Shown here piece by piece: positions 1 to 64,000 of a stretch of DNA of 64,000 bases (positions are counted from its first letter, which is position 1; every line of letters begins with the position of its first letter). The stretch spans positions 1 to 64,000 of the forward strand of contig QPMI01000609.1 of assembly GCA_004431415.1 (NCBI GenBank), read 5' to 3'. Made by a program: the position numbers and the translations under genes. The notes beneath the pieces were generated by a model. The model was not told where the DNA came from, searched no databases, and worked only from the letters and a program-made list of their open reading frames with translations. Source of the stretch: Cyanophora paradoxa CCMP329. Lineage: Eukaryota; Plantae; Glaucophyta.

Positions 1-124
1 GACCACTACCGCGACTCCGCCTCCAAGCTATATCCTTCCTTCCTTCCAGCTCTCAAATTCGAATTTGAAACTCTCTCTCGCCCTCCTCCTCTTCTCCTTG
101 ACTCCTCTTTCTTTCCTCCACGGT

Positions 125-940
125 GCCGCTGAAGGCGCGGCTGGCGACGATCCAGCAGGAGACGGCGGCTATGGTCGAGGGCATCCGCGAGGAGCACGCG
201 CGCGACCTCCGCGCCCTCCAGTGCGCCCTTAGAAGGAGACGAAGCAAGAGGATTAAAGGCTCTAATGCTTAGAGATGCTTAGAGATTTCTGCTTGGAAGC
301 CTCGATCAATTCTGACGGCGTCGACGCCGGCGCCGCAGGGAGCGGGTGGAGTGGTACGAGGCGGAGTTCATCCGGGTGCGGCGGCGGGAGGAGGAGATGC
401 GCGGGGAGGCGGCGGAGGCCCAGCGCACCATCGACAACCTCGAGGCCAAGTGGCGCGAGTACCACGAGAACAACAAGACCCTCGTGCGCCGCGCCCGCCC
501 GCCCGGCCCCTCCCCAGCCTCGGCGCCCGCCCTCCTTCCCCCGCCCCATCTTCTGAACTCTCCTCTGAATCTATCTATCTCACCCCTCCAATCCTTCCCT
601 CCCCTCAGGTGGGCCTGCTGAAGGAGGCGGAGGCGCTGGAGAAGGAGCGGCGGGCGGAGGTCGACGCGCAGCGCAACGCCGTCGGCGACTTCGCCTCCCG
701 CGACGAGAAGAGTGCGCCCCTCCGCCCCGCCCTGCCCTGCCGCCCCGGCCCCGGCCCCGGGCGCCTTGGAAGGGGTAGGGCTCTAGGTCCGGTGGGTACT
801 GCACTTTAAGCTAGAACATGGGCTTCGCTCCCCTCCCCCCCCTCTCTCCCCCCGCCCCCAGGGTCCTTCGCTTCACTCTTGTTCCTCCTACCCCCGCCCT
901 TTCCTCCTCCTCCTTATCCCCCTCCCTCCCTCCCCCTCCG

Positions 941-979
<39 letters not shown>

Positions 980-3860
980 CCCCTCCCTAACGCGGATTCG
1001 CTCGCCTCGTTCGCAGTGCGGCAGGAGCTGGAGCACCTGGGGACGGAGCTGGAGACGACCAAGAAGAAGCTCCTCGCCGCCCTCGACGACCTCTCCGCGA
1101 AGGCGAGCCAGCGCGCCCGCCTGGCGCCTGCACGTCGAGCTCTGTCTATCTATCTAGAACATAAAAACATAGAGCTAAACATAGAAATAGATAGAGCAAA
1201 ACATAGAAATGAGCTCTCTGCGAAGGCGAGCGAACGAGCGAGCGCTGCTCCCCTGCCCCTGTCCCCGCCCCACCCCCTCTCTCCCCCCCCCCCCCCTCCC
1301 GCCCCCGGCCCCGCCCCCGGCGCGCCGACGGCGGGCGGGCGGGCGAGCGCTGCGGCCCCGCCCCCGGGGCTTAGATACCAACAAACAGGTGGAGGAGATT
1401 ACCGAGCTGGACTGATAGAACTCAGTAGAATCATATATAGTACGAAACACAGAAAGAGACGGGCCCTAACAGGTGGAGGAGAACAACAAGCTGAAGGGGC
1501 ACCTCGAGTTCACGAAGCGCGCCCTCAACGCCCTCGTCCGTCCAACCTCCCTCCCTTCCTTTCTTTCTTACTTGACGCCCGCCGCAGAAGGAGGAGCACG
1601 TGCAGGTCCGGCCCGACCCGATTTGACCCGATCCGATCCGATCCGGCCCGATCCGATCTGAGCCGGGGTGCCTCAGGTGAGCTCGCAGTACCGCGAGAAG
1701 CTGCGGGAGGACACGCTCCGCGTCGCGTGCGTACCCCCCGCCCCGCCCCGCCCCACCGGGACCCCGCCGGCTTCGGTTCACTGTCTGTCAGGCACTCGCC
1801 GCGCCCGGACTGGCACGCGGCCCCGCTCTACGTCCCCGCCCTCTCCCTGGACGGCGACGGCGACGACGGGGCGACGGCGACTGCGGCCGCGGCGGCCGGG
1901 AAGGGCGAGGAGGAGGAGGATGGGGGCGGGTCAGTTGCACGGGCCCTGGAAGAGACGACGGTGGCGTCCTCGAGGAGGGAGGAACGTTCCTCCGGACTCG
2001 CCGGGGCCCGCTCTGTGCCGGCCTCGATGGCCTCGTTGGCGGGCCTGCTGCCGGCGATGAGCCTCCGGACGGCCGCCTCCACGGCGCGCGGGGGGCCAGA
2101 GGAGGCCGCCGAGGCGAACCCGGGGGGGAAATCGTCCGCCGAGATCGCCCGCATGCTCATGGACGAGCTCGACCAGGTACCCCCCTCCACCTCGACTTCG
2201 AATTTTCAAATTCGAATTTTTGAATTCGAACGCAGCTGCGGCGCCTGACGATCGGCCCGGCGCTGTACGGCGCCTCCGGCCGGCCCGTCATCGGCCTCGG
2301 GACGCGGCCCCAGGTGCGGGGGCTTCCTAGACAGGCCTAGACAAATCCTCGGCACTTGATCCGTGCTTCAGGTGCCGGCGCACCTGCGGGCGGCGGGGCG
2401 GGTGCGGCGGGTGCGGCCGGAGCGGCGCGCCCTCCTCGAGATCATCAAGGCGACCTACGACGCCAAGAGGGCCGCCCCCAAGGAGAAGGTCCGACGGATC
2501 AGTCTAGATCAGACCAATTCAGACTTGATTCCTCGCCCCTTGATTCCTCCCGCGCTCGGCTGACGGGCCGGCCCTGCACCGCGCCCAGATGCTGCACCAC
2601 CTGGCGAACGCCCTCCAAGCCCTGTACCCCGACGAGCGGGAGCGACTCGAGGTGGCGTACGCCGTCCACTTCGCCGCGGAGCGCTCGACGGAGCCCGAGC
2701 TCGCCACCTTCCGCGACGCGCTTGCCGGTACCCGTACCCCCCAGCTCACCTGAGCTGAGCTGAGCTGAGCTGACGACGGAGGGGCAGCGGACGCAGTGCC
2801 CGAGAACGTGCAGGACGTGCGCGCCTTCGTGGAGGGGGTACGCTCGCTCCTCGTCACCATCGACGAGGCGCACCCGGGGGGTACGCCGAAGGACGTCCTG
2901 GCGGGGGCCCTCCGCGACTACTTCCCCCTCAAGTCCGCCCACGACCTCGCCGCCCTCCGCGCGGTAACCCCCACTTCAACTTTTCGTGTATCCCCCCTCG
3001 CATCCCCTTACGGTACCCCCGGGGACAGGCGATGGACGAGGACGTACCCGGGCGGGACCGCCTGCACTGCTTCGACCTGATTCCCCACCCGCCGGAGCCG
3101 CCCCCGCCTCCCGCCCCGATCGACTGGCTGGTCCACCCCCCCCTCCCCCCCCCCCCCCCCCCCCCAACATCTTTGACCCCGTACCCCCCGGTGCGCAGCA
3201 AGGGCGGACGGGCCGGCTTCGCTTCCTCGAGCTGCTACTGGACCAGCACGCCCTCGAGTCCTCTGAGCTCCTAGCCGCCATCGAGGTACCCCCCCCCGGG
3301 CTGGGCTCGTACCCCTCCCTTTCTTTCCCTCGCCTGAGGCGCCGTACGTGCCCGGTGCCCCGCCACTCGCCCGCAGGACCAGCTGAGCGCCCTGGACTTT
3401 CGGGGGAGCGGCAAGGTCAGCGGCTCGGACGTAAGGAAGACACTCCTCAGGTTGGACCCGGACCGGGGCGAGCAGGAGTGGGACGTGGTGCGCGCGAAGC
3501 CGGCGGCCCCGCCCCGCCCCGCCGTACACGTACGTACCCCCCTTTCGAGCCGTCATACCCCCCGCGCAGGTGCTGGCGCGGGTCCTCGGCTGCAAGACCG
3601 GCGAGCTGAACACGAAGCTCACCGTCAAGCCGGTCGTCGTCGCCGACTTCGTTCGCGTGCGCTTTTACGCCCCTCTCTTTCTTTCCTTTCGCACGCGTTT
3701 ACTGACTGATTTGGACGCCCAGCGGCTGCGGCTCGTGGCTGTGGTCGTGAAGGTCGCGCACCCCGTGCGGCGGGACGGGCCCGCCGGCCCCAAGGACAAG
3801 GAGAAGGACAAGGAGAAGGAGAAGGCGCAGCCCGACGCCAAGGAGGCCAAGGGCGGGTGA
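125..3860 (+). CDS. Multi-exon coiled-coil protein, TSNAXIP1 (translin-associated factor X-interacting protein 1)-like; 5' part lies outside the window
   Basis: Exons read as coiled coil (YEAEFIRVRRREEEMRGE, VEENNKLKGHLEFTKRAL), then GLGTRPQ/VPAHLRAAGRV..LLEIIKATYDAK, LRDYFPLKSAHDLAAL and FLELLLDQH, resembling TSNAXIP1 motifs. Stop at 3858-3860. Exon boundaries approximate. Confidence 0.55.
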
Positions 3861-5194
3861 ATCCATGTCGGACGTACGCGCGCGCGAATACATGTTCGAA
3901 TTCATTGCGATATCGATATTGTCAAAGTTAGCGAACGGCTTCCTCGGGACGAGGCCTAGGCGCGCGTGCGCGCATGCATAGCTGTAGCTACTATGGCGCG
4001 CGCTCTCTCTTCTCTGCAGCTGCCGCGTCCCCTCTGTGCACGTGCGAGCAATAAGCTTAAGCTTAGCGGATCGCTCCGATCATGAGCGGGCGCGGCGCGC
4101 GCCGAGCGCACGCAAGCGTAAGGGAGAGCTCTGCATGTGGAGTGCGGCCGGGGCGGCGCCAGCGCACCGAGCGCGCAGCTGCATGCAGCTGCAGTGGCCA
4201 TGGAGTGCGGCTATATATATACTGCGCGCAATGCGTACCCACACGCTGAAATACAATACCCACCACCCTCGAGGGATACATGATTGGGAAACTGGATGGG
4301 GCGGCATTGGGGCCGCTCAGTCACTGGACCGTCGCGATCGCGATGGTGGTTTGCATTTCGACCCGGGTACAGGCTAAACGGCTTCTGTAATAGTACTACG
4401 GTAGCTCAGCAGCCTCAGCAGCTGATTCGGCATTCGGGGGCGCGCGCGCGTGATTCGACATTCGGGGACGCGCGCGCGGGTCCGATTCGAATTCGGATCG
4501 GACGCGCGCGATGGATCGACTCATGCATTCGAGACGAATTTCGCGTACGCGTGCGCGGTGCGTGCGCTGCATGCGCAGCTGCCGCGCGCAGCTGCCGAAA
4601 CGACGTCGCGCAGGGCCCGGCCGCGGGGATCGGAGGCGATTCGGAGCTCCGAGGCTTTGGCCATCGACCAGGCTTTGCCAAAAAGTTGGACCAGGCGCGG
4701 AGCTCTCGACTCCGAGGCTCGTCGGCGATCGCAAAGCCTCCGCATCGATCTGTCTAGCCTCGGGCCTCGGCGCGCGCGGCGCGCGCCGGCGGAGCTCTCG
4801 AAGCCCCGGCGCTGCCCCGCGGCGCCGGCCGGCTTTGCAGCAGCCTAGGCCTAGCTATAGGCTATAGCCTGCAAGCCGACATCTACATCTGCAGCCGCGT
4901 ACGTATACGTGCCGGCGCCGCGCGCTGGCCCGCGGCCCCGCGCCGCTGTACCGGTACCGCGGCATCTTCCTCTGGAGTCGCGAGCTTGCAGCTGCGCCGG
5001 AACGACCTTAGGCCTCGGCGGCTGGAGATCATCGGATCAGCCTAGCTACAGCTTGGCCTCCGGCGCGCGCGAGCATCCTAGGCCTTCGAGACGAAAGCCT
5101 GTATACGTAGAGCAGCAACGTCGACGGGGATGCGCGGTGCGCGGCGTTATGCGCACCGGTGAGCTCGATCATCCGAGCAAGAGCCTGGTTTAGA

Positions 5195-8100
5195 ATGGAC
5201 ATGGCCTTTCACGGCCAGCACGCGCACGCGTATACGTACGAGGGCGCAGGCGCCCCCGGCCCCGGGCGCGGACCCTCGCTCCCAGCTGCAACGCCCGCCC
5301 CGCCGGCGCCCGATGCACCCTCCATTCCCCCCATGGCCAAGTCCCCGGCCGCGGAGGCGCCCGCGCCTGGGGGCCGCCCGCAGCGCCCCAGCAGCCGCCT
5401 GGCCATGGTGTTCGGCGGGTGGAAGGCGGCCGCGGAGCGCGACCTGGAGCTGGTGGTGGCGGGCCCGGGGCTCTCCCTCTCGAGCTCCGGCGGCATCGCA
5501 TCAATGTCCGGTGCGCCGCGAGCGTGCAGTGGAGCCGGGGCCGATCGCGGGGCCAACGTTTAACTGCGCGGGGCCGCATACATACGTGCGTGTGCGCAGT
5601 TGGGCCTCTGGAGCTGGAGCTCCCAATCCATCCTGCGTACGGCCACACCGCCGCCCCCGGCGCCGGCGCCGCCGCCGCCGCCGGCGCGGGGGCCGGGGCC
5701 TCGCTTCGCAGGCGCGCCTCGCGGGACTCCAGCGGCCTCGCAGCCAGCGAGGCCGGCAGCTCGCTGGGCCGCCGGCAGCTCGCGGCGGCCCGCGAGGCGC
5801 TGGCGGACGGGTACCGGTGGGAGCGGGGCGCCCCCCGCTCCAGCCCCGGCTCCAGCCCCTCGGAGGGCGGCGGCAGCAGCCGGAGCGATCGCGAGGTCGC
5901 GAGGGGCAGGCGGGAGGGCCCCTCGACGTGGGGGCGCGCCGTCGCCGTCGCCGGCGCCCCCCGCTCGGGGCTCTCCCTCCTCTCGGCTAGCGCTCTGGCG
6001 ACCGATCGCGAGAGCCCGGCCGGGGGCGGCTCGACTACGCGCCGCACGGCGCGGTCGACGTCCGCTCGCTCGTGGCGCACGGCGGGGGGCGAGGCGGGGC
6101 GGGAGGAGCGGCGGGCCTTCATCAGCGCGGCGCTGGGCGAGGACCCGCGCCTCCTCGACGGCGCCTCGCACCCCGTCTCGCTTAGCTTCCTGGACCCCCC
6201 CCTGGAGGCCGCGTTCCGAGCCGAGTACGCCGCGGAGAGCCTCCTGCGAATGGGCATCAACGGCCTCGTCGCCATCTGCGCCATGCTCGTCCAGGTTCGA
6301 ATCTGTACAATCAAGCGGGATAAAGCAAAATCAAAAGCCTTATTCGATGTACTGAGAATGAGAATTTTCCTTTACATCAAACAATAAATAGGGCTATAAA
6401 GGTTCCGTTAAACAGTTTGCGCCATGCTGGTCCAGGCAAGCGTGCCGGGACGAGGCGATCCGCTTTTATTAATATTATTCTCTGAGAGTGACGGCGGAGC
6501 CGCGCGCGCGCGCGCGCAGATCGTCTTCCTCCTGATCGCCTACGAACCCTCGCGCAAGCTCTACCTCCCCGTCCTCGGTCCGCTCGCCGTACTCCCGCCC
6601 GATCCGTCGCTAGAGCGCCGTACCCCCGCACGATCTGCTGCTTGGGCTAGGCCGCGCCGGCCGACTCTCACCGGCTCTCAGGCCTAGGACGGGGAGGTAG
6701 ATCTAGAGCCTTAAATATTACTTATCCCATAGTAGCTTGAAGTATGCCATAGTAGCTTTAAGCAGCGCCGGCCGGCTCTTGATCTCGATCTCACCGGCCT
6801 CACTCAGGCGCGCTGGCCGTGGCCGGCCTGACCGCCGTCGTCCCCTCCGTGCCCCTCTTCCGCCGGCACCCCGTCGCGACCCAGACGTGGTTCCCCATCA
6901 TCGTGCGCCCCCCCCCCCCCCCCCCCCCCCTCTTCCACCCCTTCCCCCTCTCCTTTGTCGCTGACCTCACCGTACCCCTCCCCAAGTTCACCACCATCTT
7001 CGCCGCGTGCGTCACGGCGTCCTCTCCGCACCCACCCCGGCCCCGGCGACCCCGGCGACCCCGGCCCGGTCCCACGTGCACTAATCTTATCCTCCCCAGG
7101 ATGCACACGCTGATCTACTACGCGGGGCGCCTGAACACGTACATGAGCGTCCCCTGCATCTCCATGATCGCCGGCACCGTCATCAACGTGCGTGCGCGCC
7201 CGCGCCGCCACCCTCCTAGAGCGGCTTGGCGTTTAGAGTTTGAAGCGGCTTATTCATGAGCCCGCCTTAAGCTTCGAATTCACCCGCCGGCCCGGCCCGG
7301 CCCGAACAATAATCCGAGGCCGGGCCGCGGCGCGGCGCATGCAGAGGACGCTGTGGCGCGCGGCCGCGTTGAGCTTAGCCCGCGGCCGCCTCAAGCTTAG
7401 CTGTATAGCTTAAGCTAAGCTTCACCCGCTTTATATATCTAGTTCCAATACGTCTAGTATCGTAAACGTTTTTAACTCTTCCGAACTCTTCGGTTCCGAA
7501 ACTGTTCCGCAGCGGACGCTGTGGCGCGCGGGCATCGCGACGGGCCTGAGCATCGCCCTCGCCTGCTTCGGCCTCGAGGTGCGTCCGCCTAGGCTACGTC
7601 GGCCTAGACCTATAGCTAGGCCTGCCTGCGGCTAGCTTGGGAAGGCCCGTGCCAGGCCAGCCTGGCAGGCCAGGCCGCGCCAGTCCAGGACAGGCCAGGC
7701 CGCGCCGCGCCTTGCCTTCGAGCTGGCTCGGCGCTGATCGGCGCCGCTCTCGCGCCGCCGGCTCCTGTGGCTGGAGCCCCCTACTTCGCCGCCCCCTGCT
7801 TCGAGGGTGCCGTACCCCCCTCCAAACTCCTCCCCCCGCCCCCCGAATTCGATCCATCCCTGACCAAGGCCGCGCGCGCGGCGCCGCACGGGTACAGTGG
7901 CGGTGCTGGTCGCCGTCTTCGTGCGCGCGCTCGAGGATAAAGTAACGTTATCGCCCGCCGCGCCTTCTACCTCCAGGTGCCGTACCCCCCCCCCCCCCCC
8001 TTCCATCTTGTTTTCATCAAGATTGAATTTCTTAGACCTGGAGCAGACGGCGGTGCGGGCGACGGACGAGGATGCGGCTGAGCAGCACGCGAGGGCGGAG

Positions 8101-10845
8101 CGGCTCGCCCGCAACTGCCTCCCGCTGCAGGCGCGCGGTAGTGGGAAGGAAGGGAGGGAGCGGGGGAGCTAGGTCCCTCGCGGTCCCTAGCGCTCGCTAG
8201 GCGTGCTTTCGCCAAGCTTTCTGCTAGGCGGAGCCTAGGCGTGCTAGGCGCCGGGTTCTTTTTCCACCTCCTAGTTCCCCTGCTTATAATCACTTCCCAC
8301 CGCTGCAGGTGCTTACTGGGCCGCCGGCCTCTCCCGCCGCTTCGAGAGCGCCGCGGTCGTCTTCGTCATCCTGGACCCGGGCCCGGGCCGCGGAGGAGGC
8401 GGGGGAGATCGGGAGCGGCGGCCGCGGGGCGAGGGTGAGGAGGAGTCGGCGCGGGCCCCCACCGGGGGCGGGGAAGGGGCCATGGTCCCAACGGACGCGG
8501 GGGATCACGAGGCGCCGCCGGTGGACCTGGGGCGGCTGGGGTCGGCCGTGGCGAGGCTGGAGGCGCTAGCCGCGCGCCACGGCGTCGAGTGGATCAAGAC
8601 CATCGGCGGTGCACGTGCGTCGACGTCCATTTGCAAGTGATCTAAAACGAGCGATCCGATCGCGAGTCATGTATACTTCGAAGCCTTCGAAGCCTTTAGT
8701 CATGTTGTGGGCTCTGCTGAAAAACTAGCCCTGCCCTCTTCTTGCTCCGAATAAACGATCTCGTCTAAGAGAAGGACGCTAGCGCTGAACGAACCCTGAC
8801 ATGAAATGATCTCGCCGGGATCTGATCCCTTCGAATTCTGACTTTGCGCGCAGGCTGGAGCGCGATGTGCGTGGCGGGGGTACACGAGGAGCGCCCGGCC
8901 GCGGGGTCCGCCCTCGCCGCCGCCGCCTTCCGAGTTCGCCTGCGACGCCGTCTCCGCCGCCCGCCGCGCAGGCTTCGCCGCCCGCGCCGGCGTCGGTGCG
9001 CTAACTCGGCGTTTTCGAACGCTAACATAACATAACTCAACTTAACTTGGCTACCCTCTTTAAATTCAAATTAGCTACCTAACTTGACTTGACTTGTTCG
9101 TCTCCGCCGCCCGCCGCGCCGGCTTCGTCTAGAGGGGACGGCTAGATCTAGAGGGGACGCCGCCCGCCTCCGACTCTTCTGCGTGCCTAGTGCTCTCCGT
9201 CGCTCGCGCCGGCGTCGGTGCGTAGAGCTAGACTTTGCGTTATCGAACCTTTGAACTTCACTTAAATCAGCTAACTAACTTAACTTCACTTGACGTTGAC
9301 GGCGGAACGGATACATACATATAGATCGATCGATGTCGCGCCCGTCAGCTTTTATTTCGGCCCCGCCCTTCTGAGAGGATTCCCGGCGCGCGCAGCGGTG
9401 GGACCCCTCGTGGCGGGCGTCATCGGCTCGCGCTGCTCCTACGACGCCTGGGGCGGTGCGCCCTTTTCCTTCGAATTTCCGATCCTTTTCCTCGCTGTTG
9501 CGGTGCGAATTTCCGATCGAATTTCCTGGGGCGGTGCGCCCTTTTCCTTCGAATTTCGTTAACGTTCTCGCTGTTGCTGCTGCTGCCCTCAGACACGGCG
9601 AACACGGCACACCGGATGGCGTACTACACGGAGGCCAACACGGCCCGCTGCACCCGCGCCGTGCGCGCTGCCCCGGCCCCGCCCTCGCAAAACCCGCCCG
9701 CCCCGCCCCTGCCTTCCCCCTCTTATATTCTACTTGCGCGCTGCACCCGCGCCGTATGGCCCGGCCCGGCCCCCGCCCAGGCCTGCCCCTCCGGATCCTC
9801 AGATTAGAATCTAATTGTAATCGCACACGCCTGCCCATGCCCGGCCCGCCCGCAGACGCGGGATCTGATCGCCGATGGGCCCTTTTCCTTCCCATGGTCC
9901 GGCACCGCCTTCGTCAAGGGCAAGGGTACGCCTATCCGACCCCCCGCTCGTACCCCTGATTTACTTTTGCGTACCCAGGCCTCCTGGAGGTGTTCACCCT
10001 GGCGGGGGCGGAGCCCCTACCCCCCCGGGGGGGTCGCGCCGTCGGGGATCGCGATCAAGGGCCACCCGGCGCCGCCCTCGCCCCGCGCGGGGCCCGCCCC
10101 GCCGAGCCCCGTAGCCCGCCCCGATCGCGAGGACCGGTACCCACCCTCCAGGGACGAGGAGGAGGAGGAGGAGGGCGGCCCCGTACCCGTCCGGCCGGGC
10201 CGCTCGCTGGCCGCCCGCCTCCTGTGGAAGGCCCTGGGGTACATGGGCGTGTCCCCGCTCAATGGCGCCCCCTCCATGCTCCGCCTGGCCTTCGCCTCCG
10301 CCGAAGCGGAGATGGCCTTCTGGGAGCGTCGCCGCGCAGCCTCGCTGGGCGCGCTGCGCCAGGCCCTCCTCCTCGGCCTCTGCCACGCCCTCGCCTGGCC
10401 CCTCCTCTGGCTGGGCGCGCGATACCCCCCCGCCGAGCTCCGCCGCTGCCTCGTGCTCCGGTACCTCCTCCAGGGCTCGCCGGCCGCCGCCGCCGCGCTC
10501 CTCGCGCTCCTGTACCCCCACACGGCCCTCCAGCACGCGCGGGCGCTCGTGCTCGTGCCCAGCCTGGCCACGGCCGTCTACCTCGGCCTGCAGCTCGCCT
10601 GGCTCGGGGCCGACGATTCCAGCGAGTTTCCAAATCCAGGGCAGGCCGCCTCGGTGCACGTGGCCGACCTCCAGTTCTTCTCGTACTACTTCCACATGAT
10701 GCCGGGCCCCATCGTACCCTTCCTCCACCGCCTCCCCTGGGACGCCGCCCTCGTCGCGCTCTACGCCGGCGGCCAGCACCGCCGCGTCGGAGCCGCCGCC
10801 GAGGGCGCCCACGAGCTCCTCATCCACCTCCTCGTCCTCGCCCTC
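5195..10845 (+). pseudogene. Membrane class III adenylyl cyclase, 5' half (TM cluster 1, cyclase domain 1, TM cluster 2), interrupted at 10845
   Basis: Exons encode LSFLDPPLEAAF, hydrophobic helices, ERLARNCLP, ARHGVEWIKTIG, MCVAG, GPLVAGVIGSRCSYDAWG/DTANTAHRM, then a second TM block (9967-10845). Confidence 0.85.
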
Positions 10846-10846
10846 C

Positions 10847-10881
10847 CTATCATGCCCACTCCATGGGTCAAACCTATGGCC
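10847..10881 (+). repeat. Left imperfect terminal inverted repeat
   Basis: CTATCatgcccactccatGGgTCaAACctaTGGCC matches the reverse complement of 36411-36445 at 20/35 positions without gaps (manual count). Confidence 0.65.
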
Positions 10882-10954
10882 TTCAGACGGGCCCCGCTAG
10901 GACCGCCCGTGTCCCCCGGGGCATGTGCGCCCGCAGTACCCCAAGGGTCAAATA

Positions 10955-11100
10955 CTTTTCGGCAATTCTGCCATAATTTTGGCGGGGTCCGGCATAATTC
11001 TGGCGCAAATCTGGAATAATTCGGCAGAATTAACGGCATTTTCGGCTATTTCGCACGGAACTCGGCGGGATTACGGCAGAATTGCGGCGGAATTATCGGG
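10955..11100 (+). repeat. Subterminal array of degenerate ~10-11 bp repeats (CGGCNNAATT-like)
   Basis: cggcaatt, cggcataatt, ggaataatt, cggcagaatt (x2), cggcatttt, cggctattt, cggcgggatt, cggcggaatt in tandem. Confidence 0.75.
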
Positions 11101-11255
11101 CCTCGCACGGGTTCGGGCGGGCGGGGCGCTTGCAGTACTTCGGCGGCATGGTTCTGTCGCTTGGGCTGTCTCTGGTACTGGGGTAGAATATTTTTTTGGC
11201 GGGGTCAGGCTTTCCAACTTTGGATCGGGGTTAAGCCCAACCAAACCCGCCGGAG

Positions 11256-11915
11256 ATGAGCACGGGCATCTGCTGCCGGCCACCCAGGAAGCTCGAGTAC
11301 CTATCCCATCACGGGGAAATTCGCGAGGGGGGGCTTGTCTTCTACGGCACCGTCGGGCACCAGGTAGTCTACATCGTCCGGCGCGATTCGGAGGTTGCCA
11401 TCGGCCTGCTTCCCATGCCGACCCTGGCCGAGCTCCCGATCCTCATGCAGTCGCGGTCGGCCGAGTGGGCGCCCCTGGTGTCCGGGGACCTGCGCATCCC
11501 CGTCGATCTCTTGAGGCACCTCGCCGCCCCCATCTCGGACGGGACCCTGCAGCCCCGGCGCGTCCTGGTGGCCGACGGTCGGCAAGCCCTGGAGGTAGCA
11601 CCAGAGGAGGTCCGGCCCGGCACGGGCACGGGAACGAGGCGACGGCCCTGTGTTGCGGCGTACATGAGACCCTTCCTTTCAGAGGGCAGCTGGATCGAGC
11701 CGTACCAGTCCTCCCCCGAAGCACACAGGCTAGCAGTGGTCCGTCAGGTGTGGCCGCATCACATGACGGATGCGCACCCCCGAATGGTCGCCCAGCTAGA
11801 TTGCCTGGTCAGCGGATGGGCCCCAAACCGTGCTTCCCCCCGCCTCGACCTGGCTGAGATTGCTTTTTTGTGCGATCGCGCACCCCAGTCCATAGGGCTC
11901 CGTTCTGTACAGTGA
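11256..11915 (+). CDS. Hypothetical viral protein (219 aa)
   Basis: ATG-to-stop intronless ORF with a T7 tract ~60 bp upstream. No motif recognised. Confidence 0.55.
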   Translation: MSTGICCRPPRKLEYLSHHGEIREGGLVFYGTVGHQVVYIVRRDSEVAIGLLPMPTLAELPILMQSRSAEWAPLVSGDLRIPVDLLRHLAAPISDGTLQPRRVLVADGRQALEVAPEEVRPGTGTGTRRRPCVAAYMRPFLSEGSWIEPYQSSPEAHRLAVVRQVWPHHMTDAHPRMVAQLDCLVSGWAPNRASPRLDLAEIAFLCDRAPQSIGLRSVQ

Positions 11916-11948
11916 TACCAAACATATCGTGCTGTCTCTACTTGAAAC

Positions 11949-12386
11949 TCACTGCCGGGTCCTAGGCCGCTTAAGGCTGCACAGGGCGTACGCCGCCCCG
12001 AGATCGTCTACGGTGCTCCCGGGTGTCCTCGCCCCATCCTTCCACTCCTGCCTCTTGATGACCGCAACGTGCTGCTGGGGGCGCCCAGCGGTCGAGATGT
12101 AGACATCGTATATCTCGGGATCCCGGAGCGCTTCGGAGAAGGAGATGCGCAGTGTCGTCCTGGACCTGGGTCGCACCACCAGGGGCGTGCTTGATGAAGG
12201 GCACCCCGGGCTCCACCGCACGAAGGTGATCACAAAGGCCTCGTGCATGCGAGATGTGTTGCGCAGTAGAATATCCAGGGTGCCCGTGCTCTCGACGGCT
12301 ACCTCGAGCAGGCGGTACGGTGGCCGCATTGGTTCGGCGAGAAAGGTCTCCTTCTTCGTGCGGAATTCCACCGGGGAGAGCGCCAT
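11949..12386 (-). CDS. Hypothetical viral protein, beta-rich
   Basis: ORF from MALSPVEF; divergent from the next gene. Confidence 0.5.
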   Translation of the reverse strand: MALSPVEFRTKKETFLAEPMRPPYRLLEVAVESTGTLDILLRNTSRMHEAFVITFVRWSPGCPSSSTPLVVRPRSRTTLRISFSEALRDPEIYDVYISTAGRPQQHVAVIKRQEWKDGARTPGSTVDDLGAAYALCSLKRPRTRQ

Positions 12387-12493
12387 TGTGCCCCTTCCTG
12401 TATTCCAGACTGCCTCTCGATCGGCTGAGGTTTGACCCCCCACGTGTGCCTTTTTCTGCACCCCTGCTAAAACAGAGTACCCCGCCCACGGCC

Positions 12494-13444
12494 ATGTCCG
12501 CTGCAGGGTTCGGGGAACTCAGTGCAAACTCCGGAAGCATGCACTCTGGGGGTGAGCAGGGCTCCATTACCTTTCAGTGCGCCTTTCCTACTGTCATATC
12601 GGCACGGTACGGATGCCCTGAGACGGGCCAGTGGCAGGATTGGACGGCGTACATGAAGAGCAGAACGGAGGACGGGACCTGGTCCGGTACTACCCTCAAT
12701 CCTCCCGGAGGTTCCTGGGCGCCAATATCGTACGACAGATCCTGGGGTTTCGGGGGCGATCCTGCGTACGGAAGGGGTAAGACGGTCGAGGTGCAGTACT
12801 CGTGTGCGGCGTCCTGTGCCAACGTCCAGGACGGGCGACGCGTTGGAATGGAATGGTGCAGGGTCAACATGGCCAACTTCTGCTCTACCAGGCTGGAGGA
12901 CCAGCGATGTGCGCTCTGGTCCAACACGTACATCAAATCCGCCCGCGATCCCCATACGACGTACGCGGCCATGGACGCCGCGATCGAGACCTACTGCTCG
13001 GGGCACCCCAACGATTCCAAGTGCGCGTGCTGGCTGTTCCAGAAGCAGCTCTACAACAGCATGTACGGGAAGGACGAGCGGGGCGGTATCGTTCCCGCCT
13101 CGTGCGTGGCCCTGGGACCGGGCGGCAACAATCCCTGCACAAAGCCCGGGTACGAGCCCATCCTCCTGACCAAGCTCTCCGGCGGTGCATGCACGGCAAA
13201 CATCCGGAACTGCATTCAAAAGGTGGGCAATCTCACGGGGCTCGGATCCGAGAACGTCAACTTCTCCTGTGAGCTGGGGGGCGGGTCTAGCCTCAACCCT
13301 GTCGCGGGCGGGGGGTCTGGGTCCGGCTCTTCCTCCTCGACGCAGGCTCAGATCATCAAGGGGGTTGACAACAAGGTGCTCTATATTGCAGGCGGTATCT
13401 TTGGTTTCATGTTCCTGCTTGTCGTTCTGAAGAGGTTCCTGTAG
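12494..13444 (+). CDS. Poxvirus A16/G9/J5-like entry-fusion protein with an N-terminal SUEL/Gal-lectin-like domain
   Basis: N-term FQCAFPTVISARYGC...FGGDPAYGRGKTVEVQYSC (SUEL pattern). Cys-rich core NFC..DQRC..W..MDAAIETYCSGHPNDSKCAC..PASC..PC..CTANIRNCIQ. G/S linker and C-terminal TM helix. Confidence 0.7.
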   Translation: MSAAGFGELSANSGSMHSGGEQGSITFQCAFPTVISARYGCPETGQWQDWTAYMKSRTEDGTWSGTTLNPPGGSWAPISYDRSWGFGGDPAYGRGKTVEVQYSCAASCANVQDGRRVGMEWCRVNMANFCSTRLEDQRCALWSNTYIKSARDPHTTYAAMDAAIETYCSGHPNDSKCACWLFQKQLYNSMYGKDERGGIVPASCVALGPGGNNPCTKPGYEPILLTKLSGGACTANIRNCIQKVGNLTGLGSENVNFSCELGGGSSLNPVAGGGSGSGSSSSTQAQIIKGVDNKVLYIAGGIFGFMFLLVVLKRFL

Positions 13445-13446
13445 CA

Positions 13447-15250
13447 CTAAAACTCGATCACAACCAGCCCGTTTCCTCCAGGTCCCGTGGTACCCCCCGC
13501 CGCACAGGGTCCCTCGTAGTCGAGATCATCTGTTCTGGGAGCAGAGGGCCCCGTGTTACCATTGCCCCCTGGAACCGTCAAGGCACCCGTCACACCCGGT
13601 CCGCCAAAGTAACTGGAGCCCCCCCCACCAGCATAGAAGCCTGCACCGCCTCCATAGTACCCCGAGCCACCCCCGCCCCCCGAGTATGCAAAATTGCCCA
13701 CGATCGTACCGCCAGCGTACTTGGAGCCATCGGTTCCTGTGTGGCCGGCACCTCCGCCGGCTGTCTGCGTACCTGGTTGACCTGCTCGCAGTGTGCCTGC
13801 AAAATAGAAGGAGAACTTTCCTCCGGTGAGGCCCCCGCCAACCCCCCCGGGGCCAGTGTTGCCATGGTCAAGATGGCCGCCCCCTCCTCCAGCACCCGCC
13901 GTAATAATATCATCCGTGCCCCCTAGCAGGCGAATAGCAGACCGGCCACCCCCCGATGAGGAGTTTGTGAGGCACTGAACCTGGCCGCCGCCTCCATAAG
14001 GGGCCGCATTCGAGATTGCCGTAGATTTGCCGCCCCCGCCGACTATGATAGTGTACATGGCACCTGGGGTAACAGCCAGAACCCCAGACACGAAGCCACC
14101 CGCACCGCCCTGGTGGCTTCCGGATGCCCCGCCTCCTCCACCGGCCCCCCATAGCTTAACAGAGATCCTCGTGACGCCACCGGGAACAGTCCAGGTCTGG
14201 TCGGCGCCCCTGAATCGGAAGACAACCTTTGGGGCAGGATCGGGCTGCAGGAGCTGGTACCAGACCACAACCAACCCGGGCGATCCGTTATTCGAGCCTC
14301 CATTCCCCCCTGTCCCGGCAGAGGACTCGTAGTCCGCATCTCCTTGGTTGGCGGGAGTCGGGGTTGCCCCTGAATGGGTCAAGCCCCCCGTCACTCTAGA
14401 ATGGGACACAAAGCTGGAACCACCGCCGCCGCCGTTTTGCCCGCCGCCGCCCCCATAATAGCCCCCGCCTCCACCGCCGCCGACAGATGCATTGAGATTG
14501 CCGCCCTTGAATTTCTGGCCGGCCTCTCCGCCCGTTCCCCCAGCGCCCCCTGCTACCTGGGATCCACCGAGACCGCTGTGTGTGTACCCCGAATACCCGT
14601 TTGCACCGCCCACAAGCCCACCTCCCCCTCCCCCTCCGCCGTACTGAATTCCAGCCGACCCCCCTCCTCCGGCAGTGATGAGCTCTTCTGCACCCTCCAG
14701 GATGGCGGACCGTCCGCCTCCAGATCCCATCCCCGTGCTGTAAGTGTGGTAGACCACGTGCCCCCCTCCGCCGTAGACTGGGCTGAGGCAAGCCCCGAAG
14801 TTACCGCCGTACAGCCCTGGGCCTCCGACTACAATCGTCAGCCTTGTTCCGGGGGTGACAGACAGGGTCCCGCCTGCAAACCCACCACCCCCCCCATTGT
14901 TTGTCGACGCGCGTGCCCCGCCCGCACCCCAGAGTTTAATGGTTACGCTTTGGACCCCGTACGGGACGGTCCAATCCTGATCACCCCCCGTGTACCTAAA
15001 AACCGCCTTTTCGGGCGCTGGCGGTGGAAGCAGTACAGGCTTCAAGGGCGGGGACAGGATGCGCAACAGCGAAAGTCCGGACCCCACTGCAATGCTGCCT
15101 ATGCGCTCAAATGCGGCGGAGTTGAGGTACTCACCGAGCCATTCCCTATTTGCGCGGAAGATCTGCAGCGAGGCCCGAGTCGGGACCAGGAGGAGTGTCC
15201 ACGGGGAGAGGTGGGAGATCCCAAGGCTGGCGTAAGTCCTCGGGGCCTGG
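13447..15250 (-). CDS. Glycine-rich protein with two tandem Gly_rich (ALK/LTK-type polyglycine) domains, probable fibre/adhesin; no ATG, probably 5'-truncated
   Basis: Two copies of VFR(Y/F)xGxDQxWTVPxGVxxxxxKLWGAGG...GGGRSAI...ITAGxGG...GYYGGG...GGGGSS...GLVV. The track start at 15087 is GTG and the frame stays open upstream. Confidence 0.75.
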
Positions 15251-15861
15251 TGATCCCATTCCTCGCCCGTGCGACAGGCTCCTGTTCCGGCGGCAGGGTC
15301 GGAGGGGTGGGCTGCACAGGTTCTGGGGCCTTTGCACCCCCTGGAAGGTGGCCGTCGAACTCCCGGTTTGCAAGGAAGGTGACCCCCCCTTGCTCGGAAA
15401 ATAGGGGATCCTGTCTGGCCTCCTTCAGGGTAAGCCCTCCCCTCATGAAGACAGCCTCATCTGTGAGCCTGTCCACGAAAGCACGGAAAGCAGGTCTTCG
15501 CAGGGCCCGAGCTCGTCCTCAAGCGCTGCAACGGCCCTGAGGTACCGTGCACGGGAGCCCTCGTCGTGGATGGATAGGAAGGAGCCCATCAACTTTCCAG
15601 TGATCTGCCTACCGGGCCAAACCCAACCGGCCAAACCTCCTACGATCACGTGCCTGTACCCCATCCCCGTCCAGAATTTGAATTCGGCCAACTGTTATTT
15701 TTTTACAAGAACAACATGGCTACTTTGCTAGAGGTAGCGCACGCAGACAGCAGAAGAGCGGGTCGCCATGATCAGGTTGAAGGGCGTCAACAGGGGACTG
15801 CCACGGGGCCCCCAGGCAAAGAGACCCCCGTACTTGATCTGGGGGACCAGCAAGAACATGG

Positions 15862-16103
15862 CGTGCACGGATCCGGGCTGCCCGCCAGCCCAGCGGAGGG
15901 ACGCTTGCGGTTACTGCGGGCAGGACGGTAGCACGTGCACGGAGGTCCCGTGTGCGCCCGGGCACGTTCGAAATCCGTGCGGGAACGAGTGTATCCACTG
16001 GGAATCTCAGGAGGCCATCGATCGCTTCAATTGCATCTCCAGGCTCCTGGGGAGGGGCAGGAACTTCGAGGATCCCTTCCGCACGAGGTGGGCCCTATGG
16101 TAG
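15862..16103 (+). pseudogene. 3' fragment of a Cys-rich (DACGxCGxDxSxC) protein
   Basis: CTDPGCPPAQRRDACGYCGQDGSTC; same repeat type as 28720-29208. Confidence 0.6.
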
Positions 16104-16111
16104 CTGAAAAG

Positions 16112-16175
16112 TGTGAGGGGCTTGGCCGGTTTTGCTTTCTTTTATACTGTCCCAAAACCGGCCAATCCCCTCATA
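16112..16175. terminator. 23-bp stem hairpin between convergent viral ORF ends
   Basis: tgtgaggggcttggccggttttg / 18-nt loop / caaaaccggccaatcccctcata, with one mismatch and one G-U pair. Lies between stops at 16103 (+) and 16234 (-). Confidence 0.65.
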
Positions 16176-18287
16176 TGAAAAACCGGTACCCCCCTTTTCC
16201 AAAAACTTCACATGATACGGTCACCTGAGCCCATCATATGAAATACCAGTACCCCACATGTCCAAACATAGACTTTACGGGATCAAATTTTCTCCCAGGC
16301 CCGAATAAAGAAGTCCATGGCAGGCATGTATCCGGGGAGTTCCCCTCCGTGGACACCACGCCCGAATGGAAGGAGTACTTCAGCCTCACCCCGCCCGAGG
16401 GGGGTGCGTACAGGATGTGCGCCAACGAGTGCAGGCCCTTTGAGATCCCGATCTCGGGGTGCGCAGACAGGATGCGATGGCGGCCAGGAGATCAGCCGGC
16501 AGTAAAAGTAGCATGGGGGGGTTTGGCCCGTGTCAGTTTTGGTGGCAAGAAATCCCAGATCGGTCCAGAAAAGTACAAACCCATGAAGTTAGACTGGCGG
16601 AAGGTTGCGGGGGCCACAGCGGCGGCGGCGGCAGGCGGGCGGTACCCCGGGGCGGCATTCGGGGCCTGGGACTGGACAGGGTGGTTCTCCCGGCGAGGCA
16701 GGGCCTGGGGCACACCAGCACCCTGACCGTTGAGGACGGAGAGAGACGCGGCCTCAACCATGGCTATATTGAACTGCGAATGGTACTCTAGACTTTAGAA
16801 AAAAAAACCGACCGCACCTCCGACGAAGGACCTGGCCACAACCCAAACGCGACCCAACAATGTCTGCGGCGACATACCACCGTTCCCAGAGCAGCCCGGG
16901 TCCCCTGTTGACGCCGAACCCTACTGGCATAGTGTCACTTTCCGACATAACACCGGGCGAGGCGGAGGAGGCTCTGGGTCGGCACGTTATCGGTTGCGTC
17001 TACTGCCTCGGATATGCGGAGAACGGCGTCCAGGGCGAAGGCTTCCAGGTTTCGCGTGAAATCTGCCCTCTCCCTTTCTTCTCTCATCTGCTTCAGGTCC
17101 TTCGCCCACTCCTGGGCTCGGGTCTGGAGGTTTGTGGGATCTAGGAGCTCCATTGTGATGCACGGTACGAGAGGAGGGGGGAGGTTTGCCGTCCGCGGAT
17201 CAACAGACGTGGCCCCCTTTGCCTGTCTCTCGGCCCTCAGAATCAAAGCCACAAAGCTTCTGGTTCCAGATCAATACTACTCCTGCAACGCTCTACACTC
17301 CAAACGACCTTGTCGGTTTTGCCATGACGGGCATCCGGCTCGTTCGAGGGAGGTCCTGGAGTCCATGGTGCACTTCACGGAGACCACCTGGACGGCCCCG
17401 ACGGCCGGGGGCTCGGGGCAGCGGACGATCTGCAGAGTAGGTGGCCCCCCAGCCGGTATCCCATCCGGTGAGGGATCCCGATTCGGAGGGGGAGGCCAGG
17501 GTGCAAAGGCAGGCCAGCGGATTGGCCCCATTGGCCAGGATAAACACCCCCCTGTCCCGCTTTGCACTGTTGACATCCACGCTGTTTTCCTCGAGTACTC
17601 CCGCCAGGATACGGCCTGTTCGGAGGTGGCACCGGGGGTCTGGCAGGCCTCCTAAGCCCAGGAAGCCCCGAGTTTCATGTCGTAGCATGGGCATGCCCCG
17701 GTAGCGTAATGAAAGGAGGGTACCTCATCACCCCCCGCAAGAACGCGCAGGTCTGCCTTGTCTACACCCCTTTCGGCCCCTACAGAACATCCTGGCAGAG
17801 GTACGACGGTGACTCTCCTCTGCTGCAGACTGTGCACCCTTCTCTGCAAGTAACCTCACTGCAGTAGTAAACCGAATCACACGGGTTACATTTCCCGCAA
17901 AGATATTGTAAGAATCTTCTGGAACGATTCTGTAGAAGCCTGCAACCATCTGCCTGCTCATCTGCTCTAACTCGGCCAATTCCCTGATTACATCATGCTC
18001 TGGGATGTTCATGTTTTGCAACAGTCTGCAGGAGGCACAGGAAAAAGTTTTAGCGGAAGTTCTCCCGGATAAGGCAGAAAGGACCCCAGAACGGCCCTAT
18101 TGCCATTCCAGCCAGGCACTCAAAGCCCGCCTTGACTGCAGCGGTTGCCGGTTTTCTCCGTCGCAGGTCCTTGTGTGCCTCCTCCCATTTTGCTTGAGTG
18201 TCGCCTGTTTTGATGCACCACAGGAAGGAGAACAAGTACAGGGGCTGGGCGACGCCGACGTTTGGAATGGGCGCCGTGTGCCTGAAG

Positions 18288-18566
18288 CTAGTGACCCCGC
18301 TGGGACTCTGGGCGAAAGTGGTGGTGCAGGGAGTGCCTGAATGCGAAAGAAGAGAACTCAGAGAACGTGCATGAATCAAGGAGCCCCCAGCTGGACCTGA
18401 ACTGCTCCAGCGATGCCCAAACCTCCAAGAGATCGTCAATGTGGTCAGCAATCCAGGACGACTCGGCCCTGGTCATGACGTGAGAGTTGTAGGTGTGGCG
18501 CGGGCCCGGGGGGGCGAGATCGCTACCTCTCCTGCGCCCGGCCCCGAATGCGTGAAGTGAGCTCAT
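18288..18566 (-). CDS. Small protein resembling a conserved NCLDV hypothetical family
   Basis: WIADHIDDLLEVWASL..LLDSCTFSEFSSFAFRHS matches the W...DL..W..L...F.DF..F pattern recalled from algal/Imitervirales viruses. Confidence 0.45.
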   Translation of the reverse strand: MSSLHAFGAGRRRGSDLAPPGPRHTYNSHVMTRAESSWIADHIDDLLEVWASLEQFRSSWGLLDSCTFSEFSSFAFRHSLHHHFRPESQRGH

Positions 18567-18657
18567 GCCTGTTGTACGAAAAAGACCTAATTTAGTATAT
18601 TCGGAACGAGAAAGAAAACAGAGCGGCGTCCGGCCGCGCCCGGGCATGGGGTGGCGC

Positions 18658-18966
18658 CTAGTAGTAGTAGTCCTGGCCGTAACCGCCGTAGAAGTCCTGG
18701 GCTGCGGCAACCTTCTTGCCACCCATGGCGGAACCGGCCACGCTAACGAGGGCCAGGAGCAGGCCTGCACAGTTGGCAGCCGTAAGCGTGCCAATCAGGG
18801 CGACCTTCTCCTGGGAGGCGCCCGCATCCTTGGCGCGAGTGATCTCGGTGCCGGCCAGGATTACATTGCAGAGGAAGATGATTCCAAGGAAGATCCAGAA
18901 GATCATACATTTGCCCTTTGCGTTCGGGTCGCAGAACGTGATAAAGCCCGGGAGGTGGAAGGCCAT
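18658..18966 (-). CDS. Small two-TM viral membrane protein
   Basis: 102-aa ATG-to-stop ORF with two hydrophobic helices and an A8 tract ~40 bp upstream. Confidence 0.6.
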   Translation of the reverse strand: MAFHLPGFITFCDPNAKGKCMIFWIFLGIIFLCNVILAGTEITRAKDAGASQEKVALIGTLTAANCAGLLLALVSVAGSAMGGKKVAAAQDFYGGYGQDYYY

Positions 18967-19044
18967 TGCGTGCGAGTGGGAGGCTGTGTGTAGTGTAATG
19001 AAAGAGATTTTTTTTGAACACAGGACCCCTTCTACTCGAAAGAA

Positions 19045-19705
19045 TCAATCCCCTCCAAAGCCGGGTCTCCCGGCGTGGGAGGGACCGGCCCCGGGGTCGT
19101 CCCCAAAATCGGGCCCCGCAAAATCCCCGGACCCCTCCTCCTGCAGAATCACATCAACTCCGGAGACGACCCGGGACGAGATCCGCTTCTGCTTGTACAT
19201 GCGGGTGACGGAACGTTCCGATACCACAAGCTTGCAAGTTGTGAATGCGGTCGAATAGAGCTCCTTGTCCCACTTGGGCTTGTTGACGTTGTTCTCCTTG
19301 CACCAGTTGAAGAACGCTTCCCTGAAGATGCGCTCGGGGCACCATGCCGTGCTTCGGAGGACGACACTCTCGCTCCCGAGGAAGGCATGGACGGGGTTGA
19401 GCTGCATCATCTCGGCCTTGGTCTTCTTGAAGTACTCAGGAACGACAATCCAGATCCCCTGGTTGCCGTACTGCTCGATCGCAGCAAGGTACGCGCGGTT
19501 TCCCTTGACGAGAAGGGCAGGGAGCTCCTCCTTGAGCTTCAGGGGCATGAGGGAGTCGGTGGCCTCCACGGGGCGGTTGAACTCGATAACCATGACACGG
19601 CGAGAGACCGACCCCGAGTTATCGATCCAGCCGGGGCGCTCGTTTCCGGCCAGTATGCCGGGGACGGTCCACCGGACGCTGATGGGCCGCTCACCCTTGA
19701 TTCGG
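19045..19705 (-). pseudogene. D5-like primase-helicase, C-terminal fragment
   Basis: SVRWTVPGILAGNERPGWIDNSGSVSRRVMVIEF...ELPALLVKGNRAYL (SF3 motif C and Arg finger, plus C-terminal domain). Walker A/B absent. Confidence 0.85.
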
Positions 19706-20647
19706 AGGCACGGGTGTAGGAGTTGTGGAATACCAGCTGACTGACGGCGGGGATGCAGGATGCATCGATCGCCGCCTGCTCCCACCGCGGGTGCGTGGAA
19801 TCACCATCGAGCCAGGGCGGCTCCATCGATCCTGTAGACGAGCGTGGCCTCCACTACGGACTGGCCCGCCTGGTTCAACCAGGCCCGGCCCGTATCACCG
19901 CGGGGCGCCGCGGGAATCGCCGGAAAGAAGGAGAGGGATCCTGTCCCTTCTGGTCCCGCGGCCCTCTGCAGCATCAGCCCGGGGACGATGGGAGTGGGGC
20001 AGCCTGTAGTCGGCCCGCATTGTACAGTGTACAGAACGAATACTATCCATACACCGCCCGCATCAGGACGGGCCGGGACATGAATCTCTCCACCTCGGCA
20101 ATGCCCCAGAACTCGCCTCGTCCCTCGAACCTTGAAACGCCCGACGCCCCACCGCAGCCACCGAGGCCGGCGGGGGTGGTGGTGGAAGTGACCAGGAACC
20201 CGCAACCCTCCGAGGGCCGCCCCCGTCCTGAGCCCGCCAGGCCCACCATCCCTTCGCTGGATCACAAAAGCGAGCGAAGGGCGTTCGGCGAGATCCGGTC
20301 AGCCGTCAAGGCCAGGAGCCCGATCGGACCCAACACCTTCCTGCCCAGCGTTAAGATGACGATGGGCGACTTTGCGCTCCGGTACCTTGTGAACAGGATC
20401 CGGAGGCGGGATGAGCTCAGGGAGGCCAGAGAGGGCCCAAAAGATTTTCCGGGCCCACAGGGATCCGACGACCCTGGTGGCTACCATGGACTCTAGCGAT
20501 CGCCCTATGTTTCCGCTGTACTACAGGCTGCCGACCCACACCTTTTTTAACCGGGATGCACGTCGGTCTTACTCGCTCGACTACCCCTCGTTCCGCACCC
20601 CCTCCTTCCGTGATCACAGGATGTACCAGGCGGGACCCTCCCACGAG

Positions 20648-21031
20648 TTGTGGCGTAACTTCTTCGGCTACTTCGATTACCCGACATTCAAGCAGGTGTT
20701 CTCCCAGGTAACCCAGAACTTTGGGGTCATTGTGGGGGATAACACAAAGCCGGGTGCCGCCCGCTCCGAGGACGTGTGCTTCTGGTACCTCGCGGAACAG
20801 CACCCGGCCTTCAGGCTAGGGAGCATGGCTTTTTGGAAGTACCACCTCAAGTACTTTGACCCCAAGGGCGACGATACCTCCGATTCGGATGACGGGTCGC
20901 GGATCCCGGGCGGAGGGGGGAAGGGTGCAAAGGGGGGTGGTGTGCAGGTGCGAAAGGTACCCGCCCTTGGCTTGAGGCCTGGGCCAAGGCAAGAAGAAGT
21001 AGATGAAGATAGCGATATTTCGGATGTTTGA
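20648..21031 (+). pseudogene. A32-like packaging ATPase, C-terminal fragment fused to an unrelated 5' ORF
   Basis: LWRNFFGYFDYPTFKQVFSQVTQNFGVIVGDNTK...EDVCFWYLAEQHPAFRLGSMAFWKYH, typical of NCLDV A32 C-termini. Confidence 0.85.
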
Positions 21032-21413
21032 ATTCAGTCTGGTATACATTCGCAGCGAGTCACGGGAGTAAAACACTGTAACGAGCAAGGATCTCCAGCT
21101 TGGCCCGTTGGGTGTAGGCCCATGCACTCATTGGCTCTTAGGTACTCGTTTCCAGGCTCCCCGTCGTTCTGGCCGTCTCCCAGGCTCGGCGTGGGGCGCA
21201 AAAGAGGTACATCCACAACCCGCTCCGAATTGGGCATGCCGGCAACCCAGGAACGGATCCGGGAGATGCCGATAGTGTACCAGACGCTGAAGGTGGCGGA
21301 GGAGGCATCGCGACGGGAGAGCCTGGCGCTGACCCTCTGAAATGGCATGTCCCGTCCGAACCGGGGTCCCACAGGAGCCACGTAGTAGGGAGGCGTCCAC
21401 TGTTCGGGGCGCC

Positions 21414-21821
21414 TCAGCTGTGACCTGAAACGGATGCCGACGAATATGATCCGCTCGGATTCCGAATCACCCCAGTTTCCGGGATGTCCACCAGAACACC
21501 TGCGAAAAGGGCTAGTTCGTCTCGTTTCGCGGGGGAGGCGGCGCGCAGGGCGGCACGTACCCCCTCGAATACGATGCGCCGGTTCGACAGGTTGGCCTTT
21601 CGGAAGGCTTCCTCCATCAGCACCGAGACAATAGTAAATGCCTTTTCAATGGATTTCGTATGAAGACGGAGCTCGTCGGGCGGAACCCAAGTCATCTTTT
21701 GGGGATCTATACCCTCTATGAAATCTAGAATGGCTTCAATTCGCTCCATCGCGGACACACGCCACTCGGCCCCCCGGTTAAGGGCACCAGGGGGAGGGAT
21801 GGGCGGGGGCAAAAGATTCAT
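21414..21821 (-). CDS. Hypothetical helical viral protein
   Basis: Intronless ORF with an A6 tract upstream. Confidence 0.4.
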   Translation of the reverse strand: MNLLPPPIPPPGALNRGAEWRVSAMERIEAILDFIEGIDPQKMTWVPPDELRLHTKSIEKAFTIVSVLMEEAFRKANLSNRRIVFEGVRAALRAASPAKRDELALFAGVLVDIPETGVIRNPSGSYSSASVSGHS

Positions 21822-21893
21822 ATTCACGTACCTTCTTGCATATGGAAAAAATCGAGACCCGCCAGAGTGCTGTGATAGATAAAGGCCGAGGAA

Positions 21894-22580
21894 TCAGCGG
21901 CGACGTGACCGAGCGCTCGCAAGGGCACGGCGGACCACAGCCGCCGTGGCCCTGCGCACGTATGCATTCGAACGCCGACGAGGAGGGGGTGCGGTCAGCA
22001 GGAGGATCTGGGGCTCCGGAACTGCCATGGCAATGGGAACGGACGAACGCCGGGCCCGCGACCGCTTGGGCTTGGGGGGGCTTTGATACTCCTGGGTAAT
22101 TACAATCCGGGGGTTGTTGGTGAGATACCGTTCCTGCTCATCGATGGTCATATCCGTCCCGAATCTGTCAAGCGCGGGACCATACAATTTGAGCAAGGCC
22201 GCCGTTGGGCCGTTCTTGTTCGCGAGCGATCCCAGCAGCGACTTATTCCCAATTGGCCTCGCGTGAATAACCGCAAGCTCTTCTGGGGTATAATTATTCT
22301 CAATCGACGTGGGTCGCTTGCGTTTACCGCGGCTGGGCCCTGCCTCCACGACCTCAATGTGGTTCTCAGGGATAACAAGACGCCCGGTTCGCTTGAAGAT
22401 TTCCATCATTCCATCTAGCAGACAGGTGGATCCCGCCCTCCGCATCGAATCCCCGGGGTGTGATGGTGCGGATGTAGGGATCGTGCCCCTGTACGATCAT
22501 CGCCGTGTACTCCTGGAGCTTGTGGAATTCAGCCTGGCGGATCAGGACTTCGGCCGCCAGCTTCTGGGGCTGGGTCCAGC
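21894..22580 (-). pseudogene. Hypothetical viral protein fragment(s) with basic C-terminus
   Basis: Overlapping frames 22366-22587 and 21894-22445; no ATG at the 5' junction. Confidence 0.4.
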
Positions 22581-22925
22581 CCCGCAAATTCGAAGACCGT
22601 CTCGTCGATTCCGAACTTGGCAGTGAACGGAACCTTCAGAACAACCTGCTCCGGACCCTGCCCGGTGGGGTTCTTGATCACGTAGATTGCACCGTTGTTT
22701 CCCCTGCCCAGCTCCCCAAGTATGCTGATCTGGGTTCTGCTTGGCTCGAGGTAGAACTGGTCCATGCTCTTGAGTATGCCGGCAACCGGGCCGCTCGCCC
22801 TGCTGGTGGCGATCCTGGACCACGCAAGGAGGCACTCCCGCTTCAGGTCGCCCTCCGAGATCGTGTACCACCTCATGAAAGTTGCGGGATCGGCTGCATC
22901 ATCCTTGGTCTCCCTGGGATCAGAG
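22580..22925 (-). pseudogene. Ser/Thr protein kinase N-lobe fragment
   Basis: ILGELGRGNNGAIYVI...QVVLKVP (Gly loop and VAIK-equivalent); the remainder is missing. Confidence 0.65.
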
Positions 22926-22928
22926 GCG

Positions 22929-23477
22929 CTAAGTCGTCGAAGTGGAGGGGCCGGCACCGGCCTGCGTAAGGAGATCTGCGGTTGTTGTTCCGGTTCCCAG
23001 GCCGGACGAGGATCCCGTTCCGGCGCCGGATCCGGTGCCCGTCCCCTGATCGCTACGGGGGCACCGGGGATCGTTGGGGTTCGCGGCGCAGAACATACCG
23101 ACCACCGTCCTGCAGTCCGATCCCTGGCGCATGGTGCACCCATCGACGCAGGAGTAGGAAACACGGAGATTCTTGGAGCTCTCGTAGGCCGGGTCGCCGC
23201 CCTGCCCGTAGCCCCTGTAGGAATCCACTCCCCAGGTGCCGTCGCCCCCGGCCATCGGAGAGAGGGTGGTCCCCGGCCACGATGTGTTCTCCACCCTCTG
23301 CTGAAGATGCGCCGTGAAGTCCGCATTCTGGTGACTCGGGCACGTGAGGTCCGTTCCTGTACCGTAGCAAGCCTTGATGATCTTGGGAAACTGGCACGAG
23401 AACACGAGGGGTGTCGTCACTGCATCCGCCCGATCTATGTTGGGGTGGCGAATGGGATCAACTGCAAAGGAGCTCAT
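22929..23477 (-). CDS. Paralog of the lectin-A16/G9-like protein, short or truncated
   Basis: FSCQFPKIIKACYG...GGDPAYESSKNLRVSYSC...FCAANPNDPRC aligns by eye with 12494-13444; no TM tail. Confidence 0.7.
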   Translation of the reverse strand: MSSFAVDPIRHPNIDRADAVTTPLVFSCQFPKIIKACYGTGTDLTCPSHQNADFTAHLQQRVENTSWPGTTLSPMAGGDGTWGVDSYRGYGQGGDPAYESSKNLRVSYSCVDGCTMRQGSDCRTVVGMFCAANPNDPRCPRSDQGTGTGSGAGTGSSSGLGTGTTTADLLTQAGAGPSTSTT

Positions 23478-23532
23478 TCCAGGTAATCCTATTCTGTCCT
23501 GATATTTTTTTGTGGTGCACTACGAAATAACA

Positions 23533-23841
23533 ATGGCGGATTCCAACCGGTACACGGAAGAGGAGGAGCAGGGGGGCGTTCAACGATGGCCCACGAAGCG
23601 GGCGAGGGTGCTGACGGCCCTCGGCATCGCCTGGGTCCTGGCCGGGCTAGCGGGGTTTGTATGGAGCGTGGTGTGCCTCTCCAGGAAGGGTGATTCTTGG
23701 GCCAAGGCGGGTGGGCTGATCATGTCCGCCGCGCTGGGCCCCTTCTACTGGCTGTACTACTACCTCGCCCGACGGAATGGGGGTACGTACTGCAGATCGA
23801 ATCCGGCTTTCAACCGTGGTTCGGCAGGCCTCGAGCGCTAA
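23533..23841 (+). CDS. Two-TM membrane protein of a family recalled from algal/Imitervirales viruses
   Basis: WVLAGLAGFVWSVVCL..GD..AK.GGL...LGPFYWLYY...YC motif. Confidence 0.6.
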   Translation: MADSNRYTEEEEQGGVQRWPTKRARVLTALGIAWVLAGLAGFVWSVVCLSRKGDSWAKAGGLIMSAALGPFYWLYYYLARRNGGTYCRSNPAFNRGSAGLER

Positions 23842-24754
23842 AAGAACTTGGGGGTGACGAATTCCTTGCGAGAACTCATGGCACCGCACTGGTGGTACGT
23901 GTGGGTCTGGTGGAAGCCCCCGTAGTGGACCGGGGCGGCCGCAGGGGGGGCGCTGGACTTGCAGCCGCACTGGCGGTACCCGTGGGATCCTGTAATTCCA
24001 AGGATACCCTCTATCTTCTTCGTCCAGTTTGCGACGATCGTCTTCGGGATATCGATCCCCTCCGTCTGAGACATGCATTCGAGCGCACGCTTCAAGACGG
24101 ACAGGACGGCCTCGTCATCGACGGCGGTCGCGCCGGGGTTGGACGAGCTGAGGATCGCGAAGATGTTCAGCCCCGCTTCTCCGCTCTCCAGCGCGGCGTC
24201 CCGGATGCAGCGGTACATCGCTGGGCCCGCCGAGGAGATGCACGATGCCCCACACTTCGGGACCAAGAACCCCCCGCGGATGACTGGGAGCGGGCCAGAC
24301 CGCTCACCCCCGAGCCCGGCACCCGAGATGACCTGCACGCCGCCGAACTACCGTGTCGACCTCTTCGAAATTGAGTCCGGCCTATATGAGACGAACTTTT
24401 GAGTCGCGATGAAAAAAAAGTTTTTTTGTGAAAACTTCGATCGAGACCCATAAGGGGGGGGCTCTCGAAATCGAGGGGGTCGACACGGTTTGTAAAAAAC
24501 TGGACAGATGTCAAATCGCAGCGCTAAGGAATTCCGGCAAAACGTCCAGGTCGCCCTCGGAAGCAGGACCGAGGCACACGCCCATGCGTTGGAGCTCCTT
24601 GCGGCCCTGGAACCCGGCGGCCTGGCTGGATTCAATTCTTGGGCATCTCATCAGATCGAGTCCATGGAGGCCACACTCGAACCAACGCAGGATTTGGCGC
24701 TCGAGCTTGTGGATGCCCTCTTTACTGCAACCCCCAGGGATGCAGGGGATTCGC

Positions 24755-25070
24755 CCCCCTGGAGACTGCATTTTCCCACGATACCAAACGAGCCTTTCCC
24801 CAGATCTATGTCAGAGCAGATCTGATCAATCAAATGGGGTGGGATGTAGCGGTGGCTCGGCATGTTGGCATCGAAACTCGCACTCGAAAACCTATATGAG
24901 GGGCCGCCAAGCCTCTGTAGCGCTGAAGAAATGCCCATGAAAATACCTCGTATGTCTTGAATGGAATCGTGATCCGGGATGAGCGTTGGATCATTTTGAA
25001 TTCGATCTTCAAATTTCCACCTAAGGGCATTGAACTCTTGAAAAATTGCCCCAGTAGACATTGTACGCAA
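24755..25070 (-). pseudogene. Second kinase stub, abutting a convergent truncated + strand ORF (24508-~24755)
   Basis: IDLGKGSFGIVGKC, then coding sense is lost. Confidence 0.5.
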
Positions 25071-25103
25071 ATCCTATAAACGCAGATAATTCTTCCTACA
25101 CGA

Positions 25104-25766
25104 CTAATCGGATATCTGGATAGCGTCTCGGGCAGTTTTGCCATCACGGGGGCGCGAATCCGATGGACCGAAGGAGCCCAGAAACTGTAGGTCCCCCCCA
25201 GAAGAGACGCGGGGCTGGACACGGGCTGGGGGCTGGCGGTCATAGTTGTACCGCACCTGCGAAATGCGGAAAGGCTGGGCGGAGGGCGGGGTGGGCACCG
25301 GTTCCTGATAGTTGTACCTCACTTGGGAAATGCGGAAAGGCTGGGCGGCGGGCGGGGTAGGCACCCGAACAGGGGGTTCCGGATAGTTATACCGCACTCG
25401 CGAAATATCGAAAGGCCGGGCGGCTGGTGGGTTAGGCATACTTCCCGCAGGATCGGTATCGTAGTTGTACCGCACTTGTGAAATATCAAAAGGCTGGGCG
25501 GCGGGTGGGGTAGGCACGCGGCGGGGGGGTTCCGGGATGGTTACCGCAGCATCCCGAGCGGGCTGGCCGTAATTGTAAGCAATAGGGAATGGTAAGTTGG
25601 GCCGGGGAGGCCCTTCGTGCCTTGCCCGGTGTGGTGCAGGTTCCTCCTCCTCGGGGGAAGCCAGAGGACGCTTACGGGTTGCTACTGGTTGCGGGTGGAT
25701 GTCGAGTCGCCTAAACTCAGCAGGCTGCCTGCCAGGTCGGGGGCCTGTCAGGACAGCGGCAGGGGG
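25104..25766 (-). CDS. Pro-rich repeat protein 3' fragment, fused in frame to the A32 N-half
   Basis: Four P(T/N)PPxAxPFxISxVRYNY repeats plus one degenerate copy (PFPIAYNY). Confidence 0.65.
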   Translation of the reverse strand, partial: PPAAVLTGPRPGRQPAEFRRLDIHPQPVATRKRPLASPEEEEPAPHRARHEGPPRPNLPFPIAYNYGQPARDAAVTIPEPPRRVPTPPAAQPFDISQVRYNYDTDPAGSMPNPPAARPFDISRVRYNYPEPPVRVPTPPAAQPFRISQVRYNYQEPVPTPPSAQPFRISQVRYNYDRQPPARVQPRVSSGGDLQFLGSFGPSDSRPRDGKTARDAIQISD

Positions 25767-26192
25767 CTGGGCCGCTATGACCAAGTGGATGCCGTTGTGT
25801 CTCCCGTTCATGAAGACGTAGCGCATGTACCGATCGTTCGCGATCGCACTCTTGTTGAAAAGGCAATCGTCCAGAACGATGAACACGCCAGGTGGCTTTT
25901 GTCCCGTCTTCGCAATCCTCTGCTGGTTCTTGACGATTCCCTTGATGACATCGGGATCGTACTCTGCATGGATGAACAGGCCCGGGCAGTGCTTGGACCA
26001 TGTTGGGTTCGCCGGCGATTCCGTGGGGGAGAAGATGACCCCGGAATCTATGTGCCGGTAGTGGTACATCAGATCGAGCATCAGGGTTGTCTTCCCTGAA
26101 CCCCGCCGCCCAATCACACCGAAGACTCGGTAACCCGAGAAGTGTTTCGGATCGAACTTCCTGAGGTGCAGGCTCTGACCCCCGGGCGGCAT
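25767..26192 (-). pseudogene. A32-like packaging ATPase, N-terminal half
   Basis: LRKFDP..VIGRRGSGKTT (Walker A), FSPTE, FIHAEYD, FIVLDDCL (Walker B), FMNGRH..VIAAQ; homology stops immediately after the Q. Confidence 0.92.
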
Positions 26193-26241
26193 CCTTCAGG
26201 TGTTGCCGCGGGGAAAAATCGGGGGGCCACGAACACGCTGT

Positions 26242-26718
26242 TTATGCAGAGACCTTGACAAGCCTGAATGATGCATTCCAACCGGGCATCTTCTTCTGGA
26301 CAGGCCGGCTGCGGCCCACCTTCTTGGATGCCTGCACCCTGAGCACAAGATGGACGGCCCTGCTCTGGGCCCACTCTATGTACTCGTTGTCTCGATCGAT
26401 CGACCTGGAGTACCAGGCGCTCCGGGAATGGATCTGACTCTTCATTCGCTGAATGGCCTTCTTGTGGCTCGCTTCCACGGCCCGCGGCCTCAGGCTCCCT
26501 TTCCGTGAACCAACCGTTGTTCTCATGCGGGCAAGCTCGGCTTCCAGTGCAAAAAGCTGCCCGTGAAGCTCGTCTATCTCCAGGGGCCAGGCCCGTACGA
26601 GCGCGTCCCTGCGCGCTATGATGGCCGGAATTCTCTTTTCAAGTTCCTGCAGCTCATAGTATTCCTTTGTCGCCTTTCCCACGGGCTTGTAAACACGGCT
26701 TGATTTCGTCTGCGTCAT
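26242..26718 (-). CDS. Hypothetical basic coiled-coil viral protein
   Basis: MTQTKSSRVY... to stop at 26242. Confidence 0.45.
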   Translation of the reverse strand: MTQTKSSRVYKPVGKATKEYYELQELEKRIPAIIARRDALVRAWPLEIDELHGQLFALEAELARMRTTVGSRKGSLRPRAVEASHKKAIQRMKSQIHSRSAWYSRSIDRDNEYIEWAQSRAVHLVLRVQASKKVGRSRPVQKKMPGWNASFRLVKVSA

Positions 26719-26777
26719 TCCCCCGGTCGTGTTGCAAGGCGGGCAAGAAAATAATACAGGATGAGCGTAATCGGCGA

Positions 26778-27220
26778 TCAAAGGGGGGTGGGGGCCTGAG
26801 GGAGGGCGAGGAGTTTGGAAATGGCCTTGATGATCCCCTCCCTGTCGAGGCTCGCATCCTGGAGGACCTTTGCGGCGTTCATCCGCAGCTGCTCCTTTGT
26901 CAGGTGCTCGAAGTTGTACACGTTGAAAGTCGAGACCCGGATGCACGAATTGCACGTGATGAGCGCGTCACTTCCGCCCACGATGGTGAGATCTGCAACG
27001 CGCACGCGAACCTCCGACAGCTCGGGGCAGTCGGGGTGCGAGAAGCCCGGTAGGATGAGGAGCTGCCCCTCGGCGACCGGTCTGTTCCAGAGCGTGCCGT
27101 ACAGGAAGTCGACTAGCTTGTGGTCGTGGTCCCTGGTGATCCTGTCCATCGCAGGGTCCAGGAAGATGACTGTGCAGCTCAGCACGGTCCCGAGGTCGTG
27201 CAAGACCTCAACAGCAACGG
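26778..27220 (-). pseudogene. 5'-truncated hypothetical protein
   Basis: Open frame with coding-like codon use but no ATG at its left-facing start; divergent junction with the + strand fragment at ~27225. Confidence 0.45.
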
Positions 27221-27226
27221 TCTTAG

Positions 27227-27760
27227 ATGCACCAGGGGGCTCCCATCAATTTCTGCAGGAACCCCGCGCACGGCAGACTCTGCCTTGCGTGCTTCAAAAC
27301 CTGGGTAGAGGCCAAGGTGAGGTGCCTGGAAGATAACAGGCCCGTTGCGATGAACCGCACGCTCTTCCAGGTACAGCAGGCGGGGCAGGTGGAAGCCGGC
27401 AATGCATCCTTCCGCCCCCCAACCAGGTACAACTACAACCCGCCCCCTCCACGCAACACAGCCCCCCCAACCCGGTCCGATCCAGTACGGCCCGCGCCCC
27501 CAGATGGTCTACCGGCCCCCTTCCGCCCCCCACCCCGGTACGACCCGACCCGCCCCAGCTTTTACCCGGCTCGACGAGTTCCACAGGCCGGTGCAGGGGC
27601 GCGAATGTTTGGTTACCTCACGCAGGCCGGCAGGGGCCTAGCGACCGCTGTCAAGGTCACAAGAGAGTTCATGGGCAGGGTAGATGCGGCACGCAGGGAA
27701 ATAGAGGTGAGGGACAGGACGAACCCGGCAAATCTGCCAATCAGAGGAAACCAGACCGCT
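27227..27760 (+). pseudogene. Fragment with partial RING-like Cys/His cluster and Pro-rich region
   Basis: FCRNPAHGRLCLACFKTW..RC followed by RPPTRYNY-type Pro-rich sequence. Confidence 0.4.
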
Positions 27761-28719
27761 GCCCACATTGCGGTACATGCCGACCTGGATGGTGACGACG
27801 AGCGTCCGGAGCGATTTGGGGATGTCGTCCTTTGCCCTGGAGAAGGCAAGGGGGTCGATGTAGCGCGGCACCGAGTAGTTGTAGATGCGTCCATCCAGGT
27901 AGACCTCCTCGAGGCCTGGGAGGCCCCGCAGGTGTGCGAAGGCCTACTGTCTGTACGCCGGAAACACACGCTTCACCCAGAACTCCCTGCCCTGGATCGG
28001 CCACCTGTTCCGAAAGACGACCGGCTCCAGTACCGGAGGAGGCCGACTGCGGGCGGGGCCGGGAGGAGGACGACGAGGAGGACGCCATATGCATTCCACC
28101 CTGGGGGCTGAATCTTTTCCGGCCCGCGCAAACGCGGTGGTGCCGGGCGTACAGTTCCCTGAGGGTCGCACGGTGCTTGGCTAGCGATGGAAAGTGCTTG
28201 CCACCGAAAGGATAAGAGGCAAAGGGGGGTGCAGGAGTCCCGTTGTCACGGTAGTCCGGCATGCACGAGGCACAGTGAAAGGCGACCCCCTCCAAGAGGC
28301 AGTGCATGGAGCCAAGAGCCAAGGCCATCGAGCCTTCCTGTGCGGGCCCCTCTAGGGATCCGCCCTGGCCTACCAGGGTTTCAAAGGCCCTCTGCGCTCC
28401 TGCGAGTCGTTGGACTCTAAGGCAGGCCCGGCTTGCTGCATCGGCTTCCAGTTCGCTCATATTGGCAGTACACGGGACGCTACCCCCTACAGCCCACACT
28501 TCTGCAGCTGGTCCGGACGCATGGGGCGGAAGTGGGTGAACCCCATCTCCATCAGGAGGTCAAGGCGGTGTGCCATCGCCTCCTCGAGCGTGTCGAACTG
28601 GGCGGCCTCCTCGTCATCCCCGAGCCGGTCCGATGTCCACTTGGTCGTTCCGGCAATTTCGGTCCTCCCGTGGACGAAGAACTTGCCGGATTCAGTATCT
28701 TTCTGCACCAGGAGCGGGA

Positions 28720-29208
28720 GGTGGAATCCTCACCGGGGGGGCATCCGGTGGCGGGACAGACATTGGGCGTCTCCCCTTCAAAGGCACAATCCCCGCAGCC
28801 GTTTCTGTAAGAGCTGGCCATCTCGCACCCGGGACCCCGGCAGGCCGAACCGTTGCCCCCACAGTCTCCACAGTCGTCACGGTGGATGCCCGCTGGGCAT
28901 CCCCTGTCTGTGCAGAGGTTCCCATTGCCACCACACATGCCGCACGCATCCCGAATCATCCCAGGGGGGCATCCCTTGGAGGTGCACGTAGAGTTGTCAC
29001 CCCCACATATTCCACATGCATCCGGGGGCTCCCCCAGCCGGCAGTTGAACACAACATTGTTCTCTTCGGGGGAGGTTGTTCCAGTGACCTCCAGGAGATC
29101 TCGTGCCCTTGATCTGGAGGCGCGGACCGACAGGAAGGTAGCGTAGGCTGCGGCCGCTATCAGGATGATCAGGATAACCGCCTGGTCGATACCTGTCCGA
29201 CCAGACAT
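28720..29208 (-). pseudogene. N-terminal TM plus Cys-rich DxCGxCGGxxSxC repeat protein, 3'-truncated
   Basis: TM AVILIILIAAAAYATFL, then DACGICGGDNSTC, DACGMCGGNGNLC, DDCGDCGGNGSAC. Confidence 0.7.
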
Positions 29209-29216
29209 GCATCGAG

Positions 29217-30395
29217 TCAACACACACAACCTGCTACCGAGAAAAAGTAGAGGGCACTACACCGAGGATGAACAGAGGCGGACACGAAGGGCTGGATGAG
29301 CCCGTCGCCCTCGTGGCCGTAGACGGAGATGGTGGCCATCTCCATCCCGAGATTCAGGAGCAACATGCCGGTAAGACTCGCAAGCGTGCTCGCAACCCCC
29401 TCCTCGTGCGACATCCCGGCGGCGGTGTCTGCCATGTTCATCACGGGGATGTGCATCTCGAGGGTGCGGAGGGCGCTCGGCAGGGAAAAGGATTCGAGGG
29501 GGAAGCTGATGGGACCCTCGCGCCGCTTCAGGTTGCCGCTGATGATGATGAGCTTCTCGAGCGACTCCCACTTCTTCGCACTCCGCAGGATGCACCGGAC
29601 CACCTCGGTCGAGCAGGTGTTGGCGGTGAAGGTGACCTCGCGGGGGCCGGCCTCGTTGTGCGGGATGCAGTAGAAGCAGGCCCCCAGCGTGGAAGGGTCG
29701 TCCGCTTGCTGCTCTCCGGGCACCCCGAGGATGCTCATGAGGCCCCCGAGGCTCCCGGCGGACGCCTCCGACATTCTGAACGAGCGGCTGGGGTCCTCTG
29801 GGTATCGGCGGACGGTGAACCGCTGGATGTTGGGAAACGCCGCCCCAACCCCGGGCATGTCGATCTCCCAGGGCGGCGGGTGGGAGCTGGCGTTTGCGAT
29901 GAGAACCGTGAGATCATCGACCGACGGCAGGGGTGTCCCCGGGAGCCAGTCCTCCTCGCCCTCCGCCGTCAGCTCTAGCGTCCTGAGGTTCGGGAGGGGG
30001 GCCTGGACGTTCGCCTTGCCGGCGGCCTTGAGGACGCCACCGAGTTCCGCGGAGGAGCAGGAGAGCCGAGCGAGGCGGGAGAGTGCGACGCTGAGGTCTG
30101 CCCTGGTGCGGGTGGAGACGTGACTGCCGATTTCCACCGGTACCGGCCCGCTGCCATTCGGTCTCTTGAGGGCGAGGGTGGTCGCTCCGATTTTGGAGAT
30201 GCAGGCCAGCAGCTCGACGGCCTTGAAGGGGGCCCGGGGGATGTCCTGGACCATGGTGATCTCCGACGGACGGGCGTGCTCCGGGACGAACGCCTTCACC
30301 CACGTGAAGAAGTTGGAAGCGGCCGGCGTCATGTCGCCGGGGGCCCCGAAGCGGCTGCAGTAGCGCGTGTAGGAGTGCAGCTCGTACGAGACCAC
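29217..30395 (-). CDS. Leucine-rich-repeat (RNI-like) protein
   Basis: LPNLRTLEL, LPSVDDLTV, FPNIQRFTV, SLEKLII, ALRTLEM motifs; start uncertain. Confidence 0.55.
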   Translation of the reverse strand: MVSYELHSYTRYCSRFGAPGDMTPAASNFFTWVKAFVPEHARPSEITMVQDIPRAPFKAVELLACISKIGATTLALKRPNGSGPVPVEIGSHVSTRTRADLSVALSRLARLSCSSAELGGVLKAAGKANVQAPLPNLRTLELTAEGEEDWLPGTPLPSVDDLTVLIANASSHPPPWEIDMPGVGAAFPNIQRFTVRRYPEDPSRSFRMSEASAGSLGGLMSILGVPGEQQADDPSTLGACFYCIPHNEAGPREVTFTANTCSTEVVRCILRSAKKWESLEKLIIISGNLKRREGPISFPLESFSLPSALRTLEMHIPVMNMADTAAGMSHEEGVASTLASLTGMLLLNLGMEMATISVYGHEGDGLIQPFVSASVHPRCSALYFFSVAGCVC

Positions 30396-31046
30396 CGTGC
30401 ATCCACGGGAGCGCAGGAAGGATCGCCCCAGCAGGCGATGTCTGCGTCATCACCTCCCCGAAGCGCCCTGGAATCGACCTTGATGGATGCGTGGAGGGAG
30501 GGAGTGATGTACGGAGCTGAGTGTCCCACCCCCCTCTTCAAAGGCCCTGGGGGCCGAGGTTGGTGGCCGTGGTCGCATTTCCCTGGGTCTGGGCACGGTA
30601 CAGGAGGTCCTGCAGGTCCATGCTGGTCATCTGGGAAGTCTACGTGCAGGGCTTAACCCCCACCGGGGCAAGGGCTGGCATGGTACCCCAAAGGACCACA
30701 AAAAGTCGGATCGGACCCAGACGCCTGAACGCGTCCCCCCGGCCCACCACAAACTCTCTGCTACATTGCAAAAGCAGCCAAATGCCGGCAGAGTCTGTTG
30801 AAACAGTTCGAGACCCCGTCACCGTCGTTCTGCACCTGCTCCTGATGGGGCGGTCCGCCGGACACCCGTTCGTGCAGATATCGGTGTTGGGGTACCAGCG
30901 CCCTCCCAGGCGCGGCTGATCTCCACTCCTACCGTCCAGCTTGATCGTGTGCTTGCCTTTCGCTTTCCGTTGCCATCCGTATGCTCGCAGTCCATGTTCT
31001 GCATGTCGATCTTCAGGACCAGCTGGTGTGGGTTTGGACCCTTTTA

Positions 31047-31244
31047 GAAGACCTGGGGGGCGCAGTAGACCCCGTTTCGGTACGCGAATATGTGCCGGTC
31101 CCGCACAAGCTCGGGAAACTCCATCGTCAGGCAGTTCTTGAGGCTGGTGACCAGGCAGCCCCTAACCGACGCGTGGGAGTGCATGAGCTTGTACATGCTG
31201 TAGTAGACATCCTTGTTGGTGAGCTCCTCGACCAGGCGCTCGAT
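31047..31244 (-). pseudogene. D5-like primase-helicase, internal (D5_N region) fragment
   Basis: LKNCLTMEFPELVRDRHIFAYRNGVY matches the F.EL..DRH..SF.NG.Y motif. Confidence 0.75.
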
Positions 31245-31449
31245 TGACATGATCAACGAGGTGGACGCTAAGCTTGAGTCGAAAGCATCCGCGGCCGGGC
31301 TTTTCAATAGCTTGACAACAAGTATTCTATTCATCGTGGCGGGCATAGTGGTCATTGCCTTCCTTGTCATTCGTTTCGGGAAATCAAAACCGAAAGCACC
31401 TACATCCGCGGCGGCTGCTGCCACCGCAGCAGCCGCCGCTGCCACCTAA
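31245..31449 (+). pseudogene. C-terminal fragment of an L1/F9-like virion membrane protein
   Basis: INEVDAKLESKASAAGLF, then a TM helix and basic tail; 5' part missing. Confidence 0.45.
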
Positions 31450-31599
31450 GAGGATGGGAAGAGGATGGATGCCCGGGTGGAGAGGATAGAATCGGGGGGG
31501 TTCAGGGCCGGGGTGTTCGATTCTTCCGACGCACACTCGGCAATAACGGACCACTGCTGCTCCCCCCTGCGAACGGCGATCAAGCCGAACCCGTAGTTT

Positions 31600-32234
31600 C
31601 CGGTATTGATGTCACCGCTTTCCATCCTCTCTGCAAGGCGCTTGATCTTGTTGGCCCCTGCTGGGTTGGCCCGAGGGCTGCAGCTGATATCAGTGGTTTA
31701 TGCCATTCAACCAAAGAAACCGCCGATGATCTTACAAGACTGCCTAGCGTCCCTTGCCATCGCAGCATGGGGCTCGTCCAGGTGGGTCAGCAACCACGTG
31801 AGGCGATGGACAGCCGCCTTTGCAGCCTCCGGCTGGACGCGGCTTCGGAGTACGATGTTGTGCCCCCCTTGATCCTGGCGGAGGCCATCCTCGCATCCCT
31901 ACCGGACGGCCCCGTCGTTCTACAGATCTCCCACGAACCCATGTGGTTGAACCCGGTGTACGAAACGGCCCGCGGGGCTCTGGCAGTTGCGGCGGCCGTG
32001 TTGGAGGGGCGCCCGGATCGAACCGTCAAGGTTGTCATGGACGTGGTGCCCCTGGGAGAGCTCGAGGCCTCTCCTGCATTCCTGGGCCAGCTGGTCAAGA
32101 ACGCAGCGGGCGTGTACCTCCGCAGCTGCATCGTTCCCGAGGGGAGGCCCAATTCGGCCTCTGCCCTTGCCTTTAAGGCCCTCGAGGCCGACGGAAGGAA
32201 GTTTGTGGTCACCGGGCACGTCGGCCTGCCTTGA
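31600..32234 (+). CDS. Hypothetical viral protein
   Basis: Open frame extending upstream of the 31767 ATG; start uncertain. Confidence 0.4.
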
Positions 32235-33232
32235 TGTGTGTGCGATGTGTACAGAGAATGGATTGAAACTGCCCCCAGAATCACTGTCACTTGAAATATA
32301 TTTCTGCTAGGTATCCTAGACACTCAAAAGGGTCATGCCGTCGAGCTCTATCGCAGTTCAAGGCCATGATGATGCAGAGGCAGGGCATCCAGTTCGATCG
32401 CAAGTTCGACGCCAACACGCCCCTTCCGGAGCTGCGGGCCGAGGTTCGCAGGGCCGCCCGCGTCACGTCTCCCAGGTTGTGCCCGAACCGGGAGAGCCCC
32501 AGCCGAGCGTCTTGGAAGCCGGATGCCACCTGGCCCCCCACGCTATTGTAAGCATCCCCAGCATTCTGCAGGCCGCGTGCCCACGCGCCTTGCATGCCTG
32601 CGTAGGCCATCGAAGGGTTTGGGTTTGCTCTGCGGTCAGAAAAAAACACCATGGCCCAGAATATATTATGTTGCGGTGATCCCGAGCCCACCCCGCCATG
32701 TCCGAAAAGCTAACGGCCACCGGCGCGACCCTCCTCCTAATGCAGAACAGATGGCCTGTCCAGCCTCGGGGCAATGTGGATTGTCATCTCCTTGGGAAAG
32801 AACCAGCGCTGGTTGAGCTGACGGGGACACCAGTGCTTTCCGTACTTTGCGCCGCGCTTCTTCTGCTTGTGGATCTCGTCCTCGACGACGAGGCCCTGGG
32901 CGTAATTCCACCCGATAACGATGTCCACAGTCTTGACGGCCGAGAACAGCGGGGAGCTCAGGGCCAAGAGGACAGCTGGGAGCCCTCCCTTGAGGTCGAC
33001 CCAGGGACCTCCTTTGGCTTTGATGCCATCGAGCACGGTGCAGGCGCGCTGGGTCTTGCCTGGTCCACCGTTGGCCCTGCGGCCCCAGAGCCGCCAGTGC
33101 AGGTTTTCGCCCTCCACATCAAAGATGACACGGCGGGGCCATGATAGGAACCGGGGCGGCCTGCATTGCACAACAACAAAGGGCACGCTGCTAGGTTGTT
33201 GGGGGGGAAAAAAATACTGACCAGAGTGAAGA

Positions 33233-33685
33233 ATGAAGGACAGAGGCGGGATACCGGTGGCCCCAATCCTTCTCCTGGCGACCCTTGCGGTTCTGGCACT
33301 CTTCTGGTTTTCAAGGGACGACCAGGGCGTGCCCAAGAGCGAGGCCCCGATCCAGGCTGCCCCCTTGCCCTCCAGGCCTCCCCCTGCAGCGGCTCCATCC
33401 ATCCCCCAGCAGCCCCAACTGACAGCCCCCGTGCCAGGCGCCCCTGTAGGATCTGCCGGGCCGATTATCACTGATGAGGGAGGTGCGGATGGGTGGGACT
33501 ACACGGATGAGCTTGAAAAGCTGATTCCCGAGGTGCAGTCTCCTTACATCCCTCCCGATTCCGTCTTACCCTCCGCGGGTCCCGTGCTTGTTGCCCCCCC
33601 AATCGAACAATCCAGCGGGCCGGTCGAGATCGACGAGTGGGATGCCGACTGGTACACTGGGGGCTGGGACGAAGAATCGACCCCA
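33233..33685 (+). pseudogene. Signal/TM-anchored Pro/acidic protein, 3'-truncated by a convergent Cys-rich fragment (~33680-33940, minus)
   Basis: MKDRGGIPVAPILLLATLAVLALFWF... with an A7 tract upstream. The opposite strand reads CTGTGLCNSHCP/CTATGVCDDTCP/CSPTGTCNTTCP. Confidence 0.6.
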
Positions 33686-34010
33686 GATCGGTACCTGTCC
33701 CGAGGGGCAGGTCGTGTTGCAGGTTCCTGTAGGGGAGCACTTCATCCCGTCGGGGCAGTTGTACACCCGGTACCAGCCCGGGGGACACGTATCATCACAA
33801 ACCCCGGTCGCAGTGCAGAGGGTTCCGTCCTTGCAATCGGCGATCGGCCACGTCGAGGGGGGGCAGTGGCTATTGCAGAGGCCTGTTCCCGTGCAGACAT
33901 GTTTGCGCTCCTTCCGGATGATATCACGAGGAAGAGAGTACTTATAGCCGGCGGGGGCAATCCCCGGTCACCTTGCAGCCACCTCGCAGACCAAACCAGC
34001 AGCAGAAGCC

Positions 34011-34343
34011 ATGGGCAAGAAGCAGCAGCAGAAGAAGCAGCGCGGCGGCCCCGAGAAGAAGCCGAAGAAGGAGCCAATCGACCTCGACGAGCTGAGCGCG
34101 GACGAGAGCGTTCCCGCGGCGACCGGCGGCCCTGGGGAGGCGCCGGCGGCCAAGGAGAGCGCTCCCGTCGTCGAGGCAGAGAAGACCGCGGAGGCCAAAG
34201 AGGCCGGGGAGCCAGAGACCAAGCCAGAGGCCGAGGAGCCAAAGGCAGACAAGGCCGCCGAGACCGAGCCCAAGGCCAAGCCGGCGGTGGAGGAGCCCGA
34301 GGAAGGCTCCGATGGGGAGTTCGAGGAGTCCGACATGGACTAG
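34011..34343 (+). CDS. Small Lys/Glu-rich disordered protein
   Basis: Complete 110-aa ORF with strong codon bias. Confidence 0.65.
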   Translation: MGKKQQQKKQRGGPEKKPKKEPIDLDELSADESVPAATGGPGEAPAAKESAPVVEAEKTAEAKEAGEPETKPEAEEPKADKAAETEPKAKPAVEEPEEGSDGEFEESDMD

Positions 34344-34425
34344 GCCCCGCCCACCCCGCCCCACCAGCTAGCCGGATGTACAGCACGGCCAGGCTTTCCA
34401 ATTCCGTACTTTCATTGCGCATGTG

Positions 34426-34755
34426 TCACATGGGCCGGGTGGTTCCGCGGCCGCAAAACCGCGGGCGGAAGGAGAGGTAGTTTGTGTACCGGGAGCCGTC
34501 GCGCCTGAAGCAGACCACGATGCCCTGGTGCTCGTTGAGGTAGCGGGTCTCGCCGGCACCGTGGGAGTCGTAGATCAGCCGGTGGATCTTCTCGGGCCGC
34601 GACGAGAGCTCGACGTAGCTGGCGGGGCCCTTGCAGAGGATGGGCGGCACGGTGCGCGAGAACAGCCGCCCGAAGCGTAGGGCGCGCAGGGCGAACCGCG
34701 CCCTCCGCACCGCATCGGGGCCCAGGGCGTCCCGCGCGGCCCGGCACGAGTCCAT
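34426..34755 (-). CDS. Hypothetical viral protein
   Basis: ~110-aa ORF with strong GC3 bias. Confidence 0.45.
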   Translation of the reverse strand: MDSCRAARDALGPDAVRRARFALRALRFGRLFSRTVPPILCKGPASYVELSSRPEKIHRLIYDSHGAGETRYLNEHQGIVVCFRRDGSRYTNYLSFRPRFCGRGTTRPM

Positions 34756-35349
34756 CACGGCTAGACAGGAATTGTAACAATGAAAGGGCCGCCGGGGGCG
34801 ATCCGGACTACGAGACCACCCTCAGGCGCCACAACCACCCGGGGCTCGTCTCCGGGCGCGGGGAGCGGCATGCGGACGAGCTCGCCGAGCGTGCAGGGGA
34901 GACGGGCAACCCCTGGCAGTCCCCGACGCTGGAGATGCGGGCAGTCTACTTCAACGTCCGGAGAGCCCTCGAGGGCGCACTGCGCACCAAGCTCGGCGCA
35001 GAGGACCTGCAAGGGTCCAGGCAGGGCGTGCTCTCCGGCATGAAGAACATGTTCACGGCAGCTCAGATCCGCCGCCTCCTACGGGCGATGTGGATAGAGC
35101 CTTTTGCAGCCAGGGACGACCCTTCCGAGGAGAGGAACCGCAGGATGGTCGCCGAGATGTTCGTGCTCGATGAACCATTTGGGTGGCTGCGGGACGGGTC
35201 CGCTCAGGTCGCCCGCACGAGGCGCCTGGTATGGAAGCGGGCCACGCGGTCCCAGCCCCGCCTCCTGATTCACCGGGAAGACAACTACCAGCACCCAATC
35301 AACAAGACGAAGGAGTGGTTCCTTGATTTCATCGAGAACGTTCTGCCCA

Positions 35350-36251
35350 GGCTTGGCCGGGTTTTTGGGCGGCTCGGGGTGGCGGCCGTGCGAGGTGTAC
35401 ACGTAGACAAGCCTGTCGCCAAAGTCCATGGTGGCCATCACGAAGCCCTTTTGCGTGGAGTGGTCCACGATCAGGGGCCGCCACTTGGCCGTGTTCGGGT
35501 TGCGGAAGAGCTCCTCGATCTTCTTCTCCTTCGGCGGCCGCAACTGCTCCGGGGTGGCGCACCAGGTGCACAGGGGCATGGTAGGGGGGCCGCGCCGGGG
35601 GACCAGGGGCTCGGCGTAGGTGGCCAGGCGGCAATCGACGTTGTAGCACTTCTGCTTGGGGACGCTGAGCATGCACGGTCCGCAGCGGATCCCAAACTGA
35701 CGGGGCCGGGTGCATCCGGGCATGTCGCACAGGGGCTTGCAGGCCTTGCAGCAGGCGTCACCCTCCATGGGCGGGTCCGCCTTGCACTTGATGCACTTCT
35801 TCCCGGCGGCCTCCCTGAAGCAAAGGCGACAGGCGTCCTGGCCCAGCTCCTTGAAGTAATCGCGGCCGCATCCGCACATCTCGCGCTTGGCGTGCTCCTT
35901 GCAGAAGCCCGCAGGCTGGACGTGGCCGGGGAGGTTCCGCATCGGCATCTTCAGGCCAGCCCTGATGCACTCGGCGCAAGGCAGGCTCCGGGGGTCCGTC
36001 CCGGGGGCGGCCTTCATCCGCGCATCCCGGACCTGGCACTTCTTGCACATCCCGGCACGCAGCGTGGCCCGGCTCAGGAGCAGGCCGCACCCGCAGCGGG
36101 TGCCGCCACCGCACGCCCCGCACCTGTCGAAACCATCCTGGGCCCGCTTCGGCTTCCCGGAGGCCACGCACGCCTCCCCTTCGCACAGCTTGACCTCCTT
36201 CTTGGCGCGCTTGGCCGCGGGGGCGTCCCGGGCGTCCTGCTCTCCCTCCAT
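35350..36251 (-). CDS. Cys-rich multi-zinc-finger protein, 3' end colliding with a convergent fragment (34935-~35350)
   Basis: NLS-like AKRAKK, CEGEAC..KRAQDGFDRCGACGGGTRC (WRKY19-like finger pattern) and many CxxC pairs. Confidence 0.65.
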
Positions 36252-36410
36252 TTTTGAATGCTCCCGAGAACCGGCCAAACCCACTGGCCAAACCCGTTTC
36301 GATTTGCCGTACCCCCTCCCCTTCAGGTTCTGGTGTAACTCTTAAACCCTGCGCGGTTTTCGTCCATACCCCCCCTGACGGGCCCCCCCGCCGCACTAAG
36401 AGCTCAGACG

Positions 36411-36445
36411 GGCCAGCCGTTAGAGCCCCCTTTTACGCGCGATAG
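36411..36445 (-). repeat. Right imperfect terminal inverted repeat
   Basis: Reverse complement is CTATCgcgcgtaaaagggGGcTCtAACggcTGGCC. Confidence 0.65.
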
Positions 36446-38453
36446 CCTCGAGTTCCTCGGCTGGGTCAACGAGTACGAGGTCCGCCGCGAGTTCGAAGCT
36501 TCAGGCTAAGGCCTTGCAATTGGCCTTGGCCTTGGCCTATGCCTAGGCCCCCCTAAGCTTCCTTTCTTCTATAGCTGAAGGCTAACTACAAATAGAAGTC
36601 TAACTCCTCCTGAGGCTGATCATGATCCTCGGCTGGGTCAACGAGTACGAGGCGCGTACGAGGCCAAGGCTGAGGCCTAGACCTAGGCCTAGGCCTAGGC
36701 CCCCCTAAGCTTTCTCCTTCTATAGCTCAAGGCTAACTACAAAGCCAACCCGTGATCCAATGCTTAACTTCTCTCTCTCTCTCTCTGTCCTGCAGGCGCG
36801 CCGGGAGTTCGAGCTGCCGCCGCCGTGCGGCTGAGTCCGTGCGTCCCTCACAAGTTAGGAAGCTAAAGCTCTCTTCTATCTATAGCCAATTCCTAGCCAG
36901 TGAAGCCGTATTAACAGCCAAGGAAGAACGCCAAATCCTTCCTCCTAAGCTTTTTGTGAGGCCTTCTACTTCCTTCTACTAAGGCTACTTAAAGCTCATT
37001 AGAAGTCTAATTATAATTCCCAAGGCCGAGCTGATTAAAGGGCCCCTCTCTCCCCCTCTGCCCCGCAGGCGTCGTAGCGGCGGCTGCTGGAGCTCTCGCT
37101 GCCCTCCGCCGTCCTCAGCCGCATGCTGGGCGAGGAGGGCGCCCTCGACGGCTCCCGCACCCTCCGCTTCCCCTCTGGTGCGTTATTGTAATTAGATCTT
37201 CGAATTCCAGATCCTGGAGAGTGATTTACAGACTTTTGATTAGCTTGGAAGGAGCGAACTGTCCTTGTAATTAGCCGGCCCTCGCCTCTATTTGATCGAA
37301 CCCTGATTGTTCGTTCCGGGCAGTCGTGATCCTGTGCGCCGACATCGTCGACTTCACGCCCCTGTGCGCGCGTACCCCCCTTCCTCCCCCCCCCGCCGGC
37401 CTAGGCCTCACCTTCTTCTTCGCCCGTACCCCCGCCGGATCGATATCGCGCCCCCTAATTGTAACCGCTGCGCCCGCTCCAGATCCTCGCTGCTGGACGC
37501 GGCCGACCTCGTCCAAATCCTCGACGAGTTCGTCACGGAGGTTCGAATTTCGAATCCGCCCCGTACCCCTCTCCAATGCGAATTCGAAAATTCGAATTCG
37601 GATCCGAAGGTCGACGCGGAGGCCGAGGCGCGGCGGGCCGTCCGCCTATAGCTCGTCGGTGCGCCCGTACTGCCCCCCCCCCCCCCACTCCGGCTCAGGT
37701 GAGTTAACTAACTATGGGGTAGGGGATCCGGACGCCTACTACGCGGTGCTGGGCCTGGAGGAGCCGGCGGGCCCCAGCGAGGCGGTCCGCCTTGTGGAGC
37801 TGGCCGAGCGCCCGGCGGCCTCATCGCCGCCCTCGACGCCGTCGCGGCGCGGGCGAGGGCCCGCCGCCCCGGCACCCCGCTCCCCGCCCTCCGAGCCCGC
37901 GTCGGAGTGGCGCTGGGCCCTGCGGCGGGGGGCCTCGTCGGAGCCCGCCTTCGACCTCTTCGGGCCCGCCATCGAGCGCGCCGCGGCGCTCGAGAAGGAC
38001 GGCCTGCCCTCCCGCATCCACGTATCCCCCGAGGTCCGGGACGCCATTGCGGGGGAGTACGAGACCGAGCCGCGCGCCGCCGCCGAGGGGCCGCACGCGC
38101 ACGCGTACCCCGCCGAGGAGCCTGCCACCCCCGCCTCGCTTGCCGGCTCGATACGGCGCCTCCCGACCCTCCGCTCCTCCAGCTTTACCGCGGGCCACGG
38201 ACACGGCCCGGGCGGGACCGCCGGCAGCCCCGTCGATTTCGGGGGTACGGGAGGCGCCGGCGCCGCCGGTACCGGTACCCCCGAGCCGTTCTCGGGGGAC
38301 GTCGACGCCCCCTCGAGCTCGTACCTCGTCGTCCGGCGCGTACCCCGGAGCGAGCGGAGCAGCCGCCGAAGCTCGGCCGCGAGCGAGGAGAACGCCCACC
38401 GAGGCCTAGGCCTAGGCCTAGGCCCAGGCCCAGGCCTCTCGCCCCCGCCGCAT

Positions 38454-38567
38454 GCCCCCTTCCTCATCACGTTCACCGTGGATCGGGAGCCCCGCCCCTA
38501 CGTGCCGCAGCCCGCGAGCCCCCTTCCTCATCACGTTCACCGTGGATCGGGAGCCCCGCCCCTACGT
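38454..38567 (+). repeat. 50-bp direct duplication (period 64) in the last cyclase exon
   Basis: gcccccttcctcatcacgttcaccgtggatcgggagccccgcccctacgt at 38454-38503 and 38518-38567. Confidence 0.9.
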
Positions 38568-38586
38568 ACCGGTGTACCCCGCCCAC

Positions 38587-38896
38587 GCCGCAACTTTGGC
38601 GGAGTGGATAGAGCGTCGGCTCGCCACTCGTGGGCCACGGGTTCGATTCCGAGGGGAACGAATTTCCGACCGTGAGGGGCGGCTGAACCTGAATAAGGTT
38701 CAAAATCCCGGAAACCGACTTCGAAGGGCTCCGAAATGCCTCGAATCCGGGCGGACCCCATAGCGGCACTCACCTTCGAGGTGTGGGCCGTCCAGTGCGT
38801 CATAGTAACGCGCAGAGGGAGCAGGCTGCGGTTAAGGGTCATCATGCCCGTCGTGGCCCGGTCCGATAACCCCGAGAGGGGAGCAAATTTTTTTTT
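38587..38896 (+). mobile_element. tRNA-derived SINE (310 bp) with T-tail and 16-bp TSD
   Basis: A box TGGCGGAGTGG at 38597-38607, B box GGTTCGATTCC at 38640-38650, T9 tail at 38888-38896. Perfect flanking repeat GGTGTACCCCGCCCAC at 38571-38586 and 38897-38912. Confidence 0.85.
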
Positions 38897-39983
38897 GGTG
38901 TACCCCGCCCACCGCCAAAACGAGGGCACGGGGCACGGGCCCGCCAAAGTCAACCCCTTGGCCTGATCATGATCATGTGACTTTTCCACCCTTTTTGGGG
39001 GCCAGTTCGCTTTTTCCGCTTTGCTTCGATCTCAAACTACGGCTCGAGCTCGCTTTCTTGTTTAAATACCGCAGTGCGTCATTTCGAATTCGATGTAATT
39101 TGGTCTGTAGCTTCATTGTCTTCATCGCGATGTCTTCATTGCGTCTTTTCGAATTCGAGTCCATGTCGAATAGCTACATGTCGATCGCGATGTCTTCATT
39201 GCGTCTTTTCGAATTCGAGTCCACATATATATAGTTATAAAGTGCCTATATATAGCTATAGCTAGATGATCAGTCATACCGTAGTACAATCCGATGATCC
39301 CGGACCGGAGTCCGAGGCCCTGAGGCTCGCTGATCATGATCCGATGATCATCGGATCATGAGTAGACACATACCGTAGTACATGTAAATGTGCAGCCTGC
39401 AGCTGGGCCTCAGGGCCTGGCAGTTTAATTTAATTTGAAGAAGGCTTTACCTCAGTGAGCGCATGCCGCGTACATTTTTATTCAATTTACAATTGCAATT
39501 CACGTCATCGATCATCATGGCATGATCAGCTGTCTACCGTAGTACGTCTATCAATCATACAGCTGATCTTGCCATGATGACGCGGCGCTGCGGACACGAA
39601 CGCTGCACTGTCTGCGGACCGGCCCCATGTGGAGGCGCTCCTCAAGCAAGTGACCTCGCGGTCGCTCTACTTCCGGAAGGGCTTCGAACTTCGGAAGCTC
39701 TCCTCAAGGATGCGCCCAAGCCCCTGCCCCCACAGCCCGTTTCAAGCCAGCCCCCCCCCGAAAAACCGCCGATTTTTTTTGACTGCGCCGAAAATCTCGT
39801 AAACAATTCAGCCAATCAGAGCAAAGCTCGGACGCTTGGTCCGGGGGTTGACGGTTCGCGGTTTGGTTAATTTTCGGGGGGTAGGAAGTCAGCGCAGTGG
39901 GGTAGACCAACTGCGGGTTTGGCTAGCCGTTCGCGCCTCCCGTTGGGCGGACCCGGCCTCGCAGCGGGCCTAGGTCCGCAGCT

Positions 39984-41290
39984 ATGCCGCGCAATAGCTA
40001 TCCAAAGCGACCAGCAGAGCTCCCGGAGCTCGAAAATCTCGAGACGACGTATCCTGGCGGGAAGGACAGCAACGGCACTTTTCTGCTCGTTGGTCAGTTC
40101 GCGTTTATCACGACCCGCTCTGCTCTCCAGAAGAGTACGACACACCGCGAGCGCATCTTCTTCACGGGCCCTCACAGCGTCTACGTCCCGAGCAATGAAC
40201 GGATCCTCGTTCGCCTGGAGAAGGTCCATCGCGGCTTCTTCCACTTCCGCAGATTCCTTCTGAAGGACGACAAGGCTCTTTCGGACCAGTCCCGCGACAA
40301 GCTGGCGAAGCAGACCCAGCACCCCGACAAGGAGGTCGTCGCCGTCTGCGATCACACGTTCTACCTTCAAGGGTTCGAGGTCGGCAGCGCGCTCGCGACC
40401 CTTTGGCCGGCGCGGCTGACTGCGCCGTGGCGCGCAGATCTTGCAGAAAGTGAGCATCTTCTCGGGGGACGACTTCAACAAGTTCGTCGCGCCGAAGCAC
40501 GACATGTTTTGCTGCCGGTTCATCGGGACGATGTGCCGGTGGGGATCCTTCGCCAGCGCGGAGTGCGTCGGAAAGATGGACATCAAGAAGCCCCCGGCGG
40601 AGGAGATGACGCGCTTCATGAACCTGTCGTACAGTGACAGCCCGAAGGACCTCGTGGATCCGAAGGAGCAGGCGTACTTCCTGGACGAGGTGAACAGCCA
40701 GCTCCGGAACCGCACGAGCCACCCGAAGATCGTCAAAGCAAGGCTTCCCCTCTACGGTCCCGAGCATGCGGTGCGCTCTATACTCGTGCGTTCTCTCTTT
40801 CGGCGGTTGAACGGATGGCGGCCGCAGGCTCGGGTGATGGGCGACGTCGCCGAGTCGGCCGGAGTCCCGGTCGCGCAGATTGCCGAGAACTGGAGCCGCG
40901 ACCTGGCCACCAACAAGGAGTGCGATGGTGCGCGAACCTTCCGAAGTTCCTTTTCGCGCCGTCGCGCGCCTGATCTGCCGTGCCGCAGAGTTGCTCGGCC
41001 CGTCCGGCCGGAAGCAGGTCACGAGCAGGAACGGAACCGTCAAGGAAGTGACGTACGGCCCGCGCGTGAAGCGCGCCCGAAACGCCCACCTGGACGTCAT
41101 CGACCCGGAGTACGAGGGCCGTGCGCTCTCCCGCTGCCATGCGCGACGCGCGTGCGCGCCGCCGCTCACGCGCTCTCAGGTCCCGTGGAGCTCGCGGTTT
41201 CCCGGCCGAAGAAGAAGATGCGGCTCGCGGTCACGGTGACGGCGCCGCAGTACACGGAGGAGTGGGTCGGCCGCCGCCGGGCGTACGCGC
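39984..41290 (+). CDS. Multi-exon BAH-domain-like protein, apparently 3'-truncated
   Basis: HPDKEVVAVCDHTFYLQGFE/ILQKVSIFSGDDF...DMFCCRF fits the BAH C-terminal pattern. Short GT-AG introns; CCAAT box at ~39812. Confidence 0.45.
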
Positions 41291-41299
41291 ACGGGCGTG

Positions 41300-42259
41300 C
41301 TCGGCTCAAGCAGCATCCGCTCCTTTTCCTCCGCCGCCACCCTTTCCTTTTCCGCCATCTGCGCGCGCGCTGGGTTGCAAGGATTGCAAGCGCGAGGCTT
41401 GCGCATAAGCTCACCGTCCTTTTCTCGTTCCGGAGTCTGTCGTTATCCTGCCTCAAAAAGTCGGCGTGCTCGACGACCCAGCGAAGGTTGTAGGCGACGT
41501 CCTTCCCGACCGCATCTGTGCCGCGCAGCATGCCCTACGCTTTGTTTCGGCTGCGGGCGGCGCGTAGGCGCGCGGCCGGGCGGCGGCCCGGAGGCGGCAC
41601 GGAGGCACCTCGTCCCGGAGGTGGGCGACAGCCCGCAGGATGGGCATGCAGAGGCGGAGCGCGCTCCCTGACTGCCGCGTTCCGGAGAGCCTGTACAGCA
41701 CATCCACGTCCGCGTCGTTAACCTTGAACCTTGTTGGCCTCGCGTCCTTGCTGGTCTCGCGCTTCCGGCCGAACTTCTGGCCGACCCACGGCTTCCGGTT
41801 CTTGCTGGGCGCCGGGGGCTTCCACGAACGATGCTGCGGCGATCTGGGCGGCATCAGCTGTGGCGATAGCGAAGGCGCACGGGCGCGGGACAGGGCGGAC
41901 CCGGATGGGGCCCGCGCGGGACCGGTCGAGGCGGGCTGCGGAACGAGCTGGCCGGAAGCAGAGCTGGTCGGCGTCTGAAGGAGCTGCGCAGAGCTCGCCG
42001 GCGGCTGCCTCGGTGGTGCTCGTCTCCCGCGCTTCCGCGGAGCCTGGTATTCGCTACCGCTGGACTCCGAACCACTAGCAGGCAAGTAATCCTCATCGTC
42101 GGGCGACGAGGAGTCGCTCGGAGACGCCTGGCTGCAGCCGGGATCGTTCGCCGGGGCTGGGCTAGTGCCTGGAGCGGCCGCTGCACCTCCATCGGCGGCC
42201 TGGGCAAGAATTAGGCTTCGGGCTGTAGCAGCGGCGGCCCGGGTGCTCCGTCTTGCATC
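41300..42259 (-). CDS. Multi-exon hypothetical nuclear protein (disordered N-term, coiled coil), apparently 3'-truncated
   Basis: MDARRSTR..SPDDEDYLP..PRKRGRR; exons DAVGKDVAYNLRWVVEHADFLRQDNDRLRNEKRT and MAEKERVAAEEKER separated by GT-AG introns. Confidence 0.45.
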
Positions 42260-43109
42260 CATCGCGGCGGATGCTGTATCCCGGCCTTAATTTTGTGGGG
42301 ATTTTCAACGAGGTTGTGCCAGAGCCTCCAGAGGTGCTCTCGAGCGCCGGTCCGCCGTGGCCCGACCAACCGGAAAACTCGGAATTGCGGGGGGCTACAG
42401 GCAACTTCGTGCGCACAATGGCGAAAAATTTGGGGGACTTGGCTTGTTACGGCCGCCGGGCCGGATATCGATTCTCCTGCGGGCCCGGGGGAGCGCCCGG
42501 CCAGCGCTAGCTCTTCAGGAGAGGAGGATGAAGATATCGAGGCCCCTGAGGAGGACTCGGATTGACGGTCGCACATGTACGTGTGTTTCTAGTCAGCCTC
42601 AGCCTGGCCATGGCAGCTGGCCGGCCTAGTAGTCGATATCTGAATTTAAAGCCTTGCATTCGATTTGCTTCGCTCGTCCCGGCGGCGCGCGGTGAGGGTC
42701 GCATGCTTGCACATCCATTGAAAATGAGGCCTAATGCAATCCTGGGTCCGTGCCCGCCTGCCTGGAGCAAAACTGCTGCGAGCACGACCTGTACACGCTG
42801 TGACATCTGCAGCTATCCGGGGCAGCGAGGAGCGAGCGAGCGGGGCGGAGCGGAGTCCATCACGTGGCCGGGTCAGGTAAGCATCCTCTCGGCTCGGAAG
42901 CCGGCACCTACTCCTTCCTGCGGCTAACAAACTGGCTACACGATTCATTGGAACGTACTAGATACTTACTGTCGAGAATAGGGGATCGAAAGAAGAAGGG
43001 CGATGTACAGTCTCGTGCGAAAAAGAGGGCGCCAAAAAATAAAAGGCTACAAGAAGCGGCGGAGGGGATCCGGAGGGGCGGGCGGGGCGGCGCCCTACGC
43101 GGGCCCGCG

Positions 43110-46100
43110 TCACGCGAACATCGTCGTCGGCCCCGGCCCGGAGGGCCCTCCGACCGCGACGGGGTACCCCCCCTGCGCCCCGGGCCCCCCTCCGGCGCCG
43201 GCGCCCGACGGAGGCGGAGGGCCGCCGTGCGGGTGCGGGTAGGGGTGCGGGTGCGCGTGGGGGCCGGGCGCGGAGGCGTAGAAAGGGTTCGACCCGTGCT
43301 GCTGGGCGAAGGAGGAGGGCGAGGAGGAGGCGGAGGAGGGCGGCGAGGGGCCCGCGGGGGCCCCGCCAGGCTGGCCCCCGCCCTGCTGGCTGGGGCCGGC
43401 GGGCGGGGCGGGGCCGCCAGGGCCGCCGTAGGGGACGGAGGCCAGCGCCGAGGCCGAGGGCACGATGCCGCCGCTGCCCACCAGGATAGGCACCACCTGC
43501 ACAAACCGGCCTAAGCCAAGGAAGGAAGGAAGGGAGCCTCGAGCTCTCAAGAGAGAGCACCTTGGAGACGCGGGTGTTGCAGACGGGGCAGGAGCGCGCG
43601 GTGGAGGCGCAGCGGAGGCAGCAGACCGAGTGGGAGCAGCCGATGAAGACGGAGGCGACCTCCGCCTGCGAACGAAGTGAGAAGCCGGCAGAGCCGAGCC
43701 GAGCCGAGCAGAGCTGGGGGCGGACCTGGGCGCAGAGGATGCAGATGGGGGCGTGGTCGATGGAGGAGAGGGCGGGGGACGAGACGGAGGAGGAGCCCGA
43801 GGAGGGGCCCCCGGAAGAGGACAGCGCCATCGCCGAGGGCAGCGCCGCGCCGCCGCCGCCGCCCGCGGGGGAGGGCGGGCCGTAGCCTCCTCCACCTCCC
43901 GAGGCGGGTGCCGAGGAGGAGGAGGAGGAGCCGAGGGCGAGCGGCTGCGGCTGGAGCAGCGGCGAGGGCGCTGGGGAGACGGTGGGGGAGGAGGAGAGGG
44001 GGGAGGTCCCGCGGGACCCGAAGGAGGGCCCGCCCGAGCCGGAGCCGTGCCGGGGCCGCTCGATGGCCTTGGAGAAGGGCCGGCCCCGCGGCGGCAGCGT
44101 CCCGTTGCCGCCCCCGAAGCCGCCACCCTGCTGCCCGCCGCCGCCGCCGTAGGCCGCCGCCAGCGCCGCGGCAGCGGCCGCCGTCGCCGCCGCCATCGTG
44201 TTGTCGAAGTCGTGCTGCTGCTGGGCCGCCTGCGCTTGTGCCTGGGCTTGCGCCTGGGCCTGGGCCTGGGCCTGGGCCTGGGCCTGCTGGTTCGCGTGGG
44301 CCTCGACGAGGAGCGAGCGGAGCTGGTCGAAGGAGAAGGGCGGCTGCGGGGCGCCCGGCGGGTGGGACCCCGGCAGCTGCAGGGGCGCCGGGGGCCCCTG
44401 CGGCAGCTGCTGCTGCTGCGCGAGGTGCTGCTGCTGGGCGGCGTGCAGCTGCGCCTGGAACTCATCCAGGTCGAAGCCGCCCTCGAGGCCCCGGAAGCGG
44501 CCGGCGGCGGCCGCCGCGGCCGCCGCCGCCGCCATCGCCGCCGCCTGCTGCTGCTGCGCCTGCGCCGCCGCCTGCGCCTGCTGCTGCTGCTGCGCCGCCT
44601 GGGCCGCCTGGGCCGCCTGGGCCACGGCCGCGACCGCCGCCTTGGCCGCCGCCGCCGCCGCCGCCGAGTTGAAGCCGCCGGACCCCATGAGGAAGCCGCC
44701 GGGCCCGCCCACCGCCTGCCCGGGCGGCTGCGTCGGCGGCTGCTGCCCGTGCATGCCGCCGCCGCCGGGGATCGGCGAGGAGCCGCGCGGGCCGCCGGGG
44801 CCCCCGCCGAAGGACGGCGGGACGTCGCCGAAGAGGAGCGGGGGCGGCGGGCCGGGCAGGAGCGCCGAGCCGTCCGGGGGCGGCGTCCGACGCGAGCGGG
44901 GGATGGCGGCCTGCCCCGGGGAGGGCGGGCGTCCCGCCCACTCGTCCCCGTGCGCGCCCTCCGAGGACATGTCGTCGGTGCCGGCGCCCGACCCCGCGAG
45001 GCCGCGGAGCCCGAGCGCGGCCCGGGGCCGTGCTCCGTGAGCGGCCACCGGCCCTGCCGCCCCTGCGCCTGCGCCTGCGCCGCCACCGCCGCCGCTGCGG
45101 CCGCCGCCGCCGCCGCGACCGCCGCGATCGTGTGGTTGCCCTCCCGCTTCATGCCACCCATGCCGCCGGGCCGGTCGGGCGCCGACGCGCTGCGCTGGTG
45201 GCCCGGCCCGCTCCGCGCCGGCGGGCCCTGCATCGCGAGCGGCTTCGGGCTCCGGCTGGCGACGGGGAGGCGGTCCCGCGAGAGCGACTTCATGGGCCCC
45301 GGCGGCCGCTCCAGGCCGGCCGCCGCGCTCGCCGCCATCCCGATCGGCCCGCCGCCCACGCCCAAGCCCACGCCGCCGAGCCCCGCCGACACTGGCGAAG
45401 AACCGCCCTCGTCGGCCTTGGCCCCGGGCGCCGGCGGCGGCTTGAGACTCGGGCACGCGGCGAGCACGTGCGTCCGGTTCCCGCAGAAGAAGCAGAACTT
45501 CGGTATGGGCGCGTTGCACGCGTTTGCCAGGTGCCCTGCCCGCCGCCGCTCAGCCCGGGCGAGCTGGCGGAGAAGCGCGGGGGCCGCTCACCGGGGTCCC
45601 CGCACTTGAAGCAGAACAGGCCCCCGCCGCCGGAGAAGAGATCTAGATTCTGCAGCGACTGCTCCCGCGACGGGCACGACATCGCAAAGTGCGACGTCTC
45701 CCCGCAGAGGATGCACGAGACCGGCACCCCCATCGGACAGAGGTCCGCGCGGTGGCCCTGCGAGGAGAGCCCCGTCGGTTAGATTGCAAGTAAACGGACC
45801 CCTTCGACCAGACGAGTGGCGAAACGCACCGGATCGCCGCAGTTGAAGCAGAAGTCCGGTATTTCGGCATTGCAGCGGTCAGCCAGATGCCCCTGCGCAT
45901 ATGAACCCGTTAATACGTAACGAGAACAAACATACTTATTCAAAGGCGCTAAGAAAGAGCCCGGATTCCGCGCTTCAGACAAAGTTATGGGATCGCGCGG
46001 GAGTTCTCAACCGGCATCCAGAGGCGCCGGATCGCGTATTTTCCCGCCCCAAACGGTCTCTAAGGATCTAATAGACCCACAAAGCGAGTCCTCACCGGAT

Positions 46101-46338
46101 CGCCGCATCTGTGAGCGCGAAGCGGTCAGGGCGCGGTCAGAAGGAAAGGAAACACAAAGACCGCACTTGAAGCACCGTCGGCCTTTGCCGACTTGTCTCT
46201 TTTGCATATCCACTCTTTAATAGAGAGATCTGCGCGGTTGAAAGAGGAAAACGAGGTGAGCATCAAGAGATGCGATGCGCATGCGCAGGGGAGAAGAAAA
46301 CGACGCCACGGCGATGCGGGAATCACGCTAAACGACAT
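43110..46338 (-). CDS. CCHC zinc-knuckle array plus Q/A-rich linker plus C-terminal RING protein
   Basis: CFKCG../GHLADRC, CFNCGDP/GHRADLC, CILCGETSHFAMSC, CFKCGDP/GHLANAC, CFFCGNRTHVLAAC. RING CILC...GCSHSVCCLRC...CPVC. Start uncertain. Confidence 0.8.
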
Positions 46339-46733
46339 CTAGAAGCCTCTATGTAACATCCAAGCACATAGAGAAGCCGCTGAACCCGACGGCTGGGAGT
46401 TGGGTCCTCCCACGAAAACGCGACAAAGAGCCCGAGCCGCTTCGCAGCTAGCTCAAGGGCTATCAAGTCGATCTCCCTAGTTATAACGAGGCCAGGCGTA
46501 GGCTCGGAGAGCCCGCGAAAGCCCCAAAGGGCTCAGTTGCGTTTCAAAAGGGGGTTCTCCCTGCTGGCGCCATCGGCTTCCGGCTAGCTGTCCAGCCTCA
46601 AAAACCCGCTAAAGAGGCTGTTCGTACCTGAATTGCTGGGCTGGATCCTCCGCGCCGTAGCGTCTAAGCTTTCGTGCGACTCCCGGTATGCTCGTCGAAC
46701 AACGAAGCACGCATCCGATGCCTCTTCTGAGCT

Positions 46734-47203
46734 GCTAGGGCAAGCCGAAACGCTCCACCGATGCGCTCCTTCTTCCCAAAAGACCGACTAGGCGCGGGAG
46801 CGAGGGGTTCCGCAAAGCCGAGACTGACACTGTACCCCTGTGGGGTCGCTTCACTCGACACAGCTCGCTTGAGGGCAGGCCGCGGAGTTGGAGAACGCCA
46901 TCAGGAGGCCGCGCAAAGCACAGAACTCGCACCGCTCGAAATGAGCGGGCCAGCGGCGTTCAGTAGCCAGCTCGCGTCCTTCGCGTTCCGCGGCGGGCGA
47001 GGAACGAGGCGTGCCGCATCGGCCACATCGTCTCCGGCGCCCCAGGCGTCAGCAGCCACGCCTTCGGAAGCGCCGAAACCCGAGCGCACGTCGGCGAAGC
47101 GCAGGAGGACGCGCCCGAGCGCTGCTTCGGACGACACAGTTAACGCTAGCAACGGAGGTCCTGCTTCGCCGCGGCTGCAGACCGCTGCGGCTCTCGGGAC
47201 GCC
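46734..47203 (+). repeat. Copy 1 of a ~0.5-kb duplication (upstream region and first ~90 codons)
   Basis: Aligns by eye with 49398-49908. Confidence 0.9.
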
Positions 47204-48633
47204 CGCGGCGCCCGGACTTGGCGGCGACGACCCGCTCGCGCACCCTCTGGTGGAGATTGCGCAGGAGCTCTCTCAAAACCTCTCTTCTCTGAAGTTCGGT
47301 TCTCCTGTGACACATGTCTACAATGTGCGCGGAACGCCTGCCGCGCGTGCTTCCCAGCTCCGCGCCATGTTAATTGACGCTCCCTCGCGCAGCCTTACGA
47401 CTACGTGCGCAGCGCGCACTCCGCGCCATCGAGAAACTCAGGAAGAGTTGATCGGAACGCAGGCGCTCGATCCGTACGACATGTACTGCAGGAAATTTGG
47501 CACCGAAACTAATCGCGAGGTCCTCCTGGTGCGCGGCCCCGCCGTCCTTTCCCTCGCGCGCCTCTCAGACGTCCCAGCTTGGAATGAATCCCGGCCCGTT
47601 CGGCATGGCGCAAACGGGTGAGCGCAAGCGAGCCCTTCGAGCTACGTGCGCCGAGCTTTCGGCCGCAGGCGTCCCGTTCGGCATCGTGTCGTTCGTCCGG
47701 GACTGGATGGGGGTAAGGGCTTTCTCCCCCACCTGCCGGCTCGGCCGCACGCGCCTGCCGCCCACGCCCGCCCCCTCAGATCTCGGGCGAAGTTGGCAAG
47801 CCCGCCAAGGAGCACCCCGCGCGGCCCATCGAAGGTGACCCGCCCCGCTCCTCCTCTGCTTCCCGGCTCAATTCGATCCAGGCTTCGCTTGCCCTCGGTC
47901 CGAGGTCTCGGGCGCGCGGCTCTGGGGCTGGGCCCGCGACACCTTCGGTACCCCGGAGGCCTTTTTTTCGCGCTTCTTCGTCGCGAACTACTGCCCCCTG
48001 GTCCGCTGTCCGCCCCGCCGCCCTCCCCGGACTCCCCGCCTCGCCCTCCCGAGGCTCGCCCGAAGGTCTTCATGGAGGGCAAGACGGGCAAGAACCGTAC
48101 CCCCGACCAGCTCCGCGAGGCGCGAGGGGCCCCCGCGTCTGAGTCTGAATTCGAATCTGAGTCGCCCCGCGGCCGCAGAAGAAGCAGATCTTCGAGCCGT
48201 GCGACCACGCCCTGAGGAGGACCATCCTGCACCTCCGCCCCAGGCGCGCCCCGCCCGGCCGGGGTCCCGGCGCCGGGGCCCGCCTCACCCAGCCAGATCA
48301 AATCAAATCAGGTACGTCATCGGAGTGGGCAAGTTCGCGCAGGAGAGGGCGCGGATCGCCCTGGAGGGGCTCGCGGGGCAGCTGGAGCCGGCCCCCGTCC
48401 TCGGCTCGATCCTGCACCCGAGCCCCGCGAGCCCGGGTCCGATTTGATCCGATTCGACGCGATTTGATCTGAGCTCCTGAACCGCAGCGGCGAACAGGGA
48501 CTGGGTAGGGACCATCGAGCGCGAGTTCAAGGCGATGGGCGTGGATCTGCCGCCCCGCCGCCCCGCCCCGCCCCAGGCCGCGGAGGAGGAGGCGGAGGCG
48601 GAGGAGGCCGCCGCCTCCCAGGAATCCCCCTAG
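46941..48633 (+). CDS. SMUG1: Single-strand-selective monofunctional uracil-DNA glycosylase
   Basis: VTHVYN/PYDY/A, LGMNPGPFGMAQTG/VPFG, SEVSGARLWG, FFVANYCPL, GKNRTP, VIGVGKFA, ILHPSPASP/AANRDW. Confidence 0.95.
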
Positions 48634-48770
48634 CGCAGTGTATTCTTGGTCTTCGAAGGCTGGAACAGCATATTCCTCTGCGGGACACACTGTGACAGGG
48701 CGGGTTGGGGGCGGGGGGCCTGTGCTGAGGCTGGAGATGCCGAATTGGGCGGGGCGGCGCATTGGCTTGC

Positions 48771-49349
48771 TTAGGAGACCTGCGCAGGGCGGCGTTAGAG
48801 TGAGGCCCGCGCGGGCGTCGCGGCGGGCCGGCCGGCGAGCCTTCGGGACGTCGTAGTGCTCGGAGAGGTTGGTGAGGTACTTGTTGAAGTCCTGCGGCGC
48901 GCGCGCGGGCTCAGCTTAGAGCCAAGAGCCAGCGCGAGCTGCACAGGAGTCGACTGCACCTCGACCTTCTCTCTGTGCGACTTCTGCGCGGCCTTCTGGG
49001 CGAGCTCGCGCTTCTGCGCGGCGGTCAGTCGGGCGTACGGCGCTCGTCCTTCTACGACCGTACCCGCTTCTTGAGCGTCTCCTGGTACTTGCGCTGTGCC
49101 TCCGTGAGCGTGGTCTCCGGGTCGGACTTCGGAGTCGGTTCTTCCGCGTCGAAGTTCACCTCCGTGGCCTGCGGGGGGACAGACAGCTCCTCCGTCTTCC
49201 GCTTCTTCTTCTTCTTCCTGCAGAGCGTCAGTACAGCCGCGTGAGGCACCCAGGCGCGCCGCGCACTTCTCATCTGAAGGCAGGGCTGCTCCTTTCAGCT
49301 TGAGCTTGCCTCCCACGACGTTCTCGAACTTCTCGGCGTGCTTGCTCAT
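48771..49349 (-). CDS. FAM32A: FAM32A-like (DUF1754) protein
   Basis: FENVVGGKLKLKG, KKKKKRK, TLTEAQRKY, AQKSHREKVE/DFNKYLTNLSEHYDVPK/VS*. Confidence 0.9.
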
Positions 49350-49397
49350 CGGAACTCTCTCCGCCTGTCTTGCCGGTCTTTGTGTGCTTGATTCGCC

Positions 49398-49908
49398 GCT
49401 AGAGCAAGCCGAAACGCTCCACCGATGCGCTCCTTCTTCCCCAGAGGCCAACTAGCCGCGGAAGCAAGGGGTTCGCAAAGCCGGCACTGACACCGTACCC
49501 CGGTTAGGTCTCTTCAGACTCTTCTGACTCTTCAGACTCTTCAATGTCTTCACCTGGCAAAGCCCGGTTGAAGGCAGTCCGCGGAGTTTGAGAACGCCAT
49601 CAGGAGGCTGCTTATAGTACATACTTCGCCCCGTTCAAAATGACCGGGCCCGCAGAGTCCAGCAGCCAGCTCGCGTCCTTCGCGTTCCGCGGCGGGCGAG
49701 GAAAGAAGCGTGCCGCACCGGCCACATCGTCTCCGGCGCCCCAGGCGTCAGCAGCCTCGCATGCGGAAGCTCCGAATCCCGCGGCCGAGCGCAAATCGGC
49801 GAAGCGCAGGAGGACGCGCCCGAGCGCTGCTTCGGACGTCGCCGTTAGCGCTAGCAGCGGAGGTCCTGCTTCGCCGCGGCCGCCGACCGCTGCGGCTCTC
49901 GGGACGCC
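49398..49908 (+). repeat. Copy 2 of the ~0.5-kb duplication
   Basis: Shares gcaagccgaaacgctccaccgatgcgctccttcttccc and the SSQLASFAFRGGRG...SAKRRRTRPSAASD coding block with copy 1. Confidence 0.9.
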
Positions 49909-51035
49909 GTCAATCATGGACCTGCCGGGTGCGCGTTCATTTCCGTCGGCCATATGACAGCGCCCTGTCGCTAGCGCTCAAGCTCTTCGCAGATTATGTG
50001 ATAATGTTGATAATGGAGAAAGCGGCTGCGGTCATCGGGACGATGAGCGTCCTGAGGGGCTTCGCATCTGCGCGGCGCCGCTTCCAGCAGCTCGCGCACG
50101 GCCCATCGTCCAAACTCTTCGAAGCACCAGTTTTCATGGAGTCCCGCCTGGTGAGCCGCTGGCGCTTTAAGCTAGCGCGGGCCGCGCTCAGAGTTGATGC
50201 GATTGCGAATGCAGTGCAGGCCATCGTGGACGGACCCTCGAGATCGCGATCTGCTGGTATTCGACATCGCGCAGATCGCCGGGAAGTTCGGCGGGCGCTT
50301 CCAGCGGCTGTGCCTCGCCGACTTGAGGTTCGGCGAATGGCACTCCGGCTACTGCCCCTTCTCCAAGGCCCTCGGCGCCTGCCCGAACCTCACCCACCTC
50401 TCCCTCGCCAACCGCGACGCAAGCGAGAGCTACCTCCGGGCCGTCGCCTCTCTTCAGCACCTCCCCAAGGGCTTCCGCCTGCCCCGCCTCCGCCACCTCG
50501 ACCTCTCCGGCCTCGCCGTACCCCTCCCCGCCCTCCGCCGCCTCCTGGGAGCCTGCGCCGCCTCCGTCCGGCGACTCTTCCTCAGGTGAGCGGCCCTCGG
50601 CCGCCTCCCACTCATCGTACTCTTAAACCGCGACAGGAAAACGAGCGTGTCCGGTCCCCAAAACGGCGCGCTCGAGATTTCAACCGCACTGAAAGGCTTG
50701 AAGTGCGGTGCATGTCTGAACCTCTTCAGCCTGTCCCGCCCTCTCAGCCGAACGTACCCCCGCCGCGCAGCTTCCCCCGCCTGGAGAGCCTCGACCTTTC
50801 GGACACGGGCGTCGGCGTAATCGACCTGCGGCGTCTTCTCGACCATGGACATCTCCCCGCGCTCGCGGACCTATACGTCGTGCGCCTCTACCCCCCGCGC
50901 GGCCCTGCCCCCCGTACGCGTCGCGCTCTGAACAGCATCGATATCGGCCGGCGGCAGCATGGCCGGGAGATCTTTAAGAAGGAGATCCGCCGTCGAGGCC
51001 TCCTGGTCGTCTACAGAAACCTCGTGCGCGATTGA
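49640..51035 (+). CDS. F-box/LRR protein
   Basis: Spliced SIMDLP/DYVIMLIME (F-box start); CPNLTHLSL, LPRLRHLDLSG, FPRLESLDLSDT, LPALADL. Confidence 0.75.
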
Positions 51036-51097
51036 ATCCCGTACCCCGGCCCGCGTGACGTTCCCCTCAAGCCTGCCTGCCCGCTCGCACGCCGCAG

Positions 51098-52934
51098 GAC
51101 GAGATGCACGCCGCGGCGCTGCGAGAGCTCCGCCGGCACTTCGACGGGACGGCGTACCCCCGGCCCGAAAGTTCCCGCCTCAACGTACCCCGCCTCGCCG
51201 TTCCCTTTTTTCTCAAAGGTAGATCCCCCCCCCCTCCCCCTCCCCTCCCCCTCCCCTCCCCCCTTTCTCCTCCCCGCCCGCCCTCCTCCTCCCCCGACCG
51301 CGCTCTCGGCAGCACTCTCCGCCGGGCCGAGCGGGGTCGAGGTCGCCCGGAGGCTCGTGACCGAGTTGGGCGTCTCGCCCCTCGCCCGCCTGTCCGCCAA
51401 CGCCAATCCGAGCCCCTGGGCGAGTACCCCCCCCCCCTCCCCCCCCTCTCCCTGCCCGGCTTTGCCAACCCGCTTTCTGCCGCTCGCGTCAGATCCCCGA
51501 GTACTTTCGGGCTCGGGCTCCCGACCTGCAGGAGACGGCTCTCCAAGAGATCCTCTGCGCCGGAAGTTTCGAAGCGGCGGACGTGCGACAAGCGAGCCTA
51601 TAGATAGGCCTTCTGCTCCGCCGCTCGCCCTTCGCTGATTGCTGAGAGCTGTTCTGCCCGCAGCTGATCGCGGAGTGGGAGCTGGGCCCCCTCGTGAACC
51701 TTGCGAGCTCGGGCCGCCGCTCGCCCCTGCACCTTGCCGTTGAGCACTCCCCTAGCCTGGTCGAGCTTCTGCTGGAGTCCGGCGCCGACGTTCTTTGTCA
51801 GGTACGCGCGAAACGCTCGCCGTGCTCCCCTCCTCTCTAGATCTTACGCTGCCCTTCTCTTCAGGACGCGGGGGGCGCCACCGCCCTGCACCTCGCGTGC
51901 GAGCTCGGGCAGAGGGACGTTGCACGGGCTCTGCTGGAGGCGGCCGCCCGCGCGGACCTCGCCCTCGATCTCGTCTCGGCGCAGGACGGCGCCGGCCGCA
52001 CGCCCCTGCAGGTGATCGTCGGGCACGCGCTTCCTCTCGTCAAGGCTCCATCCAGAACGGCCTACGGTCACGAGGATCAGTGGGCAGCAGCGATCGAGTA
52101 CGAAGAATGGTGTCGTGCAATGCGCATCCACGAGGAAGAGATGCAGCAGAAGCGTCACAACCAGTCCCTCGTCGCTACTCACGCCATCGGTTGGCCCCGG
52201 CTCCGCCTCCGATGCTGCTCTCTCTATCTAATCGTGACTGTTATCTAACTGTACCCGTGTCGGCGCAGAATTCCTCGCGCTCGACGGCCTGCAGCTGGAG
52301 GTCCTGGGCGTGCGTACCCCCGTCCTGGAGGAGCCCGTCTGGGGCCGGGGGCGCGACGAGCCCCTCCTGCACTTCGCCGCCCGCGAGTGTACCCCCGCGG
52401 CCGTCCGCGCCCTCCTCTCTGCCGGAGCCGACCCGTGCCAAGAGGCGCGCGCCCTCCATCTATTTATAGCTGCGCCGTCCTCTTCGAATTCTGATTTCGG
52501 CGCAGGGAAAGGGCGGGGCGACGGTGCTGCAGATCGCGGAGCGGGCACGGGACGCGGCGATGCGGGAGGCGATCCTCGCGTTCGCGGAGGAGAACGGCGT
52601 ACCCCTCGAGCGCCTCGGGGGCTCCCGGCCTCGAACGCAACCGGTACCCCCCGAGCCCCATGAACAAGCGCGTGCACCGCCCGCGGAGGGCTCGCAGCGG
52701 GCCGGGCGCCGCCGCCGCCGCAGCCCTAACGAGGAAATCTCCCTGGCCACTGTCCGTTGTACCCCCCCCCCGATACCGGTCCTTAGTAACCCCTCCCGAA
52801 CAAAGCCCCCCCCCCCCCGATCCCGGTCAATCCTTAGTACCCCCTCCCAAACAAAGCTAAACGCATCGCGATCGCTCCAGGGGGGGGACAACGTGAACGA
52901 CGTCGTGAATCAGTCCCGTACCCGGCGATCCTGA
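51098..52934 (+). CDS. Ankyrin-repeat protein; may be a spliced continuation of the F-box/LRR gene
   Basis: RSPLHLAV..VELLLESGAD, GATALHLACELGQRDVARALL, GRTPLQ, PLLHFAA..AVRALLSAGADP. Confidence 0.75.
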
Positions 52935-53835
52935 CATCGATGTCGATGTCGGTGTCGGCTGTATACGCACGCATTCATCATCGCATTACCAGGCGTTCAA
53001 TTTTTCCGTTAAACGTTGCAGTATTCATTGGCTCTTGAACTCGAATGTGATGTCATTTATAAGGAGCTCGATCGAGATTGCGGAGTCGAATTTCCCAGAT
53101 CTTGTGCTTTGTTTGGATTTTAATAAATTTCGCCGTACGCGTACGCGCGTGCTGCAGTACCGAAGTACCGTAGTAGTAGCAATAGTACTACGTCTACGCG
53201 TTCATTTCTCCTGCGCGTTCATTTCTTCTGCCGACTCGTCTCCCAGCTCCCGCTCGCCCCGGGCCCCTCCCCCCCCCCCCCCCCCCCCCCCCCCCCGGGC
53301 CCTCCCAGTACTGCAGTAATTTCGTTTTATGATCAGCTGCAGCTCAGTGAATTATGCATATCAGAGTCTCGCGCTCATGAACTCATTATCATCGCTATCG
53401 ATCGTGATCTACATCGTCTAATAGGCCTCGATACTGTGATAGGTTAACGTTCAAGGCCTAGGGCTTCACGATCAGCAGCGATGAATGTGGCTTCACTTAG
53501 TTGTAGCAGTAAGCTTCAATTTTCAGGCTTCCAATTAAAAATGCAAGTTAAACGGGGCAGGCACTGTGCATGCCATGAAATGGAAACTTGAATATACTAC
53601 TACTAGGCTATGATAAGCCTTGCCAAGTTGAACTTCGGAACAGTGAAGTTCGGGGGCGTACGCCTAGTAGCGCGCGTGTAAGCAAGCAATCCACTGGCGA
53701 CTACTTAGAGGACGGCTGTGCAGGCGCCGATACTATGAAAGCTCGCGACCGCAGGCTTCTCCCCCGGCCAAGGCTTCTCATATCGCAGTTGACATTACGA
53801 ACGATTTCGACGACTAATATTGCACTCGCAACCAG

Positions 53836-56800
53836 CTAGCTCTCGCCGAGGGACCGGGCCCCGCGCGGGCCGGGGGCTACCGAATCGCGCCGGCGTCGCG
53901 CGCCCTCAGAGTGTACACCAGGCCCGAGGCCGTGTGCGGCGCCTCCGCCGCCCCCGCCCCCGCCCCCGCCCCACCGCGGGCGTCGCCCAGCCAGGCGCCC
54001 ACCGTCGCCGCCGCGTTCGCCGGCGAGCGCGCCCGGTGGGGCGCCGCGGGGGCCGAGAGGGACGGGCGGCCGCTGGGGCGGGCGCCGGCGCGGGGGCCGG
54101 CGGGGCGAGGGCGCGGGCTGGGGCGAGGCGACGTGCGCGACGCCCATCTGCTGGAGGCGCCGGGGGAGCCCCGAGGCGTCGGCCGCCCCCGAGCGCGCGT
54201 CCCGGATCCACCGGTTCACCACGCCCCCGAGGCCCCCGTCCCCCTCCGAGGAGCGCGCCGCCGGCACCGCCGGCGGCTCCTCGTGCGGGCCGGCCGCCGC
54301 GGCGAGGCCCAGCGCCGCCGCGGCCGCCGCCAGCAGCGCCTCGGCGCTCACGCCGGCCGCCGGGGCCGGGGCCGGGGCCGGCGCGGGCGCCTGCGGCGGG
54401 GGCGGCGGGGGCGCCGGCGGCGCCGTGTCGATCTGCGCGCGCGGCGCGCAGGCGTCAGCTTCGGGTTCGACTTCGGCTTCGGAGGAGGGGGCGGCGGGGC
54501 GGACGACGGTGGCGCGGCGCTCGAGGGCGGCGAGGCGCGAGGCGAGGCCCTCCGCCTGCCGCCCGAGCCGCTCGCCCTTCGCCCCCCGCGCCGCCTTCGC
54601 CCACTCCGCTGCGAACGAAGCCTCAGAGGCCGGGGGCGAAGCGGAGTCTAAAAATAGGCCGCGCGCACCGAAGGCGGTGGAGAGGCCGCGCGCCTCGCGC
54701 CGCTCGGCGGCGCGCTGCGCGAGGCGGGCGGCGCGCCGGGCGCTGGCGGCGTGCCCGCGCCAGCCGCCGAAGGCCCTGCGCAGCGCGGCCGCCCGCGCGC
54801 CGCTCCAGGCGCGGTACAGGATCGCGACGCCGGCGCGCACGCGGTCGGCCCCGACGCGCGCCTCCGCCTCGGCCAGGCGCGCCCGCGTGCCGGCGAGCTC
54901 GTCGCCCCGCCGCGCGAGCTCCGCCTGCGCCGCCAGCAGCCGCTGCTCGGCCTCGCCCCGGGCCGAGGCGGCGCGCTGCCCGTCCGTGATGCGCGCCGCC
55001 GCGTCGGCGAGCTGGACCTCGGCGGAGCGGAGGATGCGGGCCCGCCGCGCCGCCTCCAGCGCGCCCTTCCAGTCCGAGAGGGCCCGCCCCGCCCGCACCC
55101 GCTCGAGCCGCCGCGCCGCCAGGAACCGCCGCTCGTGCCGCGCCCGCCGCCCCGCCGCCCACTGCCGCCACTCGGCCAGCGCCGCCGCCGCCGCGCGCTG
55201 CGCGGGGCGCCGCAGGACGCGCCGGAGGGCCGCGAGGCGGTGGCTCGCGAGGCGTCCCTCGATGTGCGCGAGGCGGTCCGCCATCTCGCCGGCCGCCGCC
55301 TCCGCCCGCGCCCGCTGCTCCCCGCCCTTGGCCGCCGCCGTCGAGCGGGCCTCCCCGCGCCACGCGCCGAAGGCCGCCGCGAGGGCCGCGCGGTCGGCGG
55401 CGCGCTCGAGGCGGCGGAGGGCGGCGACCGCGGCGCGGGCCTTGCCCTCGCGCCCCGCCCGCTCCGCCGCCCGCAGGCCGCCCTCCGCCTCCCGGAGGCG
55501 CGAGCGGAGGCCCCCAAGCTCGCGCGACTGGCCCTCCAGCTCCCCCTGCAGGAGCGCCCGGCCCGGTCCGCGTCCGACAGCGCCGCCACGCGCCGCCGGA
55601 GCGCCTCCGCCTCCGCCACCGCCTCCTCCCGGTCGATCTGCGCCGCCCTCTGCGCACGCCGCTGAGCCGGCGCGGGGCGGGGCGGGGCGGGGCGGGGCGA
55701 AGCGAGCGGCGCACGGCGTCGGCGGCGGAGCGGGCGGCGGCCTGCGCCTGCCGCTGGAGCTCGGCCGCGGCGAGCGAGGCCGCGAGCTCGGCGGCCTGGC
55801 GGGCCCCCTCCTCGCGCCGCGCCTCGCCCTTGGCCGCCTCCAGCGCCGCCGTCAGCTCCTCCAGGCGGTCCCGCAACGCCGCGCCCTCGCGCGCCAGCTC
55901 CCGCTCCCGCTCGAGCCGCGCCGCCTCCCGCTCCGCCGCCTCCGCCGCCTGCGCCCGAAGCTGCTCCCGCAGCCGCTCCTGCGCCAAAGGCTGAGGCTAA
56001 GGCTGAGCGCGAGGCGGGGGAAGGCGCAGCGCACGTCGCGGCGGGCCTCGGCGCGCAGCCGGTCGGCCTCGGCCTCGAGGTCGGCGTGCGCGTCCCGCAG
56101 GCGCCCCAGCTCGGCCCGCGCCTCCCCCGCCGCCGCCTCCTGCGCCTCCACGCGCCCCGCCAGCGCCGCCGCCTCCGCCGCGTGCCGCTCCTGCGCCCGC
56201 CGCGCCGCCTCGCGCGCCGCCGCGAGCTCCTCCCGCAGCGCCCCGCACTCCTCCGCCCGCGCCGTCGACTCCGCCGCCAGCTCCCCCCGCTCCCGCTGCG
56301 CGAACGTTAGGCCGTCTAGAGGGCCGGGGCGGGAGGGACGGGGGCGGACCGTGAGGGCGGCGAGGCGGTCGCGGGCGGCGGCGGCCTCGGCGGCGGCGGC
56401 CTCGCGCTGCTGGGCGGCCGGCGCGAGCTCGGCGACCTGCGCCCGCAGCGCCGCCCGCTCCCGCTCCGCCGCCTCCAGCCGCTCCTCCAGCTCCTGCACC
56501 GCCCGCTGCGCCCCCAAAGAGTGAGCCGCGGGGACGGCCGCAAGACTCTATAAGAACCGCTCTAAGAAGCTATAAGAAGCAAGCCCCACGCGTAAGCCGC
56601 TCACGTCGGTGTCCCCGCGGAGGGCCTTGAGCCGCTGCACCTCCTCCCCGCGCCGCTGCGCCTCCGCCCGCGCCGCCCCCGCCTCGCCCTGCCGCCGCCG
56701 CCGCCGCCAGCGCCCTCAGACGCGCGGGGCGAGAGAGAAGAAGGCAGCAAGCGGATTACTGACCTGGGAGACGGAGAGCTGACGCTTCAGGTCGCCCTGG

Positions 56801-59800
56801 ACGACGGCGGCCTCCGTGAGGCGGTTCTGCGCCTCCTGCAGTGCCGCGTCGCGCTGCGCGAGCTGCGCGCCCGCTGCCCGCGCCGCCCGCTCCGCCTTCG
56901 CCTCCGCCGCCTCCAGCGCCGCCGCCGCCGCCGCAAGGCGGTCCTTCAGCTCCTTCCTCTCGACCTGGTTCAAGTTAGAATCGGAAAGAATCAATCAAAG
57001 AAACAAACAGCGCGCCTCGTTGTCGATGAGGGAGCGCTGGAGCTCCTTCAGGGCGCGCTCCCGGTCCGCCTTCTCCTGCCCGTGCACCGACCGCTCCCGC
57101 GCGCCCCGCTCGCCGGCCCCGCGCAGCTCCTCCCGCGCGCCCTCGAGCTCCGCCGCGAGCGCCGCCGAGCGGCCCTGCAGCTCGGCCCGCTCCCGCTGCA
57201 GCTCGTCCAGGCGGGCCGTCGCGGCGGCCAGCTGCCCCGCGAGCTCGCCCCGCCTCCGCTCGAGGTCGGCGCCCTGCACCCGCGCCTGCTCGGCCTCGCG
57301 CTGCGCCGCCGCCAGCCGCTCCTGCAGCGCCGCCCGCGCCCGCTCCGCCTCCGCCTCGCGCTCGCCGGCTGCCTCCAGCCGCGCCCGCAGCTCCCGAGCC
57401 TCCGCCTCGGCCCCGGCCCGGCCCTGCTCGGCCCCCTCCGCCCCCGCTGCGCCGCCTCCAGCCGCGCCCGCAGCGCCGCGCACTCAGCCGCCGCCGCCTC
57501 CCGCGCCCGCTCCTCCCTTAGCCGCGCCGCCTCCGCCGCGTCGTGGGCGCGGGCCTCCTCGCCCACGCGCTCGCGCAGTTCGGCGGCGACGCGCTCGAGG
57601 GCGCGCAGCTGCTCCTCGGCGGCCGAGGCGCGCGTCTGGAGGAGCGCCCGCTCGTGCTGCAGCGACCCCTTCGCCTGCACCTGTACCCCGCCCGATCGAG
57701 AGTCAGCCTCGCCCGCAGCGGGCGGGAGGGCCGCCAGGAAGCACCTCGCCCTCGAGGCTCCGCCGGGAGGTCGCCAGCTCGTCCCCGAGCCGCGCCACGC
57801 GCTCCGCAAGCTCCTGCGCCGAAAACAAAGCTGAAACATCAGAGTAGAGCCGAGGCCATCGAAGGCGGGCGGGGCGGACCTGGCGGGCGCGCTCGGCGGC
57901 GGCCAGCTCCGCCTCCCGCGCCTGCAGGCGGCCCTGCAGCCCGCTCGCGTCCGCCTGAGCGCGCGCGCGGAGTCAGAATCGCGCCGCGAGGGGCGCGGGG
58001 CGGGGCGGGGCGGAGCGAAGGGCGCACGGCCACCGAGGAGCGGGCGCGGGCCTCCGCGTCGAGCTGGGCGGACGAAACGAAGCGAAGCGAACCGGTTAGT
58101 TAGTTTCAGCGAGTCGTCTATCTGGTCAGAAACCGCCCTAACCTGGGCGCGCAGGCGCTGGAGCTCGGCCTCTCGGTCGGCGAGGGAGCCCTGCGCGTCC
58201 AGCAGCTGCCGCGCAGAGAAAGAACTATGAGCTCGCTCGCTTCCGACGTTGGGAGGGATCTAATCCTCGTTCACCTGGCGGGCGAGGGCCTCGCGCTGGC
58301 GCTCCTCCTCCTGGAGGCGGAACCTGACCTGCTCCACGAGGCCCTGCGTCGCCTCGTGGTGCGAGCCGGCCTCCTGCAGCTCCCGCTCCGCCGCCCCCTG
58401 CAAAGAACTCGGCGCTCGCTCACGTGGCTCGGAATGGAACGGCGGCGCGCACCCTCGCGCGCAGCTCGGCCTCCAGCTCGCCGCGGGCGGCGTTCAGCTC
58501 CTCCTCCAGCTCGGCCAGCTGCGCCTCCCGCGCCCCGAGCCTCCCCTGCAGCGCCGCCAGCCGCCCCGCCGCCTCCGCCGCCTCCGCCTCCGCCTCCTCC
58601 AGCCGCGCCGCGAGGGCCGCCCGCGCGCCCTCCAGCGCCGCCCCCGCGTCCCGCGCCGCCGCGAGCTGGCCCTGGAGCTCCGCCACCTCGCCCTCCAGCG
58701 CCTCCCGCACGATCCGGTCGCCGTCCCCGGCCTCCCGCGCCGCCGCCGCGTACGACTCGGCGTCGGCGCTTGCGTCGTCCAGGCGCCGCCTGAGCTCCCC
58801 CTCGACGGCCGCCGCCCGCTCCTCCAGGTCGGCGCGGGCTCCCTCGGCGACGCGGAGGGCGCCCCGCGCCGCCGCCAGCTCCGAGCGCGCGTCGGCGGCC
58901 TCGGCGCGGGCGTCGCGCTCGCGCTCGTCGGCCACGCGGAGGTCCTCCCGCGTGGACGTCAGCTGCGCGTTCAGCGCCCCCGCGCGCTCCGCCATCGCCC
59001 GCCGCGCGGCCTCGGCATCCGAAGCCCGCCGCTCGGCGTCCATGAGCCTCTCCTGCAGCTCCGAGCGGCTCATGTGCGCCGCCCCGCGCGCCTCCGCCAG
59101 CTCCCGCTCCCGCGCCGCCAGCGCCGCCATCGCCCCGGCCCGCTCCGCCCGCTCGCCCTGCAGCTCGGCCGCCAGCGCCGCCAGGCGCTCCTGCAGGTCG
59201 GCCGCCTCGCGCCCGCGCGCCGAGAGCGCCGACTCCGCCTCGTGCAGGCTCCCGCGGAGCCGCACCGCCGCCTGGCCCGACTCCTCCGCCGCGCGCTCGG
59301 CGGCGGCGCGGGCCGAGCGCGTCTGCTCGAGGGCCTCCTGCGCCTCCCGCAGCTGCGCCTCCACGTCGGCCGCCATCGCCCGCAGCCTGAGCACGTCCTC
59401 GCCGCGCTCCGCCGCGGCCGCCCGCAGCGCCGCCGCCTCGCCCTCCGCCGCCCGCAGCGCCGCCTCCCGCGCCTCGAGCTCCCGCCGCGCCCGCTCCTCG
59501 CGGGCCCCGCGGAGGGCCTCGAGCCAGGACCCCATCGCCCGCGCCATCAGCCCGTGCCGCATCCGCGCCACGCAGCGCGCCGCCACCTGGCGCCCGCCTC
59601 TTAAAAGAAGACCAACTTTCAAGATTAAAGGCGCGAGGCACCTCGCGGTTGCGCTTGCCGGTCGCCACCGCCTCGCGCCACGAGGAGAACGCCGCCGCCT
59701 TGGCGCCGTGCTGCATGCGCCCGACGGCGCGCGAGGCGATGGACTTGGCGCGGAGGCGGTCGGCGACGAAGGCGCGCCAGGCGGCCCAGGCCCCCGAGAG

Positions 59801-62800
59801 CCCGGGGCCCCGCCGCCAGCGCCCCACCGCTCGCTCCAGCGCCGTCTGCGTAAGGCGGGACGGGGCGGTCAGCCACGGAAAGGTACTCGGGTTCGAATCT
59901 ATGAACAATGCGCACGATGCGGGTCTCCTCGGCGCGCCGCTGCGCCTCCTCCATCGCCCGCCGCAGCGCCTCCTGCTCCGCCTGCCCCGCGCCCGCAAAG
60001 TTAGGGGAAAGAAAGAAAGCAAGGAGGAGAGCGATCGTTAAAGAAAGGGAGATCCTTAATAGACTATAGACTTCGGATAAAATATCAGGTTCGTTCTTAA
60101 TAGACTCCTTGCAGAGGGACGCGGACCATGAGCTCGGCGATGCGGACGTCGCGGGACCCGGCGGCCGAGCGCTCGCGCTCGCGCCGCCGCTCCGCGAGCT
60201 GCTCCCGCCACTCGTCGAAGCAATAGGCGAGCGATCCCTTCGCGATCCGCTGCGCCGCCCGCCGCGCCGCCGCCCGCGCGGCCTGGCGACCCGCCACGAA
60301 GGCCTTCCATGAGCCCCAGGCGCGCGCCAGGCCGCCCCGCTGCCACGTCGCCACCACGCGCGCCGCGAGCCGCTCGCGCTGCTCCGCGCCGCGCCGCCGC
60401 TGCTCCTCCAGCTGCGCCTCGACGCCCCGCAGCGCCTCCTGCAGCGACGAGAGCTCCCGGCCCTGCGATACGTTTTTAGCACAAGTTATCAAGGACCCGG
60501 CGATTTTAAACGGAGAGTTTATCAAGAGGGCTGCTTAGGCCGCGCCAGCAATTCAGGACTCTTTAGGCCGCGCCGCGGACTCTCTTTAACGCGATTTGAT
60601 CGAGCAATTCGAAACTGAGGGTCTGTTAAGCGGACCTTGGCCGCGCCGTCCGCCTGTTCTAATATTGCGATTTAAAGGAAAGTCTATTAAGGACCCGGCG
60701 ATTTTAAAGGAAGGGTATGTTAAGCGGACCTTGGCCTCGCCGTCCGCCTGCGCGGCGAGCAGCTCCGCCCGCCCCCGCTCCGCCCGCCGCTCGGCCAGCG
60801 CCTCGCGCCACCCGTCGAAGGCGACGGAGAGGGAGCCCTTCTGGAGCCGGGCGACGGCGCGGCGGAGGGCGGCGCGGCGGGCCCGCTCCTCCCCCGTGAA
60901 CTGGCGCCAGGCCGACCAGATGCCGGCCAGGCCGCCCCGCTGCCAGCGGAAGAGGACCTGCGAGCCGGTAAGCAATTTTCTATTATGGAAAGGTCCATTT
61001 CATCTAGAAGAATCCTATAAGGTCTTCCACTGTCTCGGACCTTGGCGAGGAGGTGCGCGCGGCGCTGCTCCTCGAGCGAGCGCTGCGCCTCGATGAGCGA
61101 CTCGCGCTCCCGCAGGCTCGCCCGCAGCTGCTCCACCAGCGCCGCCTGCTCCCGCGCCTCGCGCTCCGCGGCGCCCAGCGACTCGGCGCCGCGCTCCCGC
61201 AGGGACCGCGCCGTCTCGTCGCGCCACGCGTAGAAGGCGCCGGAGAGGGCCCGCCGCTGGAGCGCGCCGACGACGCGCCGCATGACGCCCTTCTGGCGGC
61301 GGCCCTCGGCGGCGTAGGCGCGCCAGGCCGACCACGCCTGCGCCAGGCCGCCCCGCTGCCACCGCGCCACGACGCGCGCCACCAGCTGCGAGCGGCGCGC
61401 CTCCTCCGCCTGCTCCTTCCGGAGGAGCGCGTCCTCCAGCCCTGCGCTTCCTTGTAAGCAAGAAAGGTCTGTTTCATCTAGAACCTAATAGGCAAAGAAC
61501 AGCAGCGCCAAGGTAGAAGGCGGGGCGGGGCGGGGCGGACCGGCGAGGGCGAGGCGCATGCGCTGGACCTCGGCGTCGCCCTGGGCCTGGGCGGCGCGCG
61601 TCGCCTGCAGCGTTCTCTCCGCCGCCTCGCGCCGCGCCTCCGCCAGCGCCTCGCGCCACCCGTCAAAGGCCGAGGAGAGCGAGCGCTGCTGCATGCGTCC
61701 CACGGCGCGGCGCGCGGCGGCGCGGGCGCGGCGGCTCTGCTCGGCGTAGCGGCGCCAGGAGGACCAGAAGGGTACGATGCTCTCCTGCTGCCAGCGGGCG
61801 AGGATGCGGGCGACCGCCTCGGCCTTGCGCTGCTCCGCGAAGGCCTTCTGCCGCTGAAGGACGTCCTCAAGGCCCGCCGCGAGGCCCCGCACCCGCTCCA
61901 GCTCCTGCCGGGGCCGTGAATCCCGACCTTAAAAGTGAAGTCCTTTAAAACGCACGGCAGCGCGGGCGGCGGCCTCGGCGCGGATCTCCTCGAGCTCGCG
62001 GCGGCCCTTCTCCTCGCGCTGCCGGGCCAGGGCGTCGCGCCACCCGTCGAAGGCGACGGAGAGGGACCCCTTCTGGAGCCGCGCGACGGCGCGGCGGAGC
62101 GTGGCGCGGCGGGCACGGCCCTCGGCCGCGAACTGGCGCCACGCGTTCCACGCGGTGGAGAGGCCGCCGCGCTGCCAGCGGGCGAGGGCGCGCCGCGCCG
62201 CCGCCTCGCGCAGGCGCGCGCGCTCGGCCTCCAGCCGCTCGCAGCGGGCGGCGAGGCCCTCGGACGAGGCCCGCCACCGCTCCAGGTCCGACGCCTGCGC
62301 CGCCGCCGCGTCCAGCGCCTGCGTGCGGAAATGTTGAGGAAATGTTGGGAAGAAGCGTTCAGTCAGAGGGTTTTCGCTTAAGAGTCCTCAAATTATCGAG
62401 GTAAACCAGGGAAGTTAGCTCCTTTAAGCAATCTTCCTCAAACGCTTATTAGTTTGAGATAAACTAGAGAAGTTAGCTTCTTTAAGTACTGTTTCGCCAT
62501 CGTTCTTAGGGCGCACGCGGCGGAGGCGGGACTCCTCGTCGGCGCGGCGCTCGGCGCGCCGCTCCGCCAGCGCCTCGCGCCACCCCTCGAAGGCCGCCGC
62601 CGCGAGGCCCGTCCGCAGGCGCGCCACCGCCCGGCGCCCCACCTGGATCCGAAGGCAGAGGCGGCCGGTCAGCTCAAGCAGAAGTGAGGGTGAGGGCTCT
62701 ACTCGCTCGCCTGCTTGAGGCGGGCCGCCTCGCCGGCGTGCTCGCGCCAGGCGCGGAAGGCGGAGGAGAGGCCGCGCTGCCGCCACGAGGCGACGACCCG

Positions 62801-64000
62801 CTCCACGAGCCGCTGCTTCCGCTGCTCCTCGTCCGCCTCGCGGCGCCGCACGACCTCCTCGAGGCGCACGCCGGCCGCCTCCAGCTCCCGCTCCAGCATG
62901 GACCGCGTCTGCCGCTCCGCCTTCAGCTCCGCCTCCAGCTCCGCGAGCCGGTTCCGGGCCTCGGCCAGGCCGTTCAGCGCCTCCTGCAGGTTGCCCCGCA
63001 GCGAGTCGTTCTCCTTGTCGGCGCGCGCCGCCGCCACGAGCCGCTGCCACGCGTCGAAGGCCCCGCTCAGCGTCCGCTGCCGCATCCGCTCCACGCACTT
63101 CCGCGCCACGACCTGCTCGGGTCCCTCAGGATTTCTCCTCTCATTCCCCTCCGACGGACGGACGCACCTTTCGGCGGGTCGCCTCTGCGGCGTGCTCGCG
63201 CCAGGCGACGAACGAGGCGCGGAGGGGGCCCCGTGCCCAGCGGGACAGCGCCCCCTCGAGGGCCCGAAGCCCTGCCTGCTGCTGCCTCGCCCGCTGCGCC
63301 GCCAGCAGCCGCGCCGCCCGCTCGCCCTCCGCGCTCAGCTCGGCCTCCCGCCCCGCCGCCTCCCGCTCGAGCCGCCCCAGCCGCTCCCCCGCGTCCCGCT
63401 CCAGCTGCCCGCCAAAGCCAAGTCAGCTCTAAAAATAGATCGGAGAGATGGTCCAAGGAGCTGTGCAAGGCACGCGTGTCTAGGCTTTGCTTGCACTCGG
63501 TGCTCTTTATCATCTCTAGAAACACATCGGAGAGATGGTCTAAGGTGGCTTAGGTGTGGCGGTAGAGCCGAGGCTGGGCTGCGCCCGACACACAAGTCTA
63601 GGCTGCTTTGCTCGCACTCGGTGCTGTTCATCACCTCTAATAACCGTCCCGGGCGGCAAGCGAGCGGGCGAACCTCCTGGATGCGGAGCTCTGCGTCCGA
63701 CAGGGCCGCCTCGGCGTGCTCGCGGCGGCCCTTCTCCCCCGCCAGCGCGATCTCCAGGCCCCGCATCGTCTCCTGCCGCCGCCGCACCAAAGAATAAGAT
63801 CGTAGATCTAGATTAGATCTCGCAGACATGCCGGACCTGGCGCCGCATCAGCTCCTTCTCCGACCAGTCCTCCGCCCGCGCCTTCCGCGCCGCCGTCGCC
63901 TCCTCCCGCCACGCCCCGAACGCCCGCCCCGCCTCCGCCTTCTCGAAGCGCCGCGTGGCGGCCTCGCCCCGGCGGCGGAGGTCCCGGCGGCGGCCCGCGA
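53836..64000 (-). CDS. Very large multi-exon coiled-coil protein with Sfi1-like (centrin-binding) repeats; 5' part outside the window
   Basis: Many L..A(F/W)..WR units (RAFGGWR, AAFSSWRE, VAFDGWRE, QAWSAWR, GAFYAWR, SAFRAWRE) between A/E/R-rich coiled coils. Confidence 0.75.

Follow-up and report, generated by a model that had tools for sequence, protein, structure and literature searches.

The window, a stretch of 64,000 nucleotides from the genome assembly of Cyanophora paradoxa CCMP329, contains a host cyclase gene, one exon of which is interrupted by a 25.6-kb insert (Table 1). The interrupted gene appears to be decaying. The insert occupies positions 10847 to 36445 (25,599 bp), starts with the tip CTATC (10847-10851), and ends with the tip GATAG (36441-36445). 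Its GC content is 61.7%, compared to 68 to 70% outside, and in public contigs its depth is about that of the flanks. The observed/expected CpG ratio is 0.85 in the insert versus 1.09 and 1.14 in the flanks, a difference that either methylation-driven loss or a viral composition could explain.

Table 1. Features of the interrupted exon, the insert, and its ends (TSD, target-site duplication)
Feature	Position	Strand	Evidence or remark
Host exon, left half (membrane segment) of a two-cyclase-domain adenylyl/guanylyl cyclase-like gene	10243..10845	+	100% identity to gene model P0007 (PF00211)
Left flank CCCTCC	10841..10846	+	5-6 bp target copy, or 3-bp TSD plus variant tip base 10846; contigs of 4/4 runs agree
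Left tip CTATC	10847..10851	+	At least 3 other loci start matching exactly here, 4/4 runs
Left end module	10847..10920	+	Patchy inverted match to right end; motif 10883-10893; GCCCGT 10905-10910
First ORF, 219 aa	11256..11915	+	One of its two homologs is a gene model of C. paradoxa; NCBIfam match below cutoff
Glycine-rich repeat protein (ALK_LTK_GRD / Gly_rich_2)	13447..14730	-	E 1.8e-25 (Pfam search)
Primase-helicase, C-terminal piece	19045..19800	-	PHROG primases E 1e-9; tblastx to L030
A32 packaging ATPase, C-terminal piece	20645..20857	+	Residues 173-243 of P0001
A32 packaging ATPase, N-terminal piece	25767..26192	-	Residues 1-144 of P0001
Primase-helicase, upstream piece	31053..31253	-	tblastx to the same gene region of L030
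Right end module	36366..36445	+	Direct motifs 36375-36384 and 36404-36414; hairpin 36403-36427; tip GATAG 36441-36445
Right flank CCTCGA	36446..36451	+	C36446 common to 3/3 other tip-reaching right ends among the matches listed
Host exon, right half, EFLGWVNEYEVRREFE..., then second cyclase domain exons	36450..36510	+	Downstream cyclase reading by eye

Interrupted exon and viral interior

Removal of the insert in silico yielded a continuous host reading frame (...LLVLALEFLGWVNEYE...). The target across the empty site reads CCCTCG, itself C-N4-G, and the frame is regained only with duplicated target bases or with a blunt insertion, which preserves it if placed between the CTC codons. In the interrupted exon, CTC follows CTC in 21% of cases, and adjacent identical 3-mers occur at 8% of positions. 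Host paralogs were sought to fix the length of the empty site (LALEF or LALLEF); this search returned just the gene's own model. In 4/4 runs, a single contig reads across the left junction without any difference, and the insert's own right junction (36434-36500) is covered by 0 contigs among the matches listed in 3/3 runs. Gene model P0007 (10243-10926) passes from the host exon into the insert, where it ends after 27 codons. Since the model crosses the junction, the annotated protein is a chimera.

Other repeats were observed in the window. To the right of the insertion lies a degenerate duplication of about 170 bp comprising the exon end and an AGGCCT-rich intron (36456-36592 and 36627-36743). 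Inverted AGGCCT-rich repeats, 79% complementary, are found 1.7 kb apart (36667-36718 and 38386-38437). Minus-strand coding repeats with a periodicity of about 99 nt, arranged in 195-nt units of 60 to 81% identity, belong to a long repeat protein gene (59659-63255).

Judged by the similarities of its predicted proteins, the interior of the insert is a scrambled relic of a giant endogenous viral element, in which pieces of nucleocytovirus hallmark genes are flanked on both sides by host exon. The two halves of the A32 ATPase lie 5 kb apart on opposite strands (the C-terminal piece being inverted), and the two primase-helicase pieces are separated by 11 kb. An intact A32 ATPase of 293 aa (P0001), 81% identical to the split one, is encoded on three Logan contigs, the longest of which measures 21,551 nt. 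Compared with 80 IMG/VR viral-contig loci in a profile search, P0001 showed 36 to 46% identity, several of these loci being from giant-virus MAGs; separate searches for close A32 loci gave none. P0001 may point to a relative that is more complete and could encode the integrase. Within the insert, no integrase, transposase, recombinase, capsid, or polymerase was detected by searches of 282 (143 + 139) stop-to-stop frames of 60 aa or more with Pfam, of 42 with PHROG, and of 32 with NCBIfam. Likewise, tblastx to 82 viral loci gave no match for a capsid, an rve integrase, or a tyrosine recombinase, although divergent capsids could escape all of these searches.

The first ORF has no family in Pfam or PHROG and no usable ESM Atlas match. 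A likeness to a poxvirus L1/F9-type membrane protein for the ORF at 12530-13441 and to a Cys-repeat nuclease for that at 35079-36251 was considered but found no confirmation. An in-frame fusion behind the broken A32 N-terminal piece consists of a tandem repeat of about 70 to 75 nt (25240-25550; PFxISQVRYNY units). A segment of 446 bp (16197-16642) is skipped by a contig of run X1 and retained in X2, X6, and X20; loss of DNA from the insert may still be under way among culture lines.

Terminal modules and sister copies

The initial annotation had described CTATC and GGnTCnAACnnnTGGCC at equal distances from the two tips. Every letter it named is present, and the first 35 nt of the insert agree with the reverse complement of the last 35 at 20/35 positions, GGnTCnAACnnnTGGCC being among the matches. 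This value was reached by 3 of the 51,126 other 35-mers of the insert on both strands (chance of about 6e-5), for an end length that was picked post hoc; without the 5-bp tips, the remaining 15/30 was reached by 158/51,126. A perfect inverted match extends over only 5 to 6 bp at the tips, and the end hairpins are no better than those of shuffled sequence (z of -0.3 to -1.7). The motif TCAGACGGGCC, reported near both ends in direct orientation, was found at 10883-10893 and 36404-36414, both on the plus strand, and these are its only two exact occurrences in the window. An 11-mer or longer was common to 4 of 4,879 random pairs of 60-nt windows. When one mismatch was allowed, the 10-mer motif occurred 14 times in the window versus 12.9 expected; its weight is therefore only positional. 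Two further copies had been missed at first: CTGACGGGCC at 36375, in direct orientation near the right end, and the partial GCCCGT at 10905, inverted and near the left end.

Contigs of public sequencing runs were used to look for further copies. The left junction was present in 20 of the 24 listed runs, 19 of which were flagged as possible sources of the window DNA, so that their agreement verifies the sequence and does not constitute independent biology. Contigs were aligned for four runs over 9000-23500 and for three runs over 36060-36500. At the left end, at least three further contigs per run start at exactly 10847 and stop at 10893, 10914, and 10920; at least two more match partially (10857-10897 and 10850-10905). 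At the right end, at least five further contigs match from 36384, 36399, 36403, 36404, and 36417, and at least three of them reach the tip. The boundaries of the insert are thus shared with other loci. Among the matches listed, three unrelated left flanks (agreement of 0.59, unrelated DNA being expected to give 0.59) and two right flanks that are likewise unrelated (0.57 versus 0.64 expected) adjoin identical tips. The ends of the insert belong to a low-copy family with about six to eight copies as a minimum. Chance or an assembly artifact as the source of the end similarity is hardly conceivable: the insert's own right junction is crossed by no listed contig, as an artifact would have it, but the low chance level, the exact left junction in all four runs, and the recurrence of both tips elsewhere speak against it.

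In at least two loci, both ends lie on one contig, 28 and 13 nt apart, in 3/3 runs compared at both ends (the left- and right-end records were paired by length and depth). Mini copy A comprises 74 nt of the left end, 28 nt of other sequence, and 44 nt of the right end (146 nt) and is located midway in an 8,158-bp contig of run X6; in mini copy B, the corresponding lengths are 73, 13, and 49 nt, and the match is lost 13 nt before the tip. In both, the left-end sequence breaks off near 10915 and the right-end sequence resumes near 36370, and their sizes are about 146 to 150 bp. Two other contigs carry about 1 kb adjoining an end that is unlike the interior of the window insert, and at least three different interiors adjoin the same ends. 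The conserved stretch covers about 47 to 75 bp per end; in several alignments, the match ends at the direct motif or shortly beyond it, some 47 nt from each tip. The initial annotation had likened the ends to asymmetric binding sites of an integrase or transposase. Conservation from the tip to the direct motif is what such putative sites would be expected to display, but the motif, although found in most copies, is not invariant: position 10885 is changed from A to G in one copy, and the motif is partly deleted in one right end.

The right end (36399-36446) was also found in contigs of 1,106 and 87 bp with about three times single-copy depth, an AT-rich interior, and 44 nt in common beyond the tip. 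This probably represents one insertion within a triplicated region. Placing the 44 extra nt of the 87-bp contig as a left end produced at least two violations at every offset.

Junction bases and mode of insertion

Flanks that leave the shared ends at the same position were seen as a merged consensus, in which the other loci are not separately readable. Ties in this consensus seem to be broken alphabetically (probability of 0.15 versus 0.002), in which case G and T calls represent the majority. Among the matches listed, C follows GATAG in 3/3 other right tips, and G precedes CTATC in at least 2/3 other left ends, C doing so in none; the joint chance of this pattern is 0.006. At the window locus, the flanks are CCTCC (10842-46) and CCTCG (36446-50), which had originally been read as a 4-bp TSD (CCTC) with an extra C on the left or as a 5-bp TSD with one mismatch. 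The letters at this locus fit such a reading and the host frame is restored; however, it does not hold as a trait of the family, as the extra C is not shared by the three other left ends listed, whose match ceases at 10847. In the other copies, GATAG is followed by C and CTATC is mostly preceded by G, which disfavors the 4-bp TSD. We scored the merged flanks of the other copies relative to G/C tips with a 3-bp TSD. On this scale, CTATC/GATAG tips reached 0.009 to 0.05 with a 4-bp TSD and 0.002 to 0.011 with a 5-bp TSD, and a 5-bp CNNNG target rule is contradicted by a T majority at -5, where C is needed. A family-wide 4-bp or fixed 5-bp TSD is thus highly improbable.

On the same scale, G/C edges without a TSD scored 2.5, and a 6-bp TSD scored 0.03 without a base preference and 1.5 to 24 with a C..G preference that was picked post hoc. 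In mini copy A, a 3-bp TSD has a score of 0.41 relative to no TSD. An exact TSD is seen at no locus, the window copy having a mismatch and the others being merged consensus only. At the window locus, a single change at 10846 is required for the 3-bp reading (CTC/CTC, with the element at 10846-36446) and likewise for the 5-bp reading; the 6-bp reading, with CCCTCG as its target, requires two. The C/G pattern fits a duplication of 5 to 6 bp with C first and G last, which we propose tentatively, or a 3-bp duplication with G and C as the outermost element bases, which is rather unlikely; base 10846 conforms to neither rule.

An integrating enzyme, which was not found in the window copy, likely took hold of the insert by these ends. 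We lean slightly towards a staggered-cut, DDE-type insertion of a nonautonomous element by an enzyme acting in trans, because this reading accounts for the mini copies, the variety of interiors, and duplicated target bases with the host frame intact. A DDE-type integrase or transposase supplied from elsewhere would hold the ends via the ACGGGC-containing motif, present as one direct and one inverted copy on the left and as two direct copies on the right, and its cuts would fall at the CTATC/GATAG tips; target DNA would then be duplicated when the staggered break is repaired. By analogy with Ds or MITE elements, the copies of about 150 bp are likely internal-deletion derivatives moved in trans. 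Counting against DDE chemistry are the Pfam, PHROG, and NCBIfam searches, which found no integrase or transposase gene in the window copy, and a layout that closely resembles phaeovirus att ends. Furthermore, known DDE-integrating viruses have long terminal inverted repeats (TIRs), according to the available text of two reports (10.1101/2024.09.03.611062; PMC12220804).

The resemblance to phaeoviruses leads to a different reading, in which the two ends are attL and attR of a circular giant-virus genome integrated by a tyrosine recombinase at a short core and the apparent TSD is an imperfect overlap. Phaeovirus attP sites are described as an AT-rich inverted repeat around CC/GC, with an inverted repeat on the left and direct repeats on the right (PMC13236599, PMC12993054; available text), and the left inverted ACGGGC/GCCCGT pair and the two direct copies on the right follow this layout. 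Offset, imperfect TSD-like repeats are also described, in the portion available, for Polinton-like viruses (PLVs) bearing a tyrosine recombinase (PMC12220804). Recombination of this kind would require no later mutation for the overlap mismatch, and the cargo is of nucleocytovirus type. The G before CTATC and the C after GATAG give GC at both junctions of the other copies among the matches listed, and the score of 2.5 for G/C edges without duplication agrees with it. The candidate core would be GC (palindromic joint GATA-GC-TATC) or a 5-6-bp C..G overlap. At the window locus, however, a GC core kept once puts the host exon out of frame, and the left junction is CC. The flanks have no fixed core beyond one base, no tyrosine recombinase was detected in the window copy, and the extension of 44 nt in the 87-bp contig does not qualify as a left end. 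No circle junction was seen among the contigs listed or in viral_contigs, where 16/16 pattern matches were chance; other end-pattern searches gave two chance matches and zero in viral_contigs and zero in metagenome_contigs.

As far as the available descriptions go, the endogenous phaeoviruses (Ectocarpus EVEs, FsV-158) share with the insert a nucleocytovirus cargo, short conserved asymmetric ends, and an AT-rich inverted repeat at the tips, and FsV-158 has GC at both junctions, as do the other Cyanophora copies. In contrast, the insert is a scrambled relic of 25.6 kb, compared to 350 to 400 kb, with no recombinase found and an apparent target duplication, and mini copies of about 150 bp are without mention in the available text on phaeoviruses (PMC13236599, PMC12993054). 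Overall, we regard tyrosine recombination as possible but rather doubtful. Strand transfer by an IS607-type serine recombinase or by an HUH enzyme with subterminal hairpins is improbable. Blunt or dinucleotide-core insertion between the two Leu codons that form the CTC repeat would retain the frame, such repeats are common in the exon, and both ends have small hairpins; yet these do not exceed shuffled sequence, and no such enzyme was found in the insert. IS607 elements are described, in the available text, as lacking a TIR and using a GG core (PMC6188088), whereas the insert has inverted tips and no GG core. A TSD is likewise not a feature of IS607.

Relation to known systems

Staggered-cut insertion in trans also bears comparison with the punuivirus of Chlamydomonas, for which giant-virus relics of 5 to 48 kb with 6-bp TSDs and no identified integrase are reported (10.1101/2024.09.03.611062; available text). 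The likeness lies in giant-virus DNA with defined termini, in an integrase not found in the element, and in relics made by deletion. However, the punuivirus TIRs span 10.8 to 14.8 kb with ACC-GGT termini, as far as described, whereas the Cyanophora ends match perfectly over 5 to 6 bp and are conserved over 47 to 75 bp. A 6-bp TSD of the punuivirus type is favored on the merged flanks only with the C..G preference, and the apparent duplication here reads as 5 bp with one mismatch.

Members of Ds-like families have only their ends in common and vary in size and interior (PMC3260210; available text). Maize Ds2/Ds-l4 and MITEs, as described in the available literature, resemble the Cyanophora copies in short TIRs with subterminal motifs, filler DNA, and short deletion derivatives. 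Unlike Ds-like elements, the Cyanophora insert carries 25 kb of viral DNA, and its family numbers about six to eight copies as a minimum. Ac/Ds elements have an 11-bp TIR and an 8-bp TSD. CACTA/CMC transposons could be likened to the insert for a possible 3-bp TSD (CTC/CTC if the element is 10846-36446, such identical adjacent 3-mers being frequent in the exon); their termini are CACTA/CACTG, and the Cyanophora tips are (G)CTATC.

Polintons and PLVs agree with the insert in size (15 to 30 kb), GC dip (0.617 versus 0.68 to 0.70), an A32-type ATPase, and a primase-helicase. In contrast to these elements, the insert has split genes and an ATPase matching giant-virus-type sequences. Self-blast and a repeat search found no TIR of hundreds of base pairs, only the 20/35 match, and no capsid, pPolB, rve, or tyrosine recombinase was detected. 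The ends therefore differ from Polinton TIRs, as had been noted at the outset, and the insert is not a Polinton.

In the available text of the literature, integration signatures are described for two giant-virus lineages (PMC13236599, PMC12993054, 10.1101/2024.09.03.611062). Giant endogenous viral elements in C. paradoxa are reported in PMC12344493, the available text of which does not give ends or a mechanism, and nothing on viral inserts in this alga was found in the available text of PMC5294986, PMC10120064, and PMC6704402. No description of the Cyanophora insert ends was found in the article texts searched; the supplements of PMC12344493 and PMC12220804 may list the locus.

The locus combines a base-exact left boundary in a host exon with about six sister loci as a minimum, and the alga can be cultured and has a public assembly, which puts the insertion chemistry within reach of a few junction reads. 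If the flanks showed a plain 6-bp TSD and a partner transposase were found, the ends would be ordinary. If the ends are those of a host transposon, the insert would exemplify a transposon with 25 kb of viral DNA as its cargo. Conceivable, though rather unlikely, is a glaucophyte-infecting lineage of giant viruses that integrates by a compact end module of its own, which would add a third signature to the att sites of phaeoviruses and the TIRs of the punuivirus; having escaped as a unit of 150 bp, this module would move in trans and ferry large pieces of viral DNA through the host genome.

Follow-up and report, generated by a model that had tools for sequence, protein, structure and literature searches.

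A 25.6-kb insert of giant-virus-type DNA in a host nucleotide-cyclase exon, with recurring ends: a candidate relic of an integrating virus

An exon of a host nucleotide-cyclase gene is interrupted by 25,599 bp of foreign DNA, at 10847..36445 of the window (the whole 64-kb stretch of DNA that was analysed). This sharp insertion is real, because an unbroken contig enters it from the host flank and because removal of the element restores the host reading frame. The restoration is exact, as an earlier note on this DNA had claimed. Giant-virus origin and clean insertion, also proposed there, are upheld. With moderate confidence, we interpret the element as what remains of a giant virus, from an uncharacterised lineage, that integrated into the host genome: its interior has collapsed, and its ends have been retained. 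Features of the locus are listed here.

10243..10846, plus strand: host exon, left part, membrane region of the nucleotide cyclase (part of P0010, carrying PF00211)
10845..10846, plus strand: CC, candidate 2-bp crossover core or duplication (sequence; frame restored)
10847..36445, unstranded: insertion of non-host, giant-virus-type DNA (continuous contig, Markov test, CpG)
36446..36447, plus strand: CC, right junction (sequence; comparison with other right ends)
36448..36488, plus strand: right part of the host exon, continuing the frame of the left one (translation across the junction)
37069..38080, plus strand: downstream host cyclase exons, with limits that are our own reading (PF00211, E 2.4e-5)

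The interrupted cyclase gene is dead. Translations of the downstream exons contain in-frame TAG codons at 37075-37077 and 37649-37651. A search of host paralogues for Ala-Leu-Glu versus Ala-Leu-Leu-Glu at the empty site returned the cyclase gene alone, and the contig of a likely cyclase paralogue aligns only from 36455 onward.

Support for the junctions comes from Logan short-read contigs. One of 26,905 bp, from run X1, spans 9528-36432 and has 0 differences from the window in the aligned stretches 9528-23500 and 36150-36432. The left junction is also crossed by a contig of run X19. It is bridged without differences in both of the two DNA runs, with a depth equal to that inside the element. 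Depth stays flat, at the single-copy level, across most of 11.4-23.5 kb. For the last 13 bp of the element and the right junction, there is no bridging contig among those listed, and the host flank past 36501 has no cover among the listed contigs of four runs, an absence that carries no weight. All sampled words of the sequence are present in 20 runs from 19 studies; no RNA run is among those listed as containing all of them, and the RNA contigs of X21 and X24 give short matches only, with no bearing on expression. An assembly artefact, or contamination, might be argued from the right junction, and from the fact that every one of the 20 runs is flagged as a possible source of the sequence. The bridged left junction, the frame restored across both junctions, and the sharing of words between so many studies make this highly unlikely.

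The element is contiguous with the host chromosome and differs from it in composition. In a Markov test, 24 of 25 one-kb windows inside it score as non-host, the exception (34001-35000) scoring near zero. Observed/expected CpG is 0.72-0.99 inside the element, compared with 0.95-1.24 outside; this depletion may be native to the virus. The two Nucleocytoviricota hallmark genes present, A32 and D5, had been named in the earlier note, and their homology is confirmed by profile and sequence comparison. Both are broken, as follows.

25767..26177, minus strand: A32 packaging ATPase, N-terminal piece, aa 8-144 of P0001 (profile E 4.7e-47; 82% to P0001)
20645..20863, plus strand: A32, C-terminal piece, aa 173-245 of P0001 (profile E 2.4e-22; 77% to P0001)
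31056..31259, minus strand: D5 primase-helicase, middle piece, profile 218-285 of 648 (E 9.9e-10)
19138..19707, minus strand: D5, C-terminal piece, profile 454-643 of 648 (E 3.7e-37; PHROG DNA primase, E 1e-9)

No intact gene set is left in the interior: A32 and D5 are both in two pieces, and the former description of a gene-dense interior was misleading. Profile comparison shows that the pieces of each gene are complementary, without overlap. The A32 pieces are 5 kb apart on opposite strands, the N-terminal one being fused in frame to a Pro-rich repeat (tandem repeats at 25242-25543). Both lie between the two D5 pieces, of which the C-terminal is 11.3 kb downstream of the middle one. The nearest relative of both A32 pieces is P0001, a full-length A32 on a 21.5-kb Logan contig; the next best relatives are 39-45% identical. 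The donor therefore has a more complete relative. Searches of viral and metagenome contigs found nothing closely related to P0001, and no close relative of the D5 piece was found either. The best viral matches of A32 and D5 are giant-virus contigs, at 35-46% identity; for A32, identity to IMG/VR contigs is at most 46%, and the D5 middle piece is 28-32% identical to viral contigs. In 4 of 80 giant-virus contigs, D5 occurs in the sequence flanking A32, so a single neighbourhood can supply both genes. A quick A32 tree, whose 47 rows comprise 40 of the 80 loci, P0001-P0006 and the N-terminal but not the C-terminal piece, joins the N-terminal piece to P0001, with support of 100, on a long branch placed in no group.

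Other reading frames in the interior are listed below.

12494..13444, plus strand: 316-aa ORF, Cys-rich, with a C-terminal hydrophobic helix; A16/G9 candidate (no family, PDB, Atlas or fold match)
22929..23477, minus strand: a shorter ORF, paralogous to the N-terminal region of the 316-aa ORF (40% over 124 aa, E 7e-22)
13447..15009, minus strand: two glycine-rich domains in one open frame (PF12810, E 1.8e-25; PF21722)
29217..30332, minus strand: 371-aa ORF, likely of leucine-rich-repeat type (low-confidence model, pLDDT 43)
35079..36251, minus strand: 390-aa Cys-rich ORF, an orphan (matches itself alone among 1.84 billion representatives; no Atlas match)
28552..29208, minus strand: ORF with Cys repeats and a hydrophobic stretch near its N-terminus (49% over 45 aa to a paralogous piece, 15768-16103, plus strand)

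The Cys pattern of the 316-aa ORF may resemble that of A16/G9. That assignment, made in the earlier note, finds no support in Pfam, PDB, BFVD or the Atlas; the single-sequence model is poor (pLDDT 50), and no close relative was found. PF03003 was not found in the two viral records searched, of five, which left no reference for comparing profiles. L1, named alongside it, has no match in the Pfam search of 263 frames. For the 371-aa ORF, most of the best BFVD matches to the model are LRR/F-box proteins of giant viruses (the strongest at E 1.7e-4, which is weak).

Our searches of the interior covered 263 stop-to-stop frames of at least 65 aa with Pfam, 47 frames with PHROGs and 49 with NCBIfam. 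In agreement with the previous reading, these recognise no capsid protein (MCP), PolB, integrase or recombinase, or transposase inside the element. VLTF3 and RNA polymerase are also unmatched in the three collections. Tyrosine recombinases gave neither a family nor a motif match inside the element, and serine recombinase TnpA, TnpB/Fanzor and HUH endonuclease gave none. No host-like cargo was detected across the 25.6 kb, and there was no Rfam match and no tRNA. Outside the element, no transposase was found in 106 frames scanned (of 162).

The ends of the element recur elsewhere. Their features are given here.

10847..10920, plus strand: multi-copy left end, starting CTATC (other contigs align from its first base)
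36384..36445, plus strand: multi-copy right end, ending GATAG (31-mer depth; five further records align)
10883..10893, plus strand: subterminal direct repeat TCAGACGGGCC, left copy (11 bp)
36404..36414, plus strand: right-hand copy of that repeat (36377 has a shorter form, GACGGGCC)

The matching ends of the earlier note amount to just a 5-bp inverted repeat, CTATC/GATAG (complementarity 5/5 and 7/12 bases), and the 11-bp direct repeat. The latter occurs only twice in the 64-kb window, and an 11-mer is shared by chance in 0.7% of random 100-nt pairs. No long similarity was found between the first and last 400 bp of the element, and hairpins at the termini do not exceed those of shuffled sequence in strength (z -0.9 and -0.7). 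In each DNA run, three other contigs align from exactly 10847, rather than 10846, across 47-74 bp; this sets the left boundary. One further left-end contig aligns from 10857. The right-end 31-mer at 36403-36433 has a depth of 4.0-4.5 times that of the interior in all three DNA runs. Contigs aligned to the window thus bear out the expectation that the ends are present at several loci, each with a different interior. One such element, of 145 bp, bears both ends and is in 3/3 DNA runs; a second is at least 135 bp. These short elements differ from the present copy at 5/44 and 5/49 bases, and are therefore not a recent burst. A 1.1-kb record lies beside the right end at about three times single depth, and a record of similar depth extends 44 bp beyond the right end. 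The end patterns had 0 matches in metagenome contigs and 0 in viral contigs.

The precise junction can be read in several ways. CCTC is present on both sides, as had been noted, but the host frame is restored under four readings: a 4-bp CCTC duplication, 3-bp CTC, 2-bp CC, or no duplication. With the other copies starting at 10847, the 4-bp reading is the least supported, and a target duplication of 2 or 3 bp is more likely. At the present locus, CC is on both flanks of CTATC…GATAG. Elsewhere, the C at 36446 is common to all three other right-end records that reach that base, and CC is in one of them. The three other left ends per run stop short of the C at 10846; they are mostly preceded by G, and their flanks, known as one merged line rather than copy by copy, end AG with an agreement of 0.59. 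These variable flanks fit a CC/CG core. They also fit terminal repeats of 6 bp, GCTATC/GATAGC, combined with a duplication of 3 bp.

How might such an element arise? In our preferred reading, the ends would be attachment sites of the virus. Recombination would have joined a circular viral genome to the host at a 2-bp core (CC at this locus), which has the inverted repeats GATAG and CTATC on its two sides. The recombinase would be virus-encoded and site-specific, and by analogy with phaeoviruses may be a tyrosine recombinase. After integration, the provirus would have been silenced, and then reduced by deletions and at least one inversion; genes for capsid, polymerase and integrase would have been lost on the way. 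The remaining loci with such ends, as short as 145 bp, would be sister insertions at a later stage of this decay. The present element is predicted to be inert. The non-host interior, the complementary gene pieces and the recurrence of the ends with other interiors favour a relic, as do the shared nearest relative of the A32 pieces, the CpG depletion, the methylated insertions reported in the likely host species and the phaeovirus and punuivirus parallels described below. Against it, the junction core is not invariant across copies, terminal hairpins are unremarkable, no long recombinase-bearing copy with these ends was seen among the contigs aligned to the window, and the position of the A32 pieces between the D5 pieces is an order unexplained by plain deletion. 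The earlier note had suggested a derivative of an integrating giant virus, with both ends, integrated in trans. The derivative remains the best reading; in-trans integration is unneeded, because end-retaining relics of punuivirus shrank after integration (10.1101/2024.09.03.611062).

That published shrinkage also bears on a related scenario, in which a defective viral genome was scrambled before integration with its ends kept, or viral ends became mobile via the recombinase of a helper provirus. Exact junctions around a heavily rearranged interior would suit this, as would the short two-ended elements and the depth of the right-end 31-mer. Yet the interior is single-copy and flat in depth, with its contig unbroken to 36432, the short elements have diverged, and the record at about threefold depth is possibly a duplicated region, given the one of similar depth that passes the end. 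We consider the scenario unlikely. The same grade applies to a host DNA transposon that captured viral DNA, the Pack-type element raised previously. This could use GCTATC/GATAGC ends with a 3-bp duplication, the element being 10846-36446, or could be an IS607-like serine transposon with a GG/CC core. CTC flanks 10846-36446 exactly, the bases beside the other ends (C on the right, mostly G on the left) agree, Pack-MULEs and Helitrons typically join fragments in a mixed order (PMC6431247), and IS607 elements have short direct repeats at their ends and a GG core (PMC6188088). Multi-copy ends with different cargo also fit a Pack-type transposon. It is weakened by the lack of host-like cargo in 25.6 kb and of a transposase in the element, Pack-MULEs being mostly 1-2 kb and below 7 kb according to the former source. 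Furthermore, the 3-bp reading requires a substitution at the first base of the present copy, and the latter source describes an invariant GG and unrelated termini, compared with a variable core and inverted-repeat termini here.

An intact or near-intact small virus of 25-45 kb, such as a mriyavirus or an NCLDV-like PLV, would match the element in size, and a small donor would make retention of both core genes easier. NCLDV-like small viruses with a tyrosine recombinase or a retroviral-type integrase do exist (10.64898/2026.06.19.733378). However, MCP, HUH and integrase are unmatched in Pfam, PHROGs and NCBIfam, A32 and D5 are broken, and their best matches are giant-virus contigs; the A32 tree holds no mriyavirus or PLV references, which leaves some room for a small donor virus. 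An intact or near-intact small virus is quite improbable.

The collapsed-relic reading is best set against known systems. Punuivirus relics in Chlamydomonas reinhardtii, of 48.2 kb and 5.28 kb with both termini kept (10.1101/2024.09.03.611062), are similarly giant-virus DNA of up to tens of kb, with intact termini, clean junctions, several loci and no integrase inside. Punuivirus has 10-15-kb TIRs, ACC-GGT termini and 6-bp TSDs, whereas the element here has a 5-bp inverted repeat and a 2-3-bp duplication; its relics map to a full-length GEVE, whereas the interior here is shuffled and no full-length copy was seen. In brown algae, phaeovirus proviruses insert into genes; their host-virus junctions read CC-CC (or GC-GC), the core lies between inverted repeats, and one of the ends bears direct repeats (PMC13236599). 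The likeness of the inverted repeat is one of arrangement. Those proviruses are intact, at 288-407 kb, with a tyrosine recombinase near an end, a nearly invariant CC and an AT-rich inverted repeat, and target introns, UTRs or intergenic DNA; in contrast, the element here has no recombinase found inside, a variable core and a coding-exon target. Pack-MULEs, Helitrons and large CACTA elements (PMC6431247) also hold gene fragments between cis-acting ends and are non-autonomous, but carry host fragments; the cargo here is all non-host, without Helitron or MULE ends. IS607-family serine transposons, which occur in eukaryotes and giant viruses (PMC6188088), share a 2-bp GG/CC core and short direct repeats near the ends. 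They are small, with invariant GG and unrelated termini, while here CC follows only one of three other right ends and neither TnpA nor TnpB/Fanzor was found.

Methylated giant-virus insertions are reported in Cyanophora paradoxa (PMC12344493), the same likely host species, and are likewise clusters of giant-virus genes; section 9 of that source gives no boundaries, ends or integration mechanism, and one of its supplement files does not name this contig. The main text of PMC6704402 contains 0 occurrences of virus, viral or transposon. Our literature search found no description of these ends or this locus, and supplements on punuivirus relics may hold very short two-ended relics.

The 145-bp two-ended element, and the 1.1-kb record at about threefold depth, look like parts of a mobile non-autonomous family, which counts against the relic reading. 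It is conceivable, if doubtful, that viral attachment sites became such a family in a glaucophyte, with 145-bp units moved by a helper provirus and able to deliver 25 kb of shredded, re-joined viral DNA to host genes. If true, giant viruses would have an equivalent of MITEs and defective-interfering genomes, and algae would host a third lineage of integrating nucleocytoviruses. Support falls short of the unusual class of mobile element once proposed, the entry-fusion genes being unconfirmed and the duplication likely 2 or 3 bp. The entry of giant viruses into eukaryote chromosomes is resolved in few systems, namely phaeoviruses and punuivirus. Exact ends are now given for an uncharacterised lineage in a likely glaucophyte host, where insertions were known before only as methylated gene clusters. 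As a direct probe of the genome, these ends should reveal every insertion, the rule of target choice, the integrase, and whether viral ends become independent mobile elements; the exon target is a rare datable case of giant-virus DNA interrupting a host gene.

The element (10847-36445, 25,599 bp) is a foreign block inside a host exon. We scored one-kb windows using a Markov model of four-base context, each trained with the one under test left out. Scores were non-host in 24 of 25 windows within the element, and host in six of the seven flanking or straddling it. The CpG observed/expected ratio is 0.72-0.99 in the element, compared to 0.95-1.24 in its surroundings. All sampled words of 9900-19800 occur in 20 public DNA runs, from 19 studies, each a possible source of this DNA. 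In one such run, X1, a single 26,905-bp contig spans 9528-36432, with no differences across the aligned parts. A contig from a second run, X19, also bridges the left junction. Hence, this junction is real and no empty allele branches there. The X1 and X19 alignments further indicate that the interior has no second, nearly identical copy. For the right junction, no bridging contig was found among those listed, and none covers the host flank beyond it in any run, which we attribute to filtering. An assembly artefact is an unlikely origin for the insertion, and we give it almost no weight.

The interrupted gene encodes a membrane-bound nucleotide cyclase (PF00211). By our own reading of exon limits, TAG stops interrupt it at 37075 and 37649, and its frame shifts near 7937. 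Hence, judged from its sequence, the gene is dead, and may have died before or after the insertion. The short AT-rich stretch around the upstream-exon frameshift (7930-7950) resembles an insertion or transposon footprint. A 26-bp piece of host exon (36455-36480) is repeated in the next intron (36630-36655). Elsewhere, 39000-42600 has lower GC, few introns, open frames and no Pfam match. The one-kb window at 39001 leans slightly to the element model, and the region is possibly another mobile or viral insert. Two copies of a 234-bp direct repeat (46849-47082 and 49548-49781), 85% identical, lie 2.7 kb apart.

The earlier note proposed a CCTC duplication. CCTC does flank 10846..36445, but the host codons at the junction are Leu, four readings restore the frame, and other copies start at 10847. 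A 4-bp CCTC or 3-bp CTC duplication gives Ala-Leu-Glu; a 2-bp CC, or no duplication, gives Ala-Leu-Leu-Glu. The 4-bp reading is the weakest, since it requires a first base that is absent from every other copy. This leaves two types: the junction may be a 2-bp core (CC or CG), or else the terminus is 6 bp long (GCTATC/GATAGC) and the duplication 3 bp.

Both ends occur elsewhere. Two DNA runs each contain three further contigs whose alignment starts exactly at 10847 and covers 47-74 bp, and one that starts at 10857. Their merged flank terminates in AG (agreement 0.59). The right-end 31-mer 36403-36433 has 4.0-4.5 times the interior depth in all three DNA runs, and a 1,106-bp record at ~3.4 times depth joins at 36399; note that depth does not translate exactly into copy number. 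All three other right-end records reaching 36446 have C there, and one has CC. One record carries the two ends on one strand, spanning 145 bp (record positions 1619-1763 in X1, 3803-3659 in X19). A second has the left end and 36384-36432 inside 135 bp, and diverges thereafter. The termini share a 5-bp inverted repeat, CTATC and GATAG. An 11-bp direct repeat lies 36 bp inward of the left end and 31 bp inward of the right, and does not recur across the 64-kb window. At other loci, an 87-bp record containing right end 36404-36446, at ~3 times single depth, extends 44 bp past the end; no left-end record listed has comparable (~3-fold) depth. Possible explanations are duplication of the region, a target that is itself repeated, or an extended terminus in that subfamily. 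Just inside the left end (10940-11110) are imperfect, AT-richer, AATT-centred short repeats that Tandem Repeats Finder did not report.

Across 263 stop-to-stop frames, the Pfam cut-off was exceeded by a glycine-rich protein alone; PHROGs and NCBIfam added a primase C-terminus. The A32 and D5 homology recognised in the earlier note is present, but each gene is in two pieces. The nearest A32 relative, P0001, is a full-length protein (293 aa) from a Logan contig.

A32 and D5 pieces within the element
26177-25767, minus strand: A32 N-terminal piece, residues 8-144 of P0001, 82% identity
20645-20863, plus strand: A32 C-terminal piece, residues 173-245 of P0001, 77% identity
31259-31056, minus strand: D5 piece, profile positions 218-285 of 648
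19707-19138, minus strand: D5 C-terminal piece, profile positions 454-643 of 648

The next A32 relatives have 39-45% identity. Since the D5 pieces enclose both A32 pieces, at least one inversion and at least one transposition-like rearrangement must be added to deletions, unless the donor had paralogues. The A32 N-terminal piece is fused to a Pro-rich repeat, and scrambling may in part predate integration. Of 80 giant-virus contigs, 4 have D5 in the flank of A32. P0001, of the same lineage as the element, sits on a 21.5-kb contig (three contigs); its source is likely a more complete insertion or a free virus. Best IMG/VR matches are giant-virus contigs (36-46% identity). Within the element, paralogues form two pairs. 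The product of a 371-aa ORF is similar to LRR proteins of giant viruses, though its structural model is poor. Searches gave no support for the A16/G9 and L1 entry-fusion genes suggested previously; cysteine spacing in the 316-aa ORF (12494..13444, plus strand) may resemble that of A16/G9. Capsid, PolB, integrase and transposase are missing from the Pfam, PHROGs and NCBIfam matches, and no HUH match was found in the element. Two short stretches (24654-24810 and 22532-22700, both minus strand) resemble the protein-kinase glycine loop, one with a weak Pfam match (E 0.08), and are probably further gene scraps.

CpG-methylated giant-virus insertions are reported in the glaucophyte Cyanophora paradoxa, the likely host, with boundaries not given in the text examined (PMC12344493). 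In phaeovirus proviruses, both junctions carry CC (GC in FsV-158), inverted repeats flank this core, one end has direct repeats, and there is a tyrosine recombinase (PMC13236599). Phaeovirus insertions are often fragmented (PMC11890097). Punuivirus relics of 48.2 and 5.28 kb keep both termini and duplications, and are interpreted as post-endogenisation deletions (10.1101/2024.09.03.611062). Our element is like the phaeovirus proviruses in junction anatomy and the punuivirus relics in shrinkage. It lacks a recognisable phaeovirus-type recombinase, and the long TIR and 6-bp TSD of punuiviruses.

An integrated giant virus, collapsed in place, is the explanation we favour, with about half of our confidence. 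The insertion, its ends, its cargo and the broken genes are observed directly. On the favoured reading, the ends would be viral and joined by a recombinase; the provirus would then be silenced, and its interior would collapse. Against this, the core differs among copies, no long partner copy with these ends was seen among the contigs aligned, and the 145-bp two-ended copies resemble a non-autonomous family. Mobilisation of the ends in trans is less likely, and differs from collapse in place mainly by timing. A transposon carrying captured viral DNA (PMC6431247, PMC6188088) is about as likely as mobilisation in trans: the cargo is entirely non-host, the size argues against a Pack-type element, and tests for membership of Pack elements, as of IS607, were negative. 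An intact small virus (10.64898/2026.06.19.733378) is very unlikely, as its defining genes were not found in the element.

The element behaves as an end-retaining giant-virus relic, which is a known kind. The novelty lies in the host group and viral lineage involved, in the ends and the shuffled interior, and in the 145-bp form; in a literature whose coverage is thin for subscription journals, we found no published account of these features.

Follow-up and report, generated by a model that had tools for sequence, protein, structure and literature searches.

An insert of 25,599 bp at positions 10,847-36,445 of the window (the whole 64,000-nucleotide stretch of Cyanophora paradoxa CCMP329 DNA analysed here) lies inside one exon of a host nucleotide-cyclase gene, carries genes of giant-virus (Nucleocytoviricota) type, and has a rearranged interior. 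The first-pass annotation had proposed pervasive scrambling at 14 junctions, read as a much larger genome shattered and re-ligated into a short unit with intact ends. The scrambling is real: 11 of the 14 named junctions are supported beyond reading by eye, and three are weak. For its origin we favor, at a probability of about one half, a burst of viral-genome breakage and end-joining, with integration through a surviving attachment site.

The insert and its site in a host cyclase gene

The insert has a GC content of 0.61-0.63 over most of its length, against 0.67-0.71 in the flanks. It contains the Nucleocytoviricota hallmark genes A32 and D5, each in pieces, and by homology these pieces are shown to be viral in origin. 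Among named proteins, gene models of Cyanophora paradoxa are the closest. Chromosomal integration is evident from the interrupted host exon and from contigs that overlap across the right end. The host gene parts and insert ends are:

5200..10846 (start approximate), + strand: host adenylyl/guanylyl-cyclase-like gene, 5' part, its last exon interrupted by the insert
10845..10851: left junction, CC core then CTATC
36384..36447: right end, with a motif recurring elsewhere in the genome, an imperfect direct repeat of 10883-10901, GATAG, and CC core
36446..38030, + strand: host cyclase gene, 3' part (PF00211, E 3e-4), eight motifs in order

The 5' part likewise has eight motifs in order on the + strand, from 8341 to 10741; these host motifs are of cyclase or membrane-helix type. 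They are colinear up to both insert ends, the gene is unbroken on either side, and excising the insert restores the host reading frame. Codon-model output on the host flanks was disregarded, antisense frames being dominant there.

The view that the unit has intact ends holds up, given this in-frame empty site and the end structure CC-CTATC ... GATAG-CC, which combines an identical dinucleotide core at both junctions with a 5-base inverted repeat. A target duplication of three or four bases (CTC or CCTC) fits the ends equally and also restores the frame. The chance of the end signature is 1.8e-4 per pair of positions, which becomes about 0.16 expected by chance with 30x30 candidate pairs because the ends were chosen by eye. 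At the insert ends no terminal inverted repeat was found beyond the 5 bases, and no tyrosine recombinase gene was found. Several other genomic loci also carry the right-end motif, with unrelated upstream DNA; one contig bearing it at about three-fold depth continues with 44 letters unlike this flank, which means that the motif does not mark a terminus in every case.

One reading of these ends is that a host non-autonomous DNA transposon, with CTATC/GATAG ends and a 3-4 base duplication, captured abundant viral DNA during gap repair, either Pack-MULE-like or in the manner of complex organelle-DNA insertions. The recurrent right-end motif and the fitting duplication speak for it, and complex numts/nupts offer a precedent as multi-fragment end-joined insertions (PMC6215612). 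We nevertheless think this unlikely: the terminal inverted repeat is confined to 5 bases, no host DNA is recognised inside the insert, and virus-like genes start no more than about 400 and about 200 bases from the two ends, with intact 5' ends pointing outward.

Gene pieces and junctions

The features recognised within the insert are:

11256..15087, mixed strands: intact-looking left arm of four genes, apparently intact
11256-11915, + strand: left-arm gene 1, apparently intact
about 12389-11949, - strand: left-arm gene 2, apparently intact
12494-13444, + strand: left-arm gene 3, Cys-rich, C-terminal membrane anchor, 316 aa
15087-13447, - strand: left-arm gene 4, two glycine-rich domains (PF12810, E 2e-25)
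15858..16103, + strand: Cys-repeat gene, likely C-terminal half (N half at 29214-28720), could be a paralogue
19048..19705, - strand: D5 primase-helicase, C-terminal piece, profile 458-646 of 652
19753..20641, + strand: Pro/Arg-rich gene piece, continuous in frame with the A32 C half, a one-base frameshift apparent near 20425
20645..21031, + strand: A32 packaging ATPase, C-terminal half, P0157 residues 173-289
22583..22930, - strand: piece ending just past a GxGxxG...VLKV motif
22929..23477, - strand: paralogue of the 12494 gene, 182 aa vs 316 aa, lacking the membrane anchor (Z=31)
25104..25766, - strand: gene piece with repeats, in-frame fusion following the A32 N half
25767..26192, - strand: A32 packaging ATPase, N-terminal half, matching P0157 residues 9-144 at 83% identity
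28720..29214, - strand: Cys-repeat membrane protein, N-terminal half, truncation complementary to 15858-16103
29217..30420, - strand: 375+ codons, the longest open stretch in the core, without a family match
31056..31253, - strand: D5 primase-helicase, middle piece, profile 222-287
31243..31449, + strand: isolated C-terminal membrane anchor, weakly similar (Z=5) to the 12494-gene anchor
34779..35351, + strand: piece of a helical protein, ending at the 35350 cut, with no more than a HEPN-like lead
35352..36251, - strand: Cys-rich terminal gene with an intact start, probably truncated at 35350

Four junctions are backed by homology to full-length relatives. The A32 halves lie 5 kb apart on opposite strands and together lack 29 codons relative to the intact relative P0157; similarity stops at residue 144 at junction 25767 and begins at residue 173 at junction 20648. 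The D5 pieces lie 11.4 kb apart where about 0.5 kb is expected, junction 19705 beginning at profile position 458 and junction 31245 bordering the 222-287 piece. The opposed A32 halves and the D5 spacing together mean that inversion plus transposition is needed and that deletion alone does not suffice.

A32 has 1895 relatives and a weak PF04665 match. Three A32 sequences (that of the window, P0006 and P0157) are about 80% alike, while the next relatives reach 46% or less; a quick tree, built without named references, places the three in their own long-branched clade with support 97, and an intact 293-aa A32 exists in this clade. The similarity values point to a putative undescribed virus lineage infecting glaucophytes. 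The D5 relatives are 22-43% identical and sit on giant-virus contigs; 109 loci share D5 alone with the insert, and neither IMG/VR nor JGI metagenomes yielded close viral relatives of it. A further reading, that the P0006 A32 copy is also broken, was dropped because splice modelling may have produced its ends artificially, as with P0007.

Three more junctions (22925, 28720 and 15861) are backed by a paralogue inside the insert. The pieces at 28720 and 15861 are complementary halves of a Cys-repeat gene (Z=13 vs shuffles), and the anchor at 31243-31449 is possibly, from its similarity, the tail of the 23477-22929 gene. Another four (22580, 27225, 27760 and 35350) are backed by a codon-model frame switch alone, with a gain above 6.2, the maximum of 55 in-gene controls; a frame switch by itself does not prove truncation. 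The weak junctions have gains of 4.8 (33685), 3.2 (32455) and -4.2 (24755), and two additional junctions are likely at about 31050 and 34770. Read by eye, the 14 comprise four head-to-head, five tail-to-tail and five same-strand joints, and the mean piece is about 1.4 kb. Core coding segments lacking a start or stop near an end number 12 of 25, compared with 41 of 262 for a control set of 14 intact giant-virus contigs (Fisher p 4e-4, optimistic because the control contigs are partly near-identical). Since homologues are lacking for most pieces, direct evidence of truncation is confined to two genes, A32 and D5.

Joints at restriction sites (GATC, GANTC, CATG, RGCY and others) were considered and set aside, the best of 27 motifs reaching p 0.05 over 14 hand-set intervals; no junction motif was found. 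We take the motif at 22583-22930 to be kinase-like, but kinase labels were rejected, with no database match and the C-lobe motif absent from the insert. Support was not found for the 34779-35351 piece as a recombinase, its predicted fold (pLDDT 38) being unusable. The Cys-rich terminal gene matched only itself among proteins of 165-525 residues and had no Atlas match.

A possible objection is that a small and unusual virus normally has its genes in this order, the fusions and the short genes being genuine. Most pieces do lack homologues, and several read-through ORFs remain open. Against this stand the intact A32 in the same small clade, the absence of the P-loop region from the D5 pieces, and the absence of capsid and polymerase genes: 147 ORFs and 42 trimmed pieces gave no match to the major capsid protein or family B polymerase, although very divergent pieces could escape. 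We consider this explanation very improbable overall, and for A32 and D5 it is contradicted, since full-length relatives exclude native fusions there.

A second objection is that the junctions are assembly or amplification chimeras. Inverted joints are typical of amplification chimeras, and the source of the assembly may be most of the runs containing the sequence. However, a single short-read contig from run X2 matches 17200-36432 without a gap or a differing letter. Misassembly, which the first-pass annotation had named as a possible refutation, is therefore excluded for 13 of the 14 junctions; junction 15861 and the left end lie outside the range covered. Runs X1 and X8 match in four and two pieces, likewise without differences, and difference-free contigs across these 13 junctions come from runs of 2012, 2019 and 2024. 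All sampled words of 18500-28400 are present in 20 of the 24 runs listed, and no duplicated DNA occurs inside the insert. Chimerism is thus contradicted from 17200 to the right end, and we give it next to no credence. None of the runs listed as containing the sequence is an RNA run, and one RNA-type run that was compared gave short matches only.

Origin of the rearranged interior

Rearrangement, as opposed to slow point-mutation decay, is supported by two genes in out-of-order pieces and by the private amino-acid changes of A32 over 108 sites, 10 in the window vs 11 and 7 in two relatives; the broken A32 has no excess of amino-acid change. The proposal of a shattered genome thus stands as to rearrangement, intact ends, correct assembly and non-native A32 and D5 joints, whereas a single event instead of steps and a much larger parent are its conjectural parts. 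A second piece lies within the insert for two genes certainly and for as many as four possibly, which suggests that a good part of the shuffled DNA survived; a rough inference puts the parent genome at tens of kb to about 150 kb.

In the burst that we favor, viral DNA would have been cut into kb-sized pieces in a failed infection; end-joining may then have closed some of them into a small circle including one 6-kb fragment with the att site (right plus left arm), which a recombinase from an intact co-infecting genome could have integrated and the host silenced. The same pattern would result if a newly integrated provirus broke up in one event, and we include that course in this reading. We count for the burst the inversion plus transposition that A32 and D5 require, the phaeovirus-like ends with their in-frame empty site, the lack of duplication, of transposons and of an A32 speed-up, and the colinear host motifs; no transposase or mobile element had a Pfam match among 147 ORFs, and self-BLASTN found no dispersed repeats inside the insert, only short local tandem ones. 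Counting against it are the missing recombinase, the short end signature, and the 6.1-kb length of the end-spanning fragment given the mean piece (p 0.07). The low point-mutation load is, moreover, compatible with some 15-20 stepwise events in a young provirus.

The main rival is that an intact provirus integrated at the CC core and then underwent stepwise internal deletions and inversions over many host generations. Intact ends are expected from it; an inversion with breakpoint loss can account for A32 and another for the Cys-repeat gene, the two being nested; GEVEs are well known to become truncated and to lose core genes (PMC11890097, PMC12455990); and the apparent frameshift near 20425 indicates some ageing. 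Stepwise decay must, however, place at least 11 junctions in 20 kb without a transposon, a duplication or a break in the adjoining dead host gene, and without speeding up A32. At the insert's break density, zero breaks in 4.1-7.9 kb of dead host gene has a probability of 0.11-0.013. We regard this course as possible but rather doubtful.

Comparison with known elements

GEVEs of algae and protists resemble the insert in clustering A32 and D5 hallmark genes in a host chromosome with distinct GC and core genes missing. The insert differs in being only 25.6 kb, in being shuffled about every 1.4 kb with both ends kept to the base, and in showing no transposon, duplication or intron; GEVE erosion is described in PMC12455990 with transposon invasion and duplication. 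GEVEs have been noted in Cyanophora paradoxa by PMC12344493, whose text reports methylated viral gene clusters and gives no structure; neither 'virus' nor 'viral' occurs in the main text of the 2019 genome paper on the species. In the literature searched, which excluded figures, bioRxiv supplements and subscription papers, neither this element nor a GEVE with a shuffled interior is described; a locus of the sort possibly appears in Fig. 3 of PMC12344493.

Phaeovirus proviruses of brown algae share with the insert CC-CC junctions, a core flanked by a short inverted repeat, imperfect direct repeats close to the right end and perhaps an end motif common to several loci (PMC13236599, PMC11890097). 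In contrast, the insert has a repeat of 5 bases, a glaucophyte host, no recombinase found, one tenth or less of the size and a scrambled interior; the likeness seen is in the ends. The element points to recombinase-type integration outside brown algae.

Chromothripsis, as defined in PMC13390643, likewise has clustered breaks, shuffled order and orientation, and lost pieces without gains; here the A32 and D5 pieces are out of order and inverted, with losses and no duplications, but the shattered molecule is viral rather than a host chromosome. Complex or mosaic numts/nupts consist of several foreign fragments that became joined either ahead of insertion or in its course (PMC6215612), whereas the insert has a viral source and att-like ends instead of plain repair joints. 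Polinton-like viruses and virophages, at 14-40 kb (PMC12220804), match in size range and packaging ATPase; unlike them the insert lacks terminal inverted repeats of hundreds of bases, capsid, integrase and protein-primed polymerase, and its D5 relatives are on giant-virus contigs. No tRNA genes were found.

According to PMC11890097, it is unclear how insertions of giant viruses come about and why most of them are wrecked. With both ends kept to the base and a clean single-copy interior, the element offers a rare case where the route of insertion can be distinguished from the break-up, in a cultured haploid model alga. A bolder idea, which we hold to be improbable, is that the alga routinely shreds giant-virus genomes into a family of end-intact scrambled cassettes, each with its own fragment set, that a helper virus can excise and package as interfering genomes or that serve as heritable templates for small-RNA defence. 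If other loci with the end motif are scrambled differently, a repeated shredding process would be open to direct study.

Read support for the scrambled core

The window consists of GC-rich eukaryotic DNA with many introns; a block of lower GC at ~11-36 kb is the giant-virus insert. The scrambling that the first-pass annotation described is confirmed: read contigs agree across 13 of the 14 junctions between gene pieces, those within the compared interval of 17200-37199 (DNA left of 17200 lies outside it), and the packaging ATPase A32 and the primase-helicase D5 lie in separated pieces. In sequencing run X2 a single contig spans 17200-36432 with no other letters and no gaps, and runs X1 (four pieces) and X8 (two pieces) are concordant with it over the same interval. 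The X2 contig (length 26,905) could extend leftward to ~9.5 kb. All sampled words of 18500-28400 are present in 20 of the 24 listed runs; these come from one organism throughout and 19 are flagged as possible assembly sources, so the runs do not represent separate strains. Contig depth (34, 31-36 and 115 in the insert vs 29, 30 and 125 in the right flank) suggests a single copy.

Split hallmark genes and other pieces

A homologue search recognised two Nucleocytoviricota hallmark genes in the insert, D5 and A32.

Gene pieces in the insert (coordinates, strand, description)
31253-31056, minus, D5 middle piece, profile positions 222-287 of 652
19701-19135, minus, D5 C-terminal piece, profile positions 458-646 of 652
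26192-25767, minus, A32 N half, 83% identical to P0157
from 20645, plus, A32 C half, matched by 82 of 150 relatives
23477-22929, minus, paralogue of the 316-aa gene at 12494, aligning to its residues 25-139, without membrane anchor
31243-31449, plus, lone membrane anchor, from paralogue comparison within the insert
29214-28720, minus, candidate half of a Cys-repeat gene
15858-16103, plus, candidate partner of the preceding piece

D5 relatives have 636-657 aa; only the two tabulated profile segments are present, 11.4 kb apart. The 82 relatives that also match the A32 C half most commonly leave a gap of 29 residues between the halves. Against P0157, an intact 293-aa A32 relative, similarity drops abruptly at both breaks, and each half is joined in frame to one unrelated piece. 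Over 108 sites the broken copy has 10 private changes vs 11 and 7 in its relatives; it has not drifted faster than they have.

The A32 of the insert is closest to two gene models that carry the name Cyanophora paradoxa, and three close sequences form their own clade in a quick tree. P0007, whose residues 1-73 and 75-88 are identical to the window, reads as a spliced model of the insert's A32 locus, which makes this glaucophyte the most likely host. A second A32 sequence, gene model P0006, is ~85% identical (compared with window 25907-26042) and lies on contigs of 1.6-2.5 kb elsewhere in this genome, so at least one further trace of a related virus exists there. P0157 belongs to the small A32 clade; the 21.5-kb Logan contig that encodes it offers the best way to recover how the parent's genes were ordered.

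The two Cys-repeat pieces look like halves of one gene, and the lone anchor might, tentatively, be the missing tail of the 23477-22929 gene. The codon model supported four further junctions; three were weak. Truncated-looking segments make up 12 of 25 in the insert core vs 41 of 262 in 14 control contigs. There is one apparent frameshift, near 20425, and no sequence motif was found to mark the joints. Pfam gave a clear match for the glycine-rich gene only, among 147 ORFs; these and further searches found no capsid, polymerase, recombinase or transposase in the insert. The parent's genes for capsid and polymerase must be among the sequences lost.

Four degenerate tandem repeats of ~70 bases (25240-25520) encode a QPFxISQVRYNY unit, which an FR..RYNY motif in the 27227-27760 piece loosely resembles, with no homology by score. 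For the viral gene piece at 34779-35351, Atlas pointed weakly (0.86) towards HEPN-domain proteins.

Insert ends and the host cyclase gene

The insert interrupts a host cyclase exon; the right flank matches PF00211, and 16 motifs, hand-picked from sequence, keep their order through the two flanks on the plus strand.

Insert junctions (the slash marks the boundary; no strand)
10845-10851, left junction, CC/CTATC
36441-36447, right junction, GATAG/CC

With the insert and one CC taken out, the host frame is restored (LLVLALLEFLGW); a CTC or CCTC target duplication restores it too. No longer inverted repeat was found at the ends; an imperfect direct repeat links 10883-10901 with the right end. Several other loci share the right-end motif (36384-36446) and have different, unrelated neighbours; among them an 87-base contig of about three-fold depth continues from it with 44 letters unlike the insert flank.

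In phaeovirus proviruses the junctions are CC-CC, an inverted repeat surrounds the core, direct repeats lie at the right end, and a tyrosine recombinase carries out integration (PMC13236599). The insert ends are alike in CC core, inverted repeat and direct repeat, a notable likeness that rests on few letters; such a signature has a chance of 1.8e-4 per pair of positions, for ends chosen by eye. With no recombinase found, the insert falls outside phaeovirus-type elements carrying their own.

The host gene seems to carry a one-base frameshift within its second cyclase domain (37890-37950), where the motifs shift frame over a distance too short for an intron; decay of the disrupted gene or a fault in the assembly could account for it.

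Origin of the rearranged interior

The inverted A32 half and the 11 kb between the D5 pieces cannot be produced by deletion alone. The insert shows sequence losses without dispersed duplications or a recognised mobile element. Breaks fall every 1.4-1.8 kb, and the adjoining dead host gene is unbroken (probability 0.11-0.013, assuming breaks blind to sequence origin). For these reasons, together with the lack of faster drift in A32, we favour, at a probability of about 0.5, a burst that broke and end-joined viral DNA only, in which a fragment with the attachment site would have given both insert arms and a recombinase would have been supplied in trans. Stepwise decay of a young provirus is the lesser possibility, viable because the mutation load would suit a brief history and two of the split genes can be described by nested inversions accompanied by loss. 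Capture by a transposon is less likely still. The first-pass annotation's proposal of a much larger genome shattered and re-ligated into a short unit with intact ends is partly supported: rearrangement stands, and a single burst is the likelier course. Because two to four genes still have a second piece, a parent many times the size of the insert is not required.

By origin the insert belongs with giant endogenous viral elements (GEVEs), and it does not qualify as a complete provirus or as a Polinton-like virus; its interior resembles a complex numt or a product of chromothripsis. Truncation, transposon invasion and duplication mark degraded GEVEs elsewhere, and the published accounts call it unclear why they fragment (PMC11890097, PMC12455990); for C. 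paradoxa, GEVEs have been noted as methylated clusters of viral genes, with no description of their structure (PMC12344493). We found no account in the literature of a shuffled GEVE interior with preserved ends, and no close free virus in IMG/VR or JGI metagenomes.

Elsewhere in the window, a block holding convergent ORFs that lack Pfam matches and an AT-rich spacer (39000-42600) is possibly another mobile element. A 234-base direct repeat (46849-47082 and 49548-49781, 85%) is the 5' part of the ~46.9-48.6 kb gene, duplicated downstream; we take that gene's GMNPGPFGM motif to mark a SMUG1-type uracil glycosylase. At 54400-64000 a long minus-strand coiled-coil gene carries Trp-containing repeats every 99 bases, presumably Sfi1-like centrin-binding repeats.

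Follow-up and report, generated by a model that had tools for sequence, protein, structure and literature searches.

An A32 packaging ATPase gene probably split by an inversion and a deletion in an endogenous giant-virus segment of Cyanophora paradoxa

In a 64,000-nucleotide stretch of the Cyanophora paradoxa CCMP329 genome (GCA_004431415.1, QPMI01000609.1:1-64000; hereafter the window), an A32 packaging ATPase gene is divided into two non-overlapping pieces that face opposite ways and are separated by 5.1 kb. We consider it probable that a single inversion combined with a deletion separated the two halves, within a dead and decaying endogenous giant-virus segment. Overall, the locus likely reflects rearrangement-driven decay of a known element type, that is, the ordinary decay of integrated viral DNA.

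Results

Two complementary pieces of one A32 lineage

25767..26192, minus strand: N piece of the A32 ATPase, 142 codons, ATG at 26192
20648..21031, plus strand: C piece of the A32 ATPase, corresponding to P0001 from about residue 174 to the end, stop at 21031

The reference for both pieces is P0001, an intact 293-aa A32 ATPase from Logan, which was the top match of each in separate searches (first of 959 matches for the N piece and first of two for the C piece). The N piece aligns over 26177-25767 (minus strand) with P0001 residues 8-144 (113/137 identical, 82%), and the C piece over 20645-20863 (plus strand) with residues 173-245 (56/73 identical, 77%), its first clearly homologous codon being 20648. 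Against an A32 HMM built from 120 homologs, both score far beyond chance (E 3e-47 and E 7e-20, respectively). PF04665 is annotated on many of the 959 matches to the N piece; the Pfam Pox_A32 model scores just 14.1 bits here, with a cut-off of 22.8. The N piece forms the A32-like P-loop domain of ORF 25104-26192 (minus strand), which then runs on as a Pro-rich frame to 25104, and the C piece sits at the A32-like C-terminal end of ORF 20411-21031 (plus strand).

The N piece carries Walker A, Walker B, the NGRH arginine, and the conserved Q144, and is free of internal stops and frameshifts. Q144, the sensor Gln, is present in 120/120 A32 homologs. The NGRH arginine aligns with R127 of STIV2 B204, which the accessible text of the source describes as the proposed arginine finger (PMC4124505), and the profile reaches STIV B204 structures. 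The tail of the C piece is acidic and Gly-rich, with W..FFG and FWY motifs at the C-terminus. Walker A/B, the arginine, and the glutamine of the N piece are shared with A32 of Nucleocytoviricota, a member of the FtsK/HerA superfamily; in contrast to an intact A32, the window's gene consists of two pieces and has lost 29 codons. The original prediction had described non-overlapping halves with a short missing middle, and its coordinates were right.

Its further claim, that the halves are complementary parts of one A32 lineage, is borne out by their common top match and by their position in trees. We built half-by-half trees with 65 references (44 of 120 protein matches and 21 of 81 locus ORFs; quick search, with SH-aLRT support only). 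In the N-column tree, the N piece groups with P0001 (SH-aLRT 99); in the C-column tree, the C piece groups with P0001 and P0121 (SH-aLRT 100), the latter being a Cyanophora paradoxa protein in EukProt that has the C-terminal A32 part only. All remaining rows are at least 1.6 changes per column away from these groups, and the halves do not fall into different viral clades. As P0001 is the only close reference, the trees cannot show that both halves come from the same gene copy. The identity profiles of the two halves across 64 distant references show no correlation (rho 0.11, p 0.39).

A second, diverged A32 copy occurs in the same runs as the window (runs here being possible sources of the window DNA, which may share strain or source). 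Its N piece, which shows 20 differences in 136 nt, and the P0121 piece lie on different contigs, and loose ends at 20824 and 20862 in these runs encode, when translated, the flanking residues of P0121. This copy seems to be fragmented elsewhere in the genome, its N and P0121 pieces perhaps belonging to one broken gene. Its third positions are richer in G+C, with 9 of the 13 listed differences at third positions, and because of this excess it looks like a separate insertion. Since the genome holds this second copy in pieces, the two halves in the window could derive from two related viruses, a point against a single inversion.

P0001, both pieces, and P0121 form a lineage on a long branch, with next matches at 46% identity or less. 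In a midpoint-rooted tree of 33 A32 rows, P0001 has a long branch and belongs to the side of 18 rows (100/100) that also includes three AG_04 genomes; these three are filed under Algavirales AG_04 in the portion of the source at hand (PMC8575486; 3/6 names found). The virus probably belongs to a deep, unnamed lineage on the Algavirales side, a placement that is loose and based on A32 only. The A32 loci of 80 relatives are distant (36-44%) and have in common with the window A32 only, plus D5 in 1/80. The locus of a close relative was not found with P0001 in viral and metagenome contigs, with a D5 piece in viral contigs, or with ORF 29220-30332 in metagenome contigs.

Geometry of the probable inversion and its junctions

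20648..25766: inferred inverted block, 5.1 kb, from the geometry
25104..25766, minus strand: Pro-rich partner, 220 codons, in frame behind the N piece, stop at 25104
25243..25535, minus strand: four repeats of 66-78 nt (PF.IS.VRYNY) inside the Pro-rich partner
20411..20647, plus strand: non-A32 coding stretch, in frame ahead of the C piece, likely start ATG 20486

Flipping 20648..25766 brings the start of the C piece to 25766 (minus strand), where it directly adjoins the end of the N piece at 25767. The same operation carries the Pro-rich partner to 20648 (plus strand), directly downstream of the coding stretch to which the C piece is now fused. The original prediction stated that inverting roughly this interval would leave the halves non-adjacent and that at least two events were needed. 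This was wrong: the inversion both makes the halves adjoin and rejoins their partners, and one inversion with the loss of about 87 nt is enough to explain the A32 split.

Each half is fused in frame to an unrelated ORF, as had been predicted, and the partners are reciprocal, which counts for an inversion. The 5' stretch has a start and lacks a stop of its own, its fused frame ranking first of six in the codon model; the Pro-rich partner has a stop and no Met before codon 110, which is its only one. They are likely the 5' and the 3' part, respectively, of one second viral gene that was broken, and each looks coding in its fused frame. In the repeats of the Pro-rich partner, 21/35 pairwise differences are at third codon positions and the codon differences comprise 19 synonymous and 7 non-synonymous ones, counts that come from non-independent pairs. 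This anatomy suggests, but does not prove, that A32 and a second gene exchanged parts reciprocally.

Several observations weigh on the other side. The first 80 codons of the Pro-rich partner rank just third of six frames in the codon model, and the in-frame state of both fusions has an estimated chance of about 1 in 9 under the inversion model; both points count against a single inversion. Stop-free frames are cheap here (2051/7160 sampled 79-codon stretches).

The Pro-rich partner has no homolog (proteins of lengths 121-385) and no Atlas match. Atlas matches of the 5' partner were set aside as weak (best 0.91, recognition below threshold), and the similarity of either partner to ORF 27227-28111 was not significant. 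No homolog shows the two partners as one gene, which also counts against a single inversion.

No inverted repeats were seen at the block ends, the best end-to-end local score of 14 being matched or beaten by 461/479 random pairs. Recombinases, integrases, and transposases were absent from the window frames scanned (149 with Pfam, 39 with PHROGs, and 39 with NCBIfam). The original prediction also pointed to microhomology, on the grounds that the N-half junction falls on AAQP, a repeat motif of the partner. This part is weak: AAQ is native to A32 and present in P0001, the junction continues as PPAAV, unlike the PF.IS.VRYNY of the repeats, and the junction hexamer occurs 9 times within 25107-25800. 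A few shared bases are nevertheless possible, as the junction matches 25217-25236 at 85% over 20 nt. A common breakpoint motif was considered as well; two 9-mers in 10 pairs, compared with 50/1987 random pairs reaching 9, were taken as chance, in a comparison for which the D5 ends are imprecise.

We infer a route in which A32 and a viral gene of opposite orientation would each have suffered a double-strand break, followed by trimming of about 87 nt of A32. The 5.1-kb block would then have been joined in reverse, giving two reciprocal chimeric ORFs that are in frame by chance. The likely process is thus repair of the breaks by end-joining, with trimming.

The surrounding segment and the D5 pieces

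11200..36300: endogenous giant-virus segment, ends approximate, about 25 kb, GC 0.62, dense ORFs
19048..19704, minus strand: D5 primase-helicase C-terminal piece, profile positions 434-631 of 684, E 2e-70
31056..31253, minus strand: D5 internal piece, profile positions 208-273 (66 codons), E 9e-17

The segment differs from its surroundings in composition, with a CpG o/e of 0.85 compared with 1.09-1.14 in the flanks and a lower GC inside, and composition shifts at both ends. No terminal repeats of the segment were seen. The A32 and D5 pieces are its sole nucleocytovirus hallmark genes, and no capsid or polymerase family was found among the 149 window frames scanned. The segment is continuous with eukaryotic host DNA: contigs whose computed extent begins at about 9.5-10 kb reach into the element, and a spliced host gene at 42700-45500 is reached via overlapping contigs. 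A preprint reports giant-virus elements in C. paradoxa whose genes are methylated and silent (10.1101/2025.04.15.648976), and by analogy the segment may be methylated and silent. Its CpG o/e fits methylation but could be viral composition. No RNA run was among those listed as containing the region's words, and one presumed RNA run gave no long piece over the viral part, neither of which is evidence on expression. A bacterial promoter scan of the hairpin, a method not suited to this locus, gave nothing.

D5 is likewise split with its middle gone, which counts for decay by rearrangement. The C-terminal profile match spans 19704-19120 (minus strand), and profile positions 1-207 and 274-433 were not found in the window. 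The two pieces are about 11.3 kb apart, with the A32 block between them. The segment was therefore broken several times, even if a single inversion suffices for A32; the preferred account would add at least three further breaks for D5. The D5 pieces require more than one inversion, so a many-piece patchwork fits them equally well, which counts against a single inversion.

In such a patchwork, one viral genome or two related ones would have contributed many short pieces, end-joined at random at or after integration. The halves, possibly stemming from two A32 copies, would then be close and complementary although no single reciprocal inversion took place. The isolated 66-codon island of D5, so far from the C-terminal piece, favors this, as do the codon-model map (rough, and trained on 12 element segments), which shows many short coding stretches without start or stop, and the separate contigs of the second A32 copy's N and C pieces. 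However, the A32 halves do not overlap, leave out just 29 codons, and have similar identity to P0001. In addition, the strand and frame of both junction partners are those expected of a reciprocal exchange, for which random joining has an estimated chance of about 1/36, and the apparent status of the second copy as a separate insertion also argues against a mosaic. We regard the patchwork as possible but rather unlikely, and favor one inversion with a deletion for the A32 halves.

The missing middle and probable loss of function

P0001 residues 145-173 (29 codons, +/-1) were not found in the window by tblastn. An HMM of the A32 middle alone gave one match in the six frames of the window, with E 4.2, compared with E 4.5e-13 for the control P0001. 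The A32 middle may lie elsewhere in the host genome, its absence being established for the window only. The gap contains P151, R154, and D158, each invariant in 120/120 homologs. On the P0001 model (pLDDT 78.6), it is predicted to comprise helix 151-154, strand 159-162, and half of helix 168-179, inside which the C piece begins. No single chain holds a complete RecA-like core, residues 145-173 with strand 159-162 being gone. With three invariant residues and a core strand lost, and with a C piece that starts in mid-helix, both A32 products are presumably dead. Judged by sequence and model, the split A32 is a derived pseudogene rather than a working member, and a working two-chain ATPase is unlikely.

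These observations also bear on the idea of a programmed or functional split, in which the pieces would be reassembled by DNA recombination or trans-splicing, or act as two polypeptides. Both pieces are free of stops and frameshifts and fused in frame, all four catalytic motifs are kept in the N piece, and reassembly of scattered pieces has been proposed for phaeoviruses in the text available to us (PMC2373305). Yet the middle is absent from the window, the ends lack inverted repeats, the window frames scanned contain no recombinase, a predicted helix is cut by the start of the C piece, and no joint or alternative form appears in 4/4 assemblies, whose contigs drop rare variants. An intron or trans-splice reading was rejected, with no GT after the N piece and GAG before the C piece. 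Data described in the accessible text of another study tend not to support reassembly (PMC11890097). We therefore hold a programmed split to be very improbable compared with loss of the gene by inversion and deletion.

Assembly support

In 4/4 short-read assemblies (2012, 2019, and 2024), a single contig covers 18500-28400 without any differing letter, gap, or joint, and all sampled words of this stretch are present in 20/24 listed runs. Contigs of 3/3 DNA runs likewise cross the D5 junction at 31056 with no difference. The alternative junction configurations that the original prediction proposed to look for did not turn up in any of the four assemblies, in which rare variants would be missed. 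These observations argue strongly against a misassembly or a common second configuration, both of which are very unlikely; a rare form or strain differences are still compatible with them. Inverted chimeras are a familiar artefact of long reads, but that the inverted join is a misassembly of the window's genome is scarcely credible given the identical spanning of the region in all assemblies, the runs with all words, and the junction at 31056.

Discussion

Fragmented, chimeric, and non-mobile viral insertions are described in the accessible portions of studies on Acanthamoeba (PMC12210455), Euglena (PMC12455990), and Porterinema (PMC11890097). The closest counterparts of our locus are degraded giant endogenous viral elements (GEVEs) of protists and algae, including those of C. 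paradoxa (10.1101/2025.04.15.648976), which as far as the available text goes share with it a nucleocytovirus gene block in a eukaryotic chromosome, core genes that are incomplete or in pieces, partial copies elsewhere, and a lack of mobility genes. In contrast to these, the damage here is structural (an inversion, deleted middles, and chimeric ORFs), and the pieces are without stops. The GEVE papers, in the sections available, describe duplication, chimerism, transposon invasion, and fragmentation, and no core gene split by an inversion. With about 25 kb and only A32 and D5 as markers, the segment is also small for a GEVE.

Site-specific DNA inversion switches are known from Hin, Gin, and fim. 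Such switches and the reassembly proposed for phaeoviruses (PMC2373305, as far as its text was available) resemble the locus in that a gene is interrupted by an inverted block and reciprocal chimeric ORFs result. Unlike the switches, the locus shows no inverted recombination sites, the window holds no recombinase, and only one orientation was seen. Since sequence was lost at the break, flipping the block cannot restore A32. In the portions of the literature available, no paper describes an endogenous element whose A32 was split by an inversion, and the figures or supplements of the C. paradoxa preprint may show the locus.

The locus provides a clean example of core-gene loss in an integrated giant virus, and it marks a deep, unnamed virus lineage tied to a glaucophyte. 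It also illustrates that marker-gene counts in such elements can mistake pieces for genes. The route by which such elements are inactivated has been described as unclear in the accessible text of one study (PMC11890097). In A32, D5, and apparently the second A32 copy, the break lies in the conserved middle while the pieces are still stop-free. On this basis the host might inactivate integrated giant-virus DNA through cutting and rejoining instead of gradual point mutation, a tentative proposal that we think improbable. If the cut-and-rejoin pattern is general, extending over both core genes and the second A32 copy, this genome makes the question of inactivation testable. If the proposal is true, the genome would preserve an undescribed lineage of glaucophyte viruses in shattered and reshuffled form.

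Further features of the viral element

The profile search of the window recovered the D5 primase-helicase of the endogenous giant-virus segment as two pieces, which lie on the same strand and are separated by 11.3 kb; its N-terminus and middle were not found in this search.

19048-19704, minus strand, D5 primase-helicase piece
31056-31253, minus strand, D5 primase-helicase piece

Two protein kinase N-lobe-like stretches (22577-22770 and 24654-24810, both on the minus strand), recognized by eye from a Gly loop and a V.VK motif, are possibly additional gene fragments. One of them matches Pfam with an E-value of 0.08, and no catalytic lobe was seen for either.

The element also carries two pairs of Cys-rich paralogs, 12488-13438 (plus) with 22935-23477 (minus) at 40% identity and 15762-16100 (plus) with 28555-29208 (minus) at 49%, as well as an apparently intact Gly-rich gene (13450-15231, minus) featuring two ALK/LTK glycine-rich domains (Pfam E-value 2e-25). 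Between divergent ORFs, a 26-nt inverted repeat (81%) flanks an A/T tract at 24350-24489, perhaps representing a viral promoter or hairpin.

The stretch 19683-19729 has one 9-mer in common with the surroundings of each of the A32 (packaging ATPase) breakpoints, the two ends of the inferred inverted block. Of 1987 random pairs, 50 share a word reaching 9. We attribute these words to chance.

The sequencing runs aligned to the window also contain a second, diverged A32 copy elsewhere in the genome (contigs aligned at 25907-26042 and 20824-20862), with separate contigs for the N-terminal piece and the C-terminal piece, the latter corresponding to the EukProt protein P0121.

Region to the right of the element

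Large ORFs at 39870-41250 had no family match in Pfam, PHROGs, or NCBIfam; a second, diverged copy occurs at another place in the same runs. At position 38702, the window differs from the DNA contigs of the runs by a single base. The stretch at 37296-38672 (plus) matches an adenylate/guanylate cyclase domain and is likely a host gene, and the host DNA contains a duplication (46731-47203 and 49395-49908, 81% identity).
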